Source of the DNA: an uncultured Hormoscilla sp.
GTDB taxonomy: Bacteria; Cyanobacteriota; Cyanobacteriia; Cyanobacteriales; Desertifilaceae
Length of the DNA stretch: 64,000 nucleotides
Direction of reading: 5' to 3'
Assembly: GCA_963921275.4 (NCBI GenBank)
Contig: OZ001293.3
Coordinates: 3,840,001-3,904,000, forward strand
This document shows, one piece after another, positions 1-64,000 of the stretch. The notes beneath the pieces were generated by a model that worked only from the letters and a program-made list of their open reading frames with translations, was not told the DNA's origin and did not search any database. Made by a program: the position numbers and the translations under genes. Each line of letters opens with the position of its first letter. Positions within the stretch are counted from its first letter, which is position 1.

Positions 1-1170
1 GCGATACTTAGATACCAACCGGGCCGTACTCCCCGATGAAGTATTACAGAGAATCGCCTGAGCACCAATATCATAGGCCAGACGGCAGACAGATTCAGCC
101 ACAGCTTCCGTAACGCTGAAACTACCCTCATCGGTACGAGGCAGCTTCAGCACCCCCTCTTGCAGCGCTGCTTCTGTATAGGTAGCAATGCTGTGCATCG
201 TCTGCACGGCCTCCACTGGATAGTCTCCTACCGCAGTTTCCCCAGAAAGCATCACCGCATCGGTGCCATCCAGAATTGAATTTGCCACATCCGTGGCCTC
301 GGCACGAGTAGGATCCGGTGCGCTAATCATAGACTCTAGCATCTGGGTGGCAGTAATCACTGGCTTGCCTGCTCGGTTGCAACGTTTGATGATATCTTTC
401 TGAATTAAAGGTACTTGCTTTAGAGGCAGTTCTACACCCATATCACCACGGGCAATCAGAACTCCATCTGCTACTTTCAATATCTCGTCAAAATTCTCCA
501 CCGCCTCCCGTTTTTCGATCTTGGGGATGACCAGAATATGGTGACCCGCTGCCTCGATCGTCCGCTGGACCGGTTCTAAGTCGGCGGCGGTGCGCACGAA
601 GGAGACGGCCACCAAGTCCACACCCTGTTGGATGCCAAAACGCAGATCCCTCAAGTCCTTTTCCGTCACCGGGGTGACAGGTAGCCGCGTATCTGGGACG
701 TTAACGCCTTTGTGGGAGGAAAGTAAACCCCCAATGACTGCTTCGGCACGGATGATGTCTGCCTCCCGATCGGTCACTATCATCTTCACCCTGCCATCAT
801 TAATTAAAAGCCGATCGCCTTTGCGCACCATTGCAAACAAAGCCGGAATTGGCAAGGGTAATTCCTCTATACTATTGCCAGAATCTGAGAGCACAAAAGT
901 TGCTGTTTCTCCCGCTGCTATCGGCAGTCCTTCATCTGGTAAAGTCCCCAGTCGCAGCTTCGGTCCGCACAAGTCTTGGGCGATCGCGATCGGTTTGTTG
1001 TGTTTTTCACTAATTTTCCGCAAGTGCTCGATCGCCCGTGCGTGGGCCTCATGGGTGCCGTGGGAAAAATTCAGGCGGGCCACGTTCATCCCCGCCTTTA
1101 CCAAAGCCTCTAGGCGATCGGGGGACTCTGTAGCTGGTCCGACGGTGCAGATAATTTTCGTTCTACGCAT
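1..1170 (-). CDS. pyk: Pyruvate kinase (3' end runs off the window)
   Basis: Manual translation of the - strand from ATG at 1170 gives MRRTKIICTVGPAT...ARGDMGVE...KPVITATQMLESM...PTRAEATDVANSILDGTDAVMLSGETAVG. It is missing from the ORF track because it has no stop inside the window. Confidence 0.96.
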   Translation of the reverse strand, partial: MRRTKIICTVGPATESPDRLEALVKAGMNVARLNFSHGTHEAHARAIEHLRKISEKHNKPIAIAQDLCGPKLRLGTLPDEGLPIAAGETATFVLSDSGNSIEELPLPIPALFAMVRKGDRLLINDGRVKMIVTDREADIIRAEAVIGGLLSSHKGVNVPDTRLPVTPVTEKDLRDLRFGIQQGVDLVAVSFVRTAADLEPVQRTIEAAGHHILVIPKIEKREAVENFDEILKVADGVLIARGDMGVELPLKQVPLIQKDIIKRCNRAGKPVITATQMLESMISAPDPTRAEATDVANSILDGTDAVMLSGETAVGDYPVEAVQTMHSIATYTEAALQEGVLKLPRTDEGSFSVTEAVAESVCRLAYDIGAQAILCNTSSGSTARLVSKYR

Positions 1171-1224
1171 AATTTTCCCTCTTGCATAGGATTCCCATAC
1201 AGTCTAGAACTATTCACACCCAGC

Positions 1225-2995
1225 TCATGTTTTCAGCGATACTAAGCCCTGGTAGCGAATGCCCACAGGGGTAACTTCAAAGCTACAGGGAAGCACCTCT
1301 AAACCGAGGCCGATCGCCTCTCGCAACAGCCGTCCGTAGACCGGGTCTGCCTTATCTCCCGGAGCAAAGGACGTGCAGTCTCCCCGGTTAATAAAATAAA
1401 GCATCACAGCACGATTTTGCGGCAGTTGTGCCATCAGTTCCCGCAAATGTTTCTGTCCCCGTGCCGTCACCGTATCCGGAAACAGAGCCACCTTCCCCTG
1501 GGCCCAAGTTGTGTTTTTCACTTCTATATATACTCGGATAGGGATCGACTTGCGCTTTTGTGAGAGTTATGATAGGAATGCCATCGAATTAGTAACATCT
1601 GTAACAATGATTAACAGATCATTTACTGCTGAAGAAAAAGAACAACTGAATTATTTAAAATATTATCATCCCAACCCGAGAGTTCGTAAGAAAATGCAGG
1701 GTTCAAGAGTCAAAACATAAAGCATAAAGAAATAGCCCGGCTTGCTGGGGTATGTCAAAATACAATGCGGGATTATTTTAAAGAATATTTGGCATGTGGT
1801 TTCGACAGGATATCTCAGTTAAATTCACATAAAAATCAAAGCGAATAATTTTGAAAATTTGATTAGAGAAGAATTTGAAAAACAGCCACCAGCAAGTTTA
1901 AAAGAAGCCAAAAAGAATTAACTGGGATTAAACGTAGCCAGGTCAGGAATTTTATGTTAAAGATGGCAATGGGGAAAGGTAGGACAGATACCAGGAAAAG
2001 CCGACCCAGACATACAACAAGAATATAAAGAAAAAACTCTATAACCCAGACTGTTAGAGGCTTCCGAAGGAAAAAAAATCGTTTTTTGATGCCGCCCATT
2101 TCGTGCATTTCTAGGATTTTTATGGTGTTTTAAGAGAATATTTATTAAAACAGCATCAGGGAGAAAAATATTTAATGTTTTAGGGGCATTAAATGCGATT
2201 GGAAGTTATAACCGTAACAAATGATGCCAAATGCTATAAGGGTTTGCGAGCTATTGGAAAAGATCAGAAAAAAAATTATATGCTAATTTCATTAGTAATA
2301 GATAATGCTCGCTATCAAAAATGCAATTTGCTTTGGCAAAAAGCTAAAGAACTCAAGGTTATTATATTTACCATCATGCGGAATTGAGCGGTTGTGGAAA
2401 TGGGGAAAAAAGAAATGTTTATCTTCCCAGTATTATGAAGATTTTGATTCATTTAAATCGGCAATTGCTGATCCGATACACAATGCTCATAGTCTCCACA
2501 AAGAAGATACAATCTCTGCTAACTCTGAATTTTCAAATAATTGACAAAGCTCAAATTATGACCTAGTGCAGTATATATAGGCAACCCCTGGCTATCAGTC
2601 AACAAAAAATCCACCCGACTTTTTTTTTCACGACCGTATACTACCTCAGAGCGAACTTGCTGGTAACTGCCCAATTCGGGAAACAGGTATTTCGACAAAG
2701 CCAGTTTAATCGCTCGATTCGGCATCTCCGTATTTACACCTACCCAAGTTGGTCCATTATCCCCTACCTGAATCATTTCCCAAGTATAGGGCAACTTGCG
2801 CTTGGGATTGTCACTATAAGACACCTGCACCGGACTTCCGATTTCACAAACACCCTGCATCGGTCCCGTATTGGGGCAATGTGCCACGATCGTTTCCCCT
2901 GTCGCCAGTTCTATCTCCGCCAAAAACCGCTTGTAATGTCTGCGCAAAATCCCCGGATAAAGAGTTTGGTAGCGATATAGCCAATCTGTTATCAT
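1225..2995 (-). pseudogene. sfsA: Sugar fermentation stimulation protein SfsA (PD-(D/E)XK nuclease family), interrupted by an IS630 element
   Basis: N-half (2995-2574) has YKRFLA...AHCPNTGPM...SRVDFLL...PIY. C-half (1530-1225) has IEVKNTT...FPDTVTARGQKHLREL. Removing 1531-2573 plus one TA restores the reading P-I-Y-I-E-V-K-N. Confidence 0.92.
1531..2573 (+). mobile_element. IS630-family insertion sequence, transposase decayed by multiple frameshifts/stops
   Basis: AT-rich insert in a TA run with imperfect terminal IRs (TACTCGGATAGG / TACTGCACTAGG). Fragments include YYHPNPRVRKKM, LVIDNARYQKC and YLPS..IERLWKW, typical IS630 motifs. Confidence 0.88.
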
Positions 2996-3122
2996 ACTCC
3001 CCTTTGCCTACTTTCTACTTCCACATGTATGTGATCAAAAATTTTTTTAATTATGATTTAAATCACTGATAAGTTTAATCTATTTATCGTAGCATAATAA
3101 ATAGATCGAGAGCGACGCAGAA

Positions 3123-4307
3123 GTGAAGATGAAGAAACTCAAATCAGTGGCCACCTCGGAATATCTGCCTTTTTCGGTGATTAAGTATGTAGCCATAACC
3201 GAAGAAAATCTGTTATTAAACGATGCCAAAGGCGATAAAATATTTGAATCAGATTATTACATCAAAAAAAATCAGCCGAAGTCAATCTTGTGCCTGGAGA
3301 TCAGGGGTAAAGGCAAGCTAATTGGGATAATTTATCTAGAGAATAAGATGACAGATAAGGCCTTTACTGCCGATCGGGTCCAATTTTTAAAACTGCTGAC
3401 CACCCAAGCGGCGATCGCCCTAGAGAATGCCCAACTATATCAGCAACTAGAGGAATATTCCTACAGCTTAGAGGATAAAGTAGAAGAGCGCACCCGGGAA
3501 TTAAAAGTCGCCCAAAAGCAGATCGTTACCCAAGAGAAACTCGCTTCCCTCGGGGCCCTCACGGCTGGCATAGCCCATGAAATTAGGAATCCCCTCAACT
3601 TTGTCAACGGTTTTGCCGAGATTTCTGGGGATCTAGTCAAAGGAATAACAGCAGAAATAGAAAGTATATCAAAGCATATAGATCCAGATAAACTTGAGGA
3701 GCTCGAAGAGCTATTAAATGACGTGAAAGGAAATCTGACCGAGATTAAGGAACAGGGGAAAAGGGCTGATGAAATTATTAAAAGTATGCTATCCCACTCT
3801 CGGGAGTCGAGTGGCGAACGAGAATTGACTGACATCAATGCTATCTTAGCGGAGTCGGTCAACTTGGTTTATCACGGTTTTCGTGCTAAAGATAATATCT
3901 TTAACATGACCGTAGAAACAGACTATGATCAGGATCTGCCGGGGATAGAGGTAGTACGATCCGATGTGACCCGAGGGTTTCTAAATATTATCAACAATGC
4001 CTGCTATGCTGCCAACGCCAAAAAAAAAGCAGCAGATGGGGAATTTACCCCACAGCTAAAAGTGAAGACTAGCAATTTGGGCTCTGCTGTAGAAGTCCGC
4101 ATTCGAGATAACGGTACCGGGATACCACCGAAGATCCAGGAGAAAATCTTCCATCCCTTTTTTACCACCAAGCCCACAGGAGAAGGAACGGGTCTGGGCT
4201 TATCTCTGGCTCATGATATTATCGTTGGACAGCACCGAGGAGAAATATTGCTGGAAACTGAATCGGGTGTCTATACAGAATTTATCATCCGCTTTCCTCG
4301 CGATTAG
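3123..4307 (+). CDS. Partial GAF + HisKA + HATPase sensor histidine kinase, probably an N-terminally truncated remnant of a larger multidomain kinase
   Basis: H-box [14 protein letters not shown]-box NIINNA, G-boxes DNGTG and GEGTGLGL. The ORF starts mid-GAF (PKSILCL...IYLEN...QAAIALENA). Confidence 0.85.
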
Positions 4308-4524
4308 TCAGTAGTCAATGCAAGAATTTTGAATTTATAGATGGGTCCTACTACCTGGCGATCTGAAACAAGTTATAACTGTGATTAAGAGCACAAAAAA
4401 TATGCAAAAAAACTATGACATATTCACAAAAATTTTTCAAATGACTACTACTATGGAAATTGTAGTCAAGGTAAATGGGGAGATCGCTATAAATATAACC
4501 ATATCCCGCCAGGAGAAAGCAAAA

Positions 4525-4984
4525 ATGACAAGCAAAATCTTAGTTGTCGATGAAGAGTTGCTTTTGGAGCGCCTGCTGAAGCTGCGATTTAGAAAAAAGA
4601 TCCGAGATCGTCAATTAGAGTTTGTGTTTGCCCATAATGGCAGAGAAGCCTTAGAGAAATTGCTTTCGGACCGCCAGTTTGACATGGTGCTGACGGCTCT
4701 TAATATGCCGGAAATGGATGGTTTCACTTTTCTAGAGCAACTACAGGCAATAAACTCTCATCTGCCAGCAGTAGTGATGTCAGCTGATGAGGGTCTGACT
4801 AGTATGAAAACAGCGATGAACCGGGGTGCTTTTGATTTCGTGACCAACCGATAGATTTTCACGCTCTAGAAGTGAAGATATCCAAAATTCTAGAACATGT
4901 ACGACAAATGAAAGCAACCATGACGCCTCAGCCGCTAGTGTCAGTGAACAGTTATCAGTTACCAGTTCTTTGGCATCAGTTCTA
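4525..4984 (+). pseudogene. Response regulator receiver domain, degenerate
   Basis: KILVVDEE...DMVLTALNMPEMDG has Ala at the phospho-acceptor Asp position. A frameshift near 4847 turns the expected FVTKPIDF into FVTNR*, and PIDF continues in another frame. Confidence 0.8.
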
Positions 4985-5149
4985 GATGTCCCACTGCGGG
5001 GCAGAGTAGTCAAAAATTAACAGCTGTACTAGTACAAAATCACCCCTGCATTTTCCCTCAAGAGGCAAATACAGCATCAAGTAGTTCCTCGATTTTTTTT
5101 AACCCTAATTGAATTTAACTCGGAACATTGCCTATCGGCCCTCATGGCT

Positions 5150-6011
5150 AGTCGCGGGAGCGTCATTAAATATATTGACAGTGGCAGGTAATTTTGTTAC
5201 TGTTACTATGGAAAGAATCTAAAATTACCTTGGATTACATAGGGCGATGGCAGTTGGGCAACTTGGGCCAAGCTGTACTCTTGTTTCCAGAATCTCGCGC
5301 TATGGCTGTGGGGGCTGCTATTACTATGGCCTCGAAGGGCGATCGCCGGCACCAATATAACTGGTCTGCCGATGGAGAGGCTCTCCGACTGCCGACTGTA
5401 CTGCCCGTTACCACCGACATGGTAGAATTGGCGGGCACGATGCCCTAGCCGAACGAGGGCCTTTGTGGTGGAGTGGCTTGTATAGGAGAATACGCCTGTG
5501 CTTGAGCAGAGATTGGTTACCATAATGGAAAAGACTTGTTTCAAGTAATCAAAAGCCAAGACGCTTCGTCAGGAATCCACGGCTCTCGGCTTGTAAACTG
5601 GACAGCGCCAGAAGCAACATACCTTTGGTGTTGCCTCGGAAATCTCGAAGATGCCAGCGCAGAGGGGAAGTCGCGGGAGCGCCATTAAAGATATTGACAG
5701 TGACAGGGAATTTTGTTACCATCGAAAGCATCTTAGCAGCACCACTCGCACCCCAAAGGGCGATCGCCAGCACCAATATAACTGGCCTGCCGATGGAGAG
5801 GCTCTCCGACTGCCGACTGTACTGCCCGTTACCACCGACATGGTAGAATTGGCGGGCACGATGCCCTAGCCGAACGAGGGCCTTTGTGGTGGAGTGGCTT
5901 GTATAGGAGAATACGCCTGTACTTGAGCAGAGATCGGTTACCATAATGGAAAAGACTTGTTTCAAGTAATCAAAAGCCAAGACGCTTCGTCAGGAATCCA
6001 CGGCTCTCGGC
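5150..6011. repeat. Imperfect tandem duplication; core 5335-5590 repeated at 5756-6011 (period 421 bp)
   Basis: Near-identical blocks. A second shared block agtcgcgggagc...aattttgttac occurs at about 5150 and 5669. Confidence 0.9.
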
Positions 6012-6017
6012 AAAAGC

Positions 6018-6046
6018 TTGACAAATAAGAGTTGGTCAGATATAAA
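6018..6046 (+). promoter_or_regulatory. Sigma70-type promoter, copy 1
   Basis: TTGACA-N17-TATAAA. Confidence 0.7.
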
Positions 6047-6116
6047 AGATGAGATGGGGAGGTCCAGGAGTTGAAGTCAGAAGCTAGGGTAGGAATGGTG
6101 CAATTAGTTGGAAAGA

Positions 6117-6770
6117 GTGCGATTCGTTCTAGTCTAACGTAGTCAAACACGGAACGCTAGCCTAAGAAATTAGGAACTCTGGTAATCATGGGGGTTCAAT
6201 TCCCCCTCCCCAGGTACGGGGGTCGAGGGTACTACCGGTCGGAGGTGCTACGGAGCCACATCGCCGTGGTGCCTCCCGAGGACTTAAATGTAGGATAACT
6301 GGCAGCCTAAGCCGGTGACGCCGCTAGGAACGTGAAATAATACTAGGGAACGAAGTAACCCATCGTGTGCTGTCTACCGAGACCAGTCAGATGTGAAGCG
6401 CAAGCTACGGTGGGAGGGATGGCCCAAGAAGCAAAAGCCCTAATTAATGCCTGGGATAAGCAAACAGGGGTCGGTGACAGTAGGAAATCTCGGGCTAAAG
6501 TAACCCTAATACGCCCCAATACCTAGCATGCGAAGGTGGGATAACTGGTGAAACGGACTCAGATAAATTGGTAATACTAAAGGTTATCCGGCAGCGCCAC
6601 TTACCAACCAGGAAAGGGGAGAAATTACATGAGATGAGGGACAACGGGAGTAATCCCCAGTAATCCTACCAATGACAAGGCCCTACTGCCCAGTAGCCGG
6701 GTGCGGTGAAAGTCGCAAACCCGGTTCCGCTCTTGGAGGGTTGGGGAGTGATTCCCAGCTCGACCCCGAC
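6117..6770 (+). ncRNA. ORF-less group II intron (IIB, chloroplast-like class)
   Basis: 5' end GTGCGATTCGTT. Domain V TAGCCGGGTGCGGTGAAAGTCGCAAACCCGGTTC at 6694-6727, followed by a domain VI hairpin ending ...CCCGAC. Length is about 650 nt with no RT ORF. Confidence 0.88.
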
Positions 6771-6822
6771 CAGGAAGTATAACTATTGCAGCGTCAAGAA
6801 AGATTAAAAAATCCCAAAAAGC

Positions 6823-6851
6823 TTGACAAATAAGAGTTGGTTAGATATAAA
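6823..6851 (+). promoter_or_regulatory. Sigma70-type promoter, copy 2 (a third copy at 7022 keeps the -35 but lacks the -10)
   Basis: TTGACA-N17-TATAAA, within the same AAAAGCTTGACAAATAAGAGTTGGTYAGA motif as copy 1. Confidence 0.7.
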
Positions 6852-7325
6852 GAGATGGGGAGGTCTAGGACATCGAGTAGAAGCAAGAAACGGGATGGGA
6901 AAGTGCGGCTAGAAAATCGATATCAACTGAAATGAAAATCAAAACCAGGTTTCTAGACAAACGTTGAAGTTGCTCGGAAAGAAAGGATGACTGTCAAATA
7001 AAAAAGATGTTAGAAAAAAGCTTGACAAATAAGAGTTGGTCAGAGTGGAAAGCGCAGTCAGATAGATATTATGGGGGAAGATAAGTAGCAGTGTTTTGGA
7101 AAAAAATATGACAGTCGTTGCCCATAGCCACTAGCATGTCAATGCAGATACTGGGTCGATCTGGTCTGAGCATTGATATAGAGTTGATAACGATAGTAGA
7201 AACTAGGTATCTAGGTTAAATTGACCGACGATCGAGGTAATCTAAGGTGCGATTGTGGCTTAAATAGATTTTTGTGTAGGATTAGCTGTCAATTGAGTAG
7301 GTGGAAAGGTAAATAGAGATAAATC

Positions 7326-10300
7326 ATGAATCAAACAAAATCAACATCATTACCCAAAAATATGATTCTGGCTAATAAAGAAGAAATATCACTGCCTTTG
7401 ACAGAGGCCCAAAAACAACTCTGGATTTTAGCTCAACTAGATAAAGAGAGTTCAATTGCCTATAACCAATCGATAAATGTACAAATGCGCGGTCCACTGA
7501 GATTGGAGGCGATGAAGCGGGCGATAGAAAAAATTGTCGATCGGCACGAGGCTTTACGGACGAAAATTTTGCCTTCAGGCGATGGACAACAGGTTGGTCG
7601 GGCGGAGGAAATAGAGCTGCCAGTACTGGACTTTTCCAATGAAGAGAGTAGCAGGCTCCTTGAGGGAGCGCAGGATTGGTTTGAAAAGGAGAACCGAACG
7701 ATTTTTGATTTGAATGCAGGACCGCCTTGGCGCATGCAAGTCCTGAAGCTGGAAGAACAGCTTCATTGGCTGGTGTTTAGCGCTCATCATATAGGACTAG
7801 ATTTGCAATCGATGTTCTGGATTCTCCAGGAATTAGGAGTTCTGTATTCATCTGAGTGTCAGGAAAAACAGGTGACATTACAGGAACCAAAGCAATTTCA
7901 AGAATATATAAACTGGCAAGTAGGGCAAAGCCAGACTGGGGAAATGGCAGAGCATGAAGCCTACTGGTTGGATAAATTGGCAGGGGAACTCCCGGGATTA
8001 AACCTGCCGACAGACTGGAATCGCCCGGGGAATAGAGATTTTAAGATAAACAAGGAAACTGTTCGGCTAGATGATGATGTAAGTCACAAACTGGAAATCT
8101 TTAGCAGCCAAAGAGGTGGGCGGGTTGGAACGACTCTGCTGGCAGTATATATGACATTGCTGCATCGACTGACAGGACAGTCAGATATTATAGTAGGATT
8201 GCCGACTTCCGGACGGTACTTTGAAGGAAGCGAAGAAGTGGTTGGCTGCTGTGGAGATCTGTTGCCAATCAGAAGTTTGCTGGAGAGCAACCCCACATTT
8301 TCAGACTATCTCCGACAGATCGAGAAGGTATGGTTGGCAGCAGAGGCACATAAAAATTATCCCTTCGCGAGATTGTCTGAGGGACTGAATCGTCAAAATA
8401 ACTCTAGGAACTCGCCTCTGATAACAACATTGTTTAGCTGGGAAAGGCCAGTTAGCGAGCCGCAGATGTGGAAACTGGAAACAGCTTTATATCCTCAACC
8501 TCTCGATTTTAAGGATTATGACTTGTATGGTAAAATCATCGAGTCCAAAGAGAACCAGTTAGCATTGGAGGTAAGTTATAGCACGCAGTTGTTAGCAGCC
8601 TCAACGATTAAACGCTGGTTGGGACATTTTACAACTCTGCTAGAGGCAATATTAGAAAATCCCGATCGGAAGCTCTCGGAATTACCGTTGCTTACCAGGG
8701 AAGAATCCCAGCGGTTGTTAGTCGAATGGAATGACACGGAGTCGGATTATCCAGCGGATAAATGCGTTCATCAATTGTTTGAAGAACAGGTGCAGCTCCG
8801 GCCGGATGCCGTGGCAGTGGTGCTGGGAAACAAGCAACTGACTTATTCGGATTTAAATGACCGGAGCAATCAGCTGGCGCGTTACTTGGAAACTCTGGGT
8901 GTGGGACCAGAGGCGCTGGTGGGAGTTTGTGTAGAACGTTCTTTGGAAACGATCGTGGGGATGCTGGGAATTCTTAAAGCTGGGGGGGCTTATGTCCCCC
9001 TGGATCCCAGTTATCCTCAAGAACGTTTGGCATATATGTTGCATGATTCGGGGCTGAAGGTGCTTCTGACGCAGGATAAGTTTGTTAATTCATTGCCAGA
9101 ATATCATCACAAGCTGGTTTGTTTGGATGGAGATTGGGGAGTAATTGAGAAATACAGCAAGGAAAATAAAGAAACAGATGTAAAACCAAATAATCTGGCT
9201 TATGTAATATATACGTCAGGGTCTACAGGGAAACCAAAGGGTGTATTAAGTGCGCACCCGGGACTGTGCAATCTGGCATGGGCCTTCAAGAATATATTTA
9301 ATGTCGGACCAGAAGCTCGTCTTCTTCAGTTTGCTTCTTTAAGCTTTGATGCCTCAGTAGAAGAGATTTTTACGGCTGTCACATCGGGAGCGAGATTGGT
9401 TCTAGGAACAAAAGATAGTTTACTCTTAGGACATAATTTGCTACAGTTGTTGCGGGAACAGGGGGTTACTCACGCGACAATAGGACCGGCGGCTTTAGCA
9501 GTGTTGCCTCCAGAAAAATTGCCATGCTTAAATGTATTGATTGTGGCTGGAGAGGCGATATCTAGCGAGGTGGTCAGGAAATGGTCTTCGGGACGACAAT
9601 TTTTTAACGCTTACGGTCCTACTGAAGCGACTGTTTGTGCTACGGTAGCTGAGGTTGCCGATGCTAGCCAAAAGCCGCCGATCGGTCGCCCCATTCCTAA
9701 TGCTAAGGTTTACATCCTTGACGAACATCTGCAACCGGTACCGATCGGCGTGCCTGGGGAACTTCATATTGGTGGAGTTGGGTTATCTAGGGGCTATCTT
9801 AATCGTCCGGAGTTGACGGATAAAAAATTCATTCCTAACCCTTTTAGTGACGAGAAAGGATCGCGCCTCTACAAAACAGGAGACTTAGCTCGTTACCGAG
9901 AGGATGGTAATATCGAATTTATCGGCAGGATAGACTACCAAGTAAAAATTCGCGGTTACCGGATAGAACTGGGAGAAATTGAAGCATTGTTAAGCCGTAA
10001 CCCGGAAGTGCGGGAAGCGGTGGTGATTCAGAGGGAGGACCAACCGGGCGATCGGCGTCTAGTAGCTTATGTGGTCCCAGAAGATGATAACCGAGAGGTG
10101 GCGCGAGCAGATGATAATGAAACTGCTGTCGAACTCTGGCCTTCTGTGGCGGAATACTACGTATATGATGAATTGTTGTATTACGCCATGACCAACGATG
10201 AGCGCCGCAATCAGAGCTATCAAGTGGCTATTAACCAGTCGGTCAAGGATAAGGTGGTGGTCGAAATTGGCACGGGAAAAGATGCGATTTTAGCAAGGTT

Positions 10301-11687
10301 TTGTACGGAGGCGGGAGCCAAAAAAATCTATGCGATCGAGCGAGATGCCAAAACGGCTCAGCTGGCGGAAACTTGCGTTGCCGATCTGGGGTTGTCCGAG
10401 AAAATACAGGTTGTGGTTGGAGATGCAACTGAGTTAGTATTGCCGGAATTGGCAGATGTGTGCGTTTCAGAAATTGTCGGCTCGATCGGGGGTTCTGAAG
10501 GGGCAGCTGTGATTATCAATGATTCCCGGCGGTTGCTCAAACCAGGTGGGGGAATGATTCCCGAAAGAAGCGTGACGAAGATTGCTGCCGTGACTCTCCC
10601 CGATGAAATTTTGCAGCATCCCAAATTCACGAATATATCCGGGCATTATACCGATAAGATTTTCGAGCAAGTCGGATATAGCTTTGACTTGAGGGTCTGT
10701 ATTAAACGGTTCCCGAAGTCAAATGTGCTGTCAAACGTGCAAGTGTTTGAAGATTTAGACTTCACGCAACCAGTTGTTTTAGAAGAATCCCATGAAGTGG
10801 AGTTTGAGATCTTACAGTCGGGAAGGTTAGATGGCTTCCTGGTTTGGCTCAACCTGCATACGGTGAAGGGAGAGGAGATAGATATTCTGGAACACGAGCA
10901 TTGCTGGCTGCCAATTTACTTTCCCGTTTTCGAGCCGGGAATATCGGTGTCCAAAGGCGATCTCATACAGGGAATTTGCCAAAGAACCCTTTGCGACAAT
11001 CAGCTAAATCCTGATTATGCAATTAAAGGGGAATTGCTAAAAAGCGATGGAGAAGTGATAGAATTTGAACATATTTCTTATCACTACAAAAAAAGATTCA
11101 AGCAAAGTCCGTTTTATCAGCGGTTGTTTGCGGAGGGTGCGGGGACGGAAAACAATGGAGGTCAGGAGTCAAAAGCAAAATTTGTCAAAAGTATCAGAGA
11201 ATATATACGGAAGCATCTGCCTGAGTATATGGTGCCAGCGGCTTTGGTGGTAATGGCAAGTTTGCCTCTGACGCCTAATAATAAGGTAAACCGCAAGGCT
11301 CTCCCAGCTCCGGATACTACGGGGATATCTGATGCCGATTATGTCAAGCCTAATTCGGGGATGGAAAAAAATATTGCTGAGGTGTGGCAAGACGTGCTGA
11401 AGATCGAAAAAGTAGGAATTTATGACAACTTTTTTGAATTGGGCGGAAATTCTTTACTGCTAGTGAAGGTTTACAATCAATTGCTGCAAATAGATTCATT
11501 GTCACAAAAGCCGTCGATGGTAGAGTTGTTTAAGTATCCAACGATATCGACTTTGGCTAAGCAGATGAGCGGTAAAATTAAAGAGTCGGCGGCCAAGCCG
11601 GTTTATGGAGAGGCCCGTGGGGCAGCGCGGGAGGCGATGCAGCAACAACGTCAGCTCAGACAAAGACATCGTTCTAGGAAAAAATAG
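7326..11687 (+). CDS. NRPS module 1: C-A-(PRMT-like methyltransferase insert)-T; aromatic amino acid (Tyr/Phe-like)
   Basis: C motif HHIGLDL. A motifs YTSGSTGKPKG and YGPTE. MT insert VVEIGTGKDAIL lies between A8 and A9. T motif GGNSL. Manual code DAETIAAVCK (compare Phe DAWTIAAVCK, Tyr DASTIAAVCK). Confidence 0.93.
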   Translation: MNQTKSTSLPKNMILANKEEISLPLTEAQKQLWILAQLDKESSIAYNQSINVQMRGPLRLEAMKRAIEKIVDRHEALRTKILPSGDGQQVGRAEEIELPVLDFSNEESSRLLEGAQDWFEKENRTIFDLNAGPPWRMQVLKLEEQLHWLVFSAHHIGLDLQSMFWILQELGVLYSSECQEKQVTLQEPKQFQEYINWQVGQSQTGEMAEHEAYWLDKLAGELPGLNLPTDWNRPGNRDFKINKETVRLDDDVSHKLEIFSSQRGGRVGTTLLAVYMTLLHRLTGQSDIIVGLPTSGRYFEGSEEVVGCCGDLLPIRSLLESNPTFSDYLRQIEKVWLAAEAHKNYPFARLSEGLNRQNNSRNSPLITTLFSWERPVSEPQMWKLETALYPQPLDFKDYDLYGKIIESKENQLALEVSYSTQLLAASTIKRWLGHFTTLLEAILENPDRKLSELPLLTREESQRLLVEWNDTESDYPADKCVHQLFEEQVQLRPDAVAVVLGNKQLTYSDLNDRSNQLARYLETLGVGPEALVGVCVERSLETIVGMLGILKAGGAYVPLDPSYPQERLAYMLHDSGLKVLLTQDKFVNSLPEYHHKLVCLDGDWGVIEKYSKENKETDVKPNNLAYVIYTSGSTGKPKGVLSAHPGLCNLAWAFKNIFNVGPEARLLQFASLSFDASVEEIFTAVTSGARLVLGTKDSLLLGHNLLQLLREQGVTHATIGPAALAVLPPEKLPCLNVLIVAGEAISSEVVRKWSSGRQFFNAYGPTEATVCATVAEVADASQKPPIGRPIPNAKVYILDEHLQPVPIGVPGELHIGGVGLSRGYLNRPELTDKKFIPNPFSDEKGSRLYKTGDLARYREDGNIEFIGRIDYQVKIRGYRIELGEIEALLSRNPEVREAVVIQREDQPGDRRLVAYVVPEDDNREVARADDNETAVELWPSVAEYYVYDELLYYAMTNDERRNQSYQVAINQSVKDKVVVEIGTGKDAILARFCTEAGAKKIYAIERDAKTAQLAETCVADLGLSEKIQVVVGDATELVLPELADVCVSEIVGSIGGSEGAAVIINDSRRLLKPGGGMIPERSVTKIAAVTLPDEILQHPKFTNISGHYTDKIFEQVGYSFDLRVCIKRFPKSNVLSNVQVFEDLDFTQPVVLEESHEVEFEILQSGRLDGFLVWLNLHTVKGEEIDILEHEHCWLPIYFPVFEPGISVSKGDLIQGICQRTLCDNQLNPDYAIKGELLKSDGEVIEFEHISYHYKKRFKQSPFYQRLFAEGAGTENNGGQESKAKFVKSIREYIRKHLPEYMVPAALVVMASLPLTPNNKVNRKALPAPDTTGISDADYVKPNSGMEKNIAEVWQDVLKIEKVGIYDNFFELGGNSLLLVKVYNQLLQIDSLSQKPSMVELFKYPTISTLAKQMSGKIKESAAKPVYGEARGAAREAMQQQRQLRQRHRSRKK

Positions 11688-11924
11688 CACAGGTAGCCGG
11701 TATTGCCAGCAAGTAAAGTGTATTGCTGGCAAGTCAGTGGTCATGTTCTGGTAGAACCGGGAAAAATTGAGTAAAAATACGGATGGACAGGTTCGCAAGA
11801 GGATGAGAAGAATAGATGATGCAAACAGAGGATGAGCGGAGAATGAATAATCAGGAAATAGCGGCGATCGCCATGTCAGGTCATTGGCCAGGGGCCAAAA
11901 ATGTAGAAGAATAATTCCCGAACC
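11664..11924 (+). repeat. Decayed duplicate of the NRPS1/PKS junction and PKS start (intact copy at 14512-14770)
   Basis: Direct repeat including atgaataatcaggaaatagcggcgatcgccatg, which ends in an early stop in this copy. Confidence 0.9.
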
Positions 11925-12133
11925 CTTTGGCAGGCAGATCCAGGGAACGAATCCCACCCAGAAACCAGGTAATTTCGGCGAAACCTGGTTTCTTAATTCT
12001 GGCATTTAGAAAATATTCTTATATCATGTCTGGGGAATTACCCTCAATTAAGAAGCGACTCTCACCTTCTAGAGGATCTCGCGTTACCGTGCGATCGGGC
12101 TAAGTTGTCACCTCTTCTCTGTCATATCAATCG

Positions 12134-12253
12134 GGGTGCATCTCACTTTCGCACGGGCGAAGCATTCCGATAGGATATCTGTTAATTTATGTCAGAGATT
12201 GTCGCCGGAATGCTTCGCCCCTACAGGTATCTTTGTAAATATGAGATGCACCC
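12134..12253. mobile_element. MITE with 12-bp TIR, containing a REP-like inverted pair
   Basis: GGGTGCATCTCA...TGAGATGCACCC flanked by TATCAATCG/TATCAATAG (9-bp TSD, one mismatch). Internal GGGCGAAGCATTCCG...CGGAATGCTTCGCCC. Confidence 0.75.
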
Positions 12254-12711
12254 TATCAATAGACAAGGGAGTGTGGGGGAGGGGGGCGGCGCTTTCAGGG
12301 GTATGTTTTTAATATTTGGGTGAAAATGAGACTTGGTAGAGGGGGAAGACAGGTAGACTTTGAAGATTCTGATGACGAAATAATGAGCTTGCTCCCTCGA
12401 CTAGAACTTAGGGAACTGCCAAAAATAAATTATCCCAAAATTGGCGAAAATAGGCTTTTTTTTACTCGCTCTGGGGAACTGCTCCCGTGGCGCTAGTTTG
12501 GGGATTTTTTATGCGGATTTCCCTTATTAGTGCAAGAGTGGCTACCTAATTGGAAATTGCCTCGCCGCCAGAGTAATGCTTGTACTTTCTCCTTTGGGTG
12601 ATGACGGGATTTTAAGCTTTTCTGCCGCCGGAATTTATGATTCTTGGCTTGACCGATCGTCAGGCTTCCGGTTGAAGTGGGCATGACTCTAAGAAAAATA
12701 AATTCCCTTTG

Positions 12712-13955
12712 TAAGTGTCTGATGTGCGATCCGATTTCATTATCTGTAGGCTTTGTCAGAGGCGATCGCCTCGGGAGGTGGAACTGTTGCAGTGCCATAG
12801 AGGCCGAGCTCTGGTCGGGCTCTCCGGTAGAGATTGCTTCGTACCTCGCAACGCTACGCGGTTCGAGATTGCTTCGTACCTCGCAACACGGCTGCGCCTA
12901 CGCGGTTTGAACAAGTGAACTCAAAATCCACAGATCACATCATTATAGCATTGTTGATTAACATTTGCAATATAAAAATAATTTGGCACTTGCACTTACA
13001 TGAGAGGCTGGGAACATACTCTTTTCATGTGCTGGGCATCTCAGGACTGACGGTTGAAGGCCACGGCTATCACCGGTAGAAAGCAGGACAAAAACGATTG
13101 CCCGTAAAGATTTGTTACAGCCCGACAGTGTCGCAGAAATATGGCTTATGGTAGAAGTGGAAATCACATAAAGAGAAAATAGATTAGCCTTGTAAGTATG
13201 TCAGATGTGCGATCCTATTTCAGAAGGTGTAGGCTTTGAGGTGGGAGAGGCTCACAGGAGGTGGAACTGTTGGAGAGCAATAATGGCCGCGCCATCGAAG
13301 GTTTCACCGGTAGTTGAGGGCTCGGGAACATACTCATCTCCGGCATCACAACTTGGACAAAAGAAGGCCCCCACCGGTAGATAGCTGGCCAAAAACTGCT
13401 CGACAAGGGATATGTAAAGAATCGTTACAGATTGAAAGAGTCGCAGCAAATCGGGCTTATGGTAGAAGTAGTAATGACGCCAAAAAAATCTTGCCGTTGG
13501 AAGTATGTCAGATGTGTGATCCGATAGAGCAGGCGAGGTCTGTAGTTTGAGGCATAAAGTTATGGCTAAAGGAGTGGTGAATGAACTTGCTTATGAGGGG
13601 TTGACGCCGGTGCAGTCGGCAACGCCATCGCAGGTTTCACCGGTAGTTGAGGGCTCGGGAACATACTCATCTCCGGCATCACAACTGAGGATGGACAAAA
13701 GAAGGCCCCCACCGGGAGATAGCTGGCCAAAAACTGCTCGACAAGGGATATGTAAAGAATCGTTACAGATTGAAAGAGTCGCAGCAAATCGGGCTTATGG
13801 TAGAAGTGGTAATGACGCAAAAAAAATATCTTACCGTTGGAAGTATGTCAGATAGGATAGAGCAGGCGAGGTCTGTAGTTTGAGGCATAAAGTTATGGCT
13901 AAAGGAGTGGTGAATGAACTTGTTTATGAGGGGTTGACGCCGGTGCAGTCGGCCA
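12712..13955. repeat. Degenerate mosaic tandem repeats (about 300-480 bp units)
   Basis: Anchor aagt(at)gtc(a/t)gat recurs at about 12713, 13194, 13501 and 13841. Block 13290-13510 matches 13623-13850, and 13525-13620 matches 13857-13952. Confidence 0.8.
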
Positions 13956-14090
13956 GGCTAGATAACAGGTATCGGAGTTGTAATCAGCAAAGCCTGGGAA
14001 ATTGGTCAGAACAGCAGGCAAAAAGTTAGTTGTGGTAAGAGGATCCCGATCCTGTATGAATGGGAAAGGTGATACGGAGAAACTATAAGA

Positions 14091-14348
14091 ATGCTTCAAG
14101 ACTTGGATAAAACATTAGAAGAACTGCTTAAAAACGAATTACCACCTCCGGTGATATCCCCCCCGGATGGGAAGTCAGTCACGATTAGTTTTTCAACTCC
14201 TGACAAAGATTTTGCTACCAGAGTTGAGCTGCCAGCAATAGACCTGTTCCTCTATAACGTGCGGGAAAACATGGAATTGCGGACTGCCCCCTGGTCAGTG
14301 GAACGGTCCAAGGCAGAACCTGATATCGGGTGTAGAATCGATTTCTAG
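14091..14348 (+). pseudogene. N-terminal fragment of a DUF4255/Pvc16-type contractile injection system protein, fused to a duplicated PKS fragment
   Basis: MLQDLDKTLEELLKNELP...ISFSTPD...LPAIDLFLYNVRENMELR matches the Pvc16 N-terminal pattern (recognised from memory). From 14312 the DNA is a copy of PKS 14773-14983. Confidence 0.72.
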
Positions 14349-14699
14349 GTTTTCAGATGAGGAGTTGTTAGCTGAAGGTGTCAAGCCGGAATTGTTGAGT
14401 AACGATGATTACGTTAGAGCCGGGGGAGTGCTGTCAGACATTGATCTGTTTGATGCCAGTTTCTTGTGAGTCCTAGCGAAGCGAAGCTAATGGATCCCCA
14501 GCGATGTTCTTAGACATCGTTCTAGGAAAAAATAGCACAGGTAGCCGGTATTGCCAGCAAGTAAAGTGTATTGCTGGCAAGTCAGTGGTCATGTTCTGGT
14601 ATAACCGGGAAAAATTGAGTAAAAATACGGATGGAGAGAGTGGACAGGTTCGCAAGAGGATGAGAAGAATAGATGATGCAAACAGAGGATGAGCGGAGA

Positions 14700-17600
14700 A
14701 TGAATAATCAGGAAATAGCGGCGATCGCCATGTCATGTCGTTTGCCAGGGGCAAAAAATGTAGAAGAATATTGGCAGAACCTGATATCGGGTGTAGAATC
14801 GATTTCTAGGTTTTCAGATGAGGAGTTGTTAGCTGAAGGTGTCAAGCCGGAATTGTTGAGTAACGATGATTACGTTAGAGCCGGGGGAGTGCTGTCAGAC
14901 ATTGATCTGTTTGATGCCAGTTTCTTTGGCATGAGTCCTAGCGAAGCGAAGCTAATGGATCCCCAGCAGCGCATGTTCTTAGAATGTGCATGGGAGGCAA
15001 TAGAACAGGCGGGTTATAACCCAGACATATATGATGGTCTAATAGGTGTATATGCAGGGATAGGAATAAATACATATTTAATTAACAATATTTACCAAAA
15101 TCAGGAGATAATGAAGTTGGTGAATCTGCATCAATTGGTGACAGCCAATGATAAGGATTATTTGCCGACCAGAGTATCATACAAGCTGAACCTGAAGGGG
15201 CCAAGTATAAACGTGAATACGGCATGTTCAACTTCATTGGTAGCGGTTCACTTGGCTTGTCAAAGTTTGTTGAATGGTGAATGTGACATGGCTTTGGTAG
15301 GTGGAGTGTCAGCGAGAATTCCTCACAAAGTAGGTCACCTGTACGAAGAAGGAATGATATTATCACCAGATGGACATTGTCGAGCTTTTGATGCGGGTGC
15401 AAAAGGGACAGTAGGGGGAAATGGAGTAGGAATAGTGGTCCTGAAACGATTGTCAGATGCGATCGCGGAAGGAGACGCAATCCATGGGATAATCAAAGGT
15501 TCAGCTATTAATAATGATGGTTCGTTGAAAATCGGATATACTGCTCCTAGCATAGATGGTCAAGCGGCGGTGATTGCTGAAGCCCAAGCAGTAGCGGGGG
15601 TAGAACCAGAAACGATTAGTTATATAGAAGCACATGGGACGGGAACGGAATTGGGAGACCCCATTGAAATCGCAGCACTGAAGCAGGCTTTTGCAAAGAA
15701 GAAGGATAAGAAAAACTTCTGCGCGATCGGGTCAGTAAAAACAAATATCGGTCATACTGATGCGGCATCTGGGGTGGCTAGCTTAATTAAAACGGTGCTA
15801 GCGCTGAAGCACGAAGTTATCCCTCCGAGCTTGCATTTTAACAAGCCAAATCCTAAGATTGATTTTGCAAACAGTCCTTTTTATGTAAATGCCGAACTAT
15901 CGGAATGGAAAAGCAATGGGGTGCCCCGTCGTGCAGGAGTTAGCTCTTTTGGAATTGGCGGGACTAATGCTCACATAATATTAGAAGAAGCCCCGCCGGT
16001 AGAAGCATCAGGAGCATCCCGACAAGCGCAAATTATGGTAATGTCAGCGAAGACAAGCACGGCCCTAGATCGGATGAGCGAAAATCTCGCTGTCTATTTA
16101 GAGCAAAACCCAGAAGTTAAGATCGCCGACGTGGCATATACTCTGGGGGTGAGTCGCAAGGAATTTAACTACAGACGGATGCTGGTTTGTCGGCAGGGCG
16201 AGGAGGCGGCGCGGACCCTAAGAGCATTAGATGGACAGCAAGTTTTCACCAATAGGATCGAAGATCGAGAGCGACCGGTTGTATTTATGTTTTCCGGACA
16301 AGGGGCTCAGTATGTAAATATGGGCCTGGGGATATATAAAAGTGAATCGGTTTTTGCAGAGCAAGTAGACCGCTGTGCGGAATTACTTTGGCCAGAATTA
16401 GGACTGGATCTGCGCCAGCTCCTTTATCCGACTGCTGAAAAGGCGGAGGCGGCTGTTTCACAACTGCAAGAAACGAAAATAGCACAAATAGCGATATTTG
16501 TTATCGAGTATGCCTTGGTACAGCTATGGCGCGAGTGGGGAATAGAACCAGAAGCGGCGATCGGCCATAGTATAGGGGAATATGTGGCAGCATGTATAGC
16601 AGGAGTTTTCTCCTTAGAAGATGCCTTGTCTTTGCTGGTGGCGCGAGGCCAGTTGATGCAGTCAATGGCCAAGGGGGCGATGCTTTCCATTCCGCTGCCA
16701 AAAGCAGAAGTGCAAGGGAGATTGGGAACTGAACTATCATTAGCAACAATTAACAGTCCATCTCGTTGCGTAGTTTCGGGTCCAGATGCAGCAGTGGCGG
16801 CTTTGGAAAAACAACTAGCATCGGAAAATATTCAAAGTCGTCGCCTGCACACTTCCCATGCTTTCCATTCCCAAATGATGGACCCGATGTTAGCAGAATT
16901 TGCAGGGCGGGTAAAGCAAGTTACTCTCCATCCTCCGGAAATTCCCTACATATCTAACCTGACTGGCACCTGGATAAGGGTAACCCAGGCGACAGATCCC
17001 AACTATTGGGTACAGCATTTGCGTCAAACGGTGCTGTTTGCACCGGGTTTGGAAAATTTATTGTCGGACCCCGATCGAGTCTTGCTGGAAGTAGGTCCGG
17101 GACGAACCTTGAGTACCTTGGCGAAAAGACATCCCGATAAGTCTGCCTCCCAGTTGGTCCTCACCTCCCTGCGCCATCCTCAAGAAGAATTGGCAGATCT
17201 GGATTTTCTGCTCGCCACTTTGGGCAATTTATGGTTAGCTGGAGTTAAGGTGGACTGGTTGGGATTCTACAGCCAGCAGCGACGCCATCGCTTGCCCTTG
17301 CCTACCTATCCCTTCGAACGCCAGCGTTACTGGATTTCACCTCAAAAGCAGCTTGAAAAAGTTGTTGACAGTAAGACAGAGGCAGGAAAAAAGCAAGATA
17401 TTGCCGATTGGTTTTACATGCCGACTTGGAACCGGTCCCTACTGGGGGCTGGCAGGAAATTGCCCGATCGCACTCTCCTGTTTATTGATGAGTATGGTAT
17501 AGGTTCTGAACTGGCAAGTAAGCTGCGATCGCAAGGTAAAGAGGCGATCAGGGTGAAGATGGGGGAATCCTTTGCGGAACTGGGCGAGGACCTGTATAGT

Positions 17601-19610
17601 ATCAATCCCAGGGAACCCAAGGACTACGAGACATTGTTCGCGGAACTACCGGAAATTCCCCAGACAATCGGACATATATGGAGTATGGTAGCCGACTACC
17701 AGCCATGCGGCTGGAAAGGAATTGAAGGGGCCCTAGATCGAGGCTTTTACAGTCTGCTGTTCCTGGTGCAAGCATTGGAGAAACAGAACTTAAATGGCGA
17801 GTTTCAACTGGCAGTCATCTCTAATGGGTTGCAAAATGTGACCGGACAGGAACGGTTGCTTCCGGAACAGGCCACGCTCATAGGACCGGTTAAAACTATC
17901 CCCCAGGAATGCCCTACCATTAACTGTAGGAGTATTGATATCGAAATTCCGACAACCAGCAACGGTCATTCAAGGGAAATGATAGAGCAATTGATGGCGG
18001 AGTTGGGCGCGAACTCCTCAGATGAGGCGATCGCCTATCGCGGACAGCATCGTTGGGTGCAAAGCTATGCACCCATACCCCTGTTAGATCCAGCAAATGA
18101 GGGGATCCAGCGATTAATGCCAGGTGGGGTATATATAATAACGGGGGGACTGGGAGGTATAGGACTGGTATTAGCAGAATATCTGGCTCAAACAGTCCAG
18201 GCCAAGCTGGTTCTAATTGGGCGATCGGCTTTTCCAGCGCGAAATCGCTGGTCGGAGTGGTTGGCCAGTCACGATAGGGGCGATCGCATCAGCAGCAAAA
18301 TTCATAAATTGCAAGCACTGGAAAAACTGGGAGCCCAGGTGTTATCATTATCGGCAGATGTTGCTGATTTCCAGCAGATGCAAAAGGCGATCGAGGGTGC
18401 AGAGCAGCATTTTGGTAAAGTTAACGGGGTCATCCACGCAGCTGGTCGGCCTGGTGGGGGCTTAATTCAGCAGAAAACCAGAGAAATTGCTGAAAAAGTT
18501 ATGGCTCCCAAGGTCAGGGGGACTCTCATTCTGGACGCCCTCCTCCAAGACAGACAGCTAGACTTCTTTGTTGTGGCATCTTCTCTAAATGCCGTTATTC
18601 CCGTCTTAGGTCAAGTTGACTATTGTGCTGCCAATGCTTTTCTGGACGCTTTCGCTCAGTATAGGACCGCAAAGGGGGCCTTTACCGTATCGATCGACTG
18701 GGATGCCTGGCAGGAAGTGGGGATGGCAGTGGATGCTGCCGAAAAATCACTTCTCACTGGCCCCAAACAAATTTCCCACCCACTATTCTCACGGGTCATG
18801 GTAGAGTCTGACGCGAGGCAGATATATATATCAAATCTAGGCGTCAGTCAAAACTGGCTGTTGCAGGAACATATAGTCATGGGGCAAGCAACAATGCCTG
18901 GGACTGGATACTTAGAAATAGTCAGGGCAGCTTGGGCAAAGATGACCCAGAAAGAAACAGCAGAACTGCGGGAAGTATTTTTCTTGAGTCCTTTAACTGT
19001 CAAAGCAGATGAAAACAAGGAAGTGAAGACGATTTTCACGAAAGCGGGAGATGGCTGGGAATTTGAGGTGGTAAGCTCGTTGAAGGGGCAATCAGAGCGA
19101 TGGCAGAAGCATTGTGAGGGAGAAATTTTTAGCCTAGATGTGGGCGATCGCGAGCAACTGGCTATTGAGGAAATAGAAGCAAAATGTCCAGAAGCAAAAC
19201 CAATTCCCGCCCCAGGGCAGGAACCCCAAGCAGGATTAATAGAATTTGGCCCCAGATGGGACAATGTCAAATGGGTAAAGTTTGGCGAAAATGAGGGATT
19301 GGCATTTCTGGAACTGCCGGAAAAGTTTATGGCTGACATCAAAGACTATAAATTACACCCAGCCTTATTAGATACGGGTACCGGTTTCATGGGATTGAAA
19401 AATATAGATGGCGCCTACCTGCCCTTTGGTTATAAAAAAGTCAAGGTCAAAGGACCGATACCAGCAAAAGCCTACAGCTATATAAGGCAAAACGCGCAAG
19501 ATGGGAAAGCGTCCAGTTTGAAAATGAATGTTACCATCGCAGACGAGATGGGAGAGGTGATGGTGGAGATAGAAGATTATACTCTGAGGCAGATAGAGCC
19601 AAGTAACTGA
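14700..19610 (+). CDS. Type I PKS, first part: KS-AT(malonyl)-KR-DH
   Basis: KS motifs NTACSTS, HGTGT, NIGH. AT motifs GHSIG and HAFH. KR motifs TGGLGGIG and YCAAN. DH motifs HIVMGQATMP and HPALLD come after the KR. There is no ACP in this ORF. Confidence 0.93.
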   Translation: MNNQEIAAIAMSCRLPGAKNVEEYWQNLISGVESISRFSDEELLAEGVKPELLSNDDYVRAGGVLSDIDLFDASFFGMSPSEAKLMDPQQRMFLECAWEAIEQAGYNPDIYDGLIGVYAGIGINTYLINNIYQNQEIMKLVNLHQLVTANDKDYLPTRVSYKLNLKGPSINVNTACSTSLVAVHLACQSLLNGECDMALVGGVSARIPHKVGHLYEEGMILSPDGHCRAFDAGAKGTVGGNGVGIVVLKRLSDAIAEGDAIHGIIKGSAINNDGSLKIGYTAPSIDGQAAVIAEAQAVAGVEPETISYIEAHGTGTELGDPIEIAALKQAFAKKKDKKNFCAIGSVKTNIGHTDAASGVASLIKTVLALKHEVIPPSLHFNKPNPKIDFANSPFYVNAELSEWKSNGVPRRAGVSSFGIGGTNAHIILEEAPPVEASGASRQAQIMVMSAKTSTALDRMSENLAVYLEQNPEVKIADVAYTLGVSRKEFNYRRMLVCRQGEEAARTLRALDGQQVFTNRIEDRERPVVFMFSGQGAQYVNMGLGIYKSESVFAEQVDRCAELLWPELGLDLRQLLYPTAEKAEAAVSQLQETKIAQIAIFVIEYALVQLWREWGIEPEAAIGHSIGEYVAACIAGVFSLEDALSLLVARGQLMQSMAKGAMLSIPLPKAEVQGRLGTELSLATINSPSRCVVSGPDAAVAALEKQLASENIQSRRLHTSHAFHSQMMDPMLAEFAGRVKQVTLHPPEIPYISNLTGTWIRVTQATDPNYWVQHLRQTVLFAPGLENLLSDPDRVLLEVGPGRTLSTLAKRHPDKSASQLVLTSLRHPQEELADLDFLLATLGNLWLAGVKVDWLGFYSQQRRHRLPLPTYPFERQRYWISPQKQLEKVVDSKTEAGKKQDIADWFYMPTWNRSLLGAGRKLPDRTLLFIDEYGIGSELASKLRSQGKEAIRVKMGESFAELGEDLYSINPREPKDYETLFAELPEIPQTIGHIWSMVADYQPCGWKGIEGALDRGFYSLLFLVQALEKQNLNGEFQLAVISNGLQNVTGQERLLPEQATLIGPVKTIPQECPTINCRSIDIEIPTTSNGHSREMIEQLMAELGANSSDEAIAYRGQHRWVQSYAPIPLLDPANEGIQRLMPGGVYIITGGLGGIGLVLAEYLAQTVQAKLVLIGRSAFPARNRWSEWLASHDRGDRISSKIHKLQALEKLGAQVLSLSADVADFQQMQKAIEGAEQHFGKVNGVIHAAGRPGGGLIQQKTREIAEKVMAPKVRGTLILDALLQDRQLDFFVVASSLNAVIPVLGQVDYCAANAFLDAFAQYRTAKGAFTVSIDWDAWQEVGMAVDAAEKSLLTGPKQISHPLFSRVMVESDARQIYISNLGVSQNWLLQEHIVMGQATMPGTGYLEIVRAAWAKMTQKETAELREVFFLSPLTVKADENKEVKTIFTKAGDGWEFEVVSSLKGQSERWQKHCEGEIFSLDVGDREQLAIEEIEAKCPEAKPIPAPGQEPQAGLIEFGPRWDNVKWVKFGENEGLAFLELPEKFMADIKDYKLHPALLDTGTGFMGLKNIDGAYLPFGYKKVKVKGPIPAKAYSYIRQNAQDGKASSLKMNVTIADEMGEVMVEIEDYTLRQIEPSN

Positions 19611-19713
19611 GTTAGGCGGGTTACGTGGAGCGTCTGCCAGTCAGGTGGAAGGTTACGTCGGGCGGGCGGATCGCCTGCCAGTCAGGTGGCGACAAGCAAG
19701 TTAAGGTGCAAAT

Positions 19714-21309
19714 ATGATAGCGCTCGAAGCAAAAACAGAAAAGAAACAGCTGTCAGAGGAAAGCGAAAACAGTTGTCTAGAAATTTCGGTCATTGGGTTA
19801 CTAGAAACTCTCAAATTTCAGTCAGTTCCCCGGGAGGAACCAGGGAGCGGGGAAGTAGAAATAGAGGTGCTAGCAGCGGGTCTGAATTTCAAAGATGTAC
19901 TCAGAGCATTGGGAATGATGCCAGTAGAACCGGGGGTACCGGTAAGATTTGGCTTGGAATGCGCTGGCAAGATAGTTAGGCTAGGAGATGGAGTTGCAGG
20001 ATTTGAGATTGGAGATGAAGTAATAGCCTTTGGTTCCAACTGTTTTAGTAGGTATATAACAAGTTCAACTTCATTGCTCGTTCCCAAACCCAAGTCCCTC
20101 AGCCTAGAAGCAGCGGCAACAATACCAGTAGCATTTATGACTGCTTACTATGGCTTGATTGAATTGGCAAGACTGAGAGCAGGAGAGCGAGTTCTCATTC
20201 ATGCTGCCACAGGAGGGGTGGGCATGGCAGCGGTACAGGTGGCCAAGTGGGTGGGAGCAGAAATTTTTGCAACCGCAGGCAACCCGGAAAAACGGGCATT
20301 TTTGCGCGGACAGGGAATAGAATATATTATGGATTCCCGGTCCCTGGATTTTGCAGATGAAGTGATGCAATACACCCAGTCAAGAGGTGTAGATGTAATA
20401 TTGAACTCCTTGGCAGGAGAATTTATTGCCAAGAACTTTGAGGTTATGGCTGACTTCGGACGCTTTGTAGAAATAGGGATGCGGGATATATACAGTAATA
20501 GTCAAGTTGGTCTGGAACCATTTCAGAAAGGCTTGTCATTTTTTGCCCTATTAGTAGGGCCAGAACTGCCCAAATTTAGTCAAATTTTTCGAGAACTGGC
20601 AGCAGGATTTGAAGAAGGCAGCTTTAATCCCCTACCGCTGAAGGTTTTCTCGGCAACAGAGATTGATGAGGCTTTTAGCTACATGGCGCGGGCCAAGCAT
20701 ATTGGAAAAATAGTTGTGTGTTTCCCAGGACTAGAGGAACACAAACAAAAAAATGAGTCTTATGTGACCTGGGTCACTTTTCGCAGACAAGAACGCCATC
20801 AAGAAAGAAACCTGTCTGTAGGAATCAGGTCCCAAGAAGGGGTAGAAGCTTTTCGACGAATTTTGAGCAATAGCCTGCCCCAGGTGGTAGTCTCGACAGC
20901 AGATTTGACCGCGCGACTCAAGCAAGCGAAGACGAAGGTGGGAGGCATTTTTCTACAAGAATCACAACCAGCAGCAGCATCAGTCAGCCATTCCCCCCGC
21001 CCCCAACTGCATAACGCTTATCTAGCCCCTAGTACGCCCACGGAGGAAAAGGTGGCGAAAATATGGCAAGATTATTTGGCGATCGACCAAGTAGGGATTC
21101 ACGATAACTTTTTAGATTTAGGTGGTGATTCTTTGCTAGCTACCCAAGTGATTGCGAGATTGCGGGAAGTGTTTGCGGTAAAATTATCTTTGGCGAGTTT
21201 GTTGGAAACCCCAACTGTGGCCCAGATTGCTAGTGATATAGAAGGGATGATTGCTACTGGACGCGGGCAGAAAGCGGAACAGACAGATAGAGAAGAAATA
21301 GAAATATAA
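19714..21309 (+). CDS. Type I PKS, second part: ER - KR C-terminal segment - ACP with docking SLiM
   Basis: ER motifs GLNFKDVL, LIHAATGGVG, HIGKIV. KR-tail-like GIRSQEGVEAFRRIL. ACP motif GGDSL. C-terminus REEIEI. Confidence 0.9.
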   Translation: MIALEAKTEKKQLSEESENSCLEISVIGLLETLKFQSVPREEPGSGEVEIEVLAAGLNFKDVLRALGMMPVEPGVPVRFGLECAGKIVRLGDGVAGFEIGDEVIAFGSNCFSRYITSSTSLLVPKPKSLSLEAAATIPVAFMTAYYGLIELARLRAGERVLIHAATGGVGMAAVQVAKWVGAEIFATAGNPEKRAFLRGQGIEYIMDSRSLDFADEVMQYTQSRGVDVILNSLAGEFIAKNFEVMADFGRFVEIGMRDIYSNSQVGLEPFQKGLSFFALLVGPELPKFSQIFRELAAGFEEGSFNPLPLKVFSATEIDEAFSYMARAKHIGKIVVCFPGLEEHKQKNESYVTWVTFRRQERHQERNLSVGIRSQEGVEAFRRILSNSLPQVVVSTADLTARLKQAKTKVGGIFLQESQPAAASVSHSPRPQLHNAYLAPSTPTEEKVAKIWQDYLAIDQVGIHDNFLDLGGDSLLATQVIARLREVFAVKLSLASLLETPTVAQIASDIEGMIATGRGQKAEQTDREEIEI

Positions 21310-21311
21310 CA

Positions 21312-22946
21312 ATGAAAAGTAGTTCTGATTTTTTATCGCACTTGGCATCGCAGGACATCCAAGTCTGGGCGGAAGGAGATCGCCTGCGTTGCAATGCGCC
21401 CAAGGGAGTGCTAACATCAGAGTTACGCTCTGAATTAACAGCTCGCAAGCAAGAAATGCTGGCCTATTTGCAGCAAAAAACAGAAGAGCCGAAGATTAGT
21501 AGGGTCTCCCGCAGTCAAGAAATCCCGCTATCCTGGACTCAGCAACGACTTTGGTTTCTAGATCGACTAGAAGGAGGAAGTAGTGCTGCTTATAATTTGT
21601 CAACGGCTTTAGAAATAAAAGGGCCATTAAATGTCAAGGCCCTAGAAAAGACATTGGCGGAAATGATAAGGCGTCACGAAACATTGCGGACCACTTTCCA
21701 GTTGGTAAATGGGACAGCAGTACAGGCGATCGAGACTCAGGTTTCCCTGGCATTACCGATAAGAGACTTACAGGAGTTGTCTGCAGAGGAAAAAAATGTG
21801 GAAGTGCGCAGGTTAGCGATCGCGGAAATTTCGCGGCCTTTCGATCTGGCCAAGGGACCGGTAATCAGAAATATATTGTTACGACTGGGAAAAACATCCC
21901 ACGTGCTGCTTTCTACCATCCATCATATTGTCTTTGATGGCTGGTCAACAGTAATATTCATTAAAGAATTGTCGAGTTTATATCAAGCCTTTGTCAAGGG
22001 CTTGCCTTCACCTTTGCCAGAGTTGCAGATCCAATATGCAGATTTTGCGGTCTGGCAGCGGGAGTGGCTGAAGGAGGATATCTTAAAACCTCAAATAGAG
22101 TACTGGAAAGAAAAACTAGCTTCAGCACCGCAATTATTGGCATTGCCAACCGATCGCCCCCGTCCTCAAATAGATAGCATGGGAGGAGATAGCGAGACAT
22201 TTAAGCTAAATAGTCAGATAATGGCAAAACTCAAAAATCTGACCAAGCAGTCTGGCTCAACTCTGTATATGATTTTGTTGGCAGCTTTCGCCACCTTACT
22301 CTATCGTTACAGCTCTCAAACAGACATCACGATCGGTTCCCCGATCGGAAACCGTTACCCGCAGGAGACGGAACCGCTAATTGGATTATTTATCAATACC
22401 CTGGTATTGCGGACAGAGATGAGTGAAAATCCTAGTTTTCTGGAACTGTTAAAACGGGTGCGCCAAGTAACCTTAGAAGCATACGAAAATCAGCACGTGC
22501 CCTTTGAGAAGTTGGTAGAGGAACTGAAGATCGAAAGAAACTTGAGTCGGAACCCGTTGTTTCAGGTATGGTACACTCTGCAAGATACGACAGTGGAAGG
22601 CTTGGAATTAACTGGTTTAGAAGTGCGGCCACTGGAATTTGAGAATCCCACGGCGATTTTCGATCTCGAATTAATTCTGGAATATATACCATCAGGTCTC
22701 AAAGGCCAGTTGAGATATAAAACAGATTTATTCGATCGGGCGACAATAGCGCAAATGGTTCGACATTTCCAGACATTGCTGGAAAGTATAGTGGCAGCTC
22801 CAGAACAGCAGCTGAATAATTTAAGACTCTTGACAGATGAAGAAACAGGAGGTTATACTATAGAAGACTTCTCAGAGGCGGATTTCAGCCCCCAGGAGTT
22901 CGAGAAGTTGATGATGGAAATTGGCAAGATAGCCGTGTCTTTGTAA
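21312..22946 (+). CDS. Stand-alone NRPS condensation domain with TubC-type N-terminal docking domain and COM-like C-terminal tail
   Basis: N-terminus IQVWAEGDRLRCNAPKGVLT, active site HHIVFDGWS, no A or T domain, tail GGYTIEDFSEADFSPQEFEKL. Confidence 0.9.
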   Translation: MKSSSDFLSHLASQDIQVWAEGDRLRCNAPKGVLTSELRSELTARKQEMLAYLQQKTEEPKISRVSRSQEIPLSWTQQRLWFLDRLEGGSSAAYNLSTALEIKGPLNVKALEKTLAEMIRRHETLRTTFQLVNGTAVQAIETQVSLALPIRDLQELSAEEKNVEVRRLAIAEISRPFDLAKGPVIRNILLRLGKTSHVLLSTIHHIVFDGWSTVIFIKELSSLYQAFVKGLPSPLPELQIQYADFAVWQREWLKEDILKPQIEYWKEKLASAPQLLALPTDRPRPQIDSMGGDSETFKLNSQIMAKLKNLTKQSGSTLYMILLAAFATLLYRYSSQTDITIGSPIGNRYPQETEPLIGLFINTLVLRTEMSENPSFLELLKRVRQVTLEAYENQHVPFEKLVEELKIERNLSRNPLFQVWYTLQDTTVEGLELTGLEVRPLEFENPTAIFDLELILEYIPSGLKGQLRYKTDLFDRATIAQMVRHFQTLLESIVAAPEQQLNNLRLLTDEETGGYTIEDFSEADFSPQEFEKLMMEIGKIAVSL

Positions 22947-22980
22947 AAACCCCGGGGGAAAAGCAGGAAGGAAAAGGGAG

Positions 22981-24579
22981 ATGAGTAAGGAGAAAGTATA
23001 TCTGAAACAAAACGTGCAAGCAGAGCCATTATTCAATCAATGGTATGCTTGGCCTTACTTGATAGCGCCAGCGACGGCGGCCATGTATATGGTGAACTCG
23101 TACTTCAAGATTATGGAATCATTCGTGGCAGCGCCGCAATTCCACGTTTCTGCTTTGCAAAATCCGAAAATGAAAGGGGGTCCGTTCATAAACTACGATG
23201 CTAGTAGAGCGCCAGAAATTAAGGCGCTGCTGGAAAAAACACAAGCAGAGCAAGAAGAACTGGTAGAGTTGGCAGCAGGACTGAAAGAATTGCATTTATT
23301 ATTAATGGAGGAAGCCAAAGGATATTCAATCGAGCCTCTGTATAAAAAAGTACCAGAAGTTTTGAAAGGTTATGTGGAACTGAGTTACGATCTGAACAAT
23401 CAACCGTCAGTTCGTTTGATAGAAGGATTATTGTACAGGAGTAAGTATTATAAAAAGTCATCTCAAAGCCTGTCCCTATCTTTGGTGGAACGAGACGATC
23501 GCCCGTTTATATTCAGTAGCCCCAGGCTAGAAGATGAAAAAAGTTTGCGTCTGCATACTCATTTCCATCATCAAGGGTTAGATGAGTTGTTCAAAATGAA
23601 ACAAATTCCTCAACCATTAGGTTTGATTGAGGAAGTCCTAGATATTAAGAACGGAGATCGGGGAAGTTTGTGGAAATCATTTTTTACAGAGGAAGCGCCA
23701 TCACCACTGAAGAAATATACAGAGGAACCGGTAAGGGTGCGTTATTTCGGTCATGCTTGCATTTTAATTGAATCAAAAGACATCAGCATTTTGTGCGATC
23801 CGCTGATTAGCTATAAGTATGATGGCGGAATTACTCGTTACACCTATGCAGATTTACCAGAAGTAATAGATTATATTTTAATTACCCACCAGCACCACGA
23901 TCACTGTATGTTGGAAACTTTGCTACAGCTGCGCCATAAAACGAAAACCGCGATCGTACCTAAAAATAATGGAGGTGAATTGGCAGATCCGTCGATGAAA
24001 TTGCTGTTGCAGAATATGGGTTTTCAGCAAGTAAAAGAGATTGAAGAAATGGAAACAATAGAGGTAGAAGGTGGCGGGATTACAGGTTTGCCTTTTTTGG
24101 GCGAACATGCAGATCTGAAGATTAGAACAAAAACAGCTTATTCGATTAATTTGCAAGATAAGACGATCGTGGTGGGAGCAGATTCAACAAATTGTGAATC
24201 CCAGCTTTATGATAAGATCGGGGAAGCTATGGGAAAAGTTGATATAGTCTTTTTGGGAGTCCAATGTGATGGCGCGCCATTAAGCTGGGCTTATGGAGGT
24301 TTGTTAATTAAACCATTAGCACGAAAAATGGACCATTCGCGGAAATCAAGTGGTTGTGACTACGAAAAGGCGATCGCCTTAATAGAGAGTTTGCATCCGA
24401 ACGAAGTATACGTGTATGCAATGGGGTACGAACCGTGGTTGAGTTATCTGATGTCTTTTGAAAATTACCAAGAGAGTCGCTCCTTTGCAGAGGCAAATAA
24501 ATTAGTATCGGAGTGTCAGAGTCGCGGGATAATATCGGAGAGATTGTTTGGGCAAAAAGAATTATATTTAAACAAATAG
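22981..24579 (+). CDS. CmlA-family MBL-fold non-heme diiron beta-hydroxylase acting on NRPS-tethered amino acids
   Basis: 532 aa. EPLFNQWYAWPYLIAPAT, YFGHAC, ITHQHHDH, PFLGEHADL, GADS and YVYAMGYEPW are collinear with CmlA as recalled. Confidence 0.88.
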   Translation: MSKEKVYLKQNVQAEPLFNQWYAWPYLIAPATAAMYMVNSYFKIMESFVAAPQFHVSALQNPKMKGGPFINYDASRAPEIKALLEKTQAEQEELVELAAGLKELHLLLMEEAKGYSIEPLYKKVPEVLKGYVELSYDLNNQPSVRLIEGLLYRSKYYKKSSQSLSLSLVERDDRPFIFSSPRLEDEKSLRLHTHFHHQGLDELFKMKQIPQPLGLIEEVLDIKNGDRGSLWKSFFTEEAPSPLKKYTEEPVRVRYFGHACILIESKDISILCDPLISYKYDGGITRYTYADLPEVIDYILITHQHHDHCMLETLLQLRHKTKTAIVPKNNGGELADPSMKLLLQNMGFQQVKEIEEMETIEVEGGGITGLPFLGEHADLKIRTKTAYSINLQDKTIVVGADSTNCESQLYDKIGEAMGKVDIVFLGVQCDGAPLSWAYGGLLIKPLARKMDHSRKSSGCDYEKAIALIESLHPNEVYVYAMGYEPWLSYLMSFENYQESRSFAEANKLVSECQSRGIISERLFGQKELYLNK

Positions 24580-24591
24580 GGGAGCAGTTGC

Positions 24592-24645
24592 GTAGGAGGG
24601 GCGTCTCGCCTGTCCGAGATGTAGGAGGGGCGTCTCGCCTGTCTA
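24592..24645. repeat. Short REP-like direct repeat (2 copies)
   Basis: GTAGGAGGGGCGTCTCGCCTGTC twice in the intergenic space. Confidence 0.7.
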
Positions 24646-24671
24646 CCAGTTGTGAGTTGTGAATATTGAAT

Positions 24672-27600
24672 ATGGATATCAAAAATGTTAGAGATATATA
24701 CCGATTGTCGCCAGTACAAGAAGCGGTCCTGGGGGATGATCGGCCAGGTTGCGGTCAATTAATTTGTGAAGTGCGTGGAGAGCTAGATTTTGATAAATTA
24801 GAACAAGCTTGGCAACAGACGGTAGAGCAGCAGCCGGTGTTGCGAACCTTATTTGTCTGGAAAAACTTAGAACGTCCGCAGCAAGTTGTAGTCAAAAAAC
24901 TGAAAGTTGCACTATTAAAACAAGATTGTAGCGAATCGATAGAGAGTTTTCTTGAAAGGGAAAGAGAGCAGATGGTAAGGCAGGATGCCTTACCGCTGGC
25001 CAGACTAGCAGTTTGTCGGATGTCAGAACAAGTGCAGCAAGTGGTGATGACGTATCATAACTTAATTATGGACAAACATAGTAGTTATTTGCTTTTAAGG
25101 GAAGTATGGAGTAACTATGGCGATCGGACAATAAATAGAGAAGAAATTCCAGCGTTCAAAGATTATATAAGTTGGCTCAAAAAACAGGATCGCTCTAATG
25201 CGGAAGCTTTTTGGAGTCAGTGGTTAAAGGGAGTTTCTCCATCGACCCCATTGGCGATCGCGCGGTATGGGGGAACGGCGTCGGGTGACGATCGCGCTTC
25301 TGTAAAAATCCCAGCAGCGGTAGTATCATCGTGGCAGGCCGAATATCAGTTAAGCTTAAGCATACTGGTGCAAGGGGCTTGGGCTCTACTGTTGAGTCGC
25401 TATGGCGACTCGGAAGAGGTGGTATTTGGTCTGGAAGTAACTGGCCGTCCAGAGGCGCTTCCAGGATCGGAGTTCATAATAGGGGCTTTTCAGAACAGGC
25501 TACCAGTCCGAGTACGAGTTTGTCCGGATGTATCTGTAAGAACTTGGCTGGAAGAATTACAAGCGCAGCAAGCAGAACTACAGCAATATGCCTACAATTC
25601 GCTAGCACAAATACGAGATTGGAGTAAGATAAATAACTTAAGCTTATCTAGCTATGTAAGTTATGCTGCGGACAAGCCCGAAGAGTGGGTACAACTGCAG
25701 GATGACAGCAGTAGGGTGGGCAGTGCCCACCCTGCTTTAGGATGGCTCGAAAGTAGGGAAAGTCGAAATTGCCCGATCGCTCTAACGGCCCAGGGGTCTA
25801 AAGAATTAACTTTAGAAATAATATACGACCGGGCCCGGTTTGAGTCAGGGGCGATCGCGCGGTTACTGGGACATCTAGAAACTTTAATGACTGCCATGGC
25901 AACAAGGCCCGACGTTGCTCTAGAAAAGTTGCCATTATTAACAGACCGGGAACGGGAACAACTGGCCAAATGGAACGAAGGCCAAACAGATTATCCTCAA
26001 GATCGATGCATTCATCAACTAATTGCAGCGCAAGCAGAGCAGACTCCCGATCGGGTGGCGGTAGCATTTTCCGATTTTTCCGGAACGGTGCAGCAGCTCA
26101 CCTATGGGGAGTTGAATAAACGTGCCAACCAACTAGCTCATTACCTGCAAGGAATGGGGGTGGGACCGGATGTCCTAGTGGGGATTTGTGTAGAACGTTC
26201 CTTGGAGATGCTGGTGGGAATACTGGGGATATTGAAAGCAGGTGGTGCTTACGTACCAATAGACCCCGGCTATCCTTTTGAGCGGATATCCTTTATTTTG
26301 GGAGATGCGCAGCCTCCAGCATTGTTAACTCAAGAGCATTTAGAAGCAGAACTACCGGTCCATTGGGGACAGGTAATTTGTCTGGACGCGGAGTGGGAGG
26401 AAATAGCAGCAGAAAGCGAGTCCAATCCTAGCAGCAATGTTACCGCAGAGAATTTAGTTTATGTAATCTATACATCAGGATCGACAGGAAAGCCCAAGGG
26501 AGTTTTAGTAAGCCATCGAAATTTAGTCGATTCAACGATCAACCGCTGTGATTATTATCCAGAACCACCGCAATCTTTCCTGTTACTCTCTTCTTTTGCT
26601 TTCGATAGTTCCGTAGCAGGCATATTTTGGACGTTGTGCTGTGGTGGCAAGCTAGTACTGCCACCACAGCAGTTTCAGTCGGAACCAGAACAGCTGGCAA
26701 GCGCGATCGCCCAGCATCAAGTAGAATATTTGTTGAGCATACCTTCTCTGTATGCTGTAGTTTTGGAGCAAGCAGCGGAACTATCGGGACTGCGGGGAGC
26801 GATCGTGGCGGGAGAAGCATGTCCGGGGAAGCTAATCGAGCAACATCGCCAGTTACTACCAGATTGCGCTCTCTTTAATGAATACGGTCCCACAGAAGGG
26901 ACGGTATGGAGTACAGTTTATAACTGTCAAGATTGGCAACAGGAAATATCGGTGCCCATCGGACGCCCGATCGGCAATACTCAAATTTATATTCTCGATC
27001 GGCATCTGCAACCAGTACCGATCGGGATTAAAGGGGAACTGTATATCGGCGGTGCGGGGATCGCGCGGGGCTATCTGCAACGCCCGGAGTTAACGGAATC
27101 AAAATTCATTAGGGATCCTTTTAGCGATCGCCCCGGGGCCCGTCTCTATAGAACGGGAGATTGGGCTCGCTACCGAGAAGATGGTAATATCGAGTTCCTG
27201 GGTCGCATCGACGACCAAGTAAAGATTCGCGGCTACCGGATCGAACTGGGAGAAATTGAAGCTATCTTGGGACAGCATCAGGGAGTGGCTCAAACCGCAG
27301 TTATCGCCAGGTCGGAGGGCGATCGCCAACGTCTAGTAGCCTATATTGTCCCTTCGGAGGAGTCCGACGTGCCTAGTGCTAATGACCTCCGGGATTTCCT
27401 CAAGAGCAAGCTGCCAGAATATATGGTGCCAGCAAGGTTTGTGAGTCTGTCGGCCATGCCACTCACCCCTAATGGTAAGATCGACCGCCGCGCTCTCCCA
27501 GCACCAGAAGATGTAAATCCCAGTTCGGACTCGGGTTTTGCCGCGCCCCGATCGCCCCAGGAGGAATGCTTAGCAAGGATTTGGAGCGAACTGTTAAGGC

Positions 27601-29213
27601 TAAAACAAGTTAGTATTCACGACAATTTCTTTGAATTGGGTGGGGACTCGATCGTCAGCATTCAAATGATCGCCAGAGCAAATCAGGCGGGTTTAGCAGT
27701 CAATCCCAAACAACTCTTCGAGCATCAGACCATTGCTAAATTAGCAGCAGTTGCAGGTACGACCTCTGGAATTATTGCTCAACAGGGGATAGTTACGGGG
27801 GCGATGCCCTTAACCCCCATTCAACATTGGTTCTGGGAGCAAAATTTACCCGCACCGCATCATTTCAATCAATCAATCCTCTTAAAGGTATCGTCAAAGC
27901 TGAAACCGGAATTATTGCAGCAAGCGGTGCAGCAATTGCTAGTACATCACGATGCTGTGCGCCTGCGCGCTCAAGGTTGGCCTCCCAAACAGGCGATCGC
28001 TCCAGTAGACGAGACAGGACCCTTTGCAGTCGTGGACTTGTCCGATATTGAGGCGCTAAAACAGCCCCAGGCGATCGCCTCTAGAGCCACAGAAATTCAG
28101 GCTAGCTTGAATTTGACAGATGGACCGATAATGCGGGTAGTGTTATTTAAGTTGGGCAGGTCGGGGCCCGATCGCCTGTTCTTAGTCATCCATCATCTAG
28201 CCGTTGATGGCATCTCCTGGCGCATCTTGCTGGAAGATATGAAGAACGCTTGCGAACAAGGATCGCGGGGAGAAACCATCCAATTGCCGCCGAAAACCAC
28301 TTCTTTCCCCGATTGGGCCGAGCGGCTAATTGCATATGCTGAATCTCCAACAGTAAACCAAGAACTAGATTATTGGCAAGCGCAATCCCCATCGGAGGTG
28401 ACGGCGATGCCAGTAGATCTACCAGAGGGGAAAGGCAATAACACTGTTGCTTCCAGTAAAACATTGTCAGTATCCCTGAATGCAGAACAAACCCGCCTGC
28501 TGTTGCAAGAAGTACCGTCGGCTTACAATACTCAAATTAACGAGGTGCTGCTCACAGCATTAACGCAAAGTTGGGTAAAATGGACTGGTGCTAGGGGACT
28601 GCTAGTGGAACTAGAAGGTCACGGACGCGAACAACTATGGGAAGATGTAGATTTGTCGCGGACGGTGGGTTGGTTTACAACTCGATTTCCCGTTTGCTTG
28701 CAACTCGGCGCAACTGTTAACCAACCAGGGGAGGCGCTCAAATCAATCAAGGAACAATTGCGGCAGATTCCGGCCAAAGGCATTGGTTACGGGATCTTGC
28801 GTTATCTCAGTCCGGATGGGACCATGCGATCGCAGCTAAAAAAACAGACGCAACCGGAGGTAAGCTTTAATTACCTGGGGCAATTTTATTTTTACCAGTC
28901 AGAATCGATTCTGCTAGGATTTGCCGGAGAAGAGACAGGTCCGATACAAAGCCCATTAGGAAAGCGCCGGTATCTACTGGAACTGAACGGATTGGTGGTT
29001 GAAGGTAAGTTACAATTAGATTGGACTTACAGCGAAAATATTCACAAAGAAACTACAATAGCACGGCTAGCCCAGGATTTTCTGGAAGCATTGAACTCGA
29101 TTATAGACCATTGCGTTGCGCCGGAGACGGGCAGCTATACACCTTCAGACTTTCCGGATGTAGCATTAAGCCAGTCAGAACTGGACGATTTGGTGGCCGA
29201 AATAAATTGGTAA
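24672..29213 (+). CDS. NRPS module 2: inactive C (interface-like)-A(His)-T-E
   Basis: The N-terminal C-like domain has YHNLIMDKH in place of HHxxxDG. Manual code DSALIAEVWK (His-type). T motif GGDSI. E domain HHLAVDGISW, EGHGRE, RTVGWFT. Tail YTPSDF. Confidence 0.92.
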   Translation: MDIKNVRDIYRLSPVQEAVLGDDRPGCGQLICEVRGELDFDKLEQAWQQTVEQQPVLRTLFVWKNLERPQQVVVKKLKVALLKQDCSESIESFLEREREQMVRQDALPLARLAVCRMSEQVQQVVMTYHNLIMDKHSSYLLLREVWSNYGDRTINREEIPAFKDYISWLKKQDRSNAEAFWSQWLKGVSPSTPLAIARYGGTASGDDRASVKIPAAVVSSWQAEYQLSLSILVQGAWALLLSRYGDSEEVVFGLEVTGRPEALPGSEFIIGAFQNRLPVRVRVCPDVSVRTWLEELQAQQAELQQYAYNSLAQIRDWSKINNLSLSSYVSYAADKPEEWVQLQDDSSRVGSAHPALGWLESRESRNCPIALTAQGSKELTLEIIYDRARFESGAIARLLGHLETLMTAMATRPDVALEKLPLLTDREREQLAKWNEGQTDYPQDRCIHQLIAAQAEQTPDRVAVAFSDFSGTVQQLTYGELNKRANQLAHYLQGMGVGPDVLVGICVERSLEMLVGILGILKAGGAYVPIDPGYPFERISFILGDAQPPALLTQEHLEAELPVHWGQVICLDAEWEEIAAESESNPSSNVTAENLVYVIYTSGSTGKPKGVLVSHRNLVDSTINRCDYYPEPPQSFLLLSSFAFDSSVAGIFWTLCCGGKLVLPPQQFQSEPEQLASAIAQHQVEYLLSIPSLYAVVLEQAAELSGLRGAIVAGEACPGKLIEQHRQLLPDCALFNEYGPTEGTVWSTVYNCQDWQQEISVPIGRPIGNTQIYILDRHLQPVPIGIKGELYIGGAGIARGYLQRPELTESKFIRDPFSDRPGARLYRTGDWARYREDGNIEFLGRIDDQVKIRGYRIELGEIEAILGQHQGVAQTAVIARSEGDRQRLVAYIVPSEESDVPSANDLRDFLKSKLPEYMVPARFVSLSAMPLTPNGKIDRRALPAPEDVNPSSDSGFAAPRSPQEECLARIWSELLRLKQVSIHDNFFELGGDSIVSIQMIARANQAGLAVNPKQLFEHQTIAKLAAVAGTTSGIIAQQGIVTGAMPLTPIQHWFWEQNLPAPHHFNQSILLKVSSKLKPELLQQAVQQLLVHHDAVRLRAQGWPPKQAIAPVDETGPFAVVDLSDIEALKQPQAIASRATEIQASLNLTDGPIMRVVLFKLGRSGPDRLFLVIHHLAVDGISWRILLEDMKNACEQGSRGETIQLPPKTTSFPDWAERLIAYAESPTVNQELDYWQAQSPSEVTAMPVDLPEGKGNNTVASSKTLSVSLNAEQTRLLLQEVPSAYNTQINEVLLTALTQSWVKWTGARGLLVELEGHGREQLWEDVDLSRTVGWFTTRFPVCLQLGATVNQPGEALKSIKEQLRQIPAKGIGYGILRYLSPDGTMRSQLKKQTQPEVSFNYLGQFYFYQSESILLGFAGEETGPIQSPLGKRRYLLELNGLVVEGKLQLDWTYSENIHKETTIARLAQDFLEALNSIIDHCVAPETGSYTPSDFPDVALSQSELDDLVAEINW

Positions 29214-29225
29214 GGAAGATCGATC

Positions 29226-32200
29226 GTGAACAAAGATAAAAAAAATATAGAAACCATATATCCGCTTTCTCCCATGCAGGAGGGTATCCTGTTTCATACG
29301 CTTTACAGGCCAGAATCGGAAATATACTTTCAGCAATTAAACTTGACATTGCAGGGAAATCTCAATGTAGTAGCGTTCCAGCAGGCGTGGGAGAGAGTAG
29401 TAGAAAGACATGCAGCATTGCGGACTCTATTTCTCTGGGAAAATAGGGAAAAGCCCCTGCAAGTAGTGGTAAAGTCAGTAAAAATGCCTTGGCAAAACCT
29501 AGACTGGCAGTCACTGCCCTTTGCAGAAAAACAAGAGGGTTTGCAAGCTTTCAAGCAAGCAGAATTGGAGCAGCAGGTACCGCTGAATCAAACCCCGCTG
29601 ATGCGTTGGACGTTAATTCAGTTGCAAGCAGATTGCTATGAATTAGTATGGTCTCACCATCATCTGGTGACGGATGGTTGGAGTCTGTCCGTTATCCTGC
29701 AAGAAGTATTGGCTTTCTATCAGGCGATCGATGCAGGCAAAGATATCTCCTTGGCACCGGTGCGTCCCTACCGGGATTATATTGCTTGGTTGCAGAAACA
29801 GGACTTGACTCAAGCGAAGGTCTTCTGGCAAAAAAGTCTGGATGGGTTCGCAGCTCCGACTCCTTTGGTCGTAGACCGTCGCCTCCCCCACCACAGGGCT
29901 TTAGAAAAGTCAGCATACGCAGAAGGGTATTTATCAGCAAAGACGACCGCAGCATTACAGTTACTGGCAAAGGCAAATGCTTTTACTTTAAATACGATCG
30001 TGCAAGGGGCCTGGGCACTGCTGCTCAGTCGCTATAGTGGAGAGTCAGACATTCTCTTTGGAGCGACGGTTTCTGGTCGGACTCCAACCTTGTCAGGAAT
30101 AGAATCAATGGTAGGGCTGTTTATTAATACAGTCCCGGTGCGAGTCGAAGTACCGGCAGCAGGACAATTATTACCTTGGTTGCAACAGTTGTTCTCTCAA
30201 CAAAGAGAACGAGATTTGTATTCCTACAGCCCTCTAGTAGAAATCCAAGCTAACTCGCAAGTGGCAGAAGGAATGCCTTTGTTTGAAAGCTTGTTGGTAT
30301 TTGAGAACTATCCATTAGACGAAGCATCTAAGCATAAATTTGGGGATTTAGAAATTAGCAAGGTGACGGGGGTAGAGCAAACGAATTATCCCCTGACAGC
30401 GATCGTCATTCCCGGGTCACAGCTCTTCATCAGAATTATCTACGATGCGGAGCGCTTTGAGGCGGATACGATCAGCAGGATGTTGGGGCATTTGCAAACG
30501 CTGCTAGAGGCGATCGCCAGCAACCCGTACCAACGGTTATCAGAGATTGCTCTGCTAACGAAAGCCGAAAAATATCAACTTTTAGAAGAATGGAATGATA
30601 CGAAAACTAACTATCCTGCCGACAAGTGTATTGGCAGGTTATTTGAGGAGCAAGTAGACAAGAACCCCCAGGCGATCGCCGCTATCTACGAAGACGGACA
30701 ACTCACTTATCAACAACTTAATAGCCGTGCCAATCAACTGGCACGTCACCTGCAAAGTCTGGGGGTTAAACCAGAGGTGCTAGTCGGAGTATATATCGAA
30801 CGCGGGTTAGATACGATCGTGGCGATGCTCGGCATCCTCAAAGCTGGTGGTGCTTACCTGCCCCTAGATCCCACCTATCCCCAAGAGCGCCTAGCCTATA
30901 TGATAGAAGATGCGGCCGTGTCTGTCTTGCTAACGAAATCGGAATTAACAGCAAAATTACCCTCATATCAAGTCAAAGTAGTCTGTTTAGATGATGCCAA
31001 ACTGATTAGCGATTACAGTACTGACAACCCCACAACAGCAGTAACGTCTAGCAACTTAGCCTATGTAATTTACACTTCTGGTTCTACCGGGAAACCCAAA
31101 GGGGTCGCAGTACCGCAACAGGCGATCGTCCGCTTAGTCAAGCAAACAAACTACCTACAATTAAGACAGAATGAATGCTTCGCACAAGCGTCAAATGCAA
31201 ATTTTGATGCCGCGACTTTCGAGATTTGGGGAGCTTTACTGAATGGATATAAGCTTGTAGGACTAACCAAGGAAATCATGCTCTCCCCAGAACAACTAAG
31301 AGAGCATTTGACTCGATATCAAATTACCATATTGTTTATCACGACGGCTCTTTTCAATCAATTAGTTAGCGCCCAAACCGATATCTTTACATCCCTACGA
31401 ACTATCTTGTTTGGAGGAGAAGCTATAAACCCATCCTGGGTAGAAGCGGTACTAAAAAATGGACCTCCCGAAAGATTGTTGCATGTCTACGGTCCTACAG
31501 AAAGTACCACATTTGCAACCTGGTATTTAATCAGACAGGTACCTGCTGGCGCGACTAACATCCCTATAGGTCGTCCCCTCTCCAATACAACCCTTTACGT
31601 TTTGGATCCTCACCAGCAACCGGTCCCGATCGGAGTTCCCGGAGAATTGTATATCGGCGGAGACGGTTTAGCACGGGGTTACTTAAATCGTCCGGAATTG
31701 ACGCAGCAAAAGTTTGTAGCGAACCCGTTTAGCATTAACCCAAGTCGCCTTTACAAAACGGGGGACTTAGTCGGTTACCTCCCCGACGGAAACATTGAGT
31801 TTATGGGGAGAATAGACAAGCAAGTAAAAATACGCGGTTTTCGCATTGAACTTGGAGAAATCGAGTCGGTCCTCTCGGGACATAATGCGGTGCAAAAATC
31901 TGTAGTTGTCGTCAGAGAAGATGATGGGAAAGATCGGCATTTAGTTGCTTATATTGTTCTTAATGAGGCGAAGAATAGCTTACAACAAAATGAATTAATA
32001 CAGGAATTGCAGTTTTATCTCAAGCAAAAACTGCCCAATTTCATGCTCCCCAGCTTTTATGTCTGCCTGGAGGACCTGCCACTTACTCCTAATGGTAAAA
32101 TCAATCGAGACGCTCTTCCTCCTCCAGACCCCAAGACTCAGTTGAAGGCGATCTATGTTGAACCCAAAACTGATACAGAAAAACGTATTGCAGCGATCTG

Positions 32201-32453
32201 GCAAGAGTTGCTGTCAGTTGACAAAGTGGGAATTGATGATAATTTCTTTAATTTAGGAGGACATTCTCTCCTGGCCACCCAAATGATTTCTCGACTGCGA
32301 GCAGCTTTTGAGATAGACTTGCCTCTGCGGACTGTGTTTGATCGCCCCACCGTCGCAGCATTGGCAAGCGTTATTACGGAACGCCTGCTGGCAGAAGCGG
32401 AAAGCGATGCTTTAGAAAATATTCTGGCTGAAGTTGAGCAACTTGAGTTGTGA
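29226..32453 (+). CDS. NRPS module 3: C(DCL-like)-A(Ile)-T
   Basis: IYPLSPMQEG start, HHHLVTDGWS, manual code DAFFLGVTFK, T motif GGHSL. Confidence 0.93.
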   Translation: MNKDKKNIETIYPLSPMQEGILFHTLYRPESEIYFQQLNLTLQGNLNVVAFQQAWERVVERHAALRTLFLWENREKPLQVVVKSVKMPWQNLDWQSLPFAEKQEGLQAFKQAELEQQVPLNQTPLMRWTLIQLQADCYELVWSHHHLVTDGWSLSVILQEVLAFYQAIDAGKDISLAPVRPYRDYIAWLQKQDLTQAKVFWQKSLDGFAAPTPLVVDRRLPHHRALEKSAYAEGYLSAKTTAALQLLAKANAFTLNTIVQGAWALLLSRYSGESDILFGATVSGRTPTLSGIESMVGLFINTVPVRVEVPAAGQLLPWLQQLFSQQRERDLYSYSPLVEIQANSQVAEGMPLFESLLVFENYPLDEASKHKFGDLEISKVTGVEQTNYPLTAIVIPGSQLFIRIIYDAERFEADTISRMLGHLQTLLEAIASNPYQRLSEIALLTKAEKYQLLEEWNDTKTNYPADKCIGRLFEEQVDKNPQAIAAIYEDGQLTYQQLNSRANQLARHLQSLGVKPEVLVGVYIERGLDTIVAMLGILKAGGAYLPLDPTYPQERLAYMIEDAAVSVLLTKSELTAKLPSYQVKVVCLDDAKLISDYSTDNPTTAVTSSNLAYVIYTSGSTGKPKGVAVPQQAIVRLVKQTNYLQLRQNECFAQASNANFDAATFEIWGALLNGYKLVGLTKEIMLSPEQLREHLTRYQITILFITTALFNQLVSAQTDIFTSLRTILFGGEAINPSWVEAVLKNGPPERLLHVYGPTESTTFATWYLIRQVPAGATNIPIGRPLSNTTLYVLDPHQQPVPIGVPGELYIGGDGLARGYLNRPELTQQKFVANPFSINPSRLYKTGDLVGYLPDGNIEFMGRIDKQVKIRGFRIELGEIESVLSGHNAVQKSVVVVREDDGKDRHLVAYIVLNEAKNSLQQNELIQELQFYLKQKLPNFMLPSFYVCLEDLPLTPNGKINRDALPPPDPKTQLKAIYVEPKTDTEKRIAAIWQELLSVDKVGIDDNFFNLGGHSLLATQMISRLRAAFEIDLPLRTVFDRPTVAALASVITERLLAEAESDALENILAEVEQLEL

Positions 32454-32490
32454 ATTGAGATGGTGTGAGAAGATTTGGAGAAAAATTATC

Positions 32491-34323
32491 GTGAAGATAT
32501 TAGGGATTTCAGCATATTATCACGACAGTGCCGCCGCTTTAGTATTTGATGGCGAGATCCAAGCAGCTGCGCAAGAAGAACGCTTTTCTCGTCAGAAACA
32601 TGATGCGAGATTTCCCAAACAGGCGATCGCATTTTGCCTGCAAGCAGCTGAAGTTAAGCTGCAAGACTTAGATTTTATCGCCTTCTACGAAAAACCTTTA
32701 ATCACCTTCGATCGCTTGCTGGAAACCTATCTTGCTTATGCGCCCAAAGGATTTCTTTCTTTTATCCCAGCGATGTCAGTTTGGTTGAAAGAAAAACTGT
32801 ACTTGAAAGGTATATTAAAAAAAGAGTTGGCGAAATTGGGAGATTGTCAGCGATCGCAAGTTCCGCCTTTGCTGTTCTCAGAGCATCATCAATCTCATGC
32901 TGCTTCGGCTTTTTTTCCGAGTCCCTTTGAGCGAGCAGCAGTTCTGTGTCTTGACGCTGTGGGGGAATGGGCGACAACTTCTTGCTGGTTGGGAGCGGGA
33001 AATCAACTGACGCCAGAATGGGAAATCAACTTTCCTCATTCTCTAGGAATGCTTTATTCCGCCTTCACCTACTACATCGGGTTTAAGGTTAACTCTGGAG
33101 AATATAAACTCATGGGACTGGCCCCCTATGGGGAACCCAAATATGTAGACTTAATCTTCGATAATCTGTTGGACCTCAAGGCTGATGGAACTTTTCAACT
33201 AAATATGGATTACTTTGATTACACTACAGGTCTGAAAATGACCAAGGAGAAGTTCCATCAGCTTTTTGGCGGTCTCCCTCGTCAACCAGAGAGTAAACTA
33301 ACTCAACGAGAGTGCGATATTGCTGCTTCCATTCAAAAAGTTACAGAAACAGTGGTGTTGCGTTTAGCCGAGAAAGTCCATCAAGATTCTGGTGAAGATT
33401 ATTTATGTTTAGCAGGTGGTGTGGCCCTTAATTGCGTAGCCAATGGTAGAGTGTTGCGAGAAGGCCCTTTCCAGGATATTTGGATTCAACCAGCATCTGG
33501 CGATGCTGGTGGATCTATCGGCGCAGCTTTATCAGTTTGGCATCAGTACTGCTCCCAACCTCGTGTTGTTAATGGTGCCGATAAAATGCAAGGTGCTTAC
33601 CTAGGGCCGGAGTTTGAGGAAACGGAAATTGTCGATTATTTAGAACGGGTTGGTACTAGATACAATCGGTTAGCAGACGAGGAGCTTTTTTCTAGCGTGG
33701 CAGAACTTTTAGCTGCCGAAAATGTGGTAGGCTGGTTTCAAGGTCGGATGGAGTTTGGTCCTCGGGCCCTGGGGAACCGATCGATTATTGGCGACCCGCG
33801 CAGCCCCAAGATGCAGTCGGTGATGAATCTGAAAATTAAATATCGAGAATCATTCCGCCCTTTTGCGCCTTCAGTCCTAGCTGAACGTGTTTCTGATTAC
33901 TTTGAAATCGATCGCGCCAGTCCCTATATGTCCTTGGTAGCACCGGTGAAAGAATACTTGCATTTACCAACTTCTGCTGCACAACAAGAACTTTTTGGCA
34001 TTGACAAGTTGCAGGTACCGCGTTCGACTATTCCCGCTGTTACCCATGTAGATTATTCGGCTCGCATTCAAACGGTTCACAAAGAGACAAATCACCGTTA
34101 TTATCAGCTAATATCGCATTTTGAACGCCAAGCAGGAATAGCAGTTATAATAAATACTTCCTTTAATGTTAGAAGTGAACCGATCGTCTGTACGCCAGAA
34201 GATGCATACAATTGCTTTATGAACACGGAAATGGACTATCTGGTGTTAGGAAATTTGTTGTTGGCTAAGTCAGATCAGCCTCAAGATAATAAAGTTGGAA
34301 AAAAACAGTTTGAGTTGGATTGA
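32491..34323 (+). CDS. O-carbamoyltransferase, NodU/CmcH family (SxtI-like)
   Basis: KILGISAYYHDSAAAL, EHHQSHAASAF, GEYKLMGLAPYG, AGGVALNCVANG, EFGPRALGNRS, NTSFNVR. GTG start at 32491 follows GGAG. Confidence 0.93.
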   Translation: MKILGISAYYHDSAAALVFDGEIQAAAQEERFSRQKHDARFPKQAIAFCLQAAEVKLQDLDFIAFYEKPLITFDRLLETYLAYAPKGFLSFIPAMSVWLKEKLYLKGILKKELAKLGDCQRSQVPPLLFSEHHQSHAASAFFPSPFERAAVLCLDAVGEWATTSCWLGAGNQLTPEWEINFPHSLGMLYSAFTYYIGFKVNSGEYKLMGLAPYGEPKYVDLIFDNLLDLKADGTFQLNMDYFDYTTGLKMTKEKFHQLFGGLPRQPESKLTQRECDIAASIQKVTETVVLRLAEKVHQDSGEDYLCLAGGVALNCVANGRVLREGPFQDIWIQPASGDAGGSIGAALSVWHQYCSQPRVVNGADKMQGAYLGPEFEETEIVDYLERVGTRYNRLADEELFSSVAELLAAENVVGWFQGRMEFGPRALGNRSIIGDPRSPKMQSVMNLKIKYRESFRPFAPSVLAERVSDYFEIDRASPYMSLVAPVKEYLHLPTSAAQQELFGIDKLQVPRSTIPAVTHVDYSARIQTVHKETNHRYYQLISHFERQAGIAVIINTSFNVRSEPIVCTPEDAYNCFMNTEMDYLVLGNLLLAKSDQPQDNKVGKKQFELD

Positions 34324-34347
34324 AATAAGTAGGAAGGAACGGGTAAA

Positions 34348-34512
34348 ATGATAGAAACAGTCATGGAATTATTCAAGGATATGTCGGGATTTTTGAATGA
34401 GCGGAAGAAATATTGGCTAGTGCCACTGATAATAACTCTGATGTCAGTGGGTGGTCTCATAATTTTTGCTCAAGGATCCGCGATCGCGCCGTTTATCTAC
34501 ACTCTATTTTAA
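34348..34512 (+). CDS. Small membrane protein, SxtK-like/DUF5989 (54 aa, below the ORF-track cutoff)
   Basis: Manual translation MIETVMELFKDMSGFLNERKKYWLVPLIITLMSVGGLIIFAQGSAIAPFIYTLF, with the RKKYWL and APFIYTLF signatures. Confidence 0.88.
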   Translation: MIETVMELFKDMSGFLNERKKYWLVPLIITLMSVGGLIIFAQGSAIAPFIYTLF

Positions 34513-34519
34513 GAAAATC

Positions 34520-35707
34520 ATGAAAAATGTTGTCAAAATTATCATAGTCAATATTGCCATCACTTTGCTTTTGCTCTTCGCTGTGAATTTTGTGAGCGAG
34601 GCGGTCCTGCTTATTTATGGACTAGCGGAACAGTATGCGATCGCCAATCAGGTTGACGAACGAGCTAATTTGCCTAATTATGTGGATGATAGAGATACAG
34701 CTAAACTGCATTTTCAGGAATCAAACCAATTATTAACTCAGTTTGAACCCTTTATTGGTTGGTCGAGAAAACCGTTTCAGGGAAAGACAATTAATATAGA
34801 CGCAAAAGGCGATCGCATCCACAAAAATGAGCGCAAAGATGAGGCAAACGTCCAAGAGTTGGTTCCGTCCATACATTTTCTGGGCGGTTCAACAATGTGG
34901 GGAACTGGAGTGTCAGATGCAGAAACGATTCCAGCTTTATTTAATCAAATATCAGGGATTGCTACTTTTAATAAAGCTGAGATTAACTTCACATCTCGCC
35001 AGTCTCTGGAGAGATTGATAAACATTTTAACATTTGAAAAAGAAAGAATAAATGCAGTAATATTTTATGATGGTGTTAACGATATTCTGAATTTATGTAG
35101 AAGCGAAAATCAAGTAGGAGAATACGGATATGCGAGCCATATTAAAAACAAGATAAACAGGAATATTGATAAATCACCAGCAAATCAAATAGGGAAATAT
35201 CTAGACTTGAAATTATGGCGGGGAACGAGAAGTTTAATAGATTTAGTAATGAACCAACCAGCTAGAATGAATTATAACTGGTATCGGACAATGAATTGCG
35301 ACGATCGGCCCCTCAAAGCACGGCAAATAGCATCAGCACTGGTCGAGAATTGGGAAATAGGCCACGATCTAGCCAGTGCGCGAGGAATAAAATTTCTAGC
35401 AATACTTCAACCGGTTGCTTTTAGAGGAAACCCCAAACTAGATTATTTACATTTGGATTCAGGGGTGGATAATGAATTAAGGAAGCAATACCAAGCAGTT
35501 TATCCACTCGTTCAGGCTATGATGCGAGAACGAAACCGTGACTGGCTACTAGACTACACCGATTTATTCGATCGCGACGAGGACATTTATATAGATTTCT
35601 GTCATGTATCCAAAAATGGTAATCTGATTATTGCCCGGCAAATATATGCCGATGCTCTGCACCGGTGGAGAAAAGAACCCCAAGTATTAACCATCAACAA
35701 AGAATAA
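34520..35707 (+). CDS. Membrane-anchored SGNH/GDSL hydrolase-family protein
   Basis: N-terminal TM helix, FLGGSTMWG, YDGVND, DFCH. Confidence 0.8.
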   Translation: MKNVVKIIIVNIAITLLLLFAVNFVSEAVLLIYGLAEQYAIANQVDERANLPNYVDDRDTAKLHFQESNQLLTQFEPFIGWSRKPFQGKTINIDAKGDRIHKNERKDEANVQELVPSIHFLGGSTMWGTGVSDAETIPALFNQISGIATFNKAEINFTSRQSLERLINILTFEKERINAVIFYDGVNDILNLCRSENQVGEYGYASHIKNKINRNIDKSPANQIGKYLDLKLWRGTRSLIDLVMNQPARMNYNWYRTMNCDDRPLKARQIASALVENWEIGHDLASARGIKFLAILQPVAFRGNPKLDYLHLDSGVDNELRKQYQAVYPLVQAMMRERNRDWLLDYTDLFDRDEDIYIDFCHVSKNGNLIIARQIYADALHRWRKEPQVLTINKE

Positions 35708-35717
35708 TTTACAGATT

Positions 35718-38700
35718 ATGAGCGACCTACAAAAACGTTTAGAAAAACTTTCTCCAGCTCAACGGGAACTGGTACTCAAAAAGCTGCAAGCACAAAAGCA
35801 AAACTTGAAGCCCCAAGCCAAAGTACCGGCGCGAGCGCCTGTTTCCAGAGACCAACCAATTCCGCTATCCTGGAATCAACAAAGACTGTGGTTTTTAGAG
35901 CAACTCGAAGGTAGCAGTTCTACATACAATATCCCGGCAGCAGTAGAGTTGGTGGGAGACCTCAACCTCACGGCCTTAGAGCAAGGGATCCAAGAAATTG
36001 TCCGACGCCATGAAGTCCTGCGGACAAATTTCACTTCTAAAGACGGACTCCCAGTGCAACAGATCGCCCCAGAGTTAAAGCTACACATAGCAGTTATCGA
36101 CCTCAAGTCAGATACCGAAGGGGATGAGGAAGTAAAGGAAAAAGCGATCGCCGAAGTGCAAAAGCCTTTCGATCTAGCAAAAGATCCCTTACTCCGGGTA
36201 ACTCTATTGCGGCGAGAGCCCTCCTCGCACGTCCTGTTGCTGACCATGCACCATATTATCTCTGATGGCTGGTCGATGGGGATATTAATTACAGAATTGT
36301 CACAGTTGTATCGGGCATTTTCGTTCCAAGCACCATCGCCCTTACCGGAACTACCATTTCAATATGCAGACTTTGCTGTATGGCAGCGGCAATGGTTGAG
36401 CGGAGAAACTTTAGAAACTCAACTAAATTACTGGAAAGAAACCCTCTCGGGGGCCCCGGAACTATTAGAATTACCGACAGACCTATCGCGTCCTCCCCTG
36501 CAGAAATTTCGCGGTAGCAGTATCAAATTTAACCTATCGGCAGAATTAACGAAAAAACTCCAAATTATAGCTGAAAAGTCCGAGGCCACCCTATTTATGA
36601 TTCTCTTCAGTGCTTTGGTGACTTTACTTTATCGCTATACCGCTCAAGAGGATATCTGTATCGGCACCCCGATCGCCAACCGGAACCGCGCCGAAACGGA
36701 ATCGCTAATTGGCTTTTTTATCAACACATTGGTATTGCGCGCGGACTTGACAGGAGATCCGACTTTTTCGGAGTTGATCGCGAGGGTGCGACAAAAGGCG
36801 ATCGATGCATACGATCGCCAGGACGTACCCTTCGAGCAAGTAGTAGAAGCTTTGCAACCCTCACGTTCTCTGAGCTACAGTCCCCTATTCCAGGTAATGT
36901 TTGCCTTGCAGAATGCACCGATGGGAGAATTAGAACTGCCCGGTCTGACTCTCAAACCCTTGGTCCAAGACAGCCTGACAGCCAAATTTGACCTGACAAT
37001 ATCCATGTGGGAAACAGACGCCGGACTGGCAGGATCCTGGGAATATAACAGTGACTTGTTCGATCGAGAGACGAGCGATCGCACCATCGGCCATTTCCAG
37101 ACATTGCTGGCCGGAATAGTAGCTAACCCCGACTGGCCTATAGGAGAATTACCTCTGCTGACTGCTGAGGAAAATCAACTATTCGAGTCGTGGAACAATA
37201 CTAAAACAAACTATCCGGCGGACAAATCTATTGGAGAACTATTTGAAAGGCAAGTCGAAAAGACCCCCGATGCCATAGCAGTAACCTACGGACGGGAACA
37301 ACTCACCTACAAACAGTTAAACTGCCGTGCTAACCAATTGGGACATTACCTGCAAGCTCGGGGTGTGGGCCCAGAAGTGCTAGTGGGTCTCTGCGTCGAT
37401 CGCTCCCTAGATGCGATCGTGGCCATGCTCGGCATTATCAAAGCTGGTGGCGCTTACGTGCCCATCGATCCAGACTATCCTCAAGACCGCATCGCCTATA
37501 TATTGTCAGATGCCCGAGTGCCAGTCTTGATTACTCAGTCTACGAGAAGAGCTAACTTGCCAGAACATCAGGCAGTTCTTGTCTGCTTAGATACAGACTG
37601 GCAAGAAATTAGCACCTGCAGCAGCGACAACATCAAAAGTGAAGTAAAACCCACTTCCTTAGCTTACCTGATCTATACATCTGGTTCTACAGGTAAGCCT
37701 AAAGGTGTAGCAGTGGTCCAGCAAGCCATCAGTCGTCTCGTGTTTGAGACCAACTACGTGCAGTTGCAGCCTACCGTGCCGGAAAAATCGGACTGCATGG
37801 CCCAAGCTTCTAATATCTCTTTTGATGCCGCCACTTTTGAAATTTGGGGAGCCTTGCTGCACGGAGCCAAACTCGTAGGCATTACTAAAGAAGTGCTGCT
37901 TTCACCTGAAGCATTGGCAAACCAGTTGCGCGAGCAAAAGATCGCGATTTTGTTTGTCACTACAGCCCTTTTCAATCAGTTGGTCAGTGTCGTGCCAGAT
38001 ATTTTCCAGCATCTGAGCACTCTCTTGTTCGGAGGTGAAGCGGTTGACCCATCCTGGGTAGCAACAGTCCTGGAAAAAGGACCGCCACGGCGACTGCTGC
38101 ACCTGTACGGACCAACGGAAAGCACGACATTCTCGACCTGGTATCTAGTAGAGTCAGTACCAGCAGGCGCAACCAACCTGCCCATTGGCAGTCCCATATC
38201 TAATACTACTATTTATGTCCTCGATCGCCATCTGCAACCCGTCCCCATTGGAGTCCCAGGAGAATTGTATATTGGCGGGGACGGTTTGGCTCGCGGTTAT
38301 CTGAACCGTCCGGAATTAACAGCCGCAAGATTTATCGATAACCCCTTTGGCAGTGGCCGTCTCTATAAAACAGGAGACTTGGTGCGTTACCTGCCAGATG
38401 GTAATATCGAATTTAAGGGTCGGATCGACAATCAAGTTAAGGTGCGCGGTTTCCGCATCGAACTGGGAGAAATTGAAGCCCTTTTGAGCAAGCACCCGCA
38501 AGTGCGAGAAGCAGTAGTCATAGTCCGGGAAGACCAACCGGGCAACAAGCGTCTGACAGGCTATGTACTCCCTTACTTAGAACCGCCAACTAGCAGTGCT
38601 TTGCGCGGCTTCCTGAAAGAAAGACTGCCCGAATATATGGTGCCAGCAGCTTTTGTGATTATGGAAGCCTTACCCTTAACCCCCAATGGCAAGGTGGAGC

Positions 38701-40463
38701 GCAAGGCGCTTCCAGCACCGGACGGACAAAGGGATGAAGACTCTGGTTTTGTCGCCCCCAGAACTCCTACAGAAGAAACATTGGCAGCTATCTGGAGCGA
38801 GATTTTGAGGGTTGAACGAGTAGGGGTTTGCGACAACTTCTTTGCCTTGGGTGGAGATTCGATCGTTAGCATTCAAATTATCGCTAGGGCCAATCAAGCG
38901 GGTTTGAAGTTGACACCCAAACAGCTATTCCAGTATCAGACGATCGCCGAATTGGCAGCAGTGGCCAGCACGACTGCCGCGAGACAAGCGACACAGGGTT
39001 TGGTGACGGGTTCGGCCCCCCTGACTCCCATTCAACATTGGTTTTTCCAGCAGGATTTACCCGCACCTCATCACTTCAATCAATCAGTCCTGTTGTCGGT
39101 GCCTCCAGACTTGCAGCCGCAGCTTTTAGAACAGGCTGTTCAAAAAATCTTAAGCCATCACGATGCCCTGCGATCGCGATTTATCGCCTCTGACACCGGT
39201 TGGCAGCAAGTTTATGCTACCCCAGACGAACAGATACCTTTCCAAGTCGCGGATCTGTCCGCTATTCCCCTCGCAGAACAGTCAGGACAGATGGAGGCGA
39301 TCGCGAATGAAATTCAAGCGAGTTTGCACCTGTCATCGGGACCGATAATGCGAGTGGTGCTGTTTCAGTTGGGGAGCGATCGGCCTGGTAGAATGCTAAT
39401 AGTCATCCATCACTTAGCAGTTGATGGCGTGTCCTGGCGCATTCTGCTAGAAGACTTGTCAACCGCTTACCAGCAGGAGGCCCTTCCGCCCAAAACTACC
39501 TCTTTCCAAGATTGGGCTAACCTGTTGACTGAATACGCGCGAACCGTTCCGGAAAAATCGGAAACAATCTCCAAAGAGTTAAACTACTGGCTAACCCAGT
39601 CGAGCACCAATATTGATTCGATCCCGGTGGACTATCCCGAGGGCAAGCAGGCCAACAGTTTTGGCTCCAGTCGCACGGTATCGGTATCATTAACGGAGGC
39701 AGAAACTCGGATCTTGCTGCAAGAAGTACCCAAGGCTTATAATACTCAGATTAATGACGTGCTGCTGACGGCATTAGTACTCAGCTTTGCCAAATGTACT
39801 GGCAGTAAATCATTGTTGGTGGACTTAGAAGGCCACGGCAGGGAAGAATTATTTGCCGATAGCGCCAGCGTAGACTTATCCCGGACTGTGGGTTGGTTTA
39901 CAACTTGTTTTCCGGTATCCTTGCAACTGGAGTCCGTTGACGATCTCTCTGATGCACTTAAATCGATCAAAGAGCAGCTGCGGAGCATACCTTCTAAAGG
40001 AATTGGTTATGGCCTCCTGCGCTATCTCAGTTCCGATGCGGCCACCCGCCAGACACTGGCAGATCAAACCCCATCTGAAATTAGTTTTAACTATTTAGGT
40101 CAATTTGCCGCTTCTAATGGGTTGCGATCGGGTACGATGGCATGGGGTATAGTGAGGGAAGCAACCGGCGAAAATCACAGTCCATTAGGTATTCGCGCTC
40201 ATCTACTGGATGTTAACGGATTAGTAGTTGCCGGACGGCTGCAAATGGATTATATTTACAGTGAAAACGTTCATCAACGAACAACTGTCGAACGCCTGGC
40301 TAAAACCTTTATAGAGACCTTAAAGTCCCTGAGCGACCACTGCACAGCACCGGAGGTGGGAGGCGATACCGCTTCAGACTTCTCGGCAGCAAGGTTAAAT
40401 CAACAACAGCTAGACAGTTTCCTGGCCAAAATCAAGAAACCCAAATCTGAGAAGAAAAAATAA
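35718..40463 (+). CDS. NRPS module 4: C(LCL-like)-A(Ile-like)-T-E
   Basis: HHIISDGWS, manual code DAFFLGLTFK, T motif GGDSI, E domain HHLAVDGVSW and EGHGRE. Confidence 0.93.
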   Translation: MSDLQKRLEKLSPAQRELVLKKLQAQKQNLKPQAKVPARAPVSRDQPIPLSWNQQRLWFLEQLEGSSSTYNIPAAVELVGDLNLTALEQGIQEIVRRHEVLRTNFTSKDGLPVQQIAPELKLHIAVIDLKSDTEGDEEVKEKAIAEVQKPFDLAKDPLLRVTLLRREPSSHVLLLTMHHIISDGWSMGILITELSQLYRAFSFQAPSPLPELPFQYADFAVWQRQWLSGETLETQLNYWKETLSGAPELLELPTDLSRPPLQKFRGSSIKFNLSAELTKKLQIIAEKSEATLFMILFSALVTLLYRYTAQEDICIGTPIANRNRAETESLIGFFINTLVLRADLTGDPTFSELIARVRQKAIDAYDRQDVPFEQVVEALQPSRSLSYSPLFQVMFALQNAPMGELELPGLTLKPLVQDSLTAKFDLTISMWETDAGLAGSWEYNSDLFDRETSDRTIGHFQTLLAGIVANPDWPIGELPLLTAEENQLFESWNNTKTNYPADKSIGELFERQVEKTPDAIAVTYGREQLTYKQLNCRANQLGHYLQARGVGPEVLVGLCVDRSLDAIVAMLGIIKAGGAYVPIDPDYPQDRIAYILSDARVPVLITQSTRRANLPEHQAVLVCLDTDWQEISTCSSDNIKSEVKPTSLAYLIYTSGSTGKPKGVAVVQQAISRLVFETNYVQLQPTVPEKSDCMAQASNISFDAATFEIWGALLHGAKLVGITKEVLLSPEALANQLREQKIAILFVTTALFNQLVSVVPDIFQHLSTLLFGGEAVDPSWVATVLEKGPPRRLLHLYGPTESTTFSTWYLVESVPAGATNLPIGSPISNTTIYVLDRHLQPVPIGVPGELYIGGDGLARGYLNRPELTAARFIDNPFGSGRLYKTGDLVRYLPDGNIEFKGRIDNQVKVRGFRIELGEIEALLSKHPQVREAVVIVREDQPGNKRLTGYVLPYLEPPTSSALRGFLKERLPEYMVPAAFVIMEALPLTPNGKVERKALPAPDGQRDEDSGFVAPRTPTEETLAAIWSEILRVERVGVCDNFFALGGDSIVSIQIIARANQAGLKLTPKQLFQYQTIAELAAVASTTAARQATQGLVTGSAPLTPIQHWFFQQDLPAPHHFNQSVLLSVPPDLQPQLLEQAVQKILSHHDALRSRFIASDTGWQQVYATPDEQIPFQVADLSAIPLAEQSGQMEAIANEIQASLHLSSGPIMRVVLFQLGSDRPGRMLIVIHHLAVDGVSWRILLEDLSTAYQQEALPPKTTSFQDWANLLTEYARTVPEKSETISKELNYWLTQSSTNIDSIPVDYPEGKQANSFGSSRTVSVSLTEAETRILLQEVPKAYNTQINDVLLTALVLSFAKCTGSKSLLVDLEGHGREELFADSASVDLSRTVGWFTTCFPVSLQLESVDDLSDALKSIKEQLRSIPSKGIGYGLLRYLSSDAATRQTLADQTPSEISFNYLGQFAASNGLRSGTMAWGIVREATGENHSPLGIRAHLLDVNGLVVAGRLQMDYIYSENVHQRTTVERLAKTFIETLKSLSDHCTAPEVGGDTASDFSAARLNQQQLDSFLAKIKKPKSEKKK

Positions 40464-42463
40464 CAGACAGGGACTTGACAACGAGCTGAGAGATGGCTAT
40501 CATATAGAAGTAGCTTGTGAATGAAGGGCGGCTGAACGGCTGGCTAAGACATGAGACCTTAAAGTACCCGATAGACCACTGCGCAGCACCGGAGGTGGGA
40601 GGCGATACCGCTTCAGACTTCTCGGCAGCAAGGTTAAATCAACAACAGCTAGACAGTTTCCTGGCCAAAATCAAGAAACCCAAATCTGAGAAGAAAAAAT
40701 GACAGACAGGGACTTGACAACGAGCTGAGAGATGGCTATCGTAGAGAAGTAGTTTGTGAATGAAGGGCGGCTGAACGGCTGGCTAAGACATGAGACCTTA
40801 AAGTACCCGATAGACCACTGCGCAGCACCGGAGGTGGGAGGCGATACCGCTTCAGACTTCTCGGCAGCAAGGTTAAATCAACAACAGCTAGACAGTTTCC
40901 TGGCCAAAATCAAGAAACCCAAATCTGAGAAGAAAAAATAACAGACAGGGACTTGACAACGAGCTGAGAGATGGCTATCATATAGAAGTAGCTTGTGAAT
41001 GAAGGGCGGCTGAACGGCTGGCTAAGACATGAGACCTTAAAGTACCCGATAGACCACTGCGCAGCACCGGAGGTGGGAGGCGATACCGCTTCAGACTTCT
41101 CGGCAGCAAGGTTAAATCAACAACAGCTAGACAGTTTCCTGGCCAAAATCAAGAAACCCAAATCTGAGAAGAAAAAATGACAGACAGGGACTTGACAACG
41201 AGCTGAGAGATGGCTATCATATAGAAGTAGCTTGTGAATGAAGGGCGGCTGAACGGCTGGCTAAGACATGAGACCTTAAAGTACCCGATAGACCACTGCG
41301 CAGCACCGGAGGTGGGAGGCGATACCGCTTCAGACTTCTCGGCAGCAAGGTTAAATCAACAACAGCTAGACAGTTTCCTGGCCAAAATCAAGAAACCCAA
41401 ATCTGAGAAGAAAAAATGACAGACAGGGACTTGACAACGAGCTGAGAGATGGCTATCATATAGAAGTAGCTTGTGAATGAAGGGCGGCTGAACGGCTGGC
41501 TAAGACATGAGACCTTAAAGTACCCGATAGACCACTGCGCAGCACCGGAGGTGGGAGGCGATACCGCTTCAGACTTCTCGGCAGCAAGGTTAAATCAACA
41601 ACAGCTAGACAGTTTCCTGGCCAAAATCAAGAAACCCAAATCTGAGAAGAAAAAATGACAGACAGGGACTTGACAACGAGCTGAGAGATGGCTATCATAT
41701 AGAAGTAGCTTGTGAATGAAGGGCGGCTGAACGGCTGGCTAAGACATGAGACCTTAAAGTACCCGATAGACCACTGCGCAGCACCGGAGGTGGGAGGCGA
41801 TACCGCTTCAGACTTCTCGGCAGCAAGGTTAAATCAACAACAGCTAGACAGTTTCCTGGCCAAAATCAAGAAACCCAAATCTGAGAAGAAAAAATGACAG
41901 ACAGGGACTTGACAACGAGCTGAGAGATGGCTATCATATAGAAGTAGCTTGTGAATGAAGGGCGGCTGAACGGCTGGCTAAGACATGAGACCTTAAAGTA
42001 CCCGATAGACCACTGCGCAGCACCGGAGGTGGGAGGCGATACCGCTTCAGACTTCTCGGCAGCAAGGTTAAATCAACAACAGCTAGACAGTTTCCTGGCC
42101 AAAATCAAGAAACCCAAATCTGAGAAGAAAAAATGACAGACAGGGACTTGACAACGAGCTGAGAGATGGCTATCATATAGAAGTAGCTTGTGAATGAAGG
42201 GCGGCTGAACGGCTGGCTAAGACATGAGACCTTAAAGTACCCGATAGACCACTGCGCAGCACCGGAGGTGGGAGGCGATACCGCTTCAGACTTCTCGGCA
42301 GCAAGGTTAAATCAACAACAGCTAGACAGTTTCCTGGCCAAAATCAAGAAACCCAAATCTGAGAAGAAAAAATAACAGACAGGGACTTGACAACGAGCTG
42401 AGAGATGGCTATCATATAGAAGTAGCTTGTGAATGAACGGCGGCTGAACGGCTGGCTAAGACA
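40313..42463 (+). repeat. 239-bp tandem array, 9 units: NRPS module 4 3' end plus a downstream promoter
   Basis: Eight identical 61-aa ORFs at 239-bp spacing. TTGACA starts at 40475, 40714, 40953, 41192, 41431, 41670, 41909, 42148 and 42387. Units differ by a few SNPs. Confidence 0.97.
40475..40503 (+). promoter_or_regulatory. Sigma70-type promoter present in every array unit (first copy given)
   Basis: TTGACA-acgagctgagagatggc (17 nt)-TATCAT. Unit 2 has TATCGT. Confidence 0.65.
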
Positions 42464-42819
42464 TTCACCAGAGATATTAAAGTCCTCGATCGCTCAGAAA
42501 TGCGGTGACTGTGTCCATTGACAGGAAATGCACCTCATTTTTGCAAAAACACACTTGTTTGAAGGCTGGAACCCTTATTATATTCTTACCTGAGTTGCAG
42601 AAACCCGGTTTCTTATCTGTATGATTAGACAACTACTTTTGACCACACCCTCTTGATAATGACCTTAGAGGTTGCTATCATAGAGAAGTAAAGGCTGAGT
42701 AGGTGAGATGGGAGAAGTGATAACGGTGGGTGGCATAATAACCAGCCATGAATGATGGACAGAGAGACCCATAGAGTAACAGAATAAAGTTGAGAGAATT
42801 GAAAAAGGAGAGTACAATA

Positions 42820-45036
42820 ATGGACAATAAGTGGGAGCAATCGAATAAAGCATACAATATCGGTGACATAGTTGTATTTGAAGGTCGAAGATATAAGTGT
42901 ATCCAGGCTCATACAACTAACGGCGATTATAACTGGAATCCAGCAACTGCTCAAAGTTTGTGGGCACAGTATACGAGGCAATCAACTTCACAGGGGCAAT
43001 TAACTTCACAAGACATAGAAGAATTCAAGAAGAAATTCAACGAACGGAGGCAGTTCTATAAGATCCCAGGAGCAGCATTAGGGATTGTCCAAAATGGTCA
43101 AGCGATCGTGCAAGAAGGATTTGGTAAGCGAAATCTAGAATCTTCTTCAGCTGATGTGACAAAAGAAACGATTTTCGCCATAGGTTCAATGAGCAAGTCA
43201 TTGACAGCTTTGATGATCGGCACCCAAGTAGAGGCTGGTTTATATAATTGGGATACTCAAGTTAGTCAAATTAGTCCAGTGTACAAATTTAATCAATACA
43301 AGGAAATAACGGTAGCTGATTTATTGGGCATGCATTCCGGTCTAGAGGGGGCATTGAATTTTCAATATATCGATCTCGGGAAGAATCTGTTTGGTTATAA
43401 TGCCAGATACTGGAACGAACAAACGCCAATTTATCTGATAGAAAATCTCTCCTATTTGCCAGCTCCAAAAGGCAAAAAAGGGGAATATTTATACAATAAC
43501 GAATTATTTGCAAGCGGGGGTTATCTGACGCCGTTGAAAAACAAAAAGCCCACATCCCAATTATTGCAAGAATATAGGAAATTAATGCAGGATAAAGTAT
43601 TTAAGCCTATTGGTATGACAAGCACCAACATTACGGGGATGTTATCAAGTGTTAGCGATAACTATGCAATCAGCTACGGTCTGGACATGAGTGGGGGGGA
43701 AGCCAAAATTTTTAACAAAGGTGGGATCAGTATTAGCGATATTAATGGCGTGGCCCCAGCCGGTCAGGTGGTTACCAACGTTGAAGATATGAACCGTTAC
43801 CTGATTACCCTTTTGAAAGGCGGATGCAACCCCGAGGGCTCTCAAGTGATTAAGTCTGAAACTTTGCAGAAACTTTGGGATATACAAGGCAAGACCCTTA
43901 AAGACAATAGTAATAAGGAGGGGATTACGGGGAAGACAACCTACGGAATGGGTTGGTGGGTAGAAAAAATTTCCCGGAAATCTAATCCGAACGAAATCGT
44001 CACAGTCAAGCATCATGGCGGTTATTTACCATCTTGGTCCTGCATGCAGATGCTAGTTCCAGAGCAAAATGCTGGCATGGTGATTCTCACCAATAGTTGT
44101 TTTGGTCGGGAGTTTACGATGGAAATGAATCAAGAGCTGCTTAACTTGCTCTATAACTCAGATTTCAACAAAGACATTTTTATTGACAATCAAAAATATC
44201 ATGAAGGATTTCTGACAAAGTTAAAGGAGGCAATAGCCCAAAAAGTGTCAATAGCGGTACAAGACGAAAACAAAGTAGCAGAGGAAAAGAAAAAAGCTGA
44301 GAAGATTATAGGTAATTATGAAGGGGGGTGGAATTTAAATTATGATTCGGTAGATAAATGCTTGGTGCTGTATAAACAAGGCTGGATTGCTCGCTTGGCT
44401 CCTTCTAAAAATCCTGGCGATAAATATGTCTATTACATGGTAGCGTCGAACGATCACAGGGGAATGCACGTCACAAACAAAGAAGATATTTATGGAGCCG
44501 GTAAAATTTGGTTTACAAAAATTAAGGATATGAATAATATCGATCTGATGATGTATGGGGCAAAAGTTGGAGCAATCAAGAAATTGCCAGAGACGTCAAC
44601 AAAGAAGACAATATCTGAAATATTAGAATCGGAATATGACAAAGAGCGGTTTCAGCAGCTCAAAAATATATATTATCAAGAATGCGCAAAAAAACAATTG
44701 AGGGATATTATTGAGTTATTTTCAGATGACAAGAAATTACTGAATTTAAAACAGGAAAAAAAAGATGCGGTGAAAAAGAAGTTGGAGGAGGCGAAAAAAG
44801 AATTAGAGTCGGCCATTGGTAATATCACAGGGTCTTCACCAACAGAAGCAGCAGCAGCAGAGCAGCAGACGAACGAAAAAATCTCGATGATTATTTTAGA
44901 CGACGGTGACACCGAAATCACACCGGTGGAAGAAGTAACAATAATCTTAGATGATATTCCTGATAACAGCGAAAGTGACACCGAAATATCACTGGAAACA
45001 ACAATTGAGTTAATGAGAGAGATGCAAAGGGATTAA
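42820..45036 (+). CDS. CBM5/12 (chitin-binding type 3-like) domain fused to a beta-lactamase-fold serine hydrolase with an acidic C-terminal tail
   Basis: N-terminus W...AYNIGDIVVFEGRRYKCIQAHT...WNPATAQSLW. Motifs SMSK (SxxK), YNN and HHGG. RBS AAGGAG precedes ATG 42820. Confidence 0.87.
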   Translation: MDNKWEQSNKAYNIGDIVVFEGRRYKCIQAHTTNGDYNWNPATAQSLWAQYTRQSTSQGQLTSQDIEEFKKKFNERRQFYKIPGAALGIVQNGQAIVQEGFGKRNLESSSADVTKETIFAIGSMSKSLTALMIGTQVEAGLYNWDTQVSQISPVYKFNQYKEITVADLLGMHSGLEGALNFQYIDLGKNLFGYNARYWNEQTPIYLIENLSYLPAPKGKKGEYLYNNELFASGGYLTPLKNKKPTSQLLQEYRKLMQDKVFKPIGMTSTNITGMLSSVSDNYAISYGLDMSGGEAKIFNKGGISISDINGVAPAGQVVTNVEDMNRYLITLLKGGCNPEGSQVIKSETLQKLWDIQGKTLKDNSNKEGITGKTTYGMGWWVEKISRKSNPNEIVTVKHHGGYLPSWSCMQMLVPEQNAGMVILTNSCFGREFTMEMNQELLNLLYNSDFNKDIFIDNQKYHEGFLTKLKEAIAQKVSIAVQDENKVAEEKKKAEKIIGNYEGGWNLNYDSVDKCLVLYKQGWIARLAPSKNPGDKYVYYMVASNDHRGMHVTNKEDIYGAGKIWFTKIKDMNNIDLMMYGAKVGAIKKLPETSTKKTISEILESEYDKERFQQLKNIYYQECAKKQLRDIIELFSDDKKLLNLKQEKKDAVKKKLEEAKKELESAIGNITGSSPTEAAAAEQQTNEKISMIILDDGDTEITPVEEVTIILDDIPDNSESDTEISLETTIELMREMQRD

Positions 45037-45133
45037 AATTGGAAAAAGAGATCTTGTAGGACTGCCCAGATCCCATGTCAGTTGTCAATTGCTTTGTATA
45101 GACATTAATTATGGTCTCCTGCGCTATCTTAGT

Positions 45134-45247
45134 TAAGTAATAGGACAAAATTAATTGCATTAGCTTGCGGGAGCAGTTCCTGCGTTGCAAGGGTTTCCTG
45201 CGCTCCGGCACCCAGGCGATGTGTAATTAATTTTGTCTAACTACTTA
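45134..45247. mobile_element. MITE-like inverted-repeat element
   Basis: TAAGTAATAGGACAAAATTAATTGCA...TGTAATTAATTTTGTCTAACTACTTA imperfect TIRs. Confidence 0.65.
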
Positions 45248-45302
45248 GCAGAAACTGAAGTCATGGCTCTTTGGAATGGTTTGTCTTTACTTTTTTAGTA
45301 TA

Positions 45303-46321
45303 ACCTAAGTTGCGACCTATTAAAAAAAATATGAATTACCCACTTAGACTTTACAGATATTTGGGATATTTCGTAGCTTTTGATACAAAATTATATTTTT
45401 TTTGTGCTAGACGGCGGGTTGGCTGTTTATAGGTTATAATGTACTAAAATAATAGTTAATTGCTGGGGGATGTAGATGATGGAAGATATGATTACAACAA
45501 TTTTTGTTCTTTGTGACGAGCTACTAAAAGCGTTAAATATAAAAGAAGATCCACAAGTAAAAATGAACAATGCCGAAGTGATGACAGTCGGATTAGTTGC
45601 TGCATATTTTTTCGGAGGACACCACGATCGCTCTTGTCAATTTATGGTCGAACACAAGTATATAAAAAATCTGTTAAGTAAAAGTAGGTTCAATCGTCGA
45701 TTACACAATATTGACGAACCAATTTGGATGTTTTTCTTCCAAGTTATAGCGTTATAGCTCAAACATTTAAAGAGCTCAATCCGGGTCAAGAATATATTCT
45801 TGATAGTTTCCGGTGCCAGTATGTGATAATATTAGGATTGATAGATGCCAAATTTATAACAAGGAAGAATATCGAGGGTATATTGCCAGTAAAAAACGTT
45901 ATTTTTATGGATTAAGAGTTCATATGTTGGTAAACAAAAATGGAAAGCCAATAGAATTTTATCTAGATCCTGGTAGTTATAATGATTTTAAAGTTTTACA
46001 ATCTTTTGGCTTTGACTTACCATCAAATTCAATAGTTTATGGAGATAAAGCTTATAATGATTATCAATTAGAGGATTTACTAAAAGAGTCGTCAAGTATA
46101 ATGTTAAAACCTTTGCGAAAAAAGAACTCAAAAAGAAAAGAATATTCTTGTTTTGAATATATACAAAAAGTAACAAGAAAACAAGTTGAAACCTGTTTTA
46201 GTCGAATCACCAATTTGTTTCCCAAGTCAATTCATGCTGTTACATCTAAGGGATTAGAGTTGAAAATAATTCTCTTTATCATAGCTTTTTGTATCCAATT
46301 TTTATAGGTCGCAACTTGAGT
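45303..46321 (+). mobile_element. IS982-family insertion sequence, transposase frameshifted into three pieces
   Basis: TIRs ACCTAAGTTGCGACCTAT / ACTCAAGTTGCGACCTAT, 7-bp TSD TAGTATA. Motifs LSKSRFNRRL, RGYIASKKRYFYG, YGDKAY, RKQVETCFS. An 8-bp duplication (gttatagc) causes one frameshift. Confidence 0.93.
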
Positions 46322-46385
46322 TAGTATAGAACCCGAAGAGCTTTTCTGTATGACTGGTGCTAAAAGCTACTTTCCAAACATCCTC

Positions 46386-46823
46386 TCAGAAGAAAAAATA
46401 CCAGACCCCGGACTTGACAACGAGGAATGGAGATGGCTATAGTAGAGAAGAAGCTTGTGAATGTTGGGCAGAGCAACGGCTGGCTAAGGCATTTACCTCC
46501 AGACATTAAAGTCCCCGATCGCTGCGCAGCACCGGAAGTGGGAGGATATCCTGCTTCAGACTTCTCCGCAGCAAGGTGAAATCAACAACAGCTAGACAGT
46601 TTCCGGCAAAAATCAAGAAAGCCAAATCTGAGAAGAAAAAATAACAGACAGGGACTTGACAACGAGCTGAGAGATGGCTATCGTAGAGAAGTAGCTTGTG
46701 AATGAAGGGCGGCTGAAGGGCTGGCTAAGACATTCACCAGAGACCGAGACGTCCCCGATCGCTGCACAGCACCGGAAGTGGGAGGCGATACCGCTTCAGA
46801 CTTCTCCGCAGCAAGGTGAAATC
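46386..46823 (+). repeat. Two diverged copies of the 239-bp promoter/NRPS-tail unit
   Basis: TTGACA at 46414 (N18-TATAGT) and 46656 (N17-TATCGT), plus gcttcagacttctc...gcaagg blocks. A remnant gcagctagacagttt resumes at 47051. Confidence 0.88.
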
Positions 46824-46855
46824 TGACCAAAATTAAATAAATCAGAGGGGGAAAA

Positions 46856-47044
46856 ATGACAGAAGCAAATGGGAATTCACAACAAGCAGCAGAAAAGGAG
46901 GCTAAAGATGTTAGGAATAGGCGTCCTGCCGATCCCAGAATAATTTCGGTAAAGCGCTCAAATATTCCTAAAATCAGCGAACGGAAGATTAGAGTTTCAA
47001 AGGAAACAATGCGTTACTTAATTCGGAGCCTGCAATTGGATTAA
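46856..47044 (+). CDS. 62-aa protein whose C-terminus matches the C-terminus of the adjacent hydrolase
   Basis: RBS GAGGGGG. PKISERKIRVSKETMRYLIRSLQLD compared with PKASERQIKVSKETTRYLLRNLQLD. Confidence 0.65.
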   Translation: MTEANGNSQQAAEKEAKDVRNRRPADPRIISVKRSNIPKISERKIRVSKETMRYLIRSLQLD

Positions 47045-47095
47045 ACCATAGCAGCTAGACAGTTTTCAGGGAAAAACAAGAGAGAGGTCACAATC

Positions 47096-48892
47096 ATGAC
47101 AGCAGCAAAAAAAACTTTATCATCACAACAAATCGAAGATTTCAAGAAGAAATTCAACGAACGGAGGCAGTTCTATCAGATCCCAGGAGCAGCATTAGGG
47201 ATTGTGCAAGATGGTCAGGTTACTGTGTCTGAAGGGTTTGGGGTGCGAGACTTGCAGACACAGACTCCCATGACAGCAAAAACGATTTTCAACATAGGTT
47301 CAATGAGTAAGTCATTGACAGCTTTGATGATCGGCACCCAAGTGGATGAGGGTTTATATGCCTGGGATACTCCAGTGAGTGAAATTAGCTCGCAGTACCG
47401 CTTTCCCTCTGTACTCGCTTACGAACCAACGGTGACAGATTTAATGGGAATGGCTTCTGGTATAGATGGTGCGCTCAACCCTTATGCCATAATTCCCGAT
47501 CCCAACGATCCTAGTACTGCGATTATAGGTGCTAATGGAACACTTTGGAATGACCAAACGGCAATCTATACTATCAAAAACATCCAATTTTTGCCATGCG
47601 ATCCAGCCGATAAAGGGAAACATATCTACAACAATGAGTTGTATGCAAGCGCTAGTTATCTGACGCCGTTGAAAGAAAACAGGCCAACATCCCAATTGCT
47701 GCAAGCTTATAAGCAATTAATGCACGAGAAAGTATTTGATACCATTGGCATGGCAGATACCGCAATGTCTGGTACTTTGTCAAGTGTTAGCGACGACTAT
47801 GCCATCAGCTACGGCCTAGACATGAGTGACGGACAAGCAAAAACTTTTGATAAAGGTGCAGTCAGTATTAACTATATCAATGGTGTGGGCCCAGCCGGTC
47901 AGGTGGTTTCCAACGTTGAAGATATGAACCGTTACCTGATCACCATTTTGAATAACGGAGTCAACCCCGATGGCGTCGCAGTGATTAATGCTGACACTCT
48001 ACAGCAACTTTGGAATATAGAAGGCAAGGAAACTAAAACAAATCGTTATGATGCGGGGATTACGGGGACGATAACCTACGGAATGGGTTGGTGGGTAGAA
48101 GACATTCCCCGGAAATCTAATCCGGACGAAATAGTCACAGTCCGGCATCATGGCGGTTTCTTACCATCTTGGGCCTGCATGCAGATGCTAGTTCCAGAGC
48201 AAAATGTGGGCATGGTGATTCTCACCAATGGTTCTTTTGGTCGGGAGTTTACGATGGAAATGAATCAAGAGTTGCTTAACTTGCTCTATGACTCAGATCT
48301 AGACAACTTCATTGACAATGAAGCCCTTTATACTAAGTTTGTGTCGGACTTAGAAACGACAATGCCAGAGAAAGTGTCTTCATATACGGTCGTTTACGAA
48401 GACGTAGAGATGCTCCTCGGTAATTATGAAGGGCTATGGACTTTAGAGGTGGATGGAGATAATCGCTTGGTCTTGTTTAAGAACGGCTGGATTTATCACT
48501 TGTATCCTTCTCGAGAAGATCCCTTATTTATCTATTACATAGGAGCATCGAACAATCACAGGGGCATGAGGGTAAGAGAATCAAGCGATCCCGACATAGA
48601 TCCGCTTGAAGGAGCAAAAATTTGGTTTGTTGAAGACGAGCAAGAGGTCATTAACATGATTGGACCTCAAATTGGAGGGGTCAAGAAATTGCCTAATCTA
48701 TTAGAATCCGATGAGTTAAATAGATTAATCCTCAGTATCTTAGGTGATAAATCCTTTCCCCCCGCTCCCCCCGCCCCCGCTCCCCCCGCTCCCCCCGCTC
48801 CCCGTATGAGAGCTCCTAAAGCCAGCGAACGTCAGATCAAAGTCTCGAAGGAAACGACACGTTACTTACTGCGGAACCTGCAATTGGATTAA
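47096..48892 (+). CDS. Beta-lactamase-fold serine hydrolase, paralog 2, with Pro-rich linker and C-terminal tag
   Basis: IGSMSKS, IYNNE, HHGGF; PPAPPAPAPPAPPAP linker before the terminal motif. Confidence 0.9.
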   Translation: MTAAKKTLSSQQIEDFKKKFNERRQFYQIPGAALGIVQDGQVTVSEGFGVRDLQTQTPMTAKTIFNIGSMSKSLTALMIGTQVDEGLYAWDTPVSEISSQYRFPSVLAYEPTVTDLMGMASGIDGALNPYAIIPDPNDPSTAIIGANGTLWNDQTAIYTIKNIQFLPCDPADKGKHIYNNELYASASYLTPLKENRPTSQLLQAYKQLMHEKVFDTIGMADTAMSGTLSSVSDDYAISYGLDMSDGQAKTFDKGAVSINYINGVGPAGQVVSNVEDMNRYLITILNNGVNPDGVAVINADTLQQLWNIEGKETKTNRYDAGITGTITYGMGWWVEDIPRKSNPDEIVTVRHHGGFLPSWACMQMLVPEQNVGMVILTNGSFGREFTMEMNQELLNLLYDSDLDNFIDNEALYTKFVSDLETTMPEKVSSYTVVYEDVEMLLGNYEGLWTLEVDGDNRLVLFKNGWIYHLYPSREDPLFIYYIGASNNHRGMRVRESSDPDIDPLEGAKIWFVEDEQEVINMIGPQIGGVKKLPNLLESDELNRLILSILGDKSFPPAPPAPAPPAPPAPRMRAPKASERQIKVSKETTRYLLRNLQLD

Positions 48893-49010
48893 AACTGGAT
48901 TTGCATCAAAGACTATACTCTCTAGCTTTGTTAAGTAAGTAGTCAAAAGGGATGGAATGAAACCAGGTTTCTTGTCCAAACCAGGTTTCTAGTACAGCCT
49001 TGCTGTAGTA

Positions 49011-50195
49011 ATGATACCATTAGAAGATCAGAAGATGCTTTTCATTATACCGACATTGACGATTGGTTTAGTTGTTGTTTCAGCAATAGCGCTGCTATAT
49101 CTTTCTTACCCTTACTTATATATCTCACTATTTTGGTTACTCTATTTGATTTTCTTAACTTTAATCAGTAACAAGTCTTGGAACAAAGCCATATGGTTTA
49201 ATTTAAGTTTTATTATTTTTATATTTGGCTTAATTGAGATTTATTCTACTTTGTCTCTGAACGGCTGGATAGAAGGCTTGAAATTTGAAGGTAGCTATAC
49301 ACGAGATTATTTTACTGCTGACGATATCCTTGGTTATGCACCCAATAAAGCAATAGCCGTAAATTCAAAACTATCTATAAGAGGAAAGCCAATTTATGAT
49401 GTTACTTATACAATAAACGATCGAGGATTGCGGGTTTCTCCACCAGGCGATCGGGATCGATGTATATTATTTTTTGGCGACTCTTTCACCTTTGGGCAGG
49501 GGCTAGAGGACAATGAGACTTTGCCTTATCTTGTCGGTGAATTGTCAAAAGCCCAAGTATATAATTTTGGTTTTCACGGCTATGGGCCACATCAAATGCT
49601 TGCCGCTATAGAACAAGGGATGTTAGACAAAATTGTCGATTGTCAGCCAAGTTTAATTATCTATGAAGCATTTATAGGTGATATTTACAGATCGGCTGGT
49701 CGTGCCCCTTGGGATAGACATGGCCCCAAATATGCGATCGCGGCAAATGGAGGTGTAAAATATCAGGGTCACTTTGACGACAACTTCACTAAGAGTAAAG
49801 CAATAGCATTAATCAAGGAACAAGTAGAAAAGTCTTATTTTTACAAAAAGTTTTTTAAGTATAAAGCTTTAATTGATGAAGAGGATATAAAATTATTTAT
49901 CGAAATTATTAATGCTTCCTATAATCAATTAAGAGAAAAATACCCCAATGCTGATTTTCAGGTATTGTTTTGGGATAATTATCCAGAAAACCAGTTATAT
50001 CAACAAGTGATAGCAGGTTTAAGAGCAAAAAGTTTTCAGCTAGATTTAATTAGTCAAATACTACCAAACTTTTGGGATAATCAATCAAGATACCAGATCC
50101 CTGACGAACAACACCCTAATCCCCTGGCCAATCAATATATTGCAGAATACGTGGTCTCCGAAATTATGAATATGTCAGTAGTCAGTAGTCAGTAG
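49011..50195 (+). CDS. Membrane-anchored SGNH/GDSL hydrolase-family protein
   Basis: Three hydrophobic N-terminal segments, FFGDSFTFG, NFGFHGYG, DEQHPN. Confidence 0.85.
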   Translation: MIPLEDQKMLFIIPTLTIGLVVVSAIALLYLSYPYLYISLFWLLYLIFLTLISNKSWNKAIWFNLSFIIFIFGLIEIYSTLSLNGWIEGLKFEGSYTRDYFTADDILGYAPNKAIAVNSKLSIRGKPIYDVTYTINDRGLRVSPPGDRDRCILFFGDSFTFGQGLEDNETLPYLVGELSKAQVYNFGFHGYGPHQMLAAIEQGMLDKIVDCQPSLIIYEAFIGDIYRSAGRAPWDRHGPKYAIAANGGVKYQGHFDDNFTKSKAIALIKEQVEKSYFYKKFFKYKALIDEEDIKLFIEIINASYNQLREKYPNADFQVLFWDNYPENQLYQQVIAGLRAKSFQLDLISQILPNFWDNQSRYQIPDEQHPNPLANQYIAEYVVSEIMNMSVVSSQ

Positions 50196-50445
50196 TCAGT
50201 TGTGGGTAGTCATTTGTGGGTAGTCAGTTGTGGGTAAGCAGGTGGGTGCAAATAAACTGGCCTCTGTTAAGAAATGTAAAATCTCTGAATCTTTTTCTGG
50301 AAGAGGCTTTCAGCCAAGTAAACAAATATTTACTGCCGTTGAGTTTACTTATGCACACCTACTTAGTCAATTGTGGGTAGTCATTTGTGGGTAGTCAGTT
50401 GTAGGTAGTCAGTTGTGGGTAGTCAGTTGTGGGTAGTCAGTTGTG
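50175..50445. repeat. STRR-like short tandem repeats interrupted by a MITE-like element (50235-50365)
   Basis: (GTAGTCA)n and (GTAGTCAGTTGTGG)n. The insert is bounded by TAAGCAGGTGGGTGCA...TGCACACCTACTTA. Confidence 0.8.
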
Positions 50446-50896
50446 AATTTTGAATTTTCAGCGCCATCCCCTTGAGAGGCAATTTTGTCTACGAGCAAAA
50501 ATGCTTATTTACAACCCCTATTCCGCACGACAAGTTGTAACATGCTAAGGAATATGTAATTTATCCTACATTCAGCACGATAAAATGTAAGTGACAAAGT
50601 TGACATGCTTCCATTTAAAGATAATAACCCACATATTACACTACAATTGTCACATAAATAATACGTGATTGTGGGTGGTTTGGCATTCGTAAGACACCAA
50701 GTAATAAGTAAATTATGGGTGGTTTGGCAATTTTAACGTATAAATATTTATACGAAGGTCAGGTTTAGCGTTCGCGGACAGTACCAAGTAGTTGTAATCA
50801 TCGCATTTGAAATATTATAATACGAAGGCGGATAATAATGGTTAATATTTTTTTAAGATCGTGAAGGCTACTTGAGTGATATAATAAGAAAGGAAA

Positions 50897-50985
50897 TAAG
50901 CTGTCGCGCATTGAAATTGCATAGGTCGAAAAGCTGAGACCCAAGTTAAAAATGGCTTTCCTCATTGAGAATTGAGAATTGCTTA
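50897..50985. repeat. Dispersed short element, also at 60671-60767 and 63154-63250
   Basis: TAAGCTGTCGYGCATTKAAATTGCATAG...AATTGCTTA shared ends. Confidence 0.6.
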
Positions 50986-51016
50986 GCAGATATGACTGAG
51001 GAATTGAGGAGAAAGG

Positions 51017-54000
51017 ATGAATGATATTGAAGACATTTACGAATTAAGCCCTATGCAGCAGGGGATTCTGTTCCACAGTCTTTACGAACAGAGTGATGGC
51101 ATGTATTTCCATATGCTAGCTTGGACTTTGGAAGGCCCGTTGAATGTAGATGCTTTCAAGCAAGCGTGGCATCAAGTTGTGGCTAGACACGCGGTGTTGC
51201 GGACTTCTTTCCACTGGCAAGAGTTGGAAAAACCCCTACAGGTGGTTCATTCTACGATCGAGTTGCCTTGGCTAAATATATCCTGGCAGGGAAAGACTGA
51301 GTTAGAAGAGAAGCGATCTGCCTTTATAAAGGCAGATCGCAGCCAAGGTTTTGAACTGGATGAAGCCCCCTTGATGCGCTGTGCTTTGATAGAGTTAGGC
51401 TCCGATCGCTACGAATTTGTCTGGAGTCTGCATCATCTGTTGCTTGATGGTTGGAGTATGGCGATCGTCCTGAAGGAAGTGTTTGAGTTATATGAGGCGA
51501 TCGCAGTGGGGAAAGATTTATATTTACCGCCCCCGCTCCCCTTCCGAGAGTATATCACTTGGTTGCAAGAGCAAGACTTGTCCCAGGCGAAAGCATACTG
51601 GCAACAAACCCTCCAGGGCTTTAAGATGCCTACTGTCATGCCTGGCATTCAGGGGCCAAAAAATCATCAAACCCATTACCAGGAGCAACATTTTAATTTA
51701 GCCGCAAGTACTACCAAGGCGTTACAGTCTTTAGCTCGCGCAAATGGTTTGACATTAAGTACAATTTTACAGGGTGCCTGGGCCCTACTGCTAAGTTGCT
51801 ACAGTGGGGAGTCAGATGTTGTCTTTGGAGTTACGGTTTCCGGTCGCCCGCCTTCTTTATCGAGAGTAGAATCGATGGTGGGGGTGTCGATCAATACATT
51901 ACCAATGCGCGTGCAACTGCCTGATTTGTCGTTTCCGACAGCAGGGGAACTATGGCCTTGGTTGAGAAAGTTGCAGGCCCAGCAGGTAGAACAGCAACAA
52001 TACTCCTTTATGCCTCTGGTGGAAATTCAAACTCTGAGTGAAGTACCCCAAGGTATGTTTGAGAGTATTGTGATTTTTCAGAACTATCCGATAGATCCTG
52101 TCAGCACCAGGCAGGGAGACTTGCAAATAGGTCAAATTAAAGGGACTGGACATACTAATTATCCCCTGACAGTCATGGCCAGTCCAGGTGCGGAATTGTC
52201 AGTACGGATAAAGTATGATGGCACTCGCTTTCACCTCAAGACCATAAGCTCGATCGCCAGAGACTTACAATTGGTATTAGAGGCGATCGCGACTAATCGA
52301 GAGCCCCAAATTGCTTCATTAATCACCAAGTTGCATAAATTGGGCAAACCGCTTAAACTGCAACAGCTGGAAGTGGCGTTGATGTCTGCTCCTGAAGTAG
52401 AAGATTGTTACATATTAGAACGAGAAAACACCATAGTTGCTTATGTAGTATTATCATCTGCATTGACGGAGCCAGAAAAACTCAATAATCATTTGCAAGC
52501 TCAACTCTATACTTACCAAGCACCAGATGTATATGTAAAAATATCGGCTTTACCCCTGACAGATACAGGAGAAATTGACGAAGTGGCCCTGGGGCGAATA
52601 CCGGTCTTGGATGAGGAGTTGGCACAACGCTGGGAAAAACAACTGCAAGAACTGCCAGAAATTGAGCGCGTAGCGGTGGTCGTTCGACCTGAAACTAAGA
52701 GTTTACCACCCTTACATTTATCTGACTTACTACCCCAAGTAGGGTGGGCACCGCCCACCAACGGCACCGCCCACCAACAGGCGGTTTCCGGTGATGACAT
52801 CACGCCAGTCCCAGAAAGCCAAGTGGCGATCGCCAAGGCCCGATCGCGGGAAATGGCCATCAGTCACGGAGGACCGCTAGAATATCGACAAGATTGGCCG
52901 CGTACCCTTGCAGAACTATTGCCAGTGGCGGCCCTCAAAAGCAGTCAGAAGATCCTATACATACAGCGGGATGGTACGGAGTTATGGCAATCCTATGGGG
53001 ATTTACTTCAAAAGGCCCAAAGCATAAATGGGGGTTTGAAAGCACTAGGTCTCCAGCCCCAAGATAAGGTAATACTGCAACTTAAACATCCCCAAGATTT
53101 TATTCCGGCATTTTGGGGCTGCATTCTGGGAGGGTTTGTACCGGTACCCCTGGGTGTAGCCCCTACTTATAGCCAAGTCAATAATGCGGTGCAGAAATTG
53201 CAGAATGCCTGGCAGATGCTAGAAAAGCCGTTCGTCTTGGCAAGCGCAGAACTGGTGCAGGCGATCGCTTCTTTGTCAGAACTTCTGGGTTTAGAGAATT
53301 TGCAAGTAGAAAGCTGCGATCGCCTGGGAGAGTACGACCCAGAACCGAATTATCATCTGAGTCAGCCAGAGGATTTAGCAATATTACTTCTAACGTCTGG
53401 AAGTACGGGCATGCCAAAGGGAGTTATGCTGAGTCATCGGAATATCTTAAGTAGCGTTGCGGCCACCTCGGAAGTCAGCCAATTGACCCGAGAAGATATA
53501 TCACTCAATTGGCTTCCCCTAGACCATCCCGGGCCTCTGATTCGCTGCTGTATCCGCTGCGTATTCCTCGCTTGCCAACAAATACACGCACCCACAGATC
53601 TGGTTTTACAAGATCCGCTAATCTGGTTTGATTGGTTGGAACGCTATGGGGTGACGAGTACTTGGAGTCCTAATTTTGCCTTTACCCTCGTTAACGATCA
53701 AGCCGCTGAAATTAAACAGCGGAGGTGGAATTTGTCTGCTGTCAGGTCTTTGTTGAATACTGCCGAACCCATTGTGCCCCAAACTGCACAAAGATTTTGG
53801 GAATTATTTGCCGGGCATCAGTTAGCTGCCCGGGCCATGCATTCTTCTTGGGGCATGGCAGAAACTGCTTCCGGGGTGACTTTTTCCGATCAGTTTTTGC
53901 AGGTCAACCCGACCCAGACTTCTTTTGCCGAATTAGGACTTCCCATCCCCGGGGTTTCTTTGCGCATCGTTAATGGGGAAAATGAAGTGATAGAATGCGG

Positions 54001-57000
54001 GGCGATCGGCTATTTACAAGTCAAGGGGGAAACGGTCACGCGGGGTTATTATCACAACGAGGAACTCAATCGGGAAGTCTTTACTACAGATGGCTGGTTT
54101 GCTACAGGGGATATCGGATTTATACAGGAGGGACGCTTAACGATTACGGGACGGGAAAAAGATGTGATTATTATTAATGGAGTTAATTATTACAGTCACG
54201 AAATTGAAGCGGCGATCGAAAAACTGCCAGAGATTGAACTGTCATACACGGCAGCGGTATCTGTAGAAGGAGATAAGTTGGCGGTCTTTTTCTCGACTCC
54301 ATGCAAGGATAGCCAGTTGCGGAACAAATTAGCAGAGATTCAGCAGCAAGTGGTCAGTCAAATTGGCATTAAACCCGATTATTTACTTCCCGTACAGAAG
54401 ACAGTCATTCCCAAAACTTCCATTGGCAAAATTCAGCGATCGCAACTCAGTCAGGCTTTTGCAGCTGGGGAATTCAAGGAGATTCTCAAACAAGTAGATA
54501 TCCTGTTAGAAAATGCTAACACCCTTCCCGACTGGTTTTACCGCCAAGTATGGCAAGCAAAACAAGTGCGCCGATTGCAGGAATTGTCAGCAGGACTAAC
54601 ATTAATATTTGTCGATTCATTAGGCTTGGGGGATTATATCGGCGAGCGACTGCTAGAGGAAAAGCAAGAGATTATTAAAGTATCGGTAGGGTCGGAATTT
54701 GTTCAAGTAAGTGCCGATCGCTACAGGCTCGACCCCCAAAAAGCAGAACATTATCAACAGTTGCTAGAAACTATAGCAGCTGCAAAGATTTATCTGATTC
54801 TACATTTGTGGAATTACACCGAGGATCGGGGGAAAATTTCCAGTCTGGCAGAATTAGAAAAAGCTCAAAATACCGGAGTTTACAGTTTACTATTCCTCGT
54901 CCAAGCCTTGGCCAAGGTGCAAGGCGATCGAGATGAAGTCCAGTTGCTATGGATTTCCAGTCATAGCCAGTCCGTAGAAGCAACTGAGGAGATCGCATGG
55001 GAAAAATCCTCAGTTATGGGATTGCTGAAAACGGTACCTCAAGAAATGCCCATGTGGAACTGTCGTCATGTCGATTTAGCTGTCGATCTAGCTGTCGAGG
55101 GAGTGGAAGTAAACGGGGATAATATTCTGGCGGAGATGCAGGATCCAACGGGAGAACCAGAAGTAGCCTATCGCCACGGACAGCGTTTAGTTATCCGTCT
55201 GGAACGAGTCAAATGGTCGGGCAAATTAGGCCAAGCAATACCTTTTCAGAAAGGCGGTAGCTATCTGATTACTGGCGGACTGGGAGGCATAGGGGTAGAA
55301 ATTGCTAAATACCTGCTGGAACATTATCAAGCCAGGTTACTATTGGTGGGTAGAACCCCCCTACAGACAGAGAAACTAGCAGCTATAGAGCAATTACAGC
55401 AGCTGGGTGGGACTGTAATTTATGAAACAGTCGATATCTGCGATCGCCCGAGGATGTCAGCCATCATATCGGACTGGGGCGAGTTAGATGGGATCGTTCA
55501 CTTAGCAGGTGTAGCCCATGACAGTTTGCTAGTAGAAGAAATCCACTCAGGATTTGCCACCGCCTTGCAAGGGAAGGTGTATGGCACCTGGGTACTGCAC
55601 CAATTGATTAAAGATCGCCCCGATTGTCTTTTTATCAACTTCTCTTCTGTCAACGGCTTTTTTGGCGGGACAACAGTAGGCGCTTATGCTGCGGCCAACA
55701 GTTTCCTGGATGCTTTTTCTGACTATCAAAGAAACCACAGTCAGTTACATAGCTATTGCTTTGCTTGGAGTATGTGGGACGAAACTGGCATGAGTCGCGG
55801 CTATCAAATGAAAGAACTCAGTCACGCACGCGGTTACTATCCCATTGGTAAGCAGCAAGGAATTAAATCTTTTTTGGCCGGCATGAGTTGGGGTCCGACA
55901 AGGTTGGCCATCGGTTTAGATGGCAGCAAGGCCAATATACAGCGCTATCTACCTGCATGTGACGGCTTAGAAAAATTAACAGCCTATTTTACTGGCACAG
56001 TACCCGCAAGTCTGCCGCAACCACCATCCGATCGCTACGGCACTCCTACCCCCTGGGAGTTAACGCCAGTACCGGAAATGCCCCTTACCGATAGCGGTGA
56101 AATAGATTTGCACAAGCTAGCAGGAAAAATTACATCCCTTAAAACAGGCGATCGGGTAGGGCCCCGGAACGAGATCGAACTTGAAATTGCACAGATCTGG
56201 CAAGAAGTGCTGGCAATCGATCATATAGGCATTTATGATAACTTCTTCCAATTGGGAGGACATTCGCTGCGTGTACTCCAAGTCATCTATCGCTTGCAGA
56301 ACTTTTTTGCTGTAGACTTACCCTTGCAAAGCCTCTTTAATACTCCTACTATTGCCAGTTTAGCCGCAGCAATTGCACGGCAGCATCCCCAGCAAGCCAA
56401 CTCTAGCCTAGTTCCCATTCAGCCAAAGGGGAAGCGATCGCCCTTTTTCTGCGTCCATCCCGTGGGTGGTAATGTGCTGTGCTATGCCAGTCTAGCCCGC
56501 CATCTGGGAGAAGAACAGCCATTTTATGGACTGCAATCACTAGGTCTGAATGGAGAAGAAGAACCCCTGACCAGTCTGGAAGACATGGCAACCCATTATA
56601 TTCAGGCCATTCAGACTATGCAGCCCTCCGGTCCCTATTATATAGGCGGCTGGTCTTTAGGAGGAGCGATCGCTTTTGAAATGGCCCAACAGTTGTCAGC
56701 ATCAGGAGAAGAAATAGGGTTGCTAGCATTGCTGGACAGCTACACGCCTCAAGTAATCGCTCGGGTCAACGACCAACGTAAGGGCCTATTGTCGCAAATG
56801 TTAAATGTAGCGCTTGATGATGCCACCTTAGCTTCCTACTACTTCGCCCAAGACCTGGGTAGTCTTTTAGGAAAAGAGCTGCAAATATCAGTGGAGCAGC
56901 TACAGCAACTAGATCTAGATGCACAGTTGACATATATCTTGGAGCAGGCTAAGATAGAGAAAGTTATACCACCCGAGCTAGGACTAAGGCAAATTCGTCG

Positions 57001-57229
57001 CCTGTTCCAGGTATTCCAGGCCAACATCCAAGCGCGGCTTCACTATCGCCCCCAACCATATGCGGGTCGGATAGTCCTGTTTCTTGCTAGCGAACAAACG
57101 GTGGAGGACGATCGAGGTTGGGACAGTCTGGCAATAGGAGGGATAGAGAAACACTTGATTAATGGAGGACATTACCAGCTGATCGAAAGTCGGATTCTGG
57201 GAGAGAAACTCAAGGTTTATCTAGCCTAA
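51017..57229 (+). CDS. Terminal depsipeptide module: C(DCL-like)-pseudo-Asub-A(alpha-keto acid)-KR-T-TE
   Basis: HHLLLDGWS. A-subdomain remnant before the A core (LPLTDTGEID). LTSGSTGMPKG, and WLPLDHPG lacking the amino-binding Asp. KR motifs TGGLGGIG and YAAAN. T motif GGHSL. TE motif GWSLG. Confidence 0.9.
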   Translation: MNDIEDIYELSPMQQGILFHSLYEQSDGMYFHMLAWTLEGPLNVDAFKQAWHQVVARHAVLRTSFHWQELEKPLQVVHSTIELPWLNISWQGKTELEEKRSAFIKADRSQGFELDEAPLMRCALIELGSDRYEFVWSLHHLLLDGWSMAIVLKEVFELYEAIAVGKDLYLPPPLPFREYITWLQEQDLSQAKAYWQQTLQGFKMPTVMPGIQGPKNHQTHYQEQHFNLAASTTKALQSLARANGLTLSTILQGAWALLLSCYSGESDVVFGVTVSGRPPSLSRVESMVGVSINTLPMRVQLPDLSFPTAGELWPWLRKLQAQQVEQQQYSFMPLVEIQTLSEVPQGMFESIVIFQNYPIDPVSTRQGDLQIGQIKGTGHTNYPLTVMASPGAELSVRIKYDGTRFHLKTISSIARDLQLVLEAIATNREPQIASLITKLHKLGKPLKLQQLEVALMSAPEVEDCYILERENTIVAYVVLSSALTEPEKLNNHLQAQLYTYQAPDVYVKISALPLTDTGEIDEVALGRIPVLDEELAQRWEKQLQELPEIERVAVVVRPETKSLPPLHLSDLLPQVGWAPPTNGTAHQQAVSGDDITPVPESQVAIAKARSREMAISHGGPLEYRQDWPRTLAELLPVAALKSSQKILYIQRDGTELWQSYGDLLQKAQSINGGLKALGLQPQDKVILQLKHPQDFIPAFWGCILGGFVPVPLGVAPTYSQVNNAVQKLQNAWQMLEKPFVLASAELVQAIASLSELLGLENLQVESCDRLGEYDPEPNYHLSQPEDLAILLLTSGSTGMPKGVMLSHRNILSSVAATSEVSQLTREDISLNWLPLDHPGPLIRCCIRCVFLACQQIHAPTDLVLQDPLIWFDWLERYGVTSTWSPNFAFTLVNDQAAEIKQRRWNLSAVRSLLNTAEPIVPQTAQRFWELFAGHQLAARAMHSSWGMAETASGVTFSDQFLQVNPTQTSFAELGLPIPGVSLRIVNGENEVIECGAIGYLQVKGETVTRGYYHNEELNREVFTTDGWFATGDIGFIQEGRLTITGREKDVIIINGVNYYSHEIEAAIEKLPEIELSYTAAVSVEGDKLAVFFSTPCKDSQLRNKLAEIQQQVVSQIGIKPDYLLPVQKTVIPKTSIGKIQRSQLSQAFAAGEFKEILKQVDILLENANTLPDWFYRQVWQAKQVRRLQELSAGLTLIFVDSLGLGDYIGERLLEEKQEIIKVSVGSEFVQVSADRYRLDPQKAEHYQQLLETIAAAKIYLILHLWNYTEDRGKISSLAELEKAQNTGVYSLLFLVQALAKVQGDRDEVQLLWISSHSQSVEATEEIAWEKSSVMGLLKTVPQEMPMWNCRHVDLAVDLAVEGVEVNGDNILAEMQDPTGEPEVAYRHGQRLVIRLERVKWSGKLGQAIPFQKGGSYLITGGLGGIGVEIAKYLLEHYQARLLLVGRTPLQTEKLAAIEQLQQLGGTVIYETVDICDRPRMSAIISDWGELDGIVHLAGVAHDSLLVEEIHSGFATALQGKVYGTWVLHQLIKDRPDCLFINFSSVNGFFGGTTVGAYAAANSFLDAFSDYQRNHSQLHSYCFAWSMWDETGMSRGYQMKELSHARGYYPIGKQQGIKSFLAGMSWGPTRLAIGLDGSKANIQRYLPACDGLEKLTAYFTGTVPASLPQPPSDRYGTPTPWELTPVPEMPLTDSGEIDLHKLAGKITSLKTGDRVGPRNEIELEIAQIWQEVLAIDHIGIYDNFFQLGGHSLRVLQVIYRLQNFFAVDLPLQSLFNTPTIASLAAAIARQHPQQANSSLVPIQPKGKRSPFFCVHPVGGNVLCYASLARHLGEEQPFYGLQSLGLNGEEEPLTSLEDMATHYIQAIQTMQPSGPYYIGGWSLGGAIAFEMAQQLSASGEEIGLLALLDSYTPQVIARVNDQRKGLLSQMLNVALDDATLASYYFAQDLGSLLGKELQISVEQLQQLDLDAQLTYILEQAKIEKVIPPELGLRQIRRLFQVFQANIQARLHYRPQPYAGRIVLFLASEQTVEDDRGWDSLAIGGIEKHLINGGHYQLIESRILGEKLKVYLA

Positions 57230-57263
57230 GAGGGTGTGGTCAAAAATAGTTGCACATGGGATA

Positions 57264-57303
57264 CCCCCAAACCCCCCCCCTTTGGAAGGGGGGGGTTTGG
57301 GGG
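57264..57303. terminator. GC-rich hairpin after the last NRPS gene (terminator or palindromic repeat)
   Basis: CCCCCAAACCCCCCCCCTT-TGG-AAGGGGGGGGTTTGGGGG, with no U-tract. Confidence 0.45.
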
Positions 57304-57406
57304 GATCCGACGACTGGGAGGGCCCATGTTAGATCGACGGGTTTTGACCACACCCAGCCTAAGATAGAATAAAAATAGACTAAAAATTTGAAAGGAGAGT
57401 AAAAAG

Positions 57407-58942
57407 ATGGCACGTGAATTGTCTCAGAGCGATTTAGCAACATTCAATCAAAAGGTTTTGGAGACTAAGGATAAATATAAAGTACCAGGGGCCTCGGTGA
57501 CCATCGTACAGAACAACAAATTAATCTTTGCCTCAGGGTATGGCGTGCGCAATATAGAGACGAAGGAACCGATGACCCCAGAAACAGTTTGTCCCCTAGG
57601 CTCAATGAGCAAGTCATTTACAGCGCTGATGAATGCTACCCAAGTAGACGAGGGACATTTTACCTGGGATACATTGGTGAAAGACATTAGCCCAATATAT
57701 GAGTTTCCCAATGCCTCATGCGCGGACCAGATCAAGGTGTATCATTTAATGAATATGTCCACTGGTATGGGCGAGCCCGCGAGTATTTACGACCATGTCG
57801 GTGAATATGAAGAGAATTACATTTACTGGAACGATCAGTCTCCAGCATACGTGATTAAATCATTGACAACTGCACCCATTAAGGGAGAACCGGGAACTGT
57901 ATTTTATTACAACAATGAGGTATATTCATGTGCGGGTTATTTAAGCCCGTTGCAGCAGGGCACAGACCCATCCAAAATGCTCTAAGCTTACAAGGATTTG
58001 ATGTACAAAAAGGTATTTAATCCTATTGGGATGACAAGCACCCACATCACACCAGACATCTCCAGCATCACCAAAAATTATGCCGTTAGTTACGGAGTAA
58101 AAGTCCAGAATAATACTATTGGGCCACTGGAAATGGGTTGCAATTCCATTAACAGCATTAATGGAATTGCTCCAGCTGGTCAGATTGTTTCCAATGTTAT
58201 GGACCTGAGTCTTTATGCCATGACGTTGTTAAATGATGGTGTTGTGCCCTCAAGCGGACATCGAGTAGTCAGTACGGAAAATTTGCAAGAACTTTGGAAA
58301 TCTCGCATTGACACGAAGGGCGGAATTCCAGGTCTTACCAATGATGTTCACTATGGCTTAGGCTGGGAAATCGATAAAGTCACTGACAAAAACCACAGCT
58401 TTGAAGTCTACTGTCATGGTGGGTTTCTGCCAGCCTGGTTATCGTGGATACAGGTAGTCCCAGATTCTAATGTCGGATTGGCCATCCTCACCAACAACTG
58501 GTCTGGCCGATATCTGGCAATGGAAATGGGACAAGAATTGCTCAAATTGGTTTACGGTGAAGACTTAAAATTCGATGTTGATGTTAACAAATATTACCAA
58601 AACACAATTCAAAAGTTAATAGCAGATCAGGGACCCCTGCCTTCTTCTTATCAGGTCGAACGAGATGATGTTGCCCCTATTATAGGTAACTATCATGGGG
58701 GCTGGACTGTGGAAGTTGACAAGAAGAATTACCTCGTGCTGTATAAAACTGGCTGGATTTATTATTTGTTTCCCACTCAAGCAGGCCCAGTTGTTAAAGG
58801 GAAAAATCAATTCGTCATCTGGGCATCCAATCACAACGGGTATTTGAAAGGGAAGGAAAACAAAGTTGACTTCTACATTGATTCTGTCTGGGGAGTCACC
58901 ATGACATCTGCGATGGGAGAAGTGAAACGCTGGGCGGCATAA
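57407..58942 (+). pseudogene. Beta-lactamase-fold serine hydrolase, paralog 3, with a single in-frame nonsense codon
   Basis: ORFs 57407-57985 and 57998-58942 are in the same frame. TAA at 57983 (SKML*AYKDLM) stands where the paralogs have Q (SQLLQAYKQLM). Confidence 0.88.
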
Positions 58943-59028
58943 TAATCACTCATGATGGGCATCTCTTGACTTGATGTCTATCTTCGAGTGACAGCATGAA
59001 GTTGAGGGATTTGCATAAGGAGAGTAGA

Positions 59029-60573
59029 ATGACGGATAACCAGAATAATTTGGCTAACAACCAGAGTGGGTTAGATTACAACGCATTAGACGAGTTTGAG
59101 CAAAAATTTGAAGAAGAACGAATATATTACCAGGTTCCTGGTGCAGCATTAGCGATCGTGTATGGAAACGAATTAATTAAAGCTAGTGGCTATGGCGTGC
59201 GGGACATAAAAACACAGGAACCGGTGACCGCAGAAACAGTTTTCCCGATCGGTTCAATGAGCAAATCAATGACCAGCATCATGAATGCGACCCAAGTGGA
59301 GGCCGGGATATTTGGTTGGGACACATTGGTGAAGGACATTAGCCCGCAGTTTAAGTTTGCTAATCAGCAAACCACAGACAATCTCCAGGTGCAGCACGTA
59401 ATCGGGATGCGTGCTGGCATACAAGATCCGATCGGCCCTTACCACTATGCTAATAACAAATATTGGGAGGAACAGTCAGCACCGTATTTAGTCAAGTCCT
59501 TGGCCACGGCCCCTTTTCAGGCAATAACTGGAAAGGTATTTCACTACGGCAACGAATCTTATGCCAGCAGTGGTTACTTCTCTCCGTTGAAGCGGGGTTT
59601 AGAGGCATCGCAATTGCTGCAAGAATACAAGAATTTGATGCGTCAGAAGATATTTAAACCCATTGGGATGACAAAGACCAGCATTACACCAATTTGTTCA
59701 AGCATTAGTGACGACTATGTAACAAGCTACGGACTAGATACTAGCAATGGACGGGCAAGTATGATGGCACAAGCCCCCATCAGCATTAGCAATGTTAATG
59801 GCATCGCGCCAGCAGGTCAAGTAGTCTCAAATGCTATGGACTTGAGTCTTTATGCCCGGATGTTGTTAAACAATGGTGTGGCGATTAATGGCACGCAAAT
59901 CATCACCGCAGAAAGTCTGAACAAGATTTGGAGTGACACAATTGATGCCCCTGACTTCCCCGGTCTGACTAACACGACTAAATATGGTCTGGGTTGGGAG
60001 ATCCAAGAAGTTGAACTAACAAACCCAAACCGCAAAATTGAGGCGATCGCCCATGGGGGTCTTCTTCCGGCTTGGGTAACTTGGCTGATGGTAGTTCCAG
60101 ATCAACGTTTCGGATTGGTGGTCCTCACCAATAGTTGGTCTGGTTTCTACTTTATATTCGAGATGGCGCAGGAGTTTATGAAAGTGATTTACGGCAGCAG
60201 CAATATTGATGACTCGCAATTCATCAATTATCGTCAACAATACCAGGCATACGTCGAGGAATTGCCGAAAAAAATTCAGGAGAAAGTCTCATCATATAAA
60301 GTTCAACGGAACGAAGTAGAATCACTGTTGGGAAACTACGAAGGGGGCTGGAACGTAGAAGTAAACGAGTCAAATCAATTGGTTTTGTTTAAGTCAGGAT
60401 GGGTTCATTACCTGTTTCCTAGCAAAGCGGGTCAAAACCAATACATTATCGGGGCCAGCAACGACAATATATATCTAAACGAGAAACGACATGATGTCAG
60501 CTTCTCCATTGACCCCAATACATCAAAGATGACTATGCATTCAGCAATGGGCAACGTTGCCAAATTAGTCTAG
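59029..60573 (+). CDS. Beta-lactamase-fold serine hydrolase, paralog 4 (copy 1)
   Basis: IGSMSKS, HYGNE, AHGGL; RBS AAGGAG precedes ATG 59029. Confidence 0.9.
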   Translation: MTDNQNNLANNQSGLDYNALDEFEQKFEEERIYYQVPGAALAIVYGNELIKASGYGVRDIKTQEPVTAETVFPIGSMSKSMTSIMNATQVEAGIFGWDTLVKDISPQFKFANQQTTDNLQVQHVIGMRAGIQDPIGPYHYANNKYWEEQSAPYLVKSLATAPFQAITGKVFHYGNESYASSGYFSPLKRGLEASQLLQEYKNLMRQKIFKPIGMTKTSITPICSSISDDYVTSYGLDTSNGRASMMAQAPISISNVNGIAPAGQVVSNAMDLSLYARMLLNNGVAINGTQIITAESLNKIWSDTIDAPDFPGLTNTTKYGLGWEIQEVELTNPNRKIEAIAHGGLLPAWVTWLMVVPDQRFGLVVLTNSWSGFYFIFEMAQEFMKVIYGSSNIDDSQFINYRQQYQAYVEELPKKIQEKVSSYKVQRNEVESLLGNYEGGWNVEVNESNQLVLFKSGWVHYLFPSKAGQNQYIIGASNDNIYLNEKRHDVSFSIDPNTSKMTMHSAMGNVAKLV

Positions 60574-60601
60574 TTTGGTAATTAGACATAAGCCTTCTGA
60601 T

Positions 60602-60640
60602 GACCTCAGACCTCAGCCATTGACGCTGATGTCTGAGGTC
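60602..60640 (+). terminator. Hairpin after hydrolase 4 (repeated at 63085-63123)
   Basis: GACCTCAGACCTCAGC...GCTGATGTCTGAGGTC. Confidence 0.55.
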
Positions 60641-60803
60641 TGATAGCTAAATAATGACAATTATCTGGCGTAAGCTGTCGTGCATTTAAATTGCATAGCT
60701 TCAGATCCTTGCTCTCTATGACTTTCCCAATGCAAGAATTTTGAATGAGAGAATTTTGAATTGCTTAGAGACTGGTGAGGGAAAAAATCAGGCGATCGAA
60801 GGC

Positions 60804-60832
60804 TTGACAGTATGATGATTGTTGGCTATAGT
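60804..60832 (+). promoter_or_regulatory. Sigma70-type promoter (repeated at 63287-63315)
   Basis: TTGACA-N17-TATAGT. Confidence 0.65.
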
Positions 60833-60874
60833 ATTTTGTGACCTATAAATTTGGCCAGCTCTGTAAGTTCAAAT

Positions 60875-61330
60875 ATGATGAAGATCGAAAAGACAAGCTT
60901 ATTGCTAAGCATAGGATGTTGCATAATCATCATCTGCTTATATCTGACTAAAATTGTCCCAACGGTAGCCGCAGAGATGCCAAAGGATTTTAGTTCAAAT
61001 TTGTTTGAGACTAAGTCGCTAGTTAACACTTCTGGCAACACCTATCTAATGGACAAGCATGCTTGGACAATATTTGCTCAAATCAATCAGAAAGCACCTA
61101 GACAATGTCCAGGGACAAATAATAGTATTTGGGAAACTTGGGCCGATAACGGGGAGACCTTTCTACGGGAAAAACCAACATGGGCTGGACTGTGGAAGTT
61201 GACAAGAAGAATTACCTCGTGCTGTATAAAACTGGCTGGATTTATTATTTGTTTCCCACTCAAGCAGGCCCAGTTGTTAAAGGGAAAAATCAATTCGTCA
61301 TCTGGGCATCCAATCACAACGGGTATTTGA
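60875..61330 (+). pseudogene. 5' part of a secreted/membrane protein gene cut at the duplication junction (repeated at 63358-63813)
   Basis: Signal-like N-terminus, then AWTIFAQIN...IWETWAD. After 61181 it reads out of frame into the hydrolase 3 tail. Confidence 0.7.
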
Positions 61331-61511
61331 AAGGAAAGGAAAACAAAGTTGACTTCTACATTGATTCTGTCTGGGGAGTCACCATGACATCTGCGATGGG
61401 AGAAGTGAAACGCTGGGCGGCATAATAATCACTCATGATGGGCATCTCTTGACTTGATGTCTATCTTCGAGTGACAGCATGAAGTTGAGGGATTTGCATA
61501 AGGAGAGTAGA

Positions 61512-63056
61512 ATGACGGATAACCAGAATAATTTGGCTAACAACCAGAGTGGGTTAGATTACAACGCATTAGACGAGTTTGAGCAAAAATTTGAAGAAGA
61601 ACGAATATATTACCAGGTTCCTGGTGCAGCATTAGCGATCGTGTATGGAAACGAATTAATTAAAGCTAGTGGCTATGGCGTGCGGGACATAAAAACACAG
61701 GAACCGGTGACCGCAGAAACAGTTTTCCCGATCGGTTCAATGAGCAAATCAATGACCAGCATCATGAATGCGACCCAAGTGGAGGCCGGGATATTTGGTT
61801 GGGACACATTGGTGAAGGACATTAGCCCGCAGTTTAAGTTTGCTAATCAGCAAACCACAGACAATCTCCAGGTGCAGCACGTAATCGGGATGCGTGCTGG
61901 CATACAAGATCCGATCGGCCCTTACCACTATGCTAATAACAAATATTGGGAGGAACAGTCAGCACCGTATTTAGTCAAGTCCTTGGCCACGGCCCCTTTT
62001 CAGGCAATAACTGGAAAGGTATTTCACTACGGCAACGAATCTTATGCCAGCAGTGGTTACTTCTCTCCGTTGAAGCGGGGTTTAGAGGCATCGCAATTGC
62101 TGCAAGAATACAAGAATTTGATGCGTCAGAAGATATTTAAACCCATTGGGATGACAAAGACCAGCATTACACCAATTTGTTCAAGCATTAGTGACGACTA
62201 TGTAACAAGCTACGGACTAGATACTAGCAATGGACGGGCAAGTATGATGGCACAAGCCCCCATCAGCATTAGCAATGTTAATGGCATCGCGCCAGCAGGT
62301 CAAGTAGTCTCAAATGCTATGGACTTGAGTCTTTATGCCCGGATGTTGTTAAACAATGGTGTGGCGATTAATGGCACGCAAATCATCACCGCAGAAAGTC
62401 TGAACAAGATTTGGAGTGACACAATTGATGCCCCTGACTTCCCCGGTCTGACTAATACGACTAAATATGGTCTGGGTTGGGAGATCCAAGAAGTTGAACT
62501 AACAAACCCAAACCGCAAAATTGAGGCGATCGCCCATGGGGGTCTTCTTCCGGCTTGGGTAACTTGGCTGATGGTAGTTCCAGATCAACGTTTCGGATTG
62601 GTGGTCCTCACCAATAGTTGGTCTGGTTTCTACTTTATATTCGAGATGGCGCAGGAGTTTATGAAAGTGATTTACGGCAGCAGCAATATTGATGACTCGC
62701 AATTCATCAATTATCGTCAACAATACCAGGCATACGTCGAGGAATTGCCGAAAAAAATTCAGGAGAAAGTCTCATCATATAAAGTTCAACGGAACGAAGT
62801 AGAATCACTGTTGGGAAACTACGAAGGGGGCTGGAACGTAGAAGTAAACGAGTCAAATCAATTGGTTTTGTTTAAGTCAGGATGGGTTCATTACCTGTTT
62901 CCTAGCAAAGCGGGTCAAAACCAATACATTATCGGGGCCAGCAACGACAATATATATCTAAACGAGAAACGACATGATGTCAGCTTCTCCATTGACCCCA
63001 ATACATCAAAGATGACTATGCATTCAGCAATGGGCAACGTTGCCAAATTAGTCTAG
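61512..63056 (+). CDS. Beta-lactamase-fold serine hydrolase, paralog 4 (copy 2); copy 3 begins at 63995
   Basis: Protein identical to 59029-60573. Confidence 0.9.
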   Translation: MTDNQNNLANNQSGLDYNALDEFEQKFEEERIYYQVPGAALAIVYGNELIKASGYGVRDIKTQEPVTAETVFPIGSMSKSMTSIMNATQVEAGIFGWDTLVKDISPQFKFANQQTTDNLQVQHVIGMRAGIQDPIGPYHYANNKYWEEQSAPYLVKSLATAPFQAITGKVFHYGNESYASSGYFSPLKRGLEASQLLQEYKNLMRQKIFKPIGMTKTSITPICSSISDDYVTSYGLDTSNGRASMMAQAPISISNVNGIAPAGQVVSNAMDLSLYARMLLNNGVAINGTQIITAESLNKIWSDTIDAPDFPGLTNTTKYGLGWEIQEVELTNPNRKIEAIAHGGLLPAWVTWLMVVPDQRFGLVVLTNSWSGFYFIFEMAQEFMKVIYGSSNIDDSQFINYRQQYQAYVEELPKKIQEKVSSYKVQRNEVESLLGNYEGGWNVEVNESNQLVLFKSGWVHYLFPSKAGQNQYIIGASNDNIYLNEKRHDVSFSIDPNTSKMTMHSAMGNVAKLV

Positions 63057-64000
63057 TTTGGTAATTAGACATAAGCCTTCTGATGACCTCAGACCTCAGC
63101 CATTGACGCTGATGTCTGAGGTCTGATAGCTAAATAATGACAATTATCTGGCGTAAGCTGTCGTGCATTTAAATTGCATAGCTTCAGATCCTTGCTCTCT
63201 ATGACTTTCCCAATGCAAGAATTTTGAATGAGAGAATTTTGAATTGCTTAGAGACTGGTGAGGGAAAAAATCAGGCGATCGAAGGCTTGACAGTATGATG
63301 ATTGTTGGCTATAGTATTTTGTGACCTATAAATTTGGCCAGCTCTGTAAGTTCAAATATGATGAAGATCGAAAAGACAAGCTTATTGCTAAGCATAGGAT
63401 GTTGCATAATCATCATCTGCTTATATCTGACTAAAATTGTCCCAACGGTAGCCGCAGAGATGCCAAAGGATTTTAGTTCAAATTTGTTTGAGACTAAGTC
63501 GCTAGTTAACACTTCTGGCAACACCTATCTAATGGACAAGCATGCTTGGACAATATTTGCTCAAATCAATCAGAAAGCACCTAGACAATGTCCAGGGACA
63601 AATAATAGTATTTGGGAAACTTGGGCCGATAACGGGGAGACCTTTCTACGGGAAAAACCAACATGGGCTGGACTGTGGAAGTTGACAAGAAGAATTACCT
63701 CGTGCTGTATAAAACTGGCTGGATTTATTATTTGTTTCCCACTCAAGCAGGCCCAGTTGTTAAAGGGAAAAATCAATTCGTCATCTGGGCATCCAATCAC
63801 AACGGGTATTTGAAAGGAAAGGAAAACAAAGTTGACTTCTACATTGATTCTGTCTGGGGAGTCACCATGACATCTGCGATGGGAGAAGTGAAACGCTGGG
63901 CGGCATAATAATCACTCATGATGGGCATCTCTTGACTTGATGTCTATCTTCGAGTGACAGCATGAAGTTGAGGGATTTGCATAAGGAGAGTAGAATGACG

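Follow-up and report, generated by a model that had tools for sequence, protein, structure and literature searches.

The window (the whole stretch of DNA that was analyzed, 64,000 nucleotides) contains an intact NRPS-PKS cluster that is common to several unrelated cyanobacteria. At a probability of roughly 0.58, this conserved line builds a five-unit depsipeptide, read from its domains and codes as gamma-amino acid-beta-OH-D-His-L-Ile-D-Ile-small 2-hydroxy acid, which would later probably be exported and glycosylated. The pathway is real, is built from known parts and is probably orphan. The cluster and its surroundings comprise the following features.

6117 to 6771, plus strand: group II intron-like insert that lacks an ORF, upstream of the cluster and outside the pathway; starts with GTGCG, multi-copy in the genome; a run X4 contig joins across it
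7326 to 11687, plus strand: NRPS 1, C (HHIGLDL variant)-A (DAETIAAVCK, Tyr-like; interrupted by a VatN-type O-methyltransferase)-T (Pfam, motifs)
11810 to 14672: recent 2.86-kb insertion between NRPS 1 and the PKS, with duplicated junction sequence at its flanks (direct repeats D3/D5)
14673 to 19610, plus strand: PKS, KS-AT (malonyl-type HAFH)-KR-DH, catalytic motifs intact, without ACP (Pfam, motifs)
19714 to 21309, plus strand: stand-alone ER-ACP that completes the split PKS module; C-terminal REEIEI (Pfam, motifs)
21312 to 22946, plus strand: stand-alone TubC_N docking domain, catalytic C (HHIVFDG) and COM-donor-like tail (Pfam, motifs, C-domain tree)
22981 to 24579, plus strand: CmlA/FrsH-family non-heme diiron beta-hydroxylase (PF18456; PDB 8a90, E 5e-120; CmlA 4jo0, E 3e-109)
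24672 to 29213, plus strand: NRPS, degenerate interface-like C (HNLIMDK)-A (His, DSALIAEVWK)-T-E (Pfam, motifs)
29226 to 32453, plus strand: NRPS, C (after-E type)-A (Ile-type DAFFLGVTFK)-T (Pfam, motifs)
32491 to 34323, plus strand: carbamoyltransferase (NodU/CmcH type), a lineage-specific insert (PF02543/PF16861)
34520 to 35707, plus strand: membrane-anchored SGNH-like hydrolase/acyltransferase (GGS..GVND..DFCH motifs, one TM helix)
35718 to 40463, plus strand: NRPS, C (LCL type)-A (Ile-like DAFFLGLTFK)-T-E (Pfam, motifs, C-domain tree)
40314 to 42464, plus strand: tandem array of nine 239-bp units copied from the 3' end of the 35718 gene, each with a sigma-70-like site (consensus match)
42820 to 45036, plus strand: beta-lactamase-family serine hydrolase (SMSK/YNN/HGG), CBM5/12 domain at the N-terminus (Pfam, motifs)
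45300 to 46330, plus strand: high-copy IS element (DDE transposase; Pfam, copy search)
47096 to 48892, plus strand: second cluster-specific serine hydrolase
49011 to 50195, plus strand: second membrane-anchored SGNH/GDSL-like protein (motif reading)
51017 to 57229, plus strand: terminal NRPS, C (after-E type)-pseudo-A-sub-keto-acid ligase (Pro/Arg clade)-KR-T-TE (Pfam, motifs, tree)
57407 to 58942, plus strand: third serine hydrolase, broken by an in-frame stop
58996 to 63056, plus strand: two of the three units of a near-identical 2483-bp tandem repeat; every unit carries a fourth serine hydrolase
G000:C1:3903941-3912437, beyond the window: third tandem unit, secreted CxxCH protein, GT2, flippase, ArnT/PMT-like protein, MFS

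The eight assembly-line genes and the beta-hydroxylase are intact, and every ORF was confirmed at the coordinates given for it. All nine core genes (about 29 kb) are free of internal stops, and each insertion lies between genes. Pfam gave the domain order of the assembly line, and its complete C-A-T modules and KS-AT-ACP module, with catalytic motifs present, make it a hybrid NRPS-PKS. Contigs of run X1, possibly the source sample, showed 0 differences over positions 6745-11693, 14938-24499 and 32000-40374. A run X4 contig skips 11810-14672, and the NRPS 1 and PKS genes are adjacent in G041.

Orthologous clusters, mostly 72-87% identical, were found in six cyanobacterial genomes (G041, G042, G043, G044, G045 and G432) other than that of the studied stretch (G000). 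Named free-living holders are Tolypothrix sp. VBCCA 56010 and four Microcoleus strains, beside a sponge-associated lineage. Every domain had a dN/dS of 0.04-0.36 against three orthologues; by this measure, the cluster is conserved under purifying selection and not by chance.

Eight of the 10 other NRPS/PKS loci of G000 are fragmented or partial. The cluster is the only intact multi-module assembly line found in this genome, which points to a function still under selection. It is very unlikely that the G000 copy is silent or in early decay like most of the other biosynthetic loci in G000. The state of those loci would fit such decay, as would one broken hydrolase and the interruption of the operon by the intron, the IS, the 2.86-kb insertion and the tandem amplifications, but the core genes are stop-free, the insertions are all intergenic, and a second sponge-metagenome population (run X4 contigs) keeps the cluster genes compared.

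The methyltransferase of NRPS 1 is PRMT-like, lies between A8 and A9, and is 72% identical to the VatN type III O-Tyr domain, the architecture of a type III O-Tyr interrupted A domain (family 2b). Among the matches listed for A domains with this methyltransferase, DAST(I/V/A)AAVC codes occur in 48 of 120 proteins and are, but for one, the three most frequent codes. Glu at code position 239 was found in 1 of 120 related proteins among the matches listed, the 98%-identical P0001, and is so rare that residue 1 may not be plain Tyr. The code varies among orthologues between Tyr, Phe and the rare Glu-239 type, starting with DAET in G000, DASI/DAST in G041 and G043, and DAWT in G042, G044, G045 and G432. 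In the four of seven genomes with the Phe-type code, the methyltransferase is still the most conserved domain (93% versus 90% for the A core), a poor fit to a phenol O-methyltransferase. The methylated aromatic residue proposed in the sequence-only reading keeps its VatN-type O-methyltransferase, but its identity is loosened by the variable code and the rare Glu-239.

That reading also placed a starter, X, ahead of this residue. No source of X was found in G000 or G041: neither genome yielded a multidomain aminotransferase, and the clusters read contain no FAAL, ACP or docking partner for NRPS 1. Because no upstream starter was found, X may be nothing. The NRPS 1 C domain nests with post-aminotransferase C domains, of which 10 other classified members keep DG, and its dN/dS (0.23-0.35, versus 0.26-0.34 for the non-catalytic interface domain and 0.13-0.25 for catalytic C domains) indicates faster evolution than in catalytic C domains. 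We infer a relaxed relic of a post-aminotransferase C domain that most likely adds no acyl group. The domain could possibly, though doubtfully, be an active starter instead, for which primary metabolism supplies a fatty or short acyl group that is attached to the nitrogen of Tyr/Phe to give a lipodepsipeptide. In that case, the TE would hydrolyze the chain or cyclize it onto the His beta-OH (13-membered ring), and the acyl cap could be cleaved off by the serine hydrolases, as with a prodrug. Both lobes are under purifying selection, the catalytic second His and Asp are kept in 5/5 sequences, and HHxxxD[F/L] is present in other C domains (29/264), so the motif does not show inactivity. A free gamma-aminoacyl thioester tends to cyclize to a lactam, which argues for an N-cap that would avoid this off-loading. 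The tree position, the missing loading partners and the faster evolution count against such a starter.

Under the preferred reading, the unacylated residue would pass to the split PKS. Its domain content supports a fully reducing malonyl PKS, in line with the proposed malonate extension to a reduced gamma-amino acid. The REEIEI end of the ER-ACP protein is invariant in 5/5 clusters aligned and the next gene opens with a TubC_N domain (PF18563, E 2e-21), so the earlier pairing of this SLiM with a TubC-type domain held. COM-donor-like tails are present at the ends of three genes (21312, 24672 and 35718) and IYxLSPxQ starts at the beginnings of three (24672, 29226 and 51017); the motifs claimed to pair are all present, but motifs alone cannot fix the pairing. 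The assembly order was borne out for His-Ile-Ile, which is kept in 7/7 genomes, with the terminal gene following in the same run in G000, G041, G042 and G045, but the positions of the first gene and of the PKS-ER-C block differ among genomes, as does that of the terminal gene in G044 and G432. The C domains that follow the two E domains group with the His-module C-like domain in a single clade (support 1.0, 23 rows), separate from after-T C domains. This grouping fits the DCL-like type assigned to them, but the label rests on motifs because the tree contained no reference labelled after-E.

Histidine is a well supported residue of the predicted product. The code DSALIAEVWK is invariant in 7/7 genomes and has been listed as His and as accepting beta-OH (PMC12283262). 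The hydroxylase consists of a CmlA_N domain and a metallo-beta-lactamase fold with HxHxDH, E and D ligands kept in 5/5 sequences; its MECDG motif reads VQCDG in all five orthologues aligned. The best PDB matches are FrsH and CmlA, and FrsH hydroxylates T-bound Leu (PMC7794379, partial text). With an E domain on the same module, the listed code and the intact ligands argue for the beta-OH-D-His predicted before.

Beta-OH-His is a recognized metallophore ligand (PMC12971057, partial text), and the plasmid sequence that matches the His pocket most closely belongs to a cluster with a TonB receptor next to it. That the product is a siderophore or another metallophore chelating through beta-OH-His is nonetheless highly improbable here. 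No TonB receptor (PF00593) lies near the cluster in 5/5 genomes, which speaks against the metal-binding hint of the sequence-only reading; the nearest one in G000 is about 380 kb away, and the G041 assembly is without any. The product would have a single chelating residue, and siderophore His hydroxylases are Fe/alpha-KG enzymes in the available part of PMC12971057, as opposed to the CmlA-type diiron enzyme found here, which is not of the IBH_His type.

Returning to the five-unit depsipeptide, the next two A domains carry DAFFLGVTFK and DAFFLGLTFK, which we take to be Ile-type codes. These codes were not found in the main text of PMC12283262. Two Ile-type modules with an E domain on the second suggest L-Ile and then a D-Ile-like residue, as previously read. 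Residue 3 is predicted to be of Thr type in one orthologue, G041, where the counterpart of the 29226 module has a Thr-type A domain and an FkbM-type methyltransferase. The terminal keto-acid A domain has Pro at 235 in place of Asp235 and is followed by a KR with intact motifs and a T domain; the C-KAL-KR-T order is the CrpD-M2 architecture (PMC13643306, partial text). Its best PDB matches are McyG and 6ulw/6ulx. The keto-acid module, KR and TE agree with the proposed alpha-hydroxy acid terminus, but the ligase falls in an Arg-bearing 44-row clade with no named member.

The carbamoyltransferase gene is kept in run X4 and is not in the five other clusters read. As an insert, it does not bear out O-carbamoylation as a conserved step. 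Carbamoyltransferases 69-74% identical occur outside the cluster in 5/5 genomes tested, some adjoining SGNH-like genes; the other one of G000 is broken, so the cluster copy may simply replace it. The SGNH-like protein at 34520 is conserved in the cluster family (orthologues mostly 66-70%) and has no Pfam or NCBIfam match. The ArnT/PMT-like protein has nine predicted TM segments and Atlas values of 0.98-0.99 to ArnT/PMT_2 clusters; it lacks a direct Pfam match, and PMT_2 was matched by 2/25 homologues, both under the cut-off. It occurs in 7/7 cluster genomes, in 0/4 cluster-less genomes of the same genus and in 0/398 other sampled cyanobacteria. The hydrolase subfamily and the ArnT/PMT-like protein were each found in 3/401 cyanobacteria, which are also the three at the head of the ER-ACP search. 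Since the GT2/flippase/ArnT-PMT-like cassette is co-inherited with the cluster, the product may be a glycoside.

A credible if less probable alternative is that this cassette, the SGNH proteins and the carbamoyltransferase act on the producer envelope, protecting the cell from a cationic peptide in an ArnT-like manner, while the depsipeptide stays unglycosylated. The enzymes are of lipid-linked, periplasm-side types, and the carbamoyltransferases outside the cluster also fit an envelope role. The confinement of the membrane protein to cluster genomes is linkage and does not separate the two roles.

The 239-bp copies form a ninefold promoter-like repeat upstream of one serine hydrolase gene; the predicted site, by consensus match, is TTGACA-17-TATCAT in eight copies and TATCGT in one. 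The cassette beyond the window and the hydrolase amplification had been missed in the first reading.

The preferred reading, glycosylation included, would run as follows. NRPS 1 would load Tyr and O-methylate it. The split PKS would add malonate with full reduction, giving 4-amino-5-(4-methoxyphenyl)pentanoyl, and REEIEI would pass this chain to the stand-alone C domain for condensation with His, which the diiron enzyme would beta-hydroxylate on the interface-A-T-E protein. L-Ile and then D-Ile would follow, and a small, probably polar keto acid would be reduced and ester-linked. The likely core is thus (O-methyl-Tyr plus malonate, reduced gamma-amino acid)-beta-OH-D-His-L-Ile-D-Ile-small hydroxy acid, which the TE would release; the simplest form would be a 17-membered ring closed on the free gamma-amine. 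The MFS protein would export it and the GT2/flippase/GT-C cassette would add a sugar, for which the His beta-OH is the obvious acceptor. In the G000 lineage, a hydroxyl may be capped by the extra carbamoyltransferase, and the amplified cytoplasmic serine hydrolases may serve self-protection or processing.

A bolder and rather improbable extension is that the cluster family makes undescribed glyco-depsipeptides: a beta-OH-D-His macrocycle exported, glycosylated extracytoplasmically via the lipid-linked GT-C and carbamoylated in the sponge-associated lineage, from the only intact multi-module line of a decaying symbiont-like genome in which selection has multiplied the self-protection hydrolases together with their promoter. 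If so, the sugar-carbamoyl-hydroxyhistidine motif of bleomycin, in which beta-OH-His carries sugar and carbamoyl, would be reached here by a route of independent origin.

We know of no compound with the predicted residue set. It is unlikely that the product is a cyanobacterial or sponge compound already on record, with biosynthetic genes that are unpublished or MIBiG-listed. Microcoleus and Tolypothrix are much-studied genera, but a literature search, with most subscription chemistry journals outside its scope, found no description of the cluster or product, and no full-length named orthologue was among the best 120 matches in each of three protein searches. The predicted scaffold, with defined fragment masses, is a precise testable target in free-living strains and the sponge-associated lineage. 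With the cluster, three enzymological questions also become testable: which substrate the widespread Pro/Arg clade of keto-acid ligases uses, how an interface domain and a CmlA-type hydroxylase cooperate on His, and whether GT-C cassettes can tailor nonribosomal peptides. Module swaps found in nature (Ile to Thr with a methyltransferase; Tyr/Phe/Glu-239 codes) provide a ready comparison set.

Tubulysin (TubC/TubF) and hapalosin share TubC-type docking, a gamma-amino acid from an aromatic amino acid and malonyl, and the PKS domain order, KS-AT-KR-DH-ER in TubF. Here, however, the gamma-amino acid would stand at the start of the chain instead of its end, and the split of the PKS module falls between DH and ER. 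With cryptophycin the cluster shares a predicted O-methyl-Tyr module, the role reportedly played by CrpC. As in the cryptophycin CrpC/CrpD-type and dolastatin 15 Dol15D modules (PMC13643306, partial text), a terminal C-(partial A)-KAL-KR-T would leave an ester-linked hydroxy acid and TE release. Unlike those systems, it has no long polyketide unit, would extend Tyr by one PKS module to a gamma-amino acid, and uses a KAL with Pro at the 235-equivalent and an Arg-bearing pocket. Membership of the cryptophycin family was rejected on the single PKS module versus multi-module unit A, the His/Ile/Ile codes versus beta-Ala and leucic acid modules, and the different KAL clade.

The methyltransferase family and its A8-A9 position are those of vatiamide VatN and didemnin DidJ, type III O-methyl-Tyr interrupted A domains, which differ, in the available part of PMC8341866, from the single methyltransferase without an N-methyltransferase seen here in a first module, with DAETIAAVCK in G000 and Phe-type codes in four orthologues. 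Myxoglucamides are glycosylated NRPS/PKS products and resemble the product predicted here in their gamma-amino acid, interface domain and beta-hydroxylation, but are Glu-derived and myxobacterial, with an alpha-KG oxygenase and an unrelated residue set (PMC13638107, partial text). Bleomycin (BlmX; PMC3777966, partial text) shares the hybrid NRPS-PKS, a beta-OH-His-type code, a PKS gamma-amino acid, glycosylation-type genes and a carbamoyltransferase. It is set apart by the E domains, hydroxy-acid terminus and lipid-linked GT-C-type cassette found here and by the opposite order, with the gamma-amino acid before His. A bleomycin family member was rejected: the eight assembly-line genes lack Cys and Asn modules as well as a Cy domain, hence also a Cy/Ox bithiazole or Asn-derived pyrimidoblamic part. 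The hydroxylase belongs to the same family as FrsH of FR900359 (PMC7794379, partial text) and CmlA of chloramphenicol, with ligand motifs kept and a presumed T-bound amino acid substrate; unlike them, it is paired with a stand-alone C domain, an interface-like domain and a His A domain.

The plus strand of the window carries eight assembly-line genes and one hydroxylase gene, all without internal stops. Their start positions and Pfam domains are as follows:

7326, + strand: C-A(MT)-T, the first NRPS
14673, + strand: KS-AT-KR-DH
19714, + strand: ER-ACP
21312, + strand: TubC_N-C
22981, + strand: CmlA_N with a metallo-beta-lactamase fold
24672, + strand: C-like-A-T-E, the His module
29226, + strand: C-A-T
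35718, + strand: C-A-T-E
51017, + strand: C-pseudoA-A-KR-T-TE

The best model of the product is a depsipeptide with the order gamma-amino acid, beta-OH-D-His, L-Ile, D-Ile, small 2-hydroxy acid. Interspersed with the assembly-line genes are those for a carbamoyltransferase, two SGNH-like proteins and several serine hydrolases of the beta-lactamase family. The catalytic motifs were complete in the KS, AT, KR, DH, ER and T domains, both E domains and the TE, and every docking feature claimed by the sequence-only reading was found. Contigs of run X1, possibly the source sample, matched with 0 differences over 6745-11693, 14938-24499 and 32000-40374; the reading frames there are thus no assembly artefacts. 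Rfam gave 0 matches within the window. A pair of 261-bp direct repeats and intron-related fragments lie at 5330-6011, between two-component genes and the cluster. Another cyanobacterial cluster (G247:C1:973318-979945) divides its PKS in this way too (KS-AT-KR-DH, then ER-ACP), at 54% identity.

A scan of genome contigs with the hydroxylase as the query returned 60 loci, six of them at 76-87% identity. The holders of these six were a biofilm MAG (G041), Tolypothrix sp. VBCCA 56010 (G042) and four Microcoleus strains (G043, G044, G045 and G432), which are kin and not independent. The pathway genes were present in all six genomes. Gene order is kept in G041, where an unrelated gene directly precedes the first NRPS and the PKS directly follows it. 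In the other five genomes, the first NRPS and the PKS-ER-C block have changed place or are inverted; in G044 and G432 the terminal gene has moved as well. The His-Ile-Ile order is constant across all clusters. Given this shuffling, it is the docking motifs and the types of C domain that carry the assembly order, just as in the proposal made from the sequence, and both are conserved among the orthologous clusters. Against three orthologues, dN/dS was 0.04-0.36 in all domains scored, a set that omits the swapped A domain of G041.

Four other genomes of the source genus (93-97% complete) gave no hydroxylase match. A second sponge-metagenome population (run X4), ~98% identical, carries all compared genes, the carbamoyltransferase included, and is without the 2.86-kb insert and the upstream intron; its missing cover of 42790-45036 is no sign of absence. 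Runs X5, X6 and X7 yielded no more than short, scattered pieces and were left out of the comparison. Every insertion in the cluster is intergenic, and among the 10 other NRPS/PKS loci of the source genome (G000), 8 are fragmented or partial and the remaining two are single modules. A flavin-dependent oxidoreductase is inserted in two clusters (L075:3194-6292 in Tolypothrix, accompanied by a Na/H antiporter, and G041:C1:121983-123725) and was not found in G000. The Tolypothrix and Microcoleus clusters also encode a 530-aa protein (L074:7250-8833) with no Pfam, NCBIfam or PDB match; a gene 73% identical to it lies elsewhere in G000 (C1:638527-640179).

A-domain codes were read via motif anchors on GrsA numbering. 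The code of module 1 is DAETIAAVCK, and the embedded methyltransferase is PRMT-like by PDB search and 72% identical to VatN, whose methyltransferase is classed as type III O-Tyr in the available part of PMC8341866. Among 120 proteins with a methyltransferase of this type, the codes DASTIAAVC (29), DASTVAAVC (14) and DASTAAAVC (5) dominate; Glu-239 occurs in one, itself 98% identical. In the orthologues, position 239 is Ser in G041 and G043 and Trp in G042, G044, G045 and G432, the Trp form being the Phe code. The methyltransferase is the most conserved domain, even when Phe-coded genes are compared with one another. O-methyl-Tyr is therefore our best guess for residue 1, held with real doubt.

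The code of the His module, DSALIAEVWK, was the same in 7 of 7 genomes and is listed, in the part of PMC12283262 available, as His and as accepting beta-OH. The adjoining hydroxylase, in which the diiron ligands are conserved, matches FrsH (8a90) and CmlA. Ile-type codes follow in the next two modules; in G041 (C1:99752-103906), the first Ile A domain is swapped for a Thr-code A domain with an FkbM-type methyltransferase. At the end of the line stands a keto-acid ligase (KAL) A domain like that of CrpD-M2 (PMC13643306). Its pocket has Pro at 235, an Arg nearby and TA replacing AG, a type that forms a 44-row clade (support 100), with no named member among 122 rows. We infer a small polar keto acid as the substrate. 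The Pro/Arg clade (P0244-P0257, P0260-P0285) also contains a KR-less starter ahead of Gly-type modules and stand-alone KAL-KR-T-TE proteins in Nostocales.

In a tree that kept 186 of 264 extracted domains, ordinary after-T domains having been thinned, the first C domain falls among post-aminotransferase C domains (support 1.0). Its motif is HHIGLD[L/F/Y]; the DG is kept in the 10 other classified members of the clade. Its dN/dS (0.23-0.35) resembles that of the non-catalytic interface domain, the C-like domain of the His module (0.26-0.34), and exceeds that of the catalytic C domains (0.13-0.25). A multidomain aminotransferase was not found in G000 or G041, and a metagenome scan with the first C domain gave no locus. 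Our reading is that the domain is left over from a beta-amino-acyl starter that has since been lost. The occurrence of D[F/L] motifs in 29 of 264 C domains counts against this, as does chemistry: a gamma-aminoacyl thioester with a free amine tends to close to a lactam. A starter domain that transfers an acyl group is a serious though less likely rival. A starter supplied in trans by a conserved partner was also considered and rejected: the aminotransferase-bearing PKS genes of G042, G044 and G045 are parts of other clusters, each self-contained. A single-sequence fold of the domain (pLDDT 34) was too low for use.

Carbamoylation of the product had been put forward as possible. The carbamoyltransferase gene is present in the window and in X4. 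No such gene was seen in the G041, G042, G044 or G045 cluster, or in the portions covered of the G043 and G432 clusters. Genes 69-74% identical to it lie outside the cluster in 5 of 5 genomes tested, some adjoining small genes and SGNH-like genes; the off-cluster copy in G000 is broken. Carbamoylation is thus no more than a lineage-specific decoration, unless it is provided in trans or has nothing to do with the product.

Further features lie within and just past the window:

40314-42464 (tandem unit), 46414 and 46656: near-consensus sigma-70 sites
58996-64000, continuing in G000:C1 to 3906423: three tandem units of 2483 bp (1 and 0 differences), each holding a serine hydrolase
C1:3905808-3912437, just past the window: secreted CxxCH protein, GT2, LPG_synthase_TM flippase, 577-aa membrane protein and MFS exporter

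The GT2, flippase and membrane protein occur in all orthologous clusters. Among 401 sampled cyanobacteria, the membrane protein had matches in 3, and precisely these topped the ER-ACP search; in the 4 cluster-less genomes of the source genus it had 0. The Atlas groups it with ArnT/PMT_2 glycosyltransferases (0.98-0.99); the Pfam match for its family is weak (2 of 25 homologues). On the simplest reading, the GT2/flippase/GT-C cassette would carry out lipid-linked glycosylation of the product after export. Modification of the producer's envelope for self-protection fits equally well.

The serine hydrolase subfamily is limited to the same 3 of 401 genomes as the membrane protein. Six copies are present in G000; one is broken, and three belong to the near-identical 2483-bp units, the first two of which also hold a truncated copy of the secreted CxxCH protein. 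Upstream of the first hydrolase copy, the 3' end of the preceding gene is repeated in nine 239-bp tandem copies, and every copy has a sigma-70-like site matching 10-11 of 12 consensus positions; the orthologous single site of G041 is weaker (CTAGAC-17-TACGAT). Tolypothrix shows an independent duplication of the same gene end ahead of its hydrolase copies. Promoter-like sites numbered 41 versus 22.9 in shuffles, an excess that comes largely from the repeat itself and so is not independent evidence. Read depth at the array gives no copy number. The tandem unit may be a promoter amplification ahead of the hydrolases, and the amplification of hydrolase and repeat resembles selection for dosage, of the kind that would act on a self-protection gene. 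One hydrolase has an N-terminal CBM5/12 carbohydrate-binding module (42820-43000), and the N terminus of a G041 paralogue is similar.

Histidine synthesis was surveyed as well. Searches for hisB (PF00475, IGPD) found none in all 5 genomes of the source genus that were covered and detected it in 9 of 9 other genomes of the family; it is also missing in 2 other of 41 genomes. This absence agrees with a prediction in the part of PMC6520454 available. hisA/hisF and hisD are complete in G000 and its kin, with the same pattern in the biofilm MAG. A histidine auxotroph spending host His was rejected on these grounds, as true auxotrophy is not shown with hisA/hisF and hisD intact; a non-orthologous dehydratase in place of hisB is at least as likely.

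The metal-binding role proposed in the sequence-only reading did not hold up well: no TonB receptor was found near the cluster in five genomes, and the siderophore-type hydroxylases described in the available part of PMC12971057 are of another type. A metallophore is unlikely, and a defensive or allelopathic metabolite needing self-protection would fit better. On plasmid C of Trichormus variabilis (L122; NC_007412.1 1718-35266), an NRPS cluster with two DSA..IAEVW His-type modules lies beside a TonB receptor and is a candidate His-based metallophore.

No description of the cluster or product was found in the literature searched, a body that covers few subscription chemistry journals. No cluster of this kind is named in the available text of section 9 of PMC6520454, and the accessible parts of PMC13638107, bioRxiv 10.64898/2026.07.24.740629, PMC3777966 and PMC7794379 gave no match. 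The cluster, earlier called apparently uncharacterised, is likely an orphan. Each of its parts has precedent; as a variant it stands out by how they are combined, by its split PKS, by a KAL from a clade without named members and by the GT-C cassette.

Follow-up and report, generated by a model that had tools for sequence, protein, structure and literature searches.

The closest described systems are promoter tandem repeats of Mycobacterium tuberculosis. In the accessible part of PMC12817950, those at lpdA, dop and cysG are tandem promoters upstream of a co-oriented gene, their copy number depends on the isolate and they are proposed to act as expression dials. Direct proof is called rare there; lpdA, with 12.5-fold expression cited for four copies, is among the only cases. 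Synthetic clusters of tandem core-tac promoters, according to the available part of PMC3293061, likewise place sigma-70 promoters in series and gain transcription stepwise, with engineered, short units and an end of the gain at five copies. The subrepeats of rDNA intergenic spacers, which carry spacer promoters, are eukaryotic, belong to RNA polymerase I and offer an analogy only; the accessible text of PMC3036644 describes units that vary in number and evolve in concert through unequal crossing over, while terminal repeats escape homogenisation. In the open-access literature searched, no promoter tandem repeat within a bacterial NRPS cluster was described.

The array reported here lies in an NRPS cluster of an uncultured Hormoscilla sp. 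and was analysed in a window of 64,000 nucleotides, the whole stretch to which all coordinates refer. Features are on the + strand, except for an insertion sequence to which no strand was assigned. TRF detected a period of 239 bp with 9.0 copies and 99% matches at 40314..42464, and the junction between units (40552->40314) was found in contigs of 4/4 runs, which bears out the nine-fold array of the preliminary description. The array shares with the M. tuberculosis repeats tandem promoter-like sites upstream of a co-oriented gene and a sample-dependent copy number. Its unit measures 239 bp, in contrast to 54–58 bp for cysG and lpdA in the accessible part of PMC12817950. Also unlike those repeats, it consists to two thirds of a coding 3' end, occurs in 9 to perhaps 15–20 copies, belongs to a cyanobacterial biosynthetic cluster and ends, measured from the last -10 box, 405 nt from the ATG of hydrolase 1.

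Unit positions 1–150 correspond to the 3' end of NRPS module 4 (35718..40463; C-A-T-E by Pfam), whose last 150 nt fall in unit 1. Positions ~135–157 hold relics of the ribosome site and start of the hydrolase gene, positions 162–190 are the promoter block and the rest, ~30 nt, derives from module 4 in diverged form; the junction carries a 5-nt deletion. Units 4–8 are identical from end to end. Relative to the consensus, six sites differ in unit 1, five of them among the initial 31 nt; unit 2 has three differences, unit 3 one and unit 9 two. The edge divergence of unit 1 (5/31 vs 0/117 sites, p 0.0003) fits long concerted evolution of an old array. A remnant of a tenth unit with an older junction type follows at 42465..42494.

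A genome search confined the unit to the NRPS cluster, which speaks against a dispersed mobile repeat of the MITE or IS kind. A CRISPR-like or cassette array is not supported given the absence of variable spacers or cargo and the complete identity of units 4–8. Nor was a known structured RNA identified: Rfam gave no matches at E 0.1 in 40000–47200 and the fold of the unit was unremarkable (z-score -1.13). For the promoter part of the unit, there was no match among those listed for 40 relatives.

All nine units contain TTGACA-N17-TATCAT (eight units) or TATCGT (unit 2), as the preliminary description had stated. The first of these predicted sigma-70-type sites is located at 40475..40503 and the others start at 40714 (TATCGT), 40953, 41192, 41431, 41670, 41909, 42148 and 42387. 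They match the consensus at 11/12 positions with a 17-nt spacer. On C1, the exact pattern TTGACA-N17-TATCAT occurred 19 times vs a mean of 2.1 over ten control spacings, and sites of at least 11/12 outside long ORFs numbered 139 vs 40.5. The excess of the motif class over control spacings was 71–89%. Of 3000 randomly drawn 239-bp windows that were in part non-coding, only 2.3% contained such a site, a post hoc figure in that the window was chosen for its promoter. No terminator was predicted within the units, and neither a terminator-like site nor an unusual fold was found between the last -10 box and hydrolase 1.

In related sequences, the promoter block was absent from G044, G651 and G510, and the exact pattern had no match in metagenome contigs. 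L022 has a single homologous block with an 8/12 match; sites of that class show no excess in the chromosome that carries the array. Compared with the diverged copy at 42653, its hexamers differ at 5/12 and its spacer at 3/26 positions (p 0.08). A tail relic in G659 holds an 11/12 site, which is one of 17 orthologous starts vs ~0.3 expected and is anecdotal. A toxin-antitoxin-like array (C1:208084) was rejected as the source of the block: 17/32 bases flanking its promoter are alike, a value inside the tail of 1263 sites. As a coding relic, the block had no source in the genome by tblastn; third-position changes were present in a frame picked afterwards.

Downstream of the array, the promoter block has a diverged, TG-extended paralogue (TTGATA-N17-TATCAT) at 42653..42681, directly before hydrolase 1, which has a 10/12 promoter-like site of its own. 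Hydrolase 1 (42820..45036) was assigned by Pfam as a CBM5/12 plus beta-lactamase-family serine hydrolase; it starts with ATG and shows anti-SD pairing of -9.4 kcal/mol. This peptidase-like protein is likely the nearest target of the array. An insertion sequence (45301..46323) with a DDE transposase in two pieces and 25-nt terminal inverted repeats separates it from older units. These form a second array at 46384..46823, comprising a partial, a whole and a partial unit that are 81–91% alike to the main unit; its promoters are retained (11/12 and 10/12) and its peptide frame is broken. Older copies had been described as preceding hydrolase 2. They exist at 46384–46823, with a 62-aa minigene (46856..47044) intervening before hydrolase 2 (47096..48892). 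The latter has a beta-lactamase-family fold like Pab87, Lip3, ClbP and SurE, and no relatives of it were confirmed in metagenome contigs. A paper on the product of the cluster was not found in the literature.

Promoter capture by tandem duplication is a known mechanism. A third amplification resembles it: a 2483-bp segment is present in three near-identical copies in the assembly sequence, from 58699 to 64000 and on to 66149 beyond the window. The copies are joined at a short shared word and triple hydrolase 4. The promoter of the next gene, TTGACA-N17-TATAGT (60804–60832), thereby lies upstream of copies 2 and 3, setting a predicted 11/12 promoter before hydrolase 4. Unlike this case, the 239-bp array multiplies the promoter only and not the gene. 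Altogether, three amplifications within 26 kb each carry near-consensus promoters ahead of hydrolase genes.

Copy number differed between samples, as judged from junction depth, an indirect measure. In X1, the junction had a depth of 579 vs 72.8 in the flank, a ratio of 8.0. Ratios were 8.0–10.0 in X1, 14.3–19.7 in X3 and 1.0 in X5, suggesting ~9, 15–20 and 2 units, respectively, where contig depth is a rough, indirect guide and no true copy number. X5 is a diverged strain, and the flank in X3 is identical to the window sequence over 3344 nt. X1, possibly the source sample itself, shares one study with X3; the run kind of X1, X3 and X6 is without record, and the depth figures leave out the small-share runs X7–X23. 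The junction of the older array reached 4.4–5.2 times single-copy depth in X3.

Copy number is sample-dependent, and the array is therefore probably an expression dial of the known type. We lean towards the reading that it is a variable-number promoter tandem repeat setting the dosage of hydrolase 1, akin to those of M. tuberculosis. Judging from orthologues, the module 4 stop would once have abutted the ribosome site of the hydrolase gene, and a promoter-like block would later have arisen between the two. A piece of ~245 bp, comprising the module 4 tail and the block, may have been tandemly duplicated long ago, and the units would since have been homogenised, expanded and contracted via unequal recombination. 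We infer promoter activity, a dosage effect and selection: a sigma-70 promoter would fire in each unit and, because the units have no predicted terminator, transcription of hydrolase 1 would climb with copy number, whatever the activity of the NRPS operon upstream. The cluster may repeatedly have come under pressure to make more hydrolase, for product maturation or self-protection. The preliminary description had proposed a copy-number-tunable promoter battery driving the hydrolase genes and module 5. The variable copy number, the excess of the motif class and the two further amplifications that place promoters before hydrolases lend support to the former part. An effect as far as module 5 is doubtful, since the insertion sequence and 8.5 kb intervene.

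Several observations speak against such a promoter dial. The L022 block matches at only 8/12 positions, G044, G651 and G510 lack the block, hydrolase 1 already has its 10/12 site and synthetic tandem tac promoters plateau at five copies in the accessible part of PMC3293061. The strongest alternative, which we consider less probable but a serious contender, is a neutral repeat. The module 4 tail would be duplication-prone in this cluster family, drift and recombination would move the copy number once two copies were present, and the promoter would be weak, unused or without fitness effect. C1 contains 100 near-perfect tandem duplications of at least 80 bp, and an array of 89 bp x 6.7 reached a high copy number without a promoter match. 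Dead tail copies without the promoter block precede duplicated hydrolases in G510 (four) and G659 (one), and L022 shows no conservation of the block as a consensus promoter. However, the array has the highest copy number of the 100 duplications, only four of which, the array included, carry such a site. Among the 45 mostly non-coding ones, five reach at least 2.75 copies; the array is the highest of these and their sole carrier of an 11/12 site. That all three amplifications in 26 kb bring near-consensus promoters to hydrolase genes also argues against neutrality and for the promoter dial.

A peptide-based role was considered for two frames. The 62-aa minigene has strong anti-SD pairing, is intact in three lineages and replicates in its last 20 residues the C-terminal motif of the hydrolases. 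In a complex model, its peptide is placed on the hydrolase, contacting active-site residues. Tentatively, the minigene may encode a free hydrolase C-terminal tail that binds in the active-site cleft of the hydrolases, where it would either inhibit them or serve as a decoy substrate. This is better supported than a dial of free docking peptides encoded by the array.

The latter reading, from the preliminary description, starts from the module 4 tail. The tail lies after the E domain, which shows the E-domain motif, has a basic sequence with TASDF instead of TPSDF and carries a charge of +6 vs -4 at the acidic, COM-acceptor-type N-terminus of module 5 (51017..57229; C-A-KR-T-TE by Pfam). Orthologues have the same polarity, with +4 to +7 vs -4 to -5. 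By its position after an E domain, its TPSD-like motif and its complementarity to the next N-terminus, the tail is a predicted COM donor like those in the accessible parts of PMC9113145 and PMC12402864, which follow an E domain and face a C-domain N-terminus of opposite charge. There, COM donors are parts of synthetases and free natural COM peptides are unmentioned; the copies here are without signs of translation.

Eight identical GTG-started 61-aa ORFs, from 40517..40702 to 42190–42375, were located after promoters as previously described. Each frame is chimeric and has the module 4 tail at its end, with the docking part identical to the real one. If translated, the 61-aa peptides would rival module 4 in docking to module 5, which we regard as improbable; an uncoupling of the two modules, scaled by copy number, with a flux shift of the D-ended intermediate to the hydrolases, is equally improbable. 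The ORFs are open and retain the complete donor region that follows the TPSD-like motif, and donor and acceptor match in charge complementarity. A different class of docking peptide, when in excess, inhibits turnover in vitro (PMC9113145, accessible part), and one 975-bp metagenome contig (P0048) has one intact 68-aa tail ORF without known context. The constancy of the peptide despite SNPs held in that all eight are identical, but carries little information, as 39% of all single-base changes in a unit do not alter it and variant events number only 3–5 (p 0.02–0.17). A clear ribosome-binding site was indeed lacking: anti-SD pairing was -1.2 kcal/mol, vs -5 or stronger in 9/12 cluster genes, although 2/12 pair as weakly. 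A missing SD is not decisive in cyanobacteria. The GTG lies 13 nt past the -10 box, which suits neither the leaderless translation suggested earlier nor a normal leader. Compared with four outgroups, 3/3 array-specific changes are non-synonymous, one of them Leu to Pro, and stops or frameshifts disrupt the frame in 7/7 older tail copies. The first 12 residues derive from non-coding and frame-shifted sequence, and the older array, seemingly expanded in X3, has a stop ahead of the docking helix and is unable to encode it. The 61-aa frame is probably an untranslated, passive leftover that would stay open only through homogenisation of the array with the real module 4 tail.

That the assembler inflated one or two units is very unlikely: the assembly does hold further exact tandem runs, partly on small contigs, and no run contig spans the whole array (the reference being one unit only), but besides the recurrent junction, the X1 ratio of 8.0 equals the eight junctions of the nine assembled units, unit alleles recur in the runs and the junction itself contains old, diverged sequence.

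Short-read assemblies cannot reveal such an array. It combines a large unit taken from an NRPS gene end and variation between samples with a position beside two more hydrolase-directed amplifications, which points to the hydrolases as the step at which dose is limiting in an uncharacterised family of clusters. The natural series of 2, 9 and ~15 units offers a dosage test, and the minigene may reveal peptide-based control of the cluster peptidases.

The array lies in a hybrid PKS-NRPS cluster on the cyanobacterial host chromosome G000:C1 (6.88 Mb, 4738 HIP1 sites). The main tandem array, at 40314-42464 between NRPS module 4 and hydrolase 1, comprised 9.0 copies of a 239-bp unit with 99% matches. 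It held nine TTGACA-N17-TATC(A/G)T sites and eight identical 61-aa ORFs, as in the preliminary description, and the older diverged copies placed there ahead of hydrolase 2 were found at 46384-46823, followed by a 62-aa minigene and then hydrolase 2 (47096-48892). Units 4-8 showed no difference among them. Unit 1 differed from the consensus at five positions in its first 31 nt and at none in the next 117 (p 0.0003); terminal-unit edge divergence of this kind is also described for rDNA spacer repeats (PMC3036644). Hydrolase 1 and the older units are separated by an inserted IS (45301-46323), which is bounded by inverted repeats of 25 nt and whose transposase is spread over two frames. Further repeats were 14-bp and 7-bp tandem repeats at 50164-50457, between a GDSL-like gene and module 5, and four tandem units of a promoter plus a small gene (about 90 aa, antitoxin-like) ahead of a PIN-like gene at G000:C1:206400-208100 (minus strand). 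The small contigs C2-C7 of the assembly were without HIP1 and may be foreign to the organism; C2, C4, C5 and C7 were largely tandem repeats and C3 had a G+C content of 17.6%.

Orthologous clusters were located in L022 (Cyanobacteriota MAG), G044, G510, G632, G651 and G659, with a frequency of 4/79 genomes of one genus and 1/301 of one family. Together with window 7326-66000, they represent a PKS-NRPS family with an N-methylating module, a CmlA-type hydroxylase, two E domains and an A-KR-TE end. Its members vary widely in gene order and in how many hydrolases they carry, and of the stretches compared, the window alone showed a carbamoyltransferase. In the open-access literature searched, the cluster was not found described and no such repeat was found in a bacterial NRPS cluster. 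In G044 and G651, 9 nt separate the module 4 stop from the hydrolase start. The A-run and ATG in every unit are a remnant of this start, and the TAA/TGA variation among units is this ATG being turned on or off. L022 holds one unit only, 81% alike across 205 nt, and its promoter-like block is weaker (8/12). At its 3' end each unit carries ~30 nt derived from module 4, diverged and with 5 nt deleted, so the duplication is old, common to the strain in run X5 and homogenised since. The module 4 tail was duplicated repeatedly in the family, with four relic copies in G510 and one in G659, mostly ahead of duplicated hydrolases. Within the dead tail copy before the second hydrolase of G659 (L056) lies an 11/12 promoter-like site, which may have been gained independently or have arisen by chance.

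Part of the locus was contained in 23 public sequencing runs, none recorded as RNA; four covered half or more. Four were compared against the flank plus a single unit, and the head-to-tail junction was present in each. The ratio of junction depth to single-copy contig depth, itself an indirect guide and not a copy number, differed among runs. It was 8.0-10.0 (about nine units) in X1, a run of unrecorded kind that may be the source sample, and 14.3-19.7 (about 15-20 units) in X3 of the same study, whose kind is also unrecorded and whose excess would be transcription were it RNA. The X3 flank was identical to the window across 3344 bases. X5, a strain diverged by a few percent, gave 1.0 (about two units). 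X6, of unrecorded kind, covered 10/30 bins only and yielded no ratio. The older junction type reached 4.4-5.2 times single-copy depth in X3 (run kind unrecorded) and 1.2 in X5.

Promoter-class sites were counted on C1 with units 2-9 masked and spacers 10-14 and 21-25 as controls. Exact TTGACA-N17-TATCAT occurred 19 times versus a mean of 2.1 at control spacers; spacer 19, outside the control set, gave 10 exact sites. Sites of at least 11/12 outside long ORFs numbered 139 versus 40.5, and by this excess an 11/12-class site is probably a true promoter. The 8/12 class on C1 showed no excess over control spacers. Among 100 near-perfect tandem duplications of at least 80 bp on C1, four contained an 11/12 site and the main array had the highest copy number; of 3000 randomly placed windows that were partly non-coding, 2.3% held such a site. 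Five of the 45 mostly non-coding duplications (55 mostly coding ones excluded) reached 2.75 copies, the main array alone among them carrying an 11/12 site. A non-coding array of 89 bp x 6.7 at G000:C1:5096091-5096684 had a HIP1 site per unit and no promoter match. Between the array and hydrolase 1 (42820-45036), 405 nt on, neither a terminator-like site nor an unusual fold was found. The promoter reading is also favoured by two other amplifications, the older array, which puts promoters ahead of the minigene and hydrolase 2, and, as assembled, the 2483-bp triplication at hydrolase 4 described below. Against a promoter function, the block is missing from G044, G651 and G510, hexamers of the L022 block differ at 5/12 positions and its spacer at 3/26 (p 0.08), and hydrolase 1 has a 10/12 site of its own. 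A neutral repeat is a serious alternative, though it falls short of an even chance. A promoter tandem repeat acting as an expression dial is somewhat favoured. The array resembles promoter tandem repeats in structure, position and copy-number variation and would work in the same way (PMC12817950, PMC3293061), its promoter activity being predicted. The suggested copy-number-tunable promoter battery finds support in the varying copy number, the enriched motif class and the aim at the hydrolases; its reach to module 5 (51017-57229), which lies beyond the IS and 8.5 kb, is doubtful.

The eight 61-aa ORFs were also proposed to yield free COM-donor peptides, which is very unlikely. Since the tail of module 4 could plausibly act as a COM donor, the ORF would contain a docking helix; the tail's charge is +6 versus -4 for the module 5 N-terminus, and the module 2/3 pair has the opposite polarity. 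However, the lack of a clear RBS was borne out by an anti-SD pairing (16S end of the same genome) of -1.2 kcal/mol, whereas 9/12 cluster genes reach -5 or stronger, although 2/12 pair equally weakly. The GTG lies 13 nt past the -10 box. The three array-specific changes in the tail stretch versus four outgroups are all non-synonymous, and stops or frameshifts break the donor frame in 7/7 older tail copies examined, including those of the junction type whose copies seem to have expanded in X3. In favour of the peptides, a search among 33-107-residue proteins gave one tail ORF of 68 aa that is intact, on a 975-bp contig without context. The peptide is indeed identical in eight units, but this constancy is weak evidence, with 39% of changes silent (p 0.02-0.17, depending on how variant events are counted). 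An assembly artefact is extremely improbable given the junction in all four runs compared.

The cluster hydrolases are beta-lactamase-family serine hydrolases, under every NCBIfam cut-off shown, with close homologues in Microcoleus, Tolypothrix and one Cyanobacteriota MAG. The hydrolase 2 model (mean pLDDT 85.7) matched Pab87, the DL-peptidase Lip3, ClbP and SurE at 13-20% identity; Lip3 cuts D-L bonds of lipopeptides (PMC12903863). A stop breaks hydrolase 3 (57407-58942) up into frames of 192 aa and 314 aa; its counterpart in G510 is undivided (533 aa). A 2483-bp segment in three copies with 0-2 differences (58699-64000, on to G000:C1:3906149) gives three hydrolase 4 copies, leaves two 159-aa truncated copies of a 397-aa uncharacterised gene and, in the assembly, sets the next gene's promoter, TTGACA-N17-TATAGT, ahead of the second and third of these hydrolase 4 copies.

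The 62-aa minigene (46856-47044) has a strong ribosome site, and its C-terminal 20 residues are the same motif as in hydrolases 1 and 2. Counterparts lie at L022 9911-10090 and L040 12790-13035. It was intact in 3/7 genomes' stretches (window, L022, G510), with G044 and G659 cut by contig ends, and a search of the whole protein library returned three proteins, itself included. Modelled with a tail-less hydrolase 2, it scored 0.75 versus 0.06 for the best control; the pass mark is reached by 116/157 solved complexes and 2/215 mismatched pairs (rough counts, own alignment). At least 62% of contacts agreed between runs, with partner pLDDT of at least 51. The modelled interface takes in hydrolase 2 residues 68-69, 178, 180 and 352-356, which correspond to the serine of SxxK and to the YxN and HGG motifs. 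The model lends support to binding to hydrolase 2, active-site residues included; the contact may simply mirror a fold-back of the enzyme's own tail. By analogy with the Pab87, Lip3, ClbP and SurE families, the putative role of the hydrolases would be maturation or self-protection. The minigene product would be a possible trans inhibitor or decoy substrate.

Follow-up and report, generated by a model that had tools for sequence, protein, structure and literature searches.

The window (the whole 64 kb stretch of DNA analysed) contains two genes for serine hydrolases, hydrolase 1 and hydrolase 2, and an open reading frame for a 62-residue microprotein, all located between an NRPS gene of the C-A-T-E type and a second of the C-A-KR-T-TE type in a peptide-antibiotic cluster (Table 1). 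Three loci from other cyanobacterial genomes, L001 (Tolypothrix), L002 and L003, were used for comparison. Hydrolase 1 (long-tail type) is composed of a CBM5/12 domain, a beta-lactamase-fold serine hydrolase domain, a beta-barrel domain and a helical, acidic linker of ~124 residues leading to a C-terminal peptide (the tag); judging by comparison with P0006, its translation probably begins with the ATG at 42820. Hydrolase 2 (short-tail type) has the hydrolase and beta-barrel domains followed by a short helix, a Pro/Ala linker, whose poly-Pro/Ala stretch is encoded by a tandem 9-nt repeat (48757-48804), and the tag. The enzymes that carry the tag match PF00144 and conserve the SxxK, YxN and HxG positions, and so qualify as S12-type; across 13 sequences S69/K72 are nearly invariant and Y178, N180, H352, G353 and G354 are invariant. 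This clade consists of cytoplasmic-looking, S12-like serine hydrolases with the beta-lactamase fold, and no N-terminal signal peptide is visible by eye in hydrolase 1 or its L003/P0006 relative, despite their CBM5/12 domain.

Table 1. Features of the hydrolase region (window coordinates, except for the two L001 entries)
Feature	Position	Strand	Evidence or remark
Upstream neighbour, NRPS C-A-T-E	35718..40463	+	Pfam; COM-donor-like tail at end
Hydrolase 1 (long-tail type)	42790..45036	+	PF02839 E=1.3e-13, PF00144 E=9.2e-37; alignment
Tag on hydrolase 1	44959..45033	+	PDNSESDTEISLETTIELMREMQRD-COOH; most divergent copy; HMM 48 bits; TAA directly 3'
Insertion sequence between hydrolase 1 and microprotein cassette	45301..46323	+	25-nt terminal inverted repeats, 88% complementary
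Two degenerate 239-bp unit copies	46395..46826	+	DNA alignment to unit; promoter scan
Promoter-like site, first degenerate unit copy	46414-46443		TTGACA-18-TATAGT, 11/12
Promoter-like site, second degenerate unit copy	46656-46684		TTGACA-17-TATCGT, 10/12
Shine-Dalgarno-like GAGGGGG	46845..46851	+	4 nt 5' of microprotein start codon (GAGGGGG-N4-ATG)
62-aa microprotein	46856..47044	+	Hydrolase-type N-terminal stub (MTEA...), low-confidence middle, tag
Tag on microprotein	46967..47041	+	TAA directly 3'
NRPS-tail remnant	47045..47095	+	Begins at microprotein stop codon; native leader and ribosome-binding site of hydrolase 2
Hydrolase 2 (short-tail type)	47096..48892	+	PF00144 E=3.7e-45; AlphaFold2 model; fold search
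Tag on hydrolase 2	48815..48889	+	TAA directly 3'
Downstream neighbour, NRPS C-A-KR-T-TE	51017..57229	+	Pfam; COM-acceptor-like N-terminus
Tagless hydrolase paralogs	57407..63056	+	Pfam; alignment
Tagless split copy	57407-57985 / 57998-58942	+	
Tagless paralog	58996-60573	+	
Tagless paralog	61479-63056	+	100% identical to 58996-60573
L001 (Tolypothrix) mini ORF	16090-16332		ATG start
L001 (Tolypothrix) mini ORF	12034-12210		ATT at start position

The first-pass annotation reported the same C-terminal tag on the two hydrolases and the microprotein, and all three C-termini read as it quoted them, as do the acidic linker of hydrolase 1 and the poly-Pro/Ala linker of hydrolase 2. A strict regular expression of its consensus, run over the 64 kb window in all six frames, matched exactly these three places. 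The full peptide comprises 25 residues, P-K-x-x-D/E-x-x-I-x-I/V-S-x-E-T-T-R-Y-L-x-x-N-M/L-Q-L-D-COOH, and with an HMM built from seven tags nine places in the window and the three comparison loci scored E <= 2e-13, no further match being better than E = 1.2. Residues P, S, L, Q and D are invariant in all nine DNA-verified copies, and the invariant positions have the spacing of a helix cap plus a hydrophobic stripe; the reading frame is maintained in every copy, with the stop codon fixed directly after Q-L/R-D. In the alignments the tag is a true island of conservation that follows variable linkers; pairwise identity averages 0.63 in the body, 0.23 in the linker and 0.53 in the tag (11 sequences, 55 pairs). 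The linkers are 38 to 191 residues long, with the tag at the very end, and fall into two groups, tethers of 38-47 and of 124-191 residues, both of which occur in the two genomes that have free mini ORFs. AlphaFold2 predicts a helix for the last 12-13 residues of the tag, preceded by a low-confidence linker, and together with the identity values this agrees with the linker-tethered arrangement that had been proposed. In the hydrolase 2 model the pLDDT is 39-48 in the linker and 71-81 in the tag (helix 585-596), and residue 575 is assigned to a beta bridge; in the microprotein, residues 1-30 have a pLDDT of 47-55 and the tag 83-88 (helix 49-61). The confidence of the tag in hydrolase 2 is thus independent of the body, because without a body, in the microprotein, it is higher still.

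The tag is a family-specific peptide of a small clade of cyanobacterial hydrolases. It is found at the extreme C-terminus of all six tagged-type hydrolases in the window and L001-L003 (four of them from the other three genomes), and the motif is present in 8/8 database relatives, seven of which end in QLD; two of these seven carry the variant ...ETTR(A/E)IADPENQLD, and P0005, on a 1.8-kb contig, follows the motif through ETTRYLRR and then diverges. The refuting case set out in the first-pass annotation, that the motif occurs nowhere else, is therefore contradicted by its presence in related cyanobacteria and in database relatives. A profile search that covered 1.84 billion representative proteins exhaustively gave six matches at E <= 0.001, all from this hydrolase family or its fragments, and detected no tag beyond the family and free proteins of 47-115 residues. 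In this set the tag is confined to one hydrolase family and its mini derivatives, and it is not a general signal. The earlier description of it as undescribed is supported, as no Pfam family, PDB chain or known docking family was matched (the best Pfam hit, AbrB_C at E=0.23, was below the cut-off).

Judged by its sequence, the microprotein is a copy of a cassette made up of an NRPS tail and a hydrolase from which the entire catalytic body has been lost; the start context and leader, the first ~12-17 residues, a spacer or linker and the tag are retained. The free version of the tag noticed in the window has counterparts elsewhere, two in Tolypothrix and two further sequences, P0012 and P0015. 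Both of the latter have 59 aa, begin with M and represent distinct clusters at the 50% level; P0015 aligns along its full length with the window ORF at 63% identity. In all five mini ORFs the frame stays open between the hydrolase-type start and the tag, with identities to the window ORF from 63% to ~32% and in-frame length changes that include an in-frame insertion of 22 residues, and the alignment shows that the window and Tolypothrix ORFs share the leader and its Shine-Dalgarno-like motif. ATG is absent from one of the three mini ORFs visible at the DNA level, 10 non-synonymous changes but only 1 synonymous change separate the spacers of the two L001 ORFs, and the tag HMM search found no mini ORF in two of the four genomes with a tagged hydrolase (L002 and L003). 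The microprotein is a start-codon-bearing ORF that recurs in other genomes; the refuting case of a paralog remnant is correct as to its origin, but it is no one-off scar.

The whole region is a tandem series of such cassettes, each preceded by an NRPS-tail remnant. It includes nine tandem copies of a 239-bp unit that represents the 3' end of the C-A-T-E gene plus a spacer, and the end of the second degenerate copy provides the microprotein ORF with its ribosome-binding site and start. The remnant between the microprotein and hydrolase 2 aligns locally to the NRPS 3' end with a score of 37, which was reached by 0/500 shuffles. The microprotein gene had been placed inside a remnant of the 239-bp unit and behind two promoters: NRPS-tail copies do flank it on both sides, but it is not inserted into a unit, and the two promoter-like matches are present but are pattern matches only, 13 such sites in 45000-49100 comparing with 9.2 +/- 2.9 in shuffles. 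The DDE transposase of the insertion sequence spans three overlapping frames, with PF13612/PF01609 matches on 45813-46307.

The tagged hydrolase gene is located just 5' of the C-A-KR-T-TE gene in 4/4 clusters and 3' of the C-A-T-E gene in the 3/3 with upstream sequence (the window, L001 and L002), the L003 sequence starting at the hydrolase and showing the downstream gene only. Our best inference, which we hold tentatively, is that the tag is a tethered helical docking peptide for which the microprotein is a free competitor. The tag would be the binding end of a flexible tether and would hold the hydrolase on a fixed partner protein, the likeliest candidate being the NRPS assembly line, whose genes flank it on both sides. 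Short-tail and long-tail hydrolases could then reach carrier-bound or nascent D-residue intermediates from one anchor point, and the free mini-protein, by taking the same site, may titrate or regulate hydrolase recruitment. It would be a further and rather unlikely step for the tail to represent a docking element of a new class, used by trans-acting assembly-line enzymes and serving short- and long-tether hydrolases and a tag-only titrator at one synthetase site; if so, the cluster would gain a built-in regulator of editing or off-loading in the form of a tag-only protein with no body.

C-terminal docking elements described in the available part of PMC9113145 include COM donor helices, SLiMs for beta-hairpin docking domains and PAX-type helices of NRPS and PKS systems. 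The tag resembles these in being a short peptide at the extreme C-terminus, after a flexible stretch, in an assembly-line cluster, but differs in that it also has free-standing copies. Like COM donors it is predicted to be helical, but it terminates stand-alone hydrolases and mini-proteins rather than an NRPS subunit; the COM-donor-like tail in the window is on the C-A-T-E protein. When the tag was compared by hhalign with the C-terminal docking elements of the cluster itself there was no profile similarity (probability 0.5% each), and we rejected it both as a COM donor (tested against C-A-T-E tails) and as a PAX-type or other helical C-terminal docking domain (tested against C-A-T subunit tails). 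Every assembly-line junction in the window already has a plausible docking pair of its own, which, like the lack of profile similarity, weighs against the docking reading. The one TubC_N beta-hairpin domain (PF18563) follows a protein ending ...EEIEI; a SLiM for TubC_N is disordered and of <15 residues, in contrast to the 25 residues and predicted helix seen here. The N-terminal halves of ribbon-helix-helix proteins, with a basic arm, an alternating hydrophobic stretch and an N-capped helix, also resemble the tag, but this candidate was discarded as the tag has a single predicted helix after a strand-like stretch and matches nothing in Pfam or the PDB. Encapsulation and targeting peptides offer a further parallel, an amphipathic helix carried by a linker of low conservation; the window ORFs that were scanned include no gene for a shell or compartment.

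Related enzymes include ClbP, a membrane protein, and SurE-type off-loading thioesterases, whose genes lie 3' of an NRPS module ending in an epimerisation domain. The SurE type is a free-standing, PBP-like enzyme with a lipocalin-like domain, and the final module of the NRPS that it serves has no TE. Lip3 and Lip7 are DL-peptidases of D-residue non-ribosomal peptides and have Sec signal peptides (PMC12903863, in the part available). The tagged hydrolases share the fold and two-domain layout of all these enzymes, but are only 14-20% identical to them and, in comparison with Lip3/Lip7 and ClbP, lack a visible signal peptide or membrane anchor; none of these enzymes is reported with such a tail in the available part of PMC12903863. 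A Foldseek search with hydrolase 2 gave 2qmi (E=1.6e-22) and Lip3 9sn1 (E=2.4e-19), with ClbP at rank 24 and SurE at rank 32; SurE 6ksu matched a carrier hydrolase at E=4e-16 and 14% identity. The location of the hydrolase gene 3' of C-A-T-E, a module ending in an epimerisation domain, resembles the SurE-type arrangement, but in 4/4 loci the assembly line continues into another module that has its own TE.

It is possible, though somewhat doubtful, that the mini ORFs are non-functional by-products of cassette duplication and deletion, the tag working on full-length hydrolases and its ends being maintained by gene conversion. The rearranged state of the region, with its tandem units, insertion sequence and NRPS-tail remnants, is consistent with this, as are the ATT in one Tolypothrix copy, the excess of non-synonymous changes in the L001 spacers and the lack of mini ORFs in L002 and L003; these last three points also count against the docking reading. 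Codon analysis, likewise counting against that reading, gave no signal of classical purifying selection on the tag, where non-synonymous difference is as high as in the body or above it (pN 0.14-0.49 vs 0.10-0.31). Synonymous difference is lower in the tag than in the body in 14/15 pairs (P = 1.5e-4; for example 0.15 vs 0.60 for L002-L003), and identical residues use the identical codon in 13/14 cases vs 55% in the body (P = 0.003), figures derived from ~15 synonymous sites and non-independent pairs. This could reflect nucleotide-level constraint or gene conversion, and unusually similar synonymous sites would be expected under the latter. However, gene conversion of the tag would leave the start and the open spacer unprotected, whereas all five mini ORFs have stayed open despite their divergence and length changes, the Shine-Dalgarno-like leader is conserved, and P0012 and P0015, distinct at the 50% level, both retain the initial M.

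C-terminal sorting signals usually take the form of a peptide carried by a disordered linker, and the tail might serve in export, membrane or compartment targeting, or degradation rather than in synthetase docking. We consider this improbable: the CBM5/12 of hydrolase 1 and the L003/P0006 relative would suit such a role in proteins with no signal peptide visible by eye, and characterised relatives that cut D-residue peptides are exported, Lip3/Lip7 by Sec signal peptides (PMC12903863, same part), but the window ORFs scanned include no transporter gene, the restriction of the tag to one enzyme family is unlike general sorting signals, and a free mini-protein consisting of the signal alone has no obvious role. 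There is similarly little likelihood that the tag binds the hydrolase itself, as a cis plug or pseudo-substrate or as an inter-subunit assembly element, with the free mini-protein as a trans inhibitor or cap. The entry title of Pab87 (2qmi), the nearest relative by structure, describes a self-compartmentalising octamer, and in the hydrolase 2 model the tag is far above the linker in confidence and residue 575 forms the beta bridge, but the confidence of the tag in the microprotein alone shows that the body is not needed for it. It is very unlikely that the conserved entity is a cassette 3' cis element in DNA or RNA (for recombination, processing or regulation) that happens to be translated since, although the synonymous and codon statistics and the retention in 6/9 copies of 6-9 nt 3' of the stop codon (TAAACCATA) would fit, RNAalifold found 0 conserved pairs in nine tag copies, Rfam gave 0 matches at E <= 1 in 40000-51000, frame and stop codon are kept throughout, the invariant residues follow a helical pattern and the statistics have the small, non-independent basis given above.

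The three paralogs further downstream, which include a 2483-bp tandem duplication, indeed lack the tag as first noted, and in the alignment they end ~60-150 residues sooner, right after the beta-barrel domain. A tagless-type relative (51% identical) is also found 3' of the TE gene in L003.

The two tagged hydrolases and the 62-aa microprotein lie within a cyanobacterial hybrid NRPS/PKS cluster, as recognised by Pfam, between the genes for a C-A-T-E and a C-A-KR-T-TE subunit (see table). Hydrolases 1 and 2 are beta-lactamase-fold serine hydrolases of family PF00144 with a C-terminal beta-barrel domain, and they keep the SxxK, YxN and HxG positions. Their closest solved folds, at 14-20% identity, are the Pab87 octamer, the DL-peptidase Lip3, ClbP and SurE. 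These relatives (PMC12903863 and PDB titles) provide the only lead to the chemistry: by analogy, the enzymes may cleave, edit or off-load at the D-residue that the C-A-T-E module makes. The C-termini quoted in the first-pass annotation for hydrolase 1, hydrolase 2 and the microprotein were all confirmed, and in the six frames of the window the strict consensus matches just these three sites. The tagless paralogs end directly after the beta-barrel domain, and, of the linkers, that of hydrolase 1 is acidic, helical and 124 residues long and that of hydrolase 2 contains a Pro/Ala stretch.

Coordinates of the cluster features in the window and of the free tag ORFs in the Tolypothrix locus (L001)
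Feature	Position	Remarks
NRPS C-A-T-E	35718-40463	Pfam
Nine tandem 239-bp units	40314-42464	copies of C-A-T-E gene 3' end and spacer
Hydrolase 1	42790-45036	tagged
Insertion sequence	45301-46323	~1 kb; 25-nt inverted repeats at 45301-45325 and 46299-46323
Two degenerate 239-bp unit copies		between insertion sequence and 62-aa ORF
62-aa ORF (microprotein)	46856-47044	189-bp gene
Hydrolase 2	47096-48892	tagged
Membrane GDSL-like protein	49011-50195	between hydrolase 2 and C-A-KR-T-TE gene
NRPS C-A-KR-T-TE	51017-57229	Pfam
Three further hydrolase paralogs		no tail; after C-A-KR-T-TE gene
L001 mini ORF	16090-16332	ATG start, 81 aa
L001 mini ORF	12034-12210	ATT in start position

A genome scan with the hydrolase alignment located three related loci, in a Tolypothrix (L001), a Microcoleus and a cyanobacterial MAG (the latter two being L002 and L003). 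In all three, a tagged-type hydrolase is encoded just 5' of the C-A-KR-T-TE gene, and in both of those whose sequence extends upstream it is preceded by the C-A-T-E gene. The Tolypothrix locus encodes two tagged-type hydrolases, and the tag ends every such protein of these loci. When hydrolase 2 was represented by its last 169 residues as query, eight proteins were returned, all belonging to PF00144. Seven of these have QLD as their C-terminal end (two in the variant ...ETTR(A/E)IADPENQLD), and in the eighth, encoded on a 1.8-kb contig, the motif runs up to ETTRYLRR. The alignment of nine DNA-verified tag copies is gap-free for 33 residues, P, S, L, Q and D being invariant. Among 11 hydrolases (55 pairs, counted without the tagless paralog and without P0004, a database relative sharing 98% identity with hydrolase 2), the body averages 0.63 identity, the linker 0.23 and the terminal 25 residues 0.53. 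The linkers form two length classes, one of 38-47 residues and the other of 124-191.

A profile of the nine tags gave six matches at E <= 0.001 among 1.84 billion representative proteins, namely the window ORF, the free 59-aa mini-proteins P0012 and P0015, a 47-aa piece, a 115-aa piece and one 597-aa hydrolase. This search found the tag in no other protein family, and no Pfam model or PDB chain matches it. The first-pass annotation had proposed such a profile search; the tag recurs in related genomes and database relatives, restricted to the hydrolase family and its mini derivatives. A word-index search with the 62-aa ORF recovered just the ORF itself at near lengths and nothing at greater lengths, by a method blind to 25-residue matches (it missed hydrolase 2), and the ESM Atlas gave no usable match. 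A likeness by eye (DTASDF...QLD versus ETTRYL...QLD) had suggested the tag to be a copy of the NRPS 3' end. This was rejected, as local DNA alignment to the NRPS tail is at shuffle level: the scores of the window tags were reached by 402/500, 361/500 and 288/500 shuffles, and those of the L001 and L002 tags by 201/500 and 204/500.

Two more free tag ORFs were detected in the Tolypothrix locus with a local tag HMM, each 3' of a hydrolase and an NRPS-tail remnant, and their initial 12 residues are the same as those of the adjoining hydrolase. The window ORF starts with 17 residues that align to the N-terminal end of hydrolase 2, and its middle (DVRNRRPADPR...) matches by eye the linkers found in short-tail hydrolases, for example that encoded at L001 9983-11803. 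A leader containing a Shine-Dalgarno-like motif (...CAAAA..AATAAATCA.AGG.G.AAAAAAT(G/T)ACAGA) is common to the window ORF and its Tolypothrix counterparts. In the window this leader is the end of an NRPS-tail copy, and the NRPS tail resumes at the stop codon of the ORF (score 37; 0/500 shuffles), reaching the start of hydrolase 2. The locus is thus a tandem series of cassettes, each comprising an NRPS tail and a hydrolase, and the microprotein is one cassette cut down to start, stub, spacer and tag. The first-pass annotation would have been refuted by an unexpressed deletion remnant of a fifth paralog with a motif that occurs nowhere else; the origin as a paralog remnant holds, but the motif is not confined to the window, since it is found in L001-L003 and in database proteins. 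The five mini ORFs all align end to end, P0015 showing 63% identity to the window ORF over its full length. By eye, spacers of the Tolypothrix type are similar to the long-tail hydrolases and those of the window type to the short-tail ones; since the spacer types thus resemble different hydrolase classes, body loss may have happened repeatedly, or tails may have been exchanged. In the Tolypothrix locus a decayed NRPS E-domain end of several hundred nt (12280-13190 and 15699-16240) precedes each extra hydrolase cassette; the logic matches that of the window, with a longer duplicated NRPS piece.

The selection picture for the tag is mixed. Non-synonymous difference in the tag (0.14-0.49) is equal to or higher than that in the body (0.10-0.31). 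Synonymous difference is lower in the tag in 14 of 15 pairs (0.15 versus 0.60 for L002-L003, P = 1.5e-4), and identical residues in distant pairs use the same codon in 13/14 cases in the tag versus 55% in the body (P = 0.003), these codon statistics comprising about 15 synonymous sites and non-independent pairs. The two Tolypothrix mini ORFs differ in the spacer by 10 non-synonymous changes and 1 synonymous change, and in the tag by 5 and 2, respectively. At synonymous sites the tag codons (44959-45033, 46967-47041, 48815-48889 and those of L001-L003) are closer between genera than are those of the hydrolase body, and 6-9 nt located 3' of the tag stop (TAAACCATA) are common to 6/9 copies. The conserved entity could alternatively be a nucleotide-level element, against which a search for conserved RNA structure and Rfam families found none to account for the likeness at synonymous sites. 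The mini ORFs may also be non-functional. The case for function at the peptide level is that the stop position is fixed, that residues are invariant, that the tag contrasts with the linkers and that the frames stay open; dN/dS is no part of it.

AlphaFold2 modelled hydrolase 2 (13 aligned sequences, mean pLDDT 73) with pLDDT of 39-48 in the linker and 71-81 in the tag, and with a helix at residues 585-596. In its model of the microprotein alone (six sequences), residues 1-30 have pLDDT of 47-55 and the tag 83-88, with a helix at residues 49-61. The tag is predicted to be an autonomous short helix following a non-helical P-K...I-x-I/V-S stretch, and this prediction is independent of the hydrolase body, because the microprotein modelled alone also gives a confident tag helix. 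Each tagged hydrolase is an enzyme that bears a short, predicted autonomous helix at the end of a tether both long and variable, which is how recruitment or docking peptides are laid out. Two NRPS subunits are the only partners whose genes neighbour that of the tagged hydrolase (C-A-KR-T-TE downstream in 4/4 loci; C-A-T-E upstream in the 3/3 with sequence there), and for this reason we tentatively regard attachment to the assembly line as its most probable role. The tag would anchor the hydrolase onto the NRPS assembly line and the free mini-protein would compete with the hydrolase tag for that site. Against tethering, each subunit junction of the assembly line already has a plausible docking pair of its own. 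Nor does the tag resemble the donor docking elements of the cluster, mimicry of which was not supported (hhalign probability 0.5% for both). The tail might instead be a sorting signal, or the tag might bind its own hydrolase or mediate oligomerisation; against self-binding, the tag is modelled with higher confidence without the body, so that this indirect comparison of pLDDT showed no body dependence.

NRPS docking domains have been grouped into COM, PAX and beta-hairpin/SLiM classes (PMC9113145), and, as these are described there, the tag appears to match none of them in position or sequence. Literature searches found neither the cluster nor its tag or mini-protein described, which does not prove that no description exists. 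We class the tag as a putative recruitment peptide at the C-terminus of megasynthase-cluster enzymes, unusual in having naturally free copies. To our knowledge, the manner in which stand-alone tailoring, editing and off-loading enzymes locate the correct NRPS carrier domain is largely open, and pathway engineering wants portable docking tags. The tag is a short, autonomous, family-specific peptide, borne on linkers of widely differing length and also occurring naturally as a free protein, and therefore offers a hypothesis that is both concrete and inexpensive. Should the tag bind the synthetase, it would represent an extra docking type together with a possible competitive regulator; if not, it would still be a clean case of a gene reduced to a terminal interaction peptide.

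The nine tandem 239-bp units are 99% identical, each copying the final ~120 nt of the C-A-T-E gene together with spacer. Each contains a promoter-like TTGACA-N17-TATCAT (by eye, in the unit sequence) and a 61-aa GTG ORF ending in the COM-donor-like tail of that NRPS; such free docking-tail mini ORFs would be a parallel to the free tag ORF. The insertion sequence separates hydrolase 1 from the microprotein cassette, and its DDE transposase lies in three overlapping frames (45476-45757, 45724-45915 and 45813-46307), being either frameshifted or decayed. About 100 nt past the hydrolase 1 stop, a 26-nt inverted repeat (45134-45247; 85% complementary, 62-nt spacer) could be a terminator-like hairpin or the end of a small mobile element. 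Two SGNH/GDSL-like membrane-anchored proteins are encoded in the cluster (34466-35707 and 49011-50195); the first, which has no Pfam match, shows 67% identity to the product of L002 3946-5100 and is missing between the L001 NRPS genes.

Further downstream, a tagless hydrolase paralog (57407-58942) is broken in the middle of the PF00144 domain into ORFs of 192 and 314 aa and probably represents a pseudogene; L003 has an intact relative 3' of the TE gene (10865-12010, cut by the locus end). A 2483-bp tandem duplication with 100% identity (58699-63964) contains a tagless hydrolase (58996-60573 and 61479-63056) and a 159-aa ORF (60851-61330 and 63334-63813). The 159-aa ORFs may be fragments, because their ...WETWADN... 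stretch is also present in a longer, 386-aa protein encoded 3' of the TE gene in L002 (18746-19906). Short ORF-like segments with near-identical peptide stretches recur in the intergenic gaps, both ahead of the first NRPS gene (5200-5980) and between this gene and the PKS gene (12400-14500); they resemble dispersed repeats or mobile DNA that has decayed.
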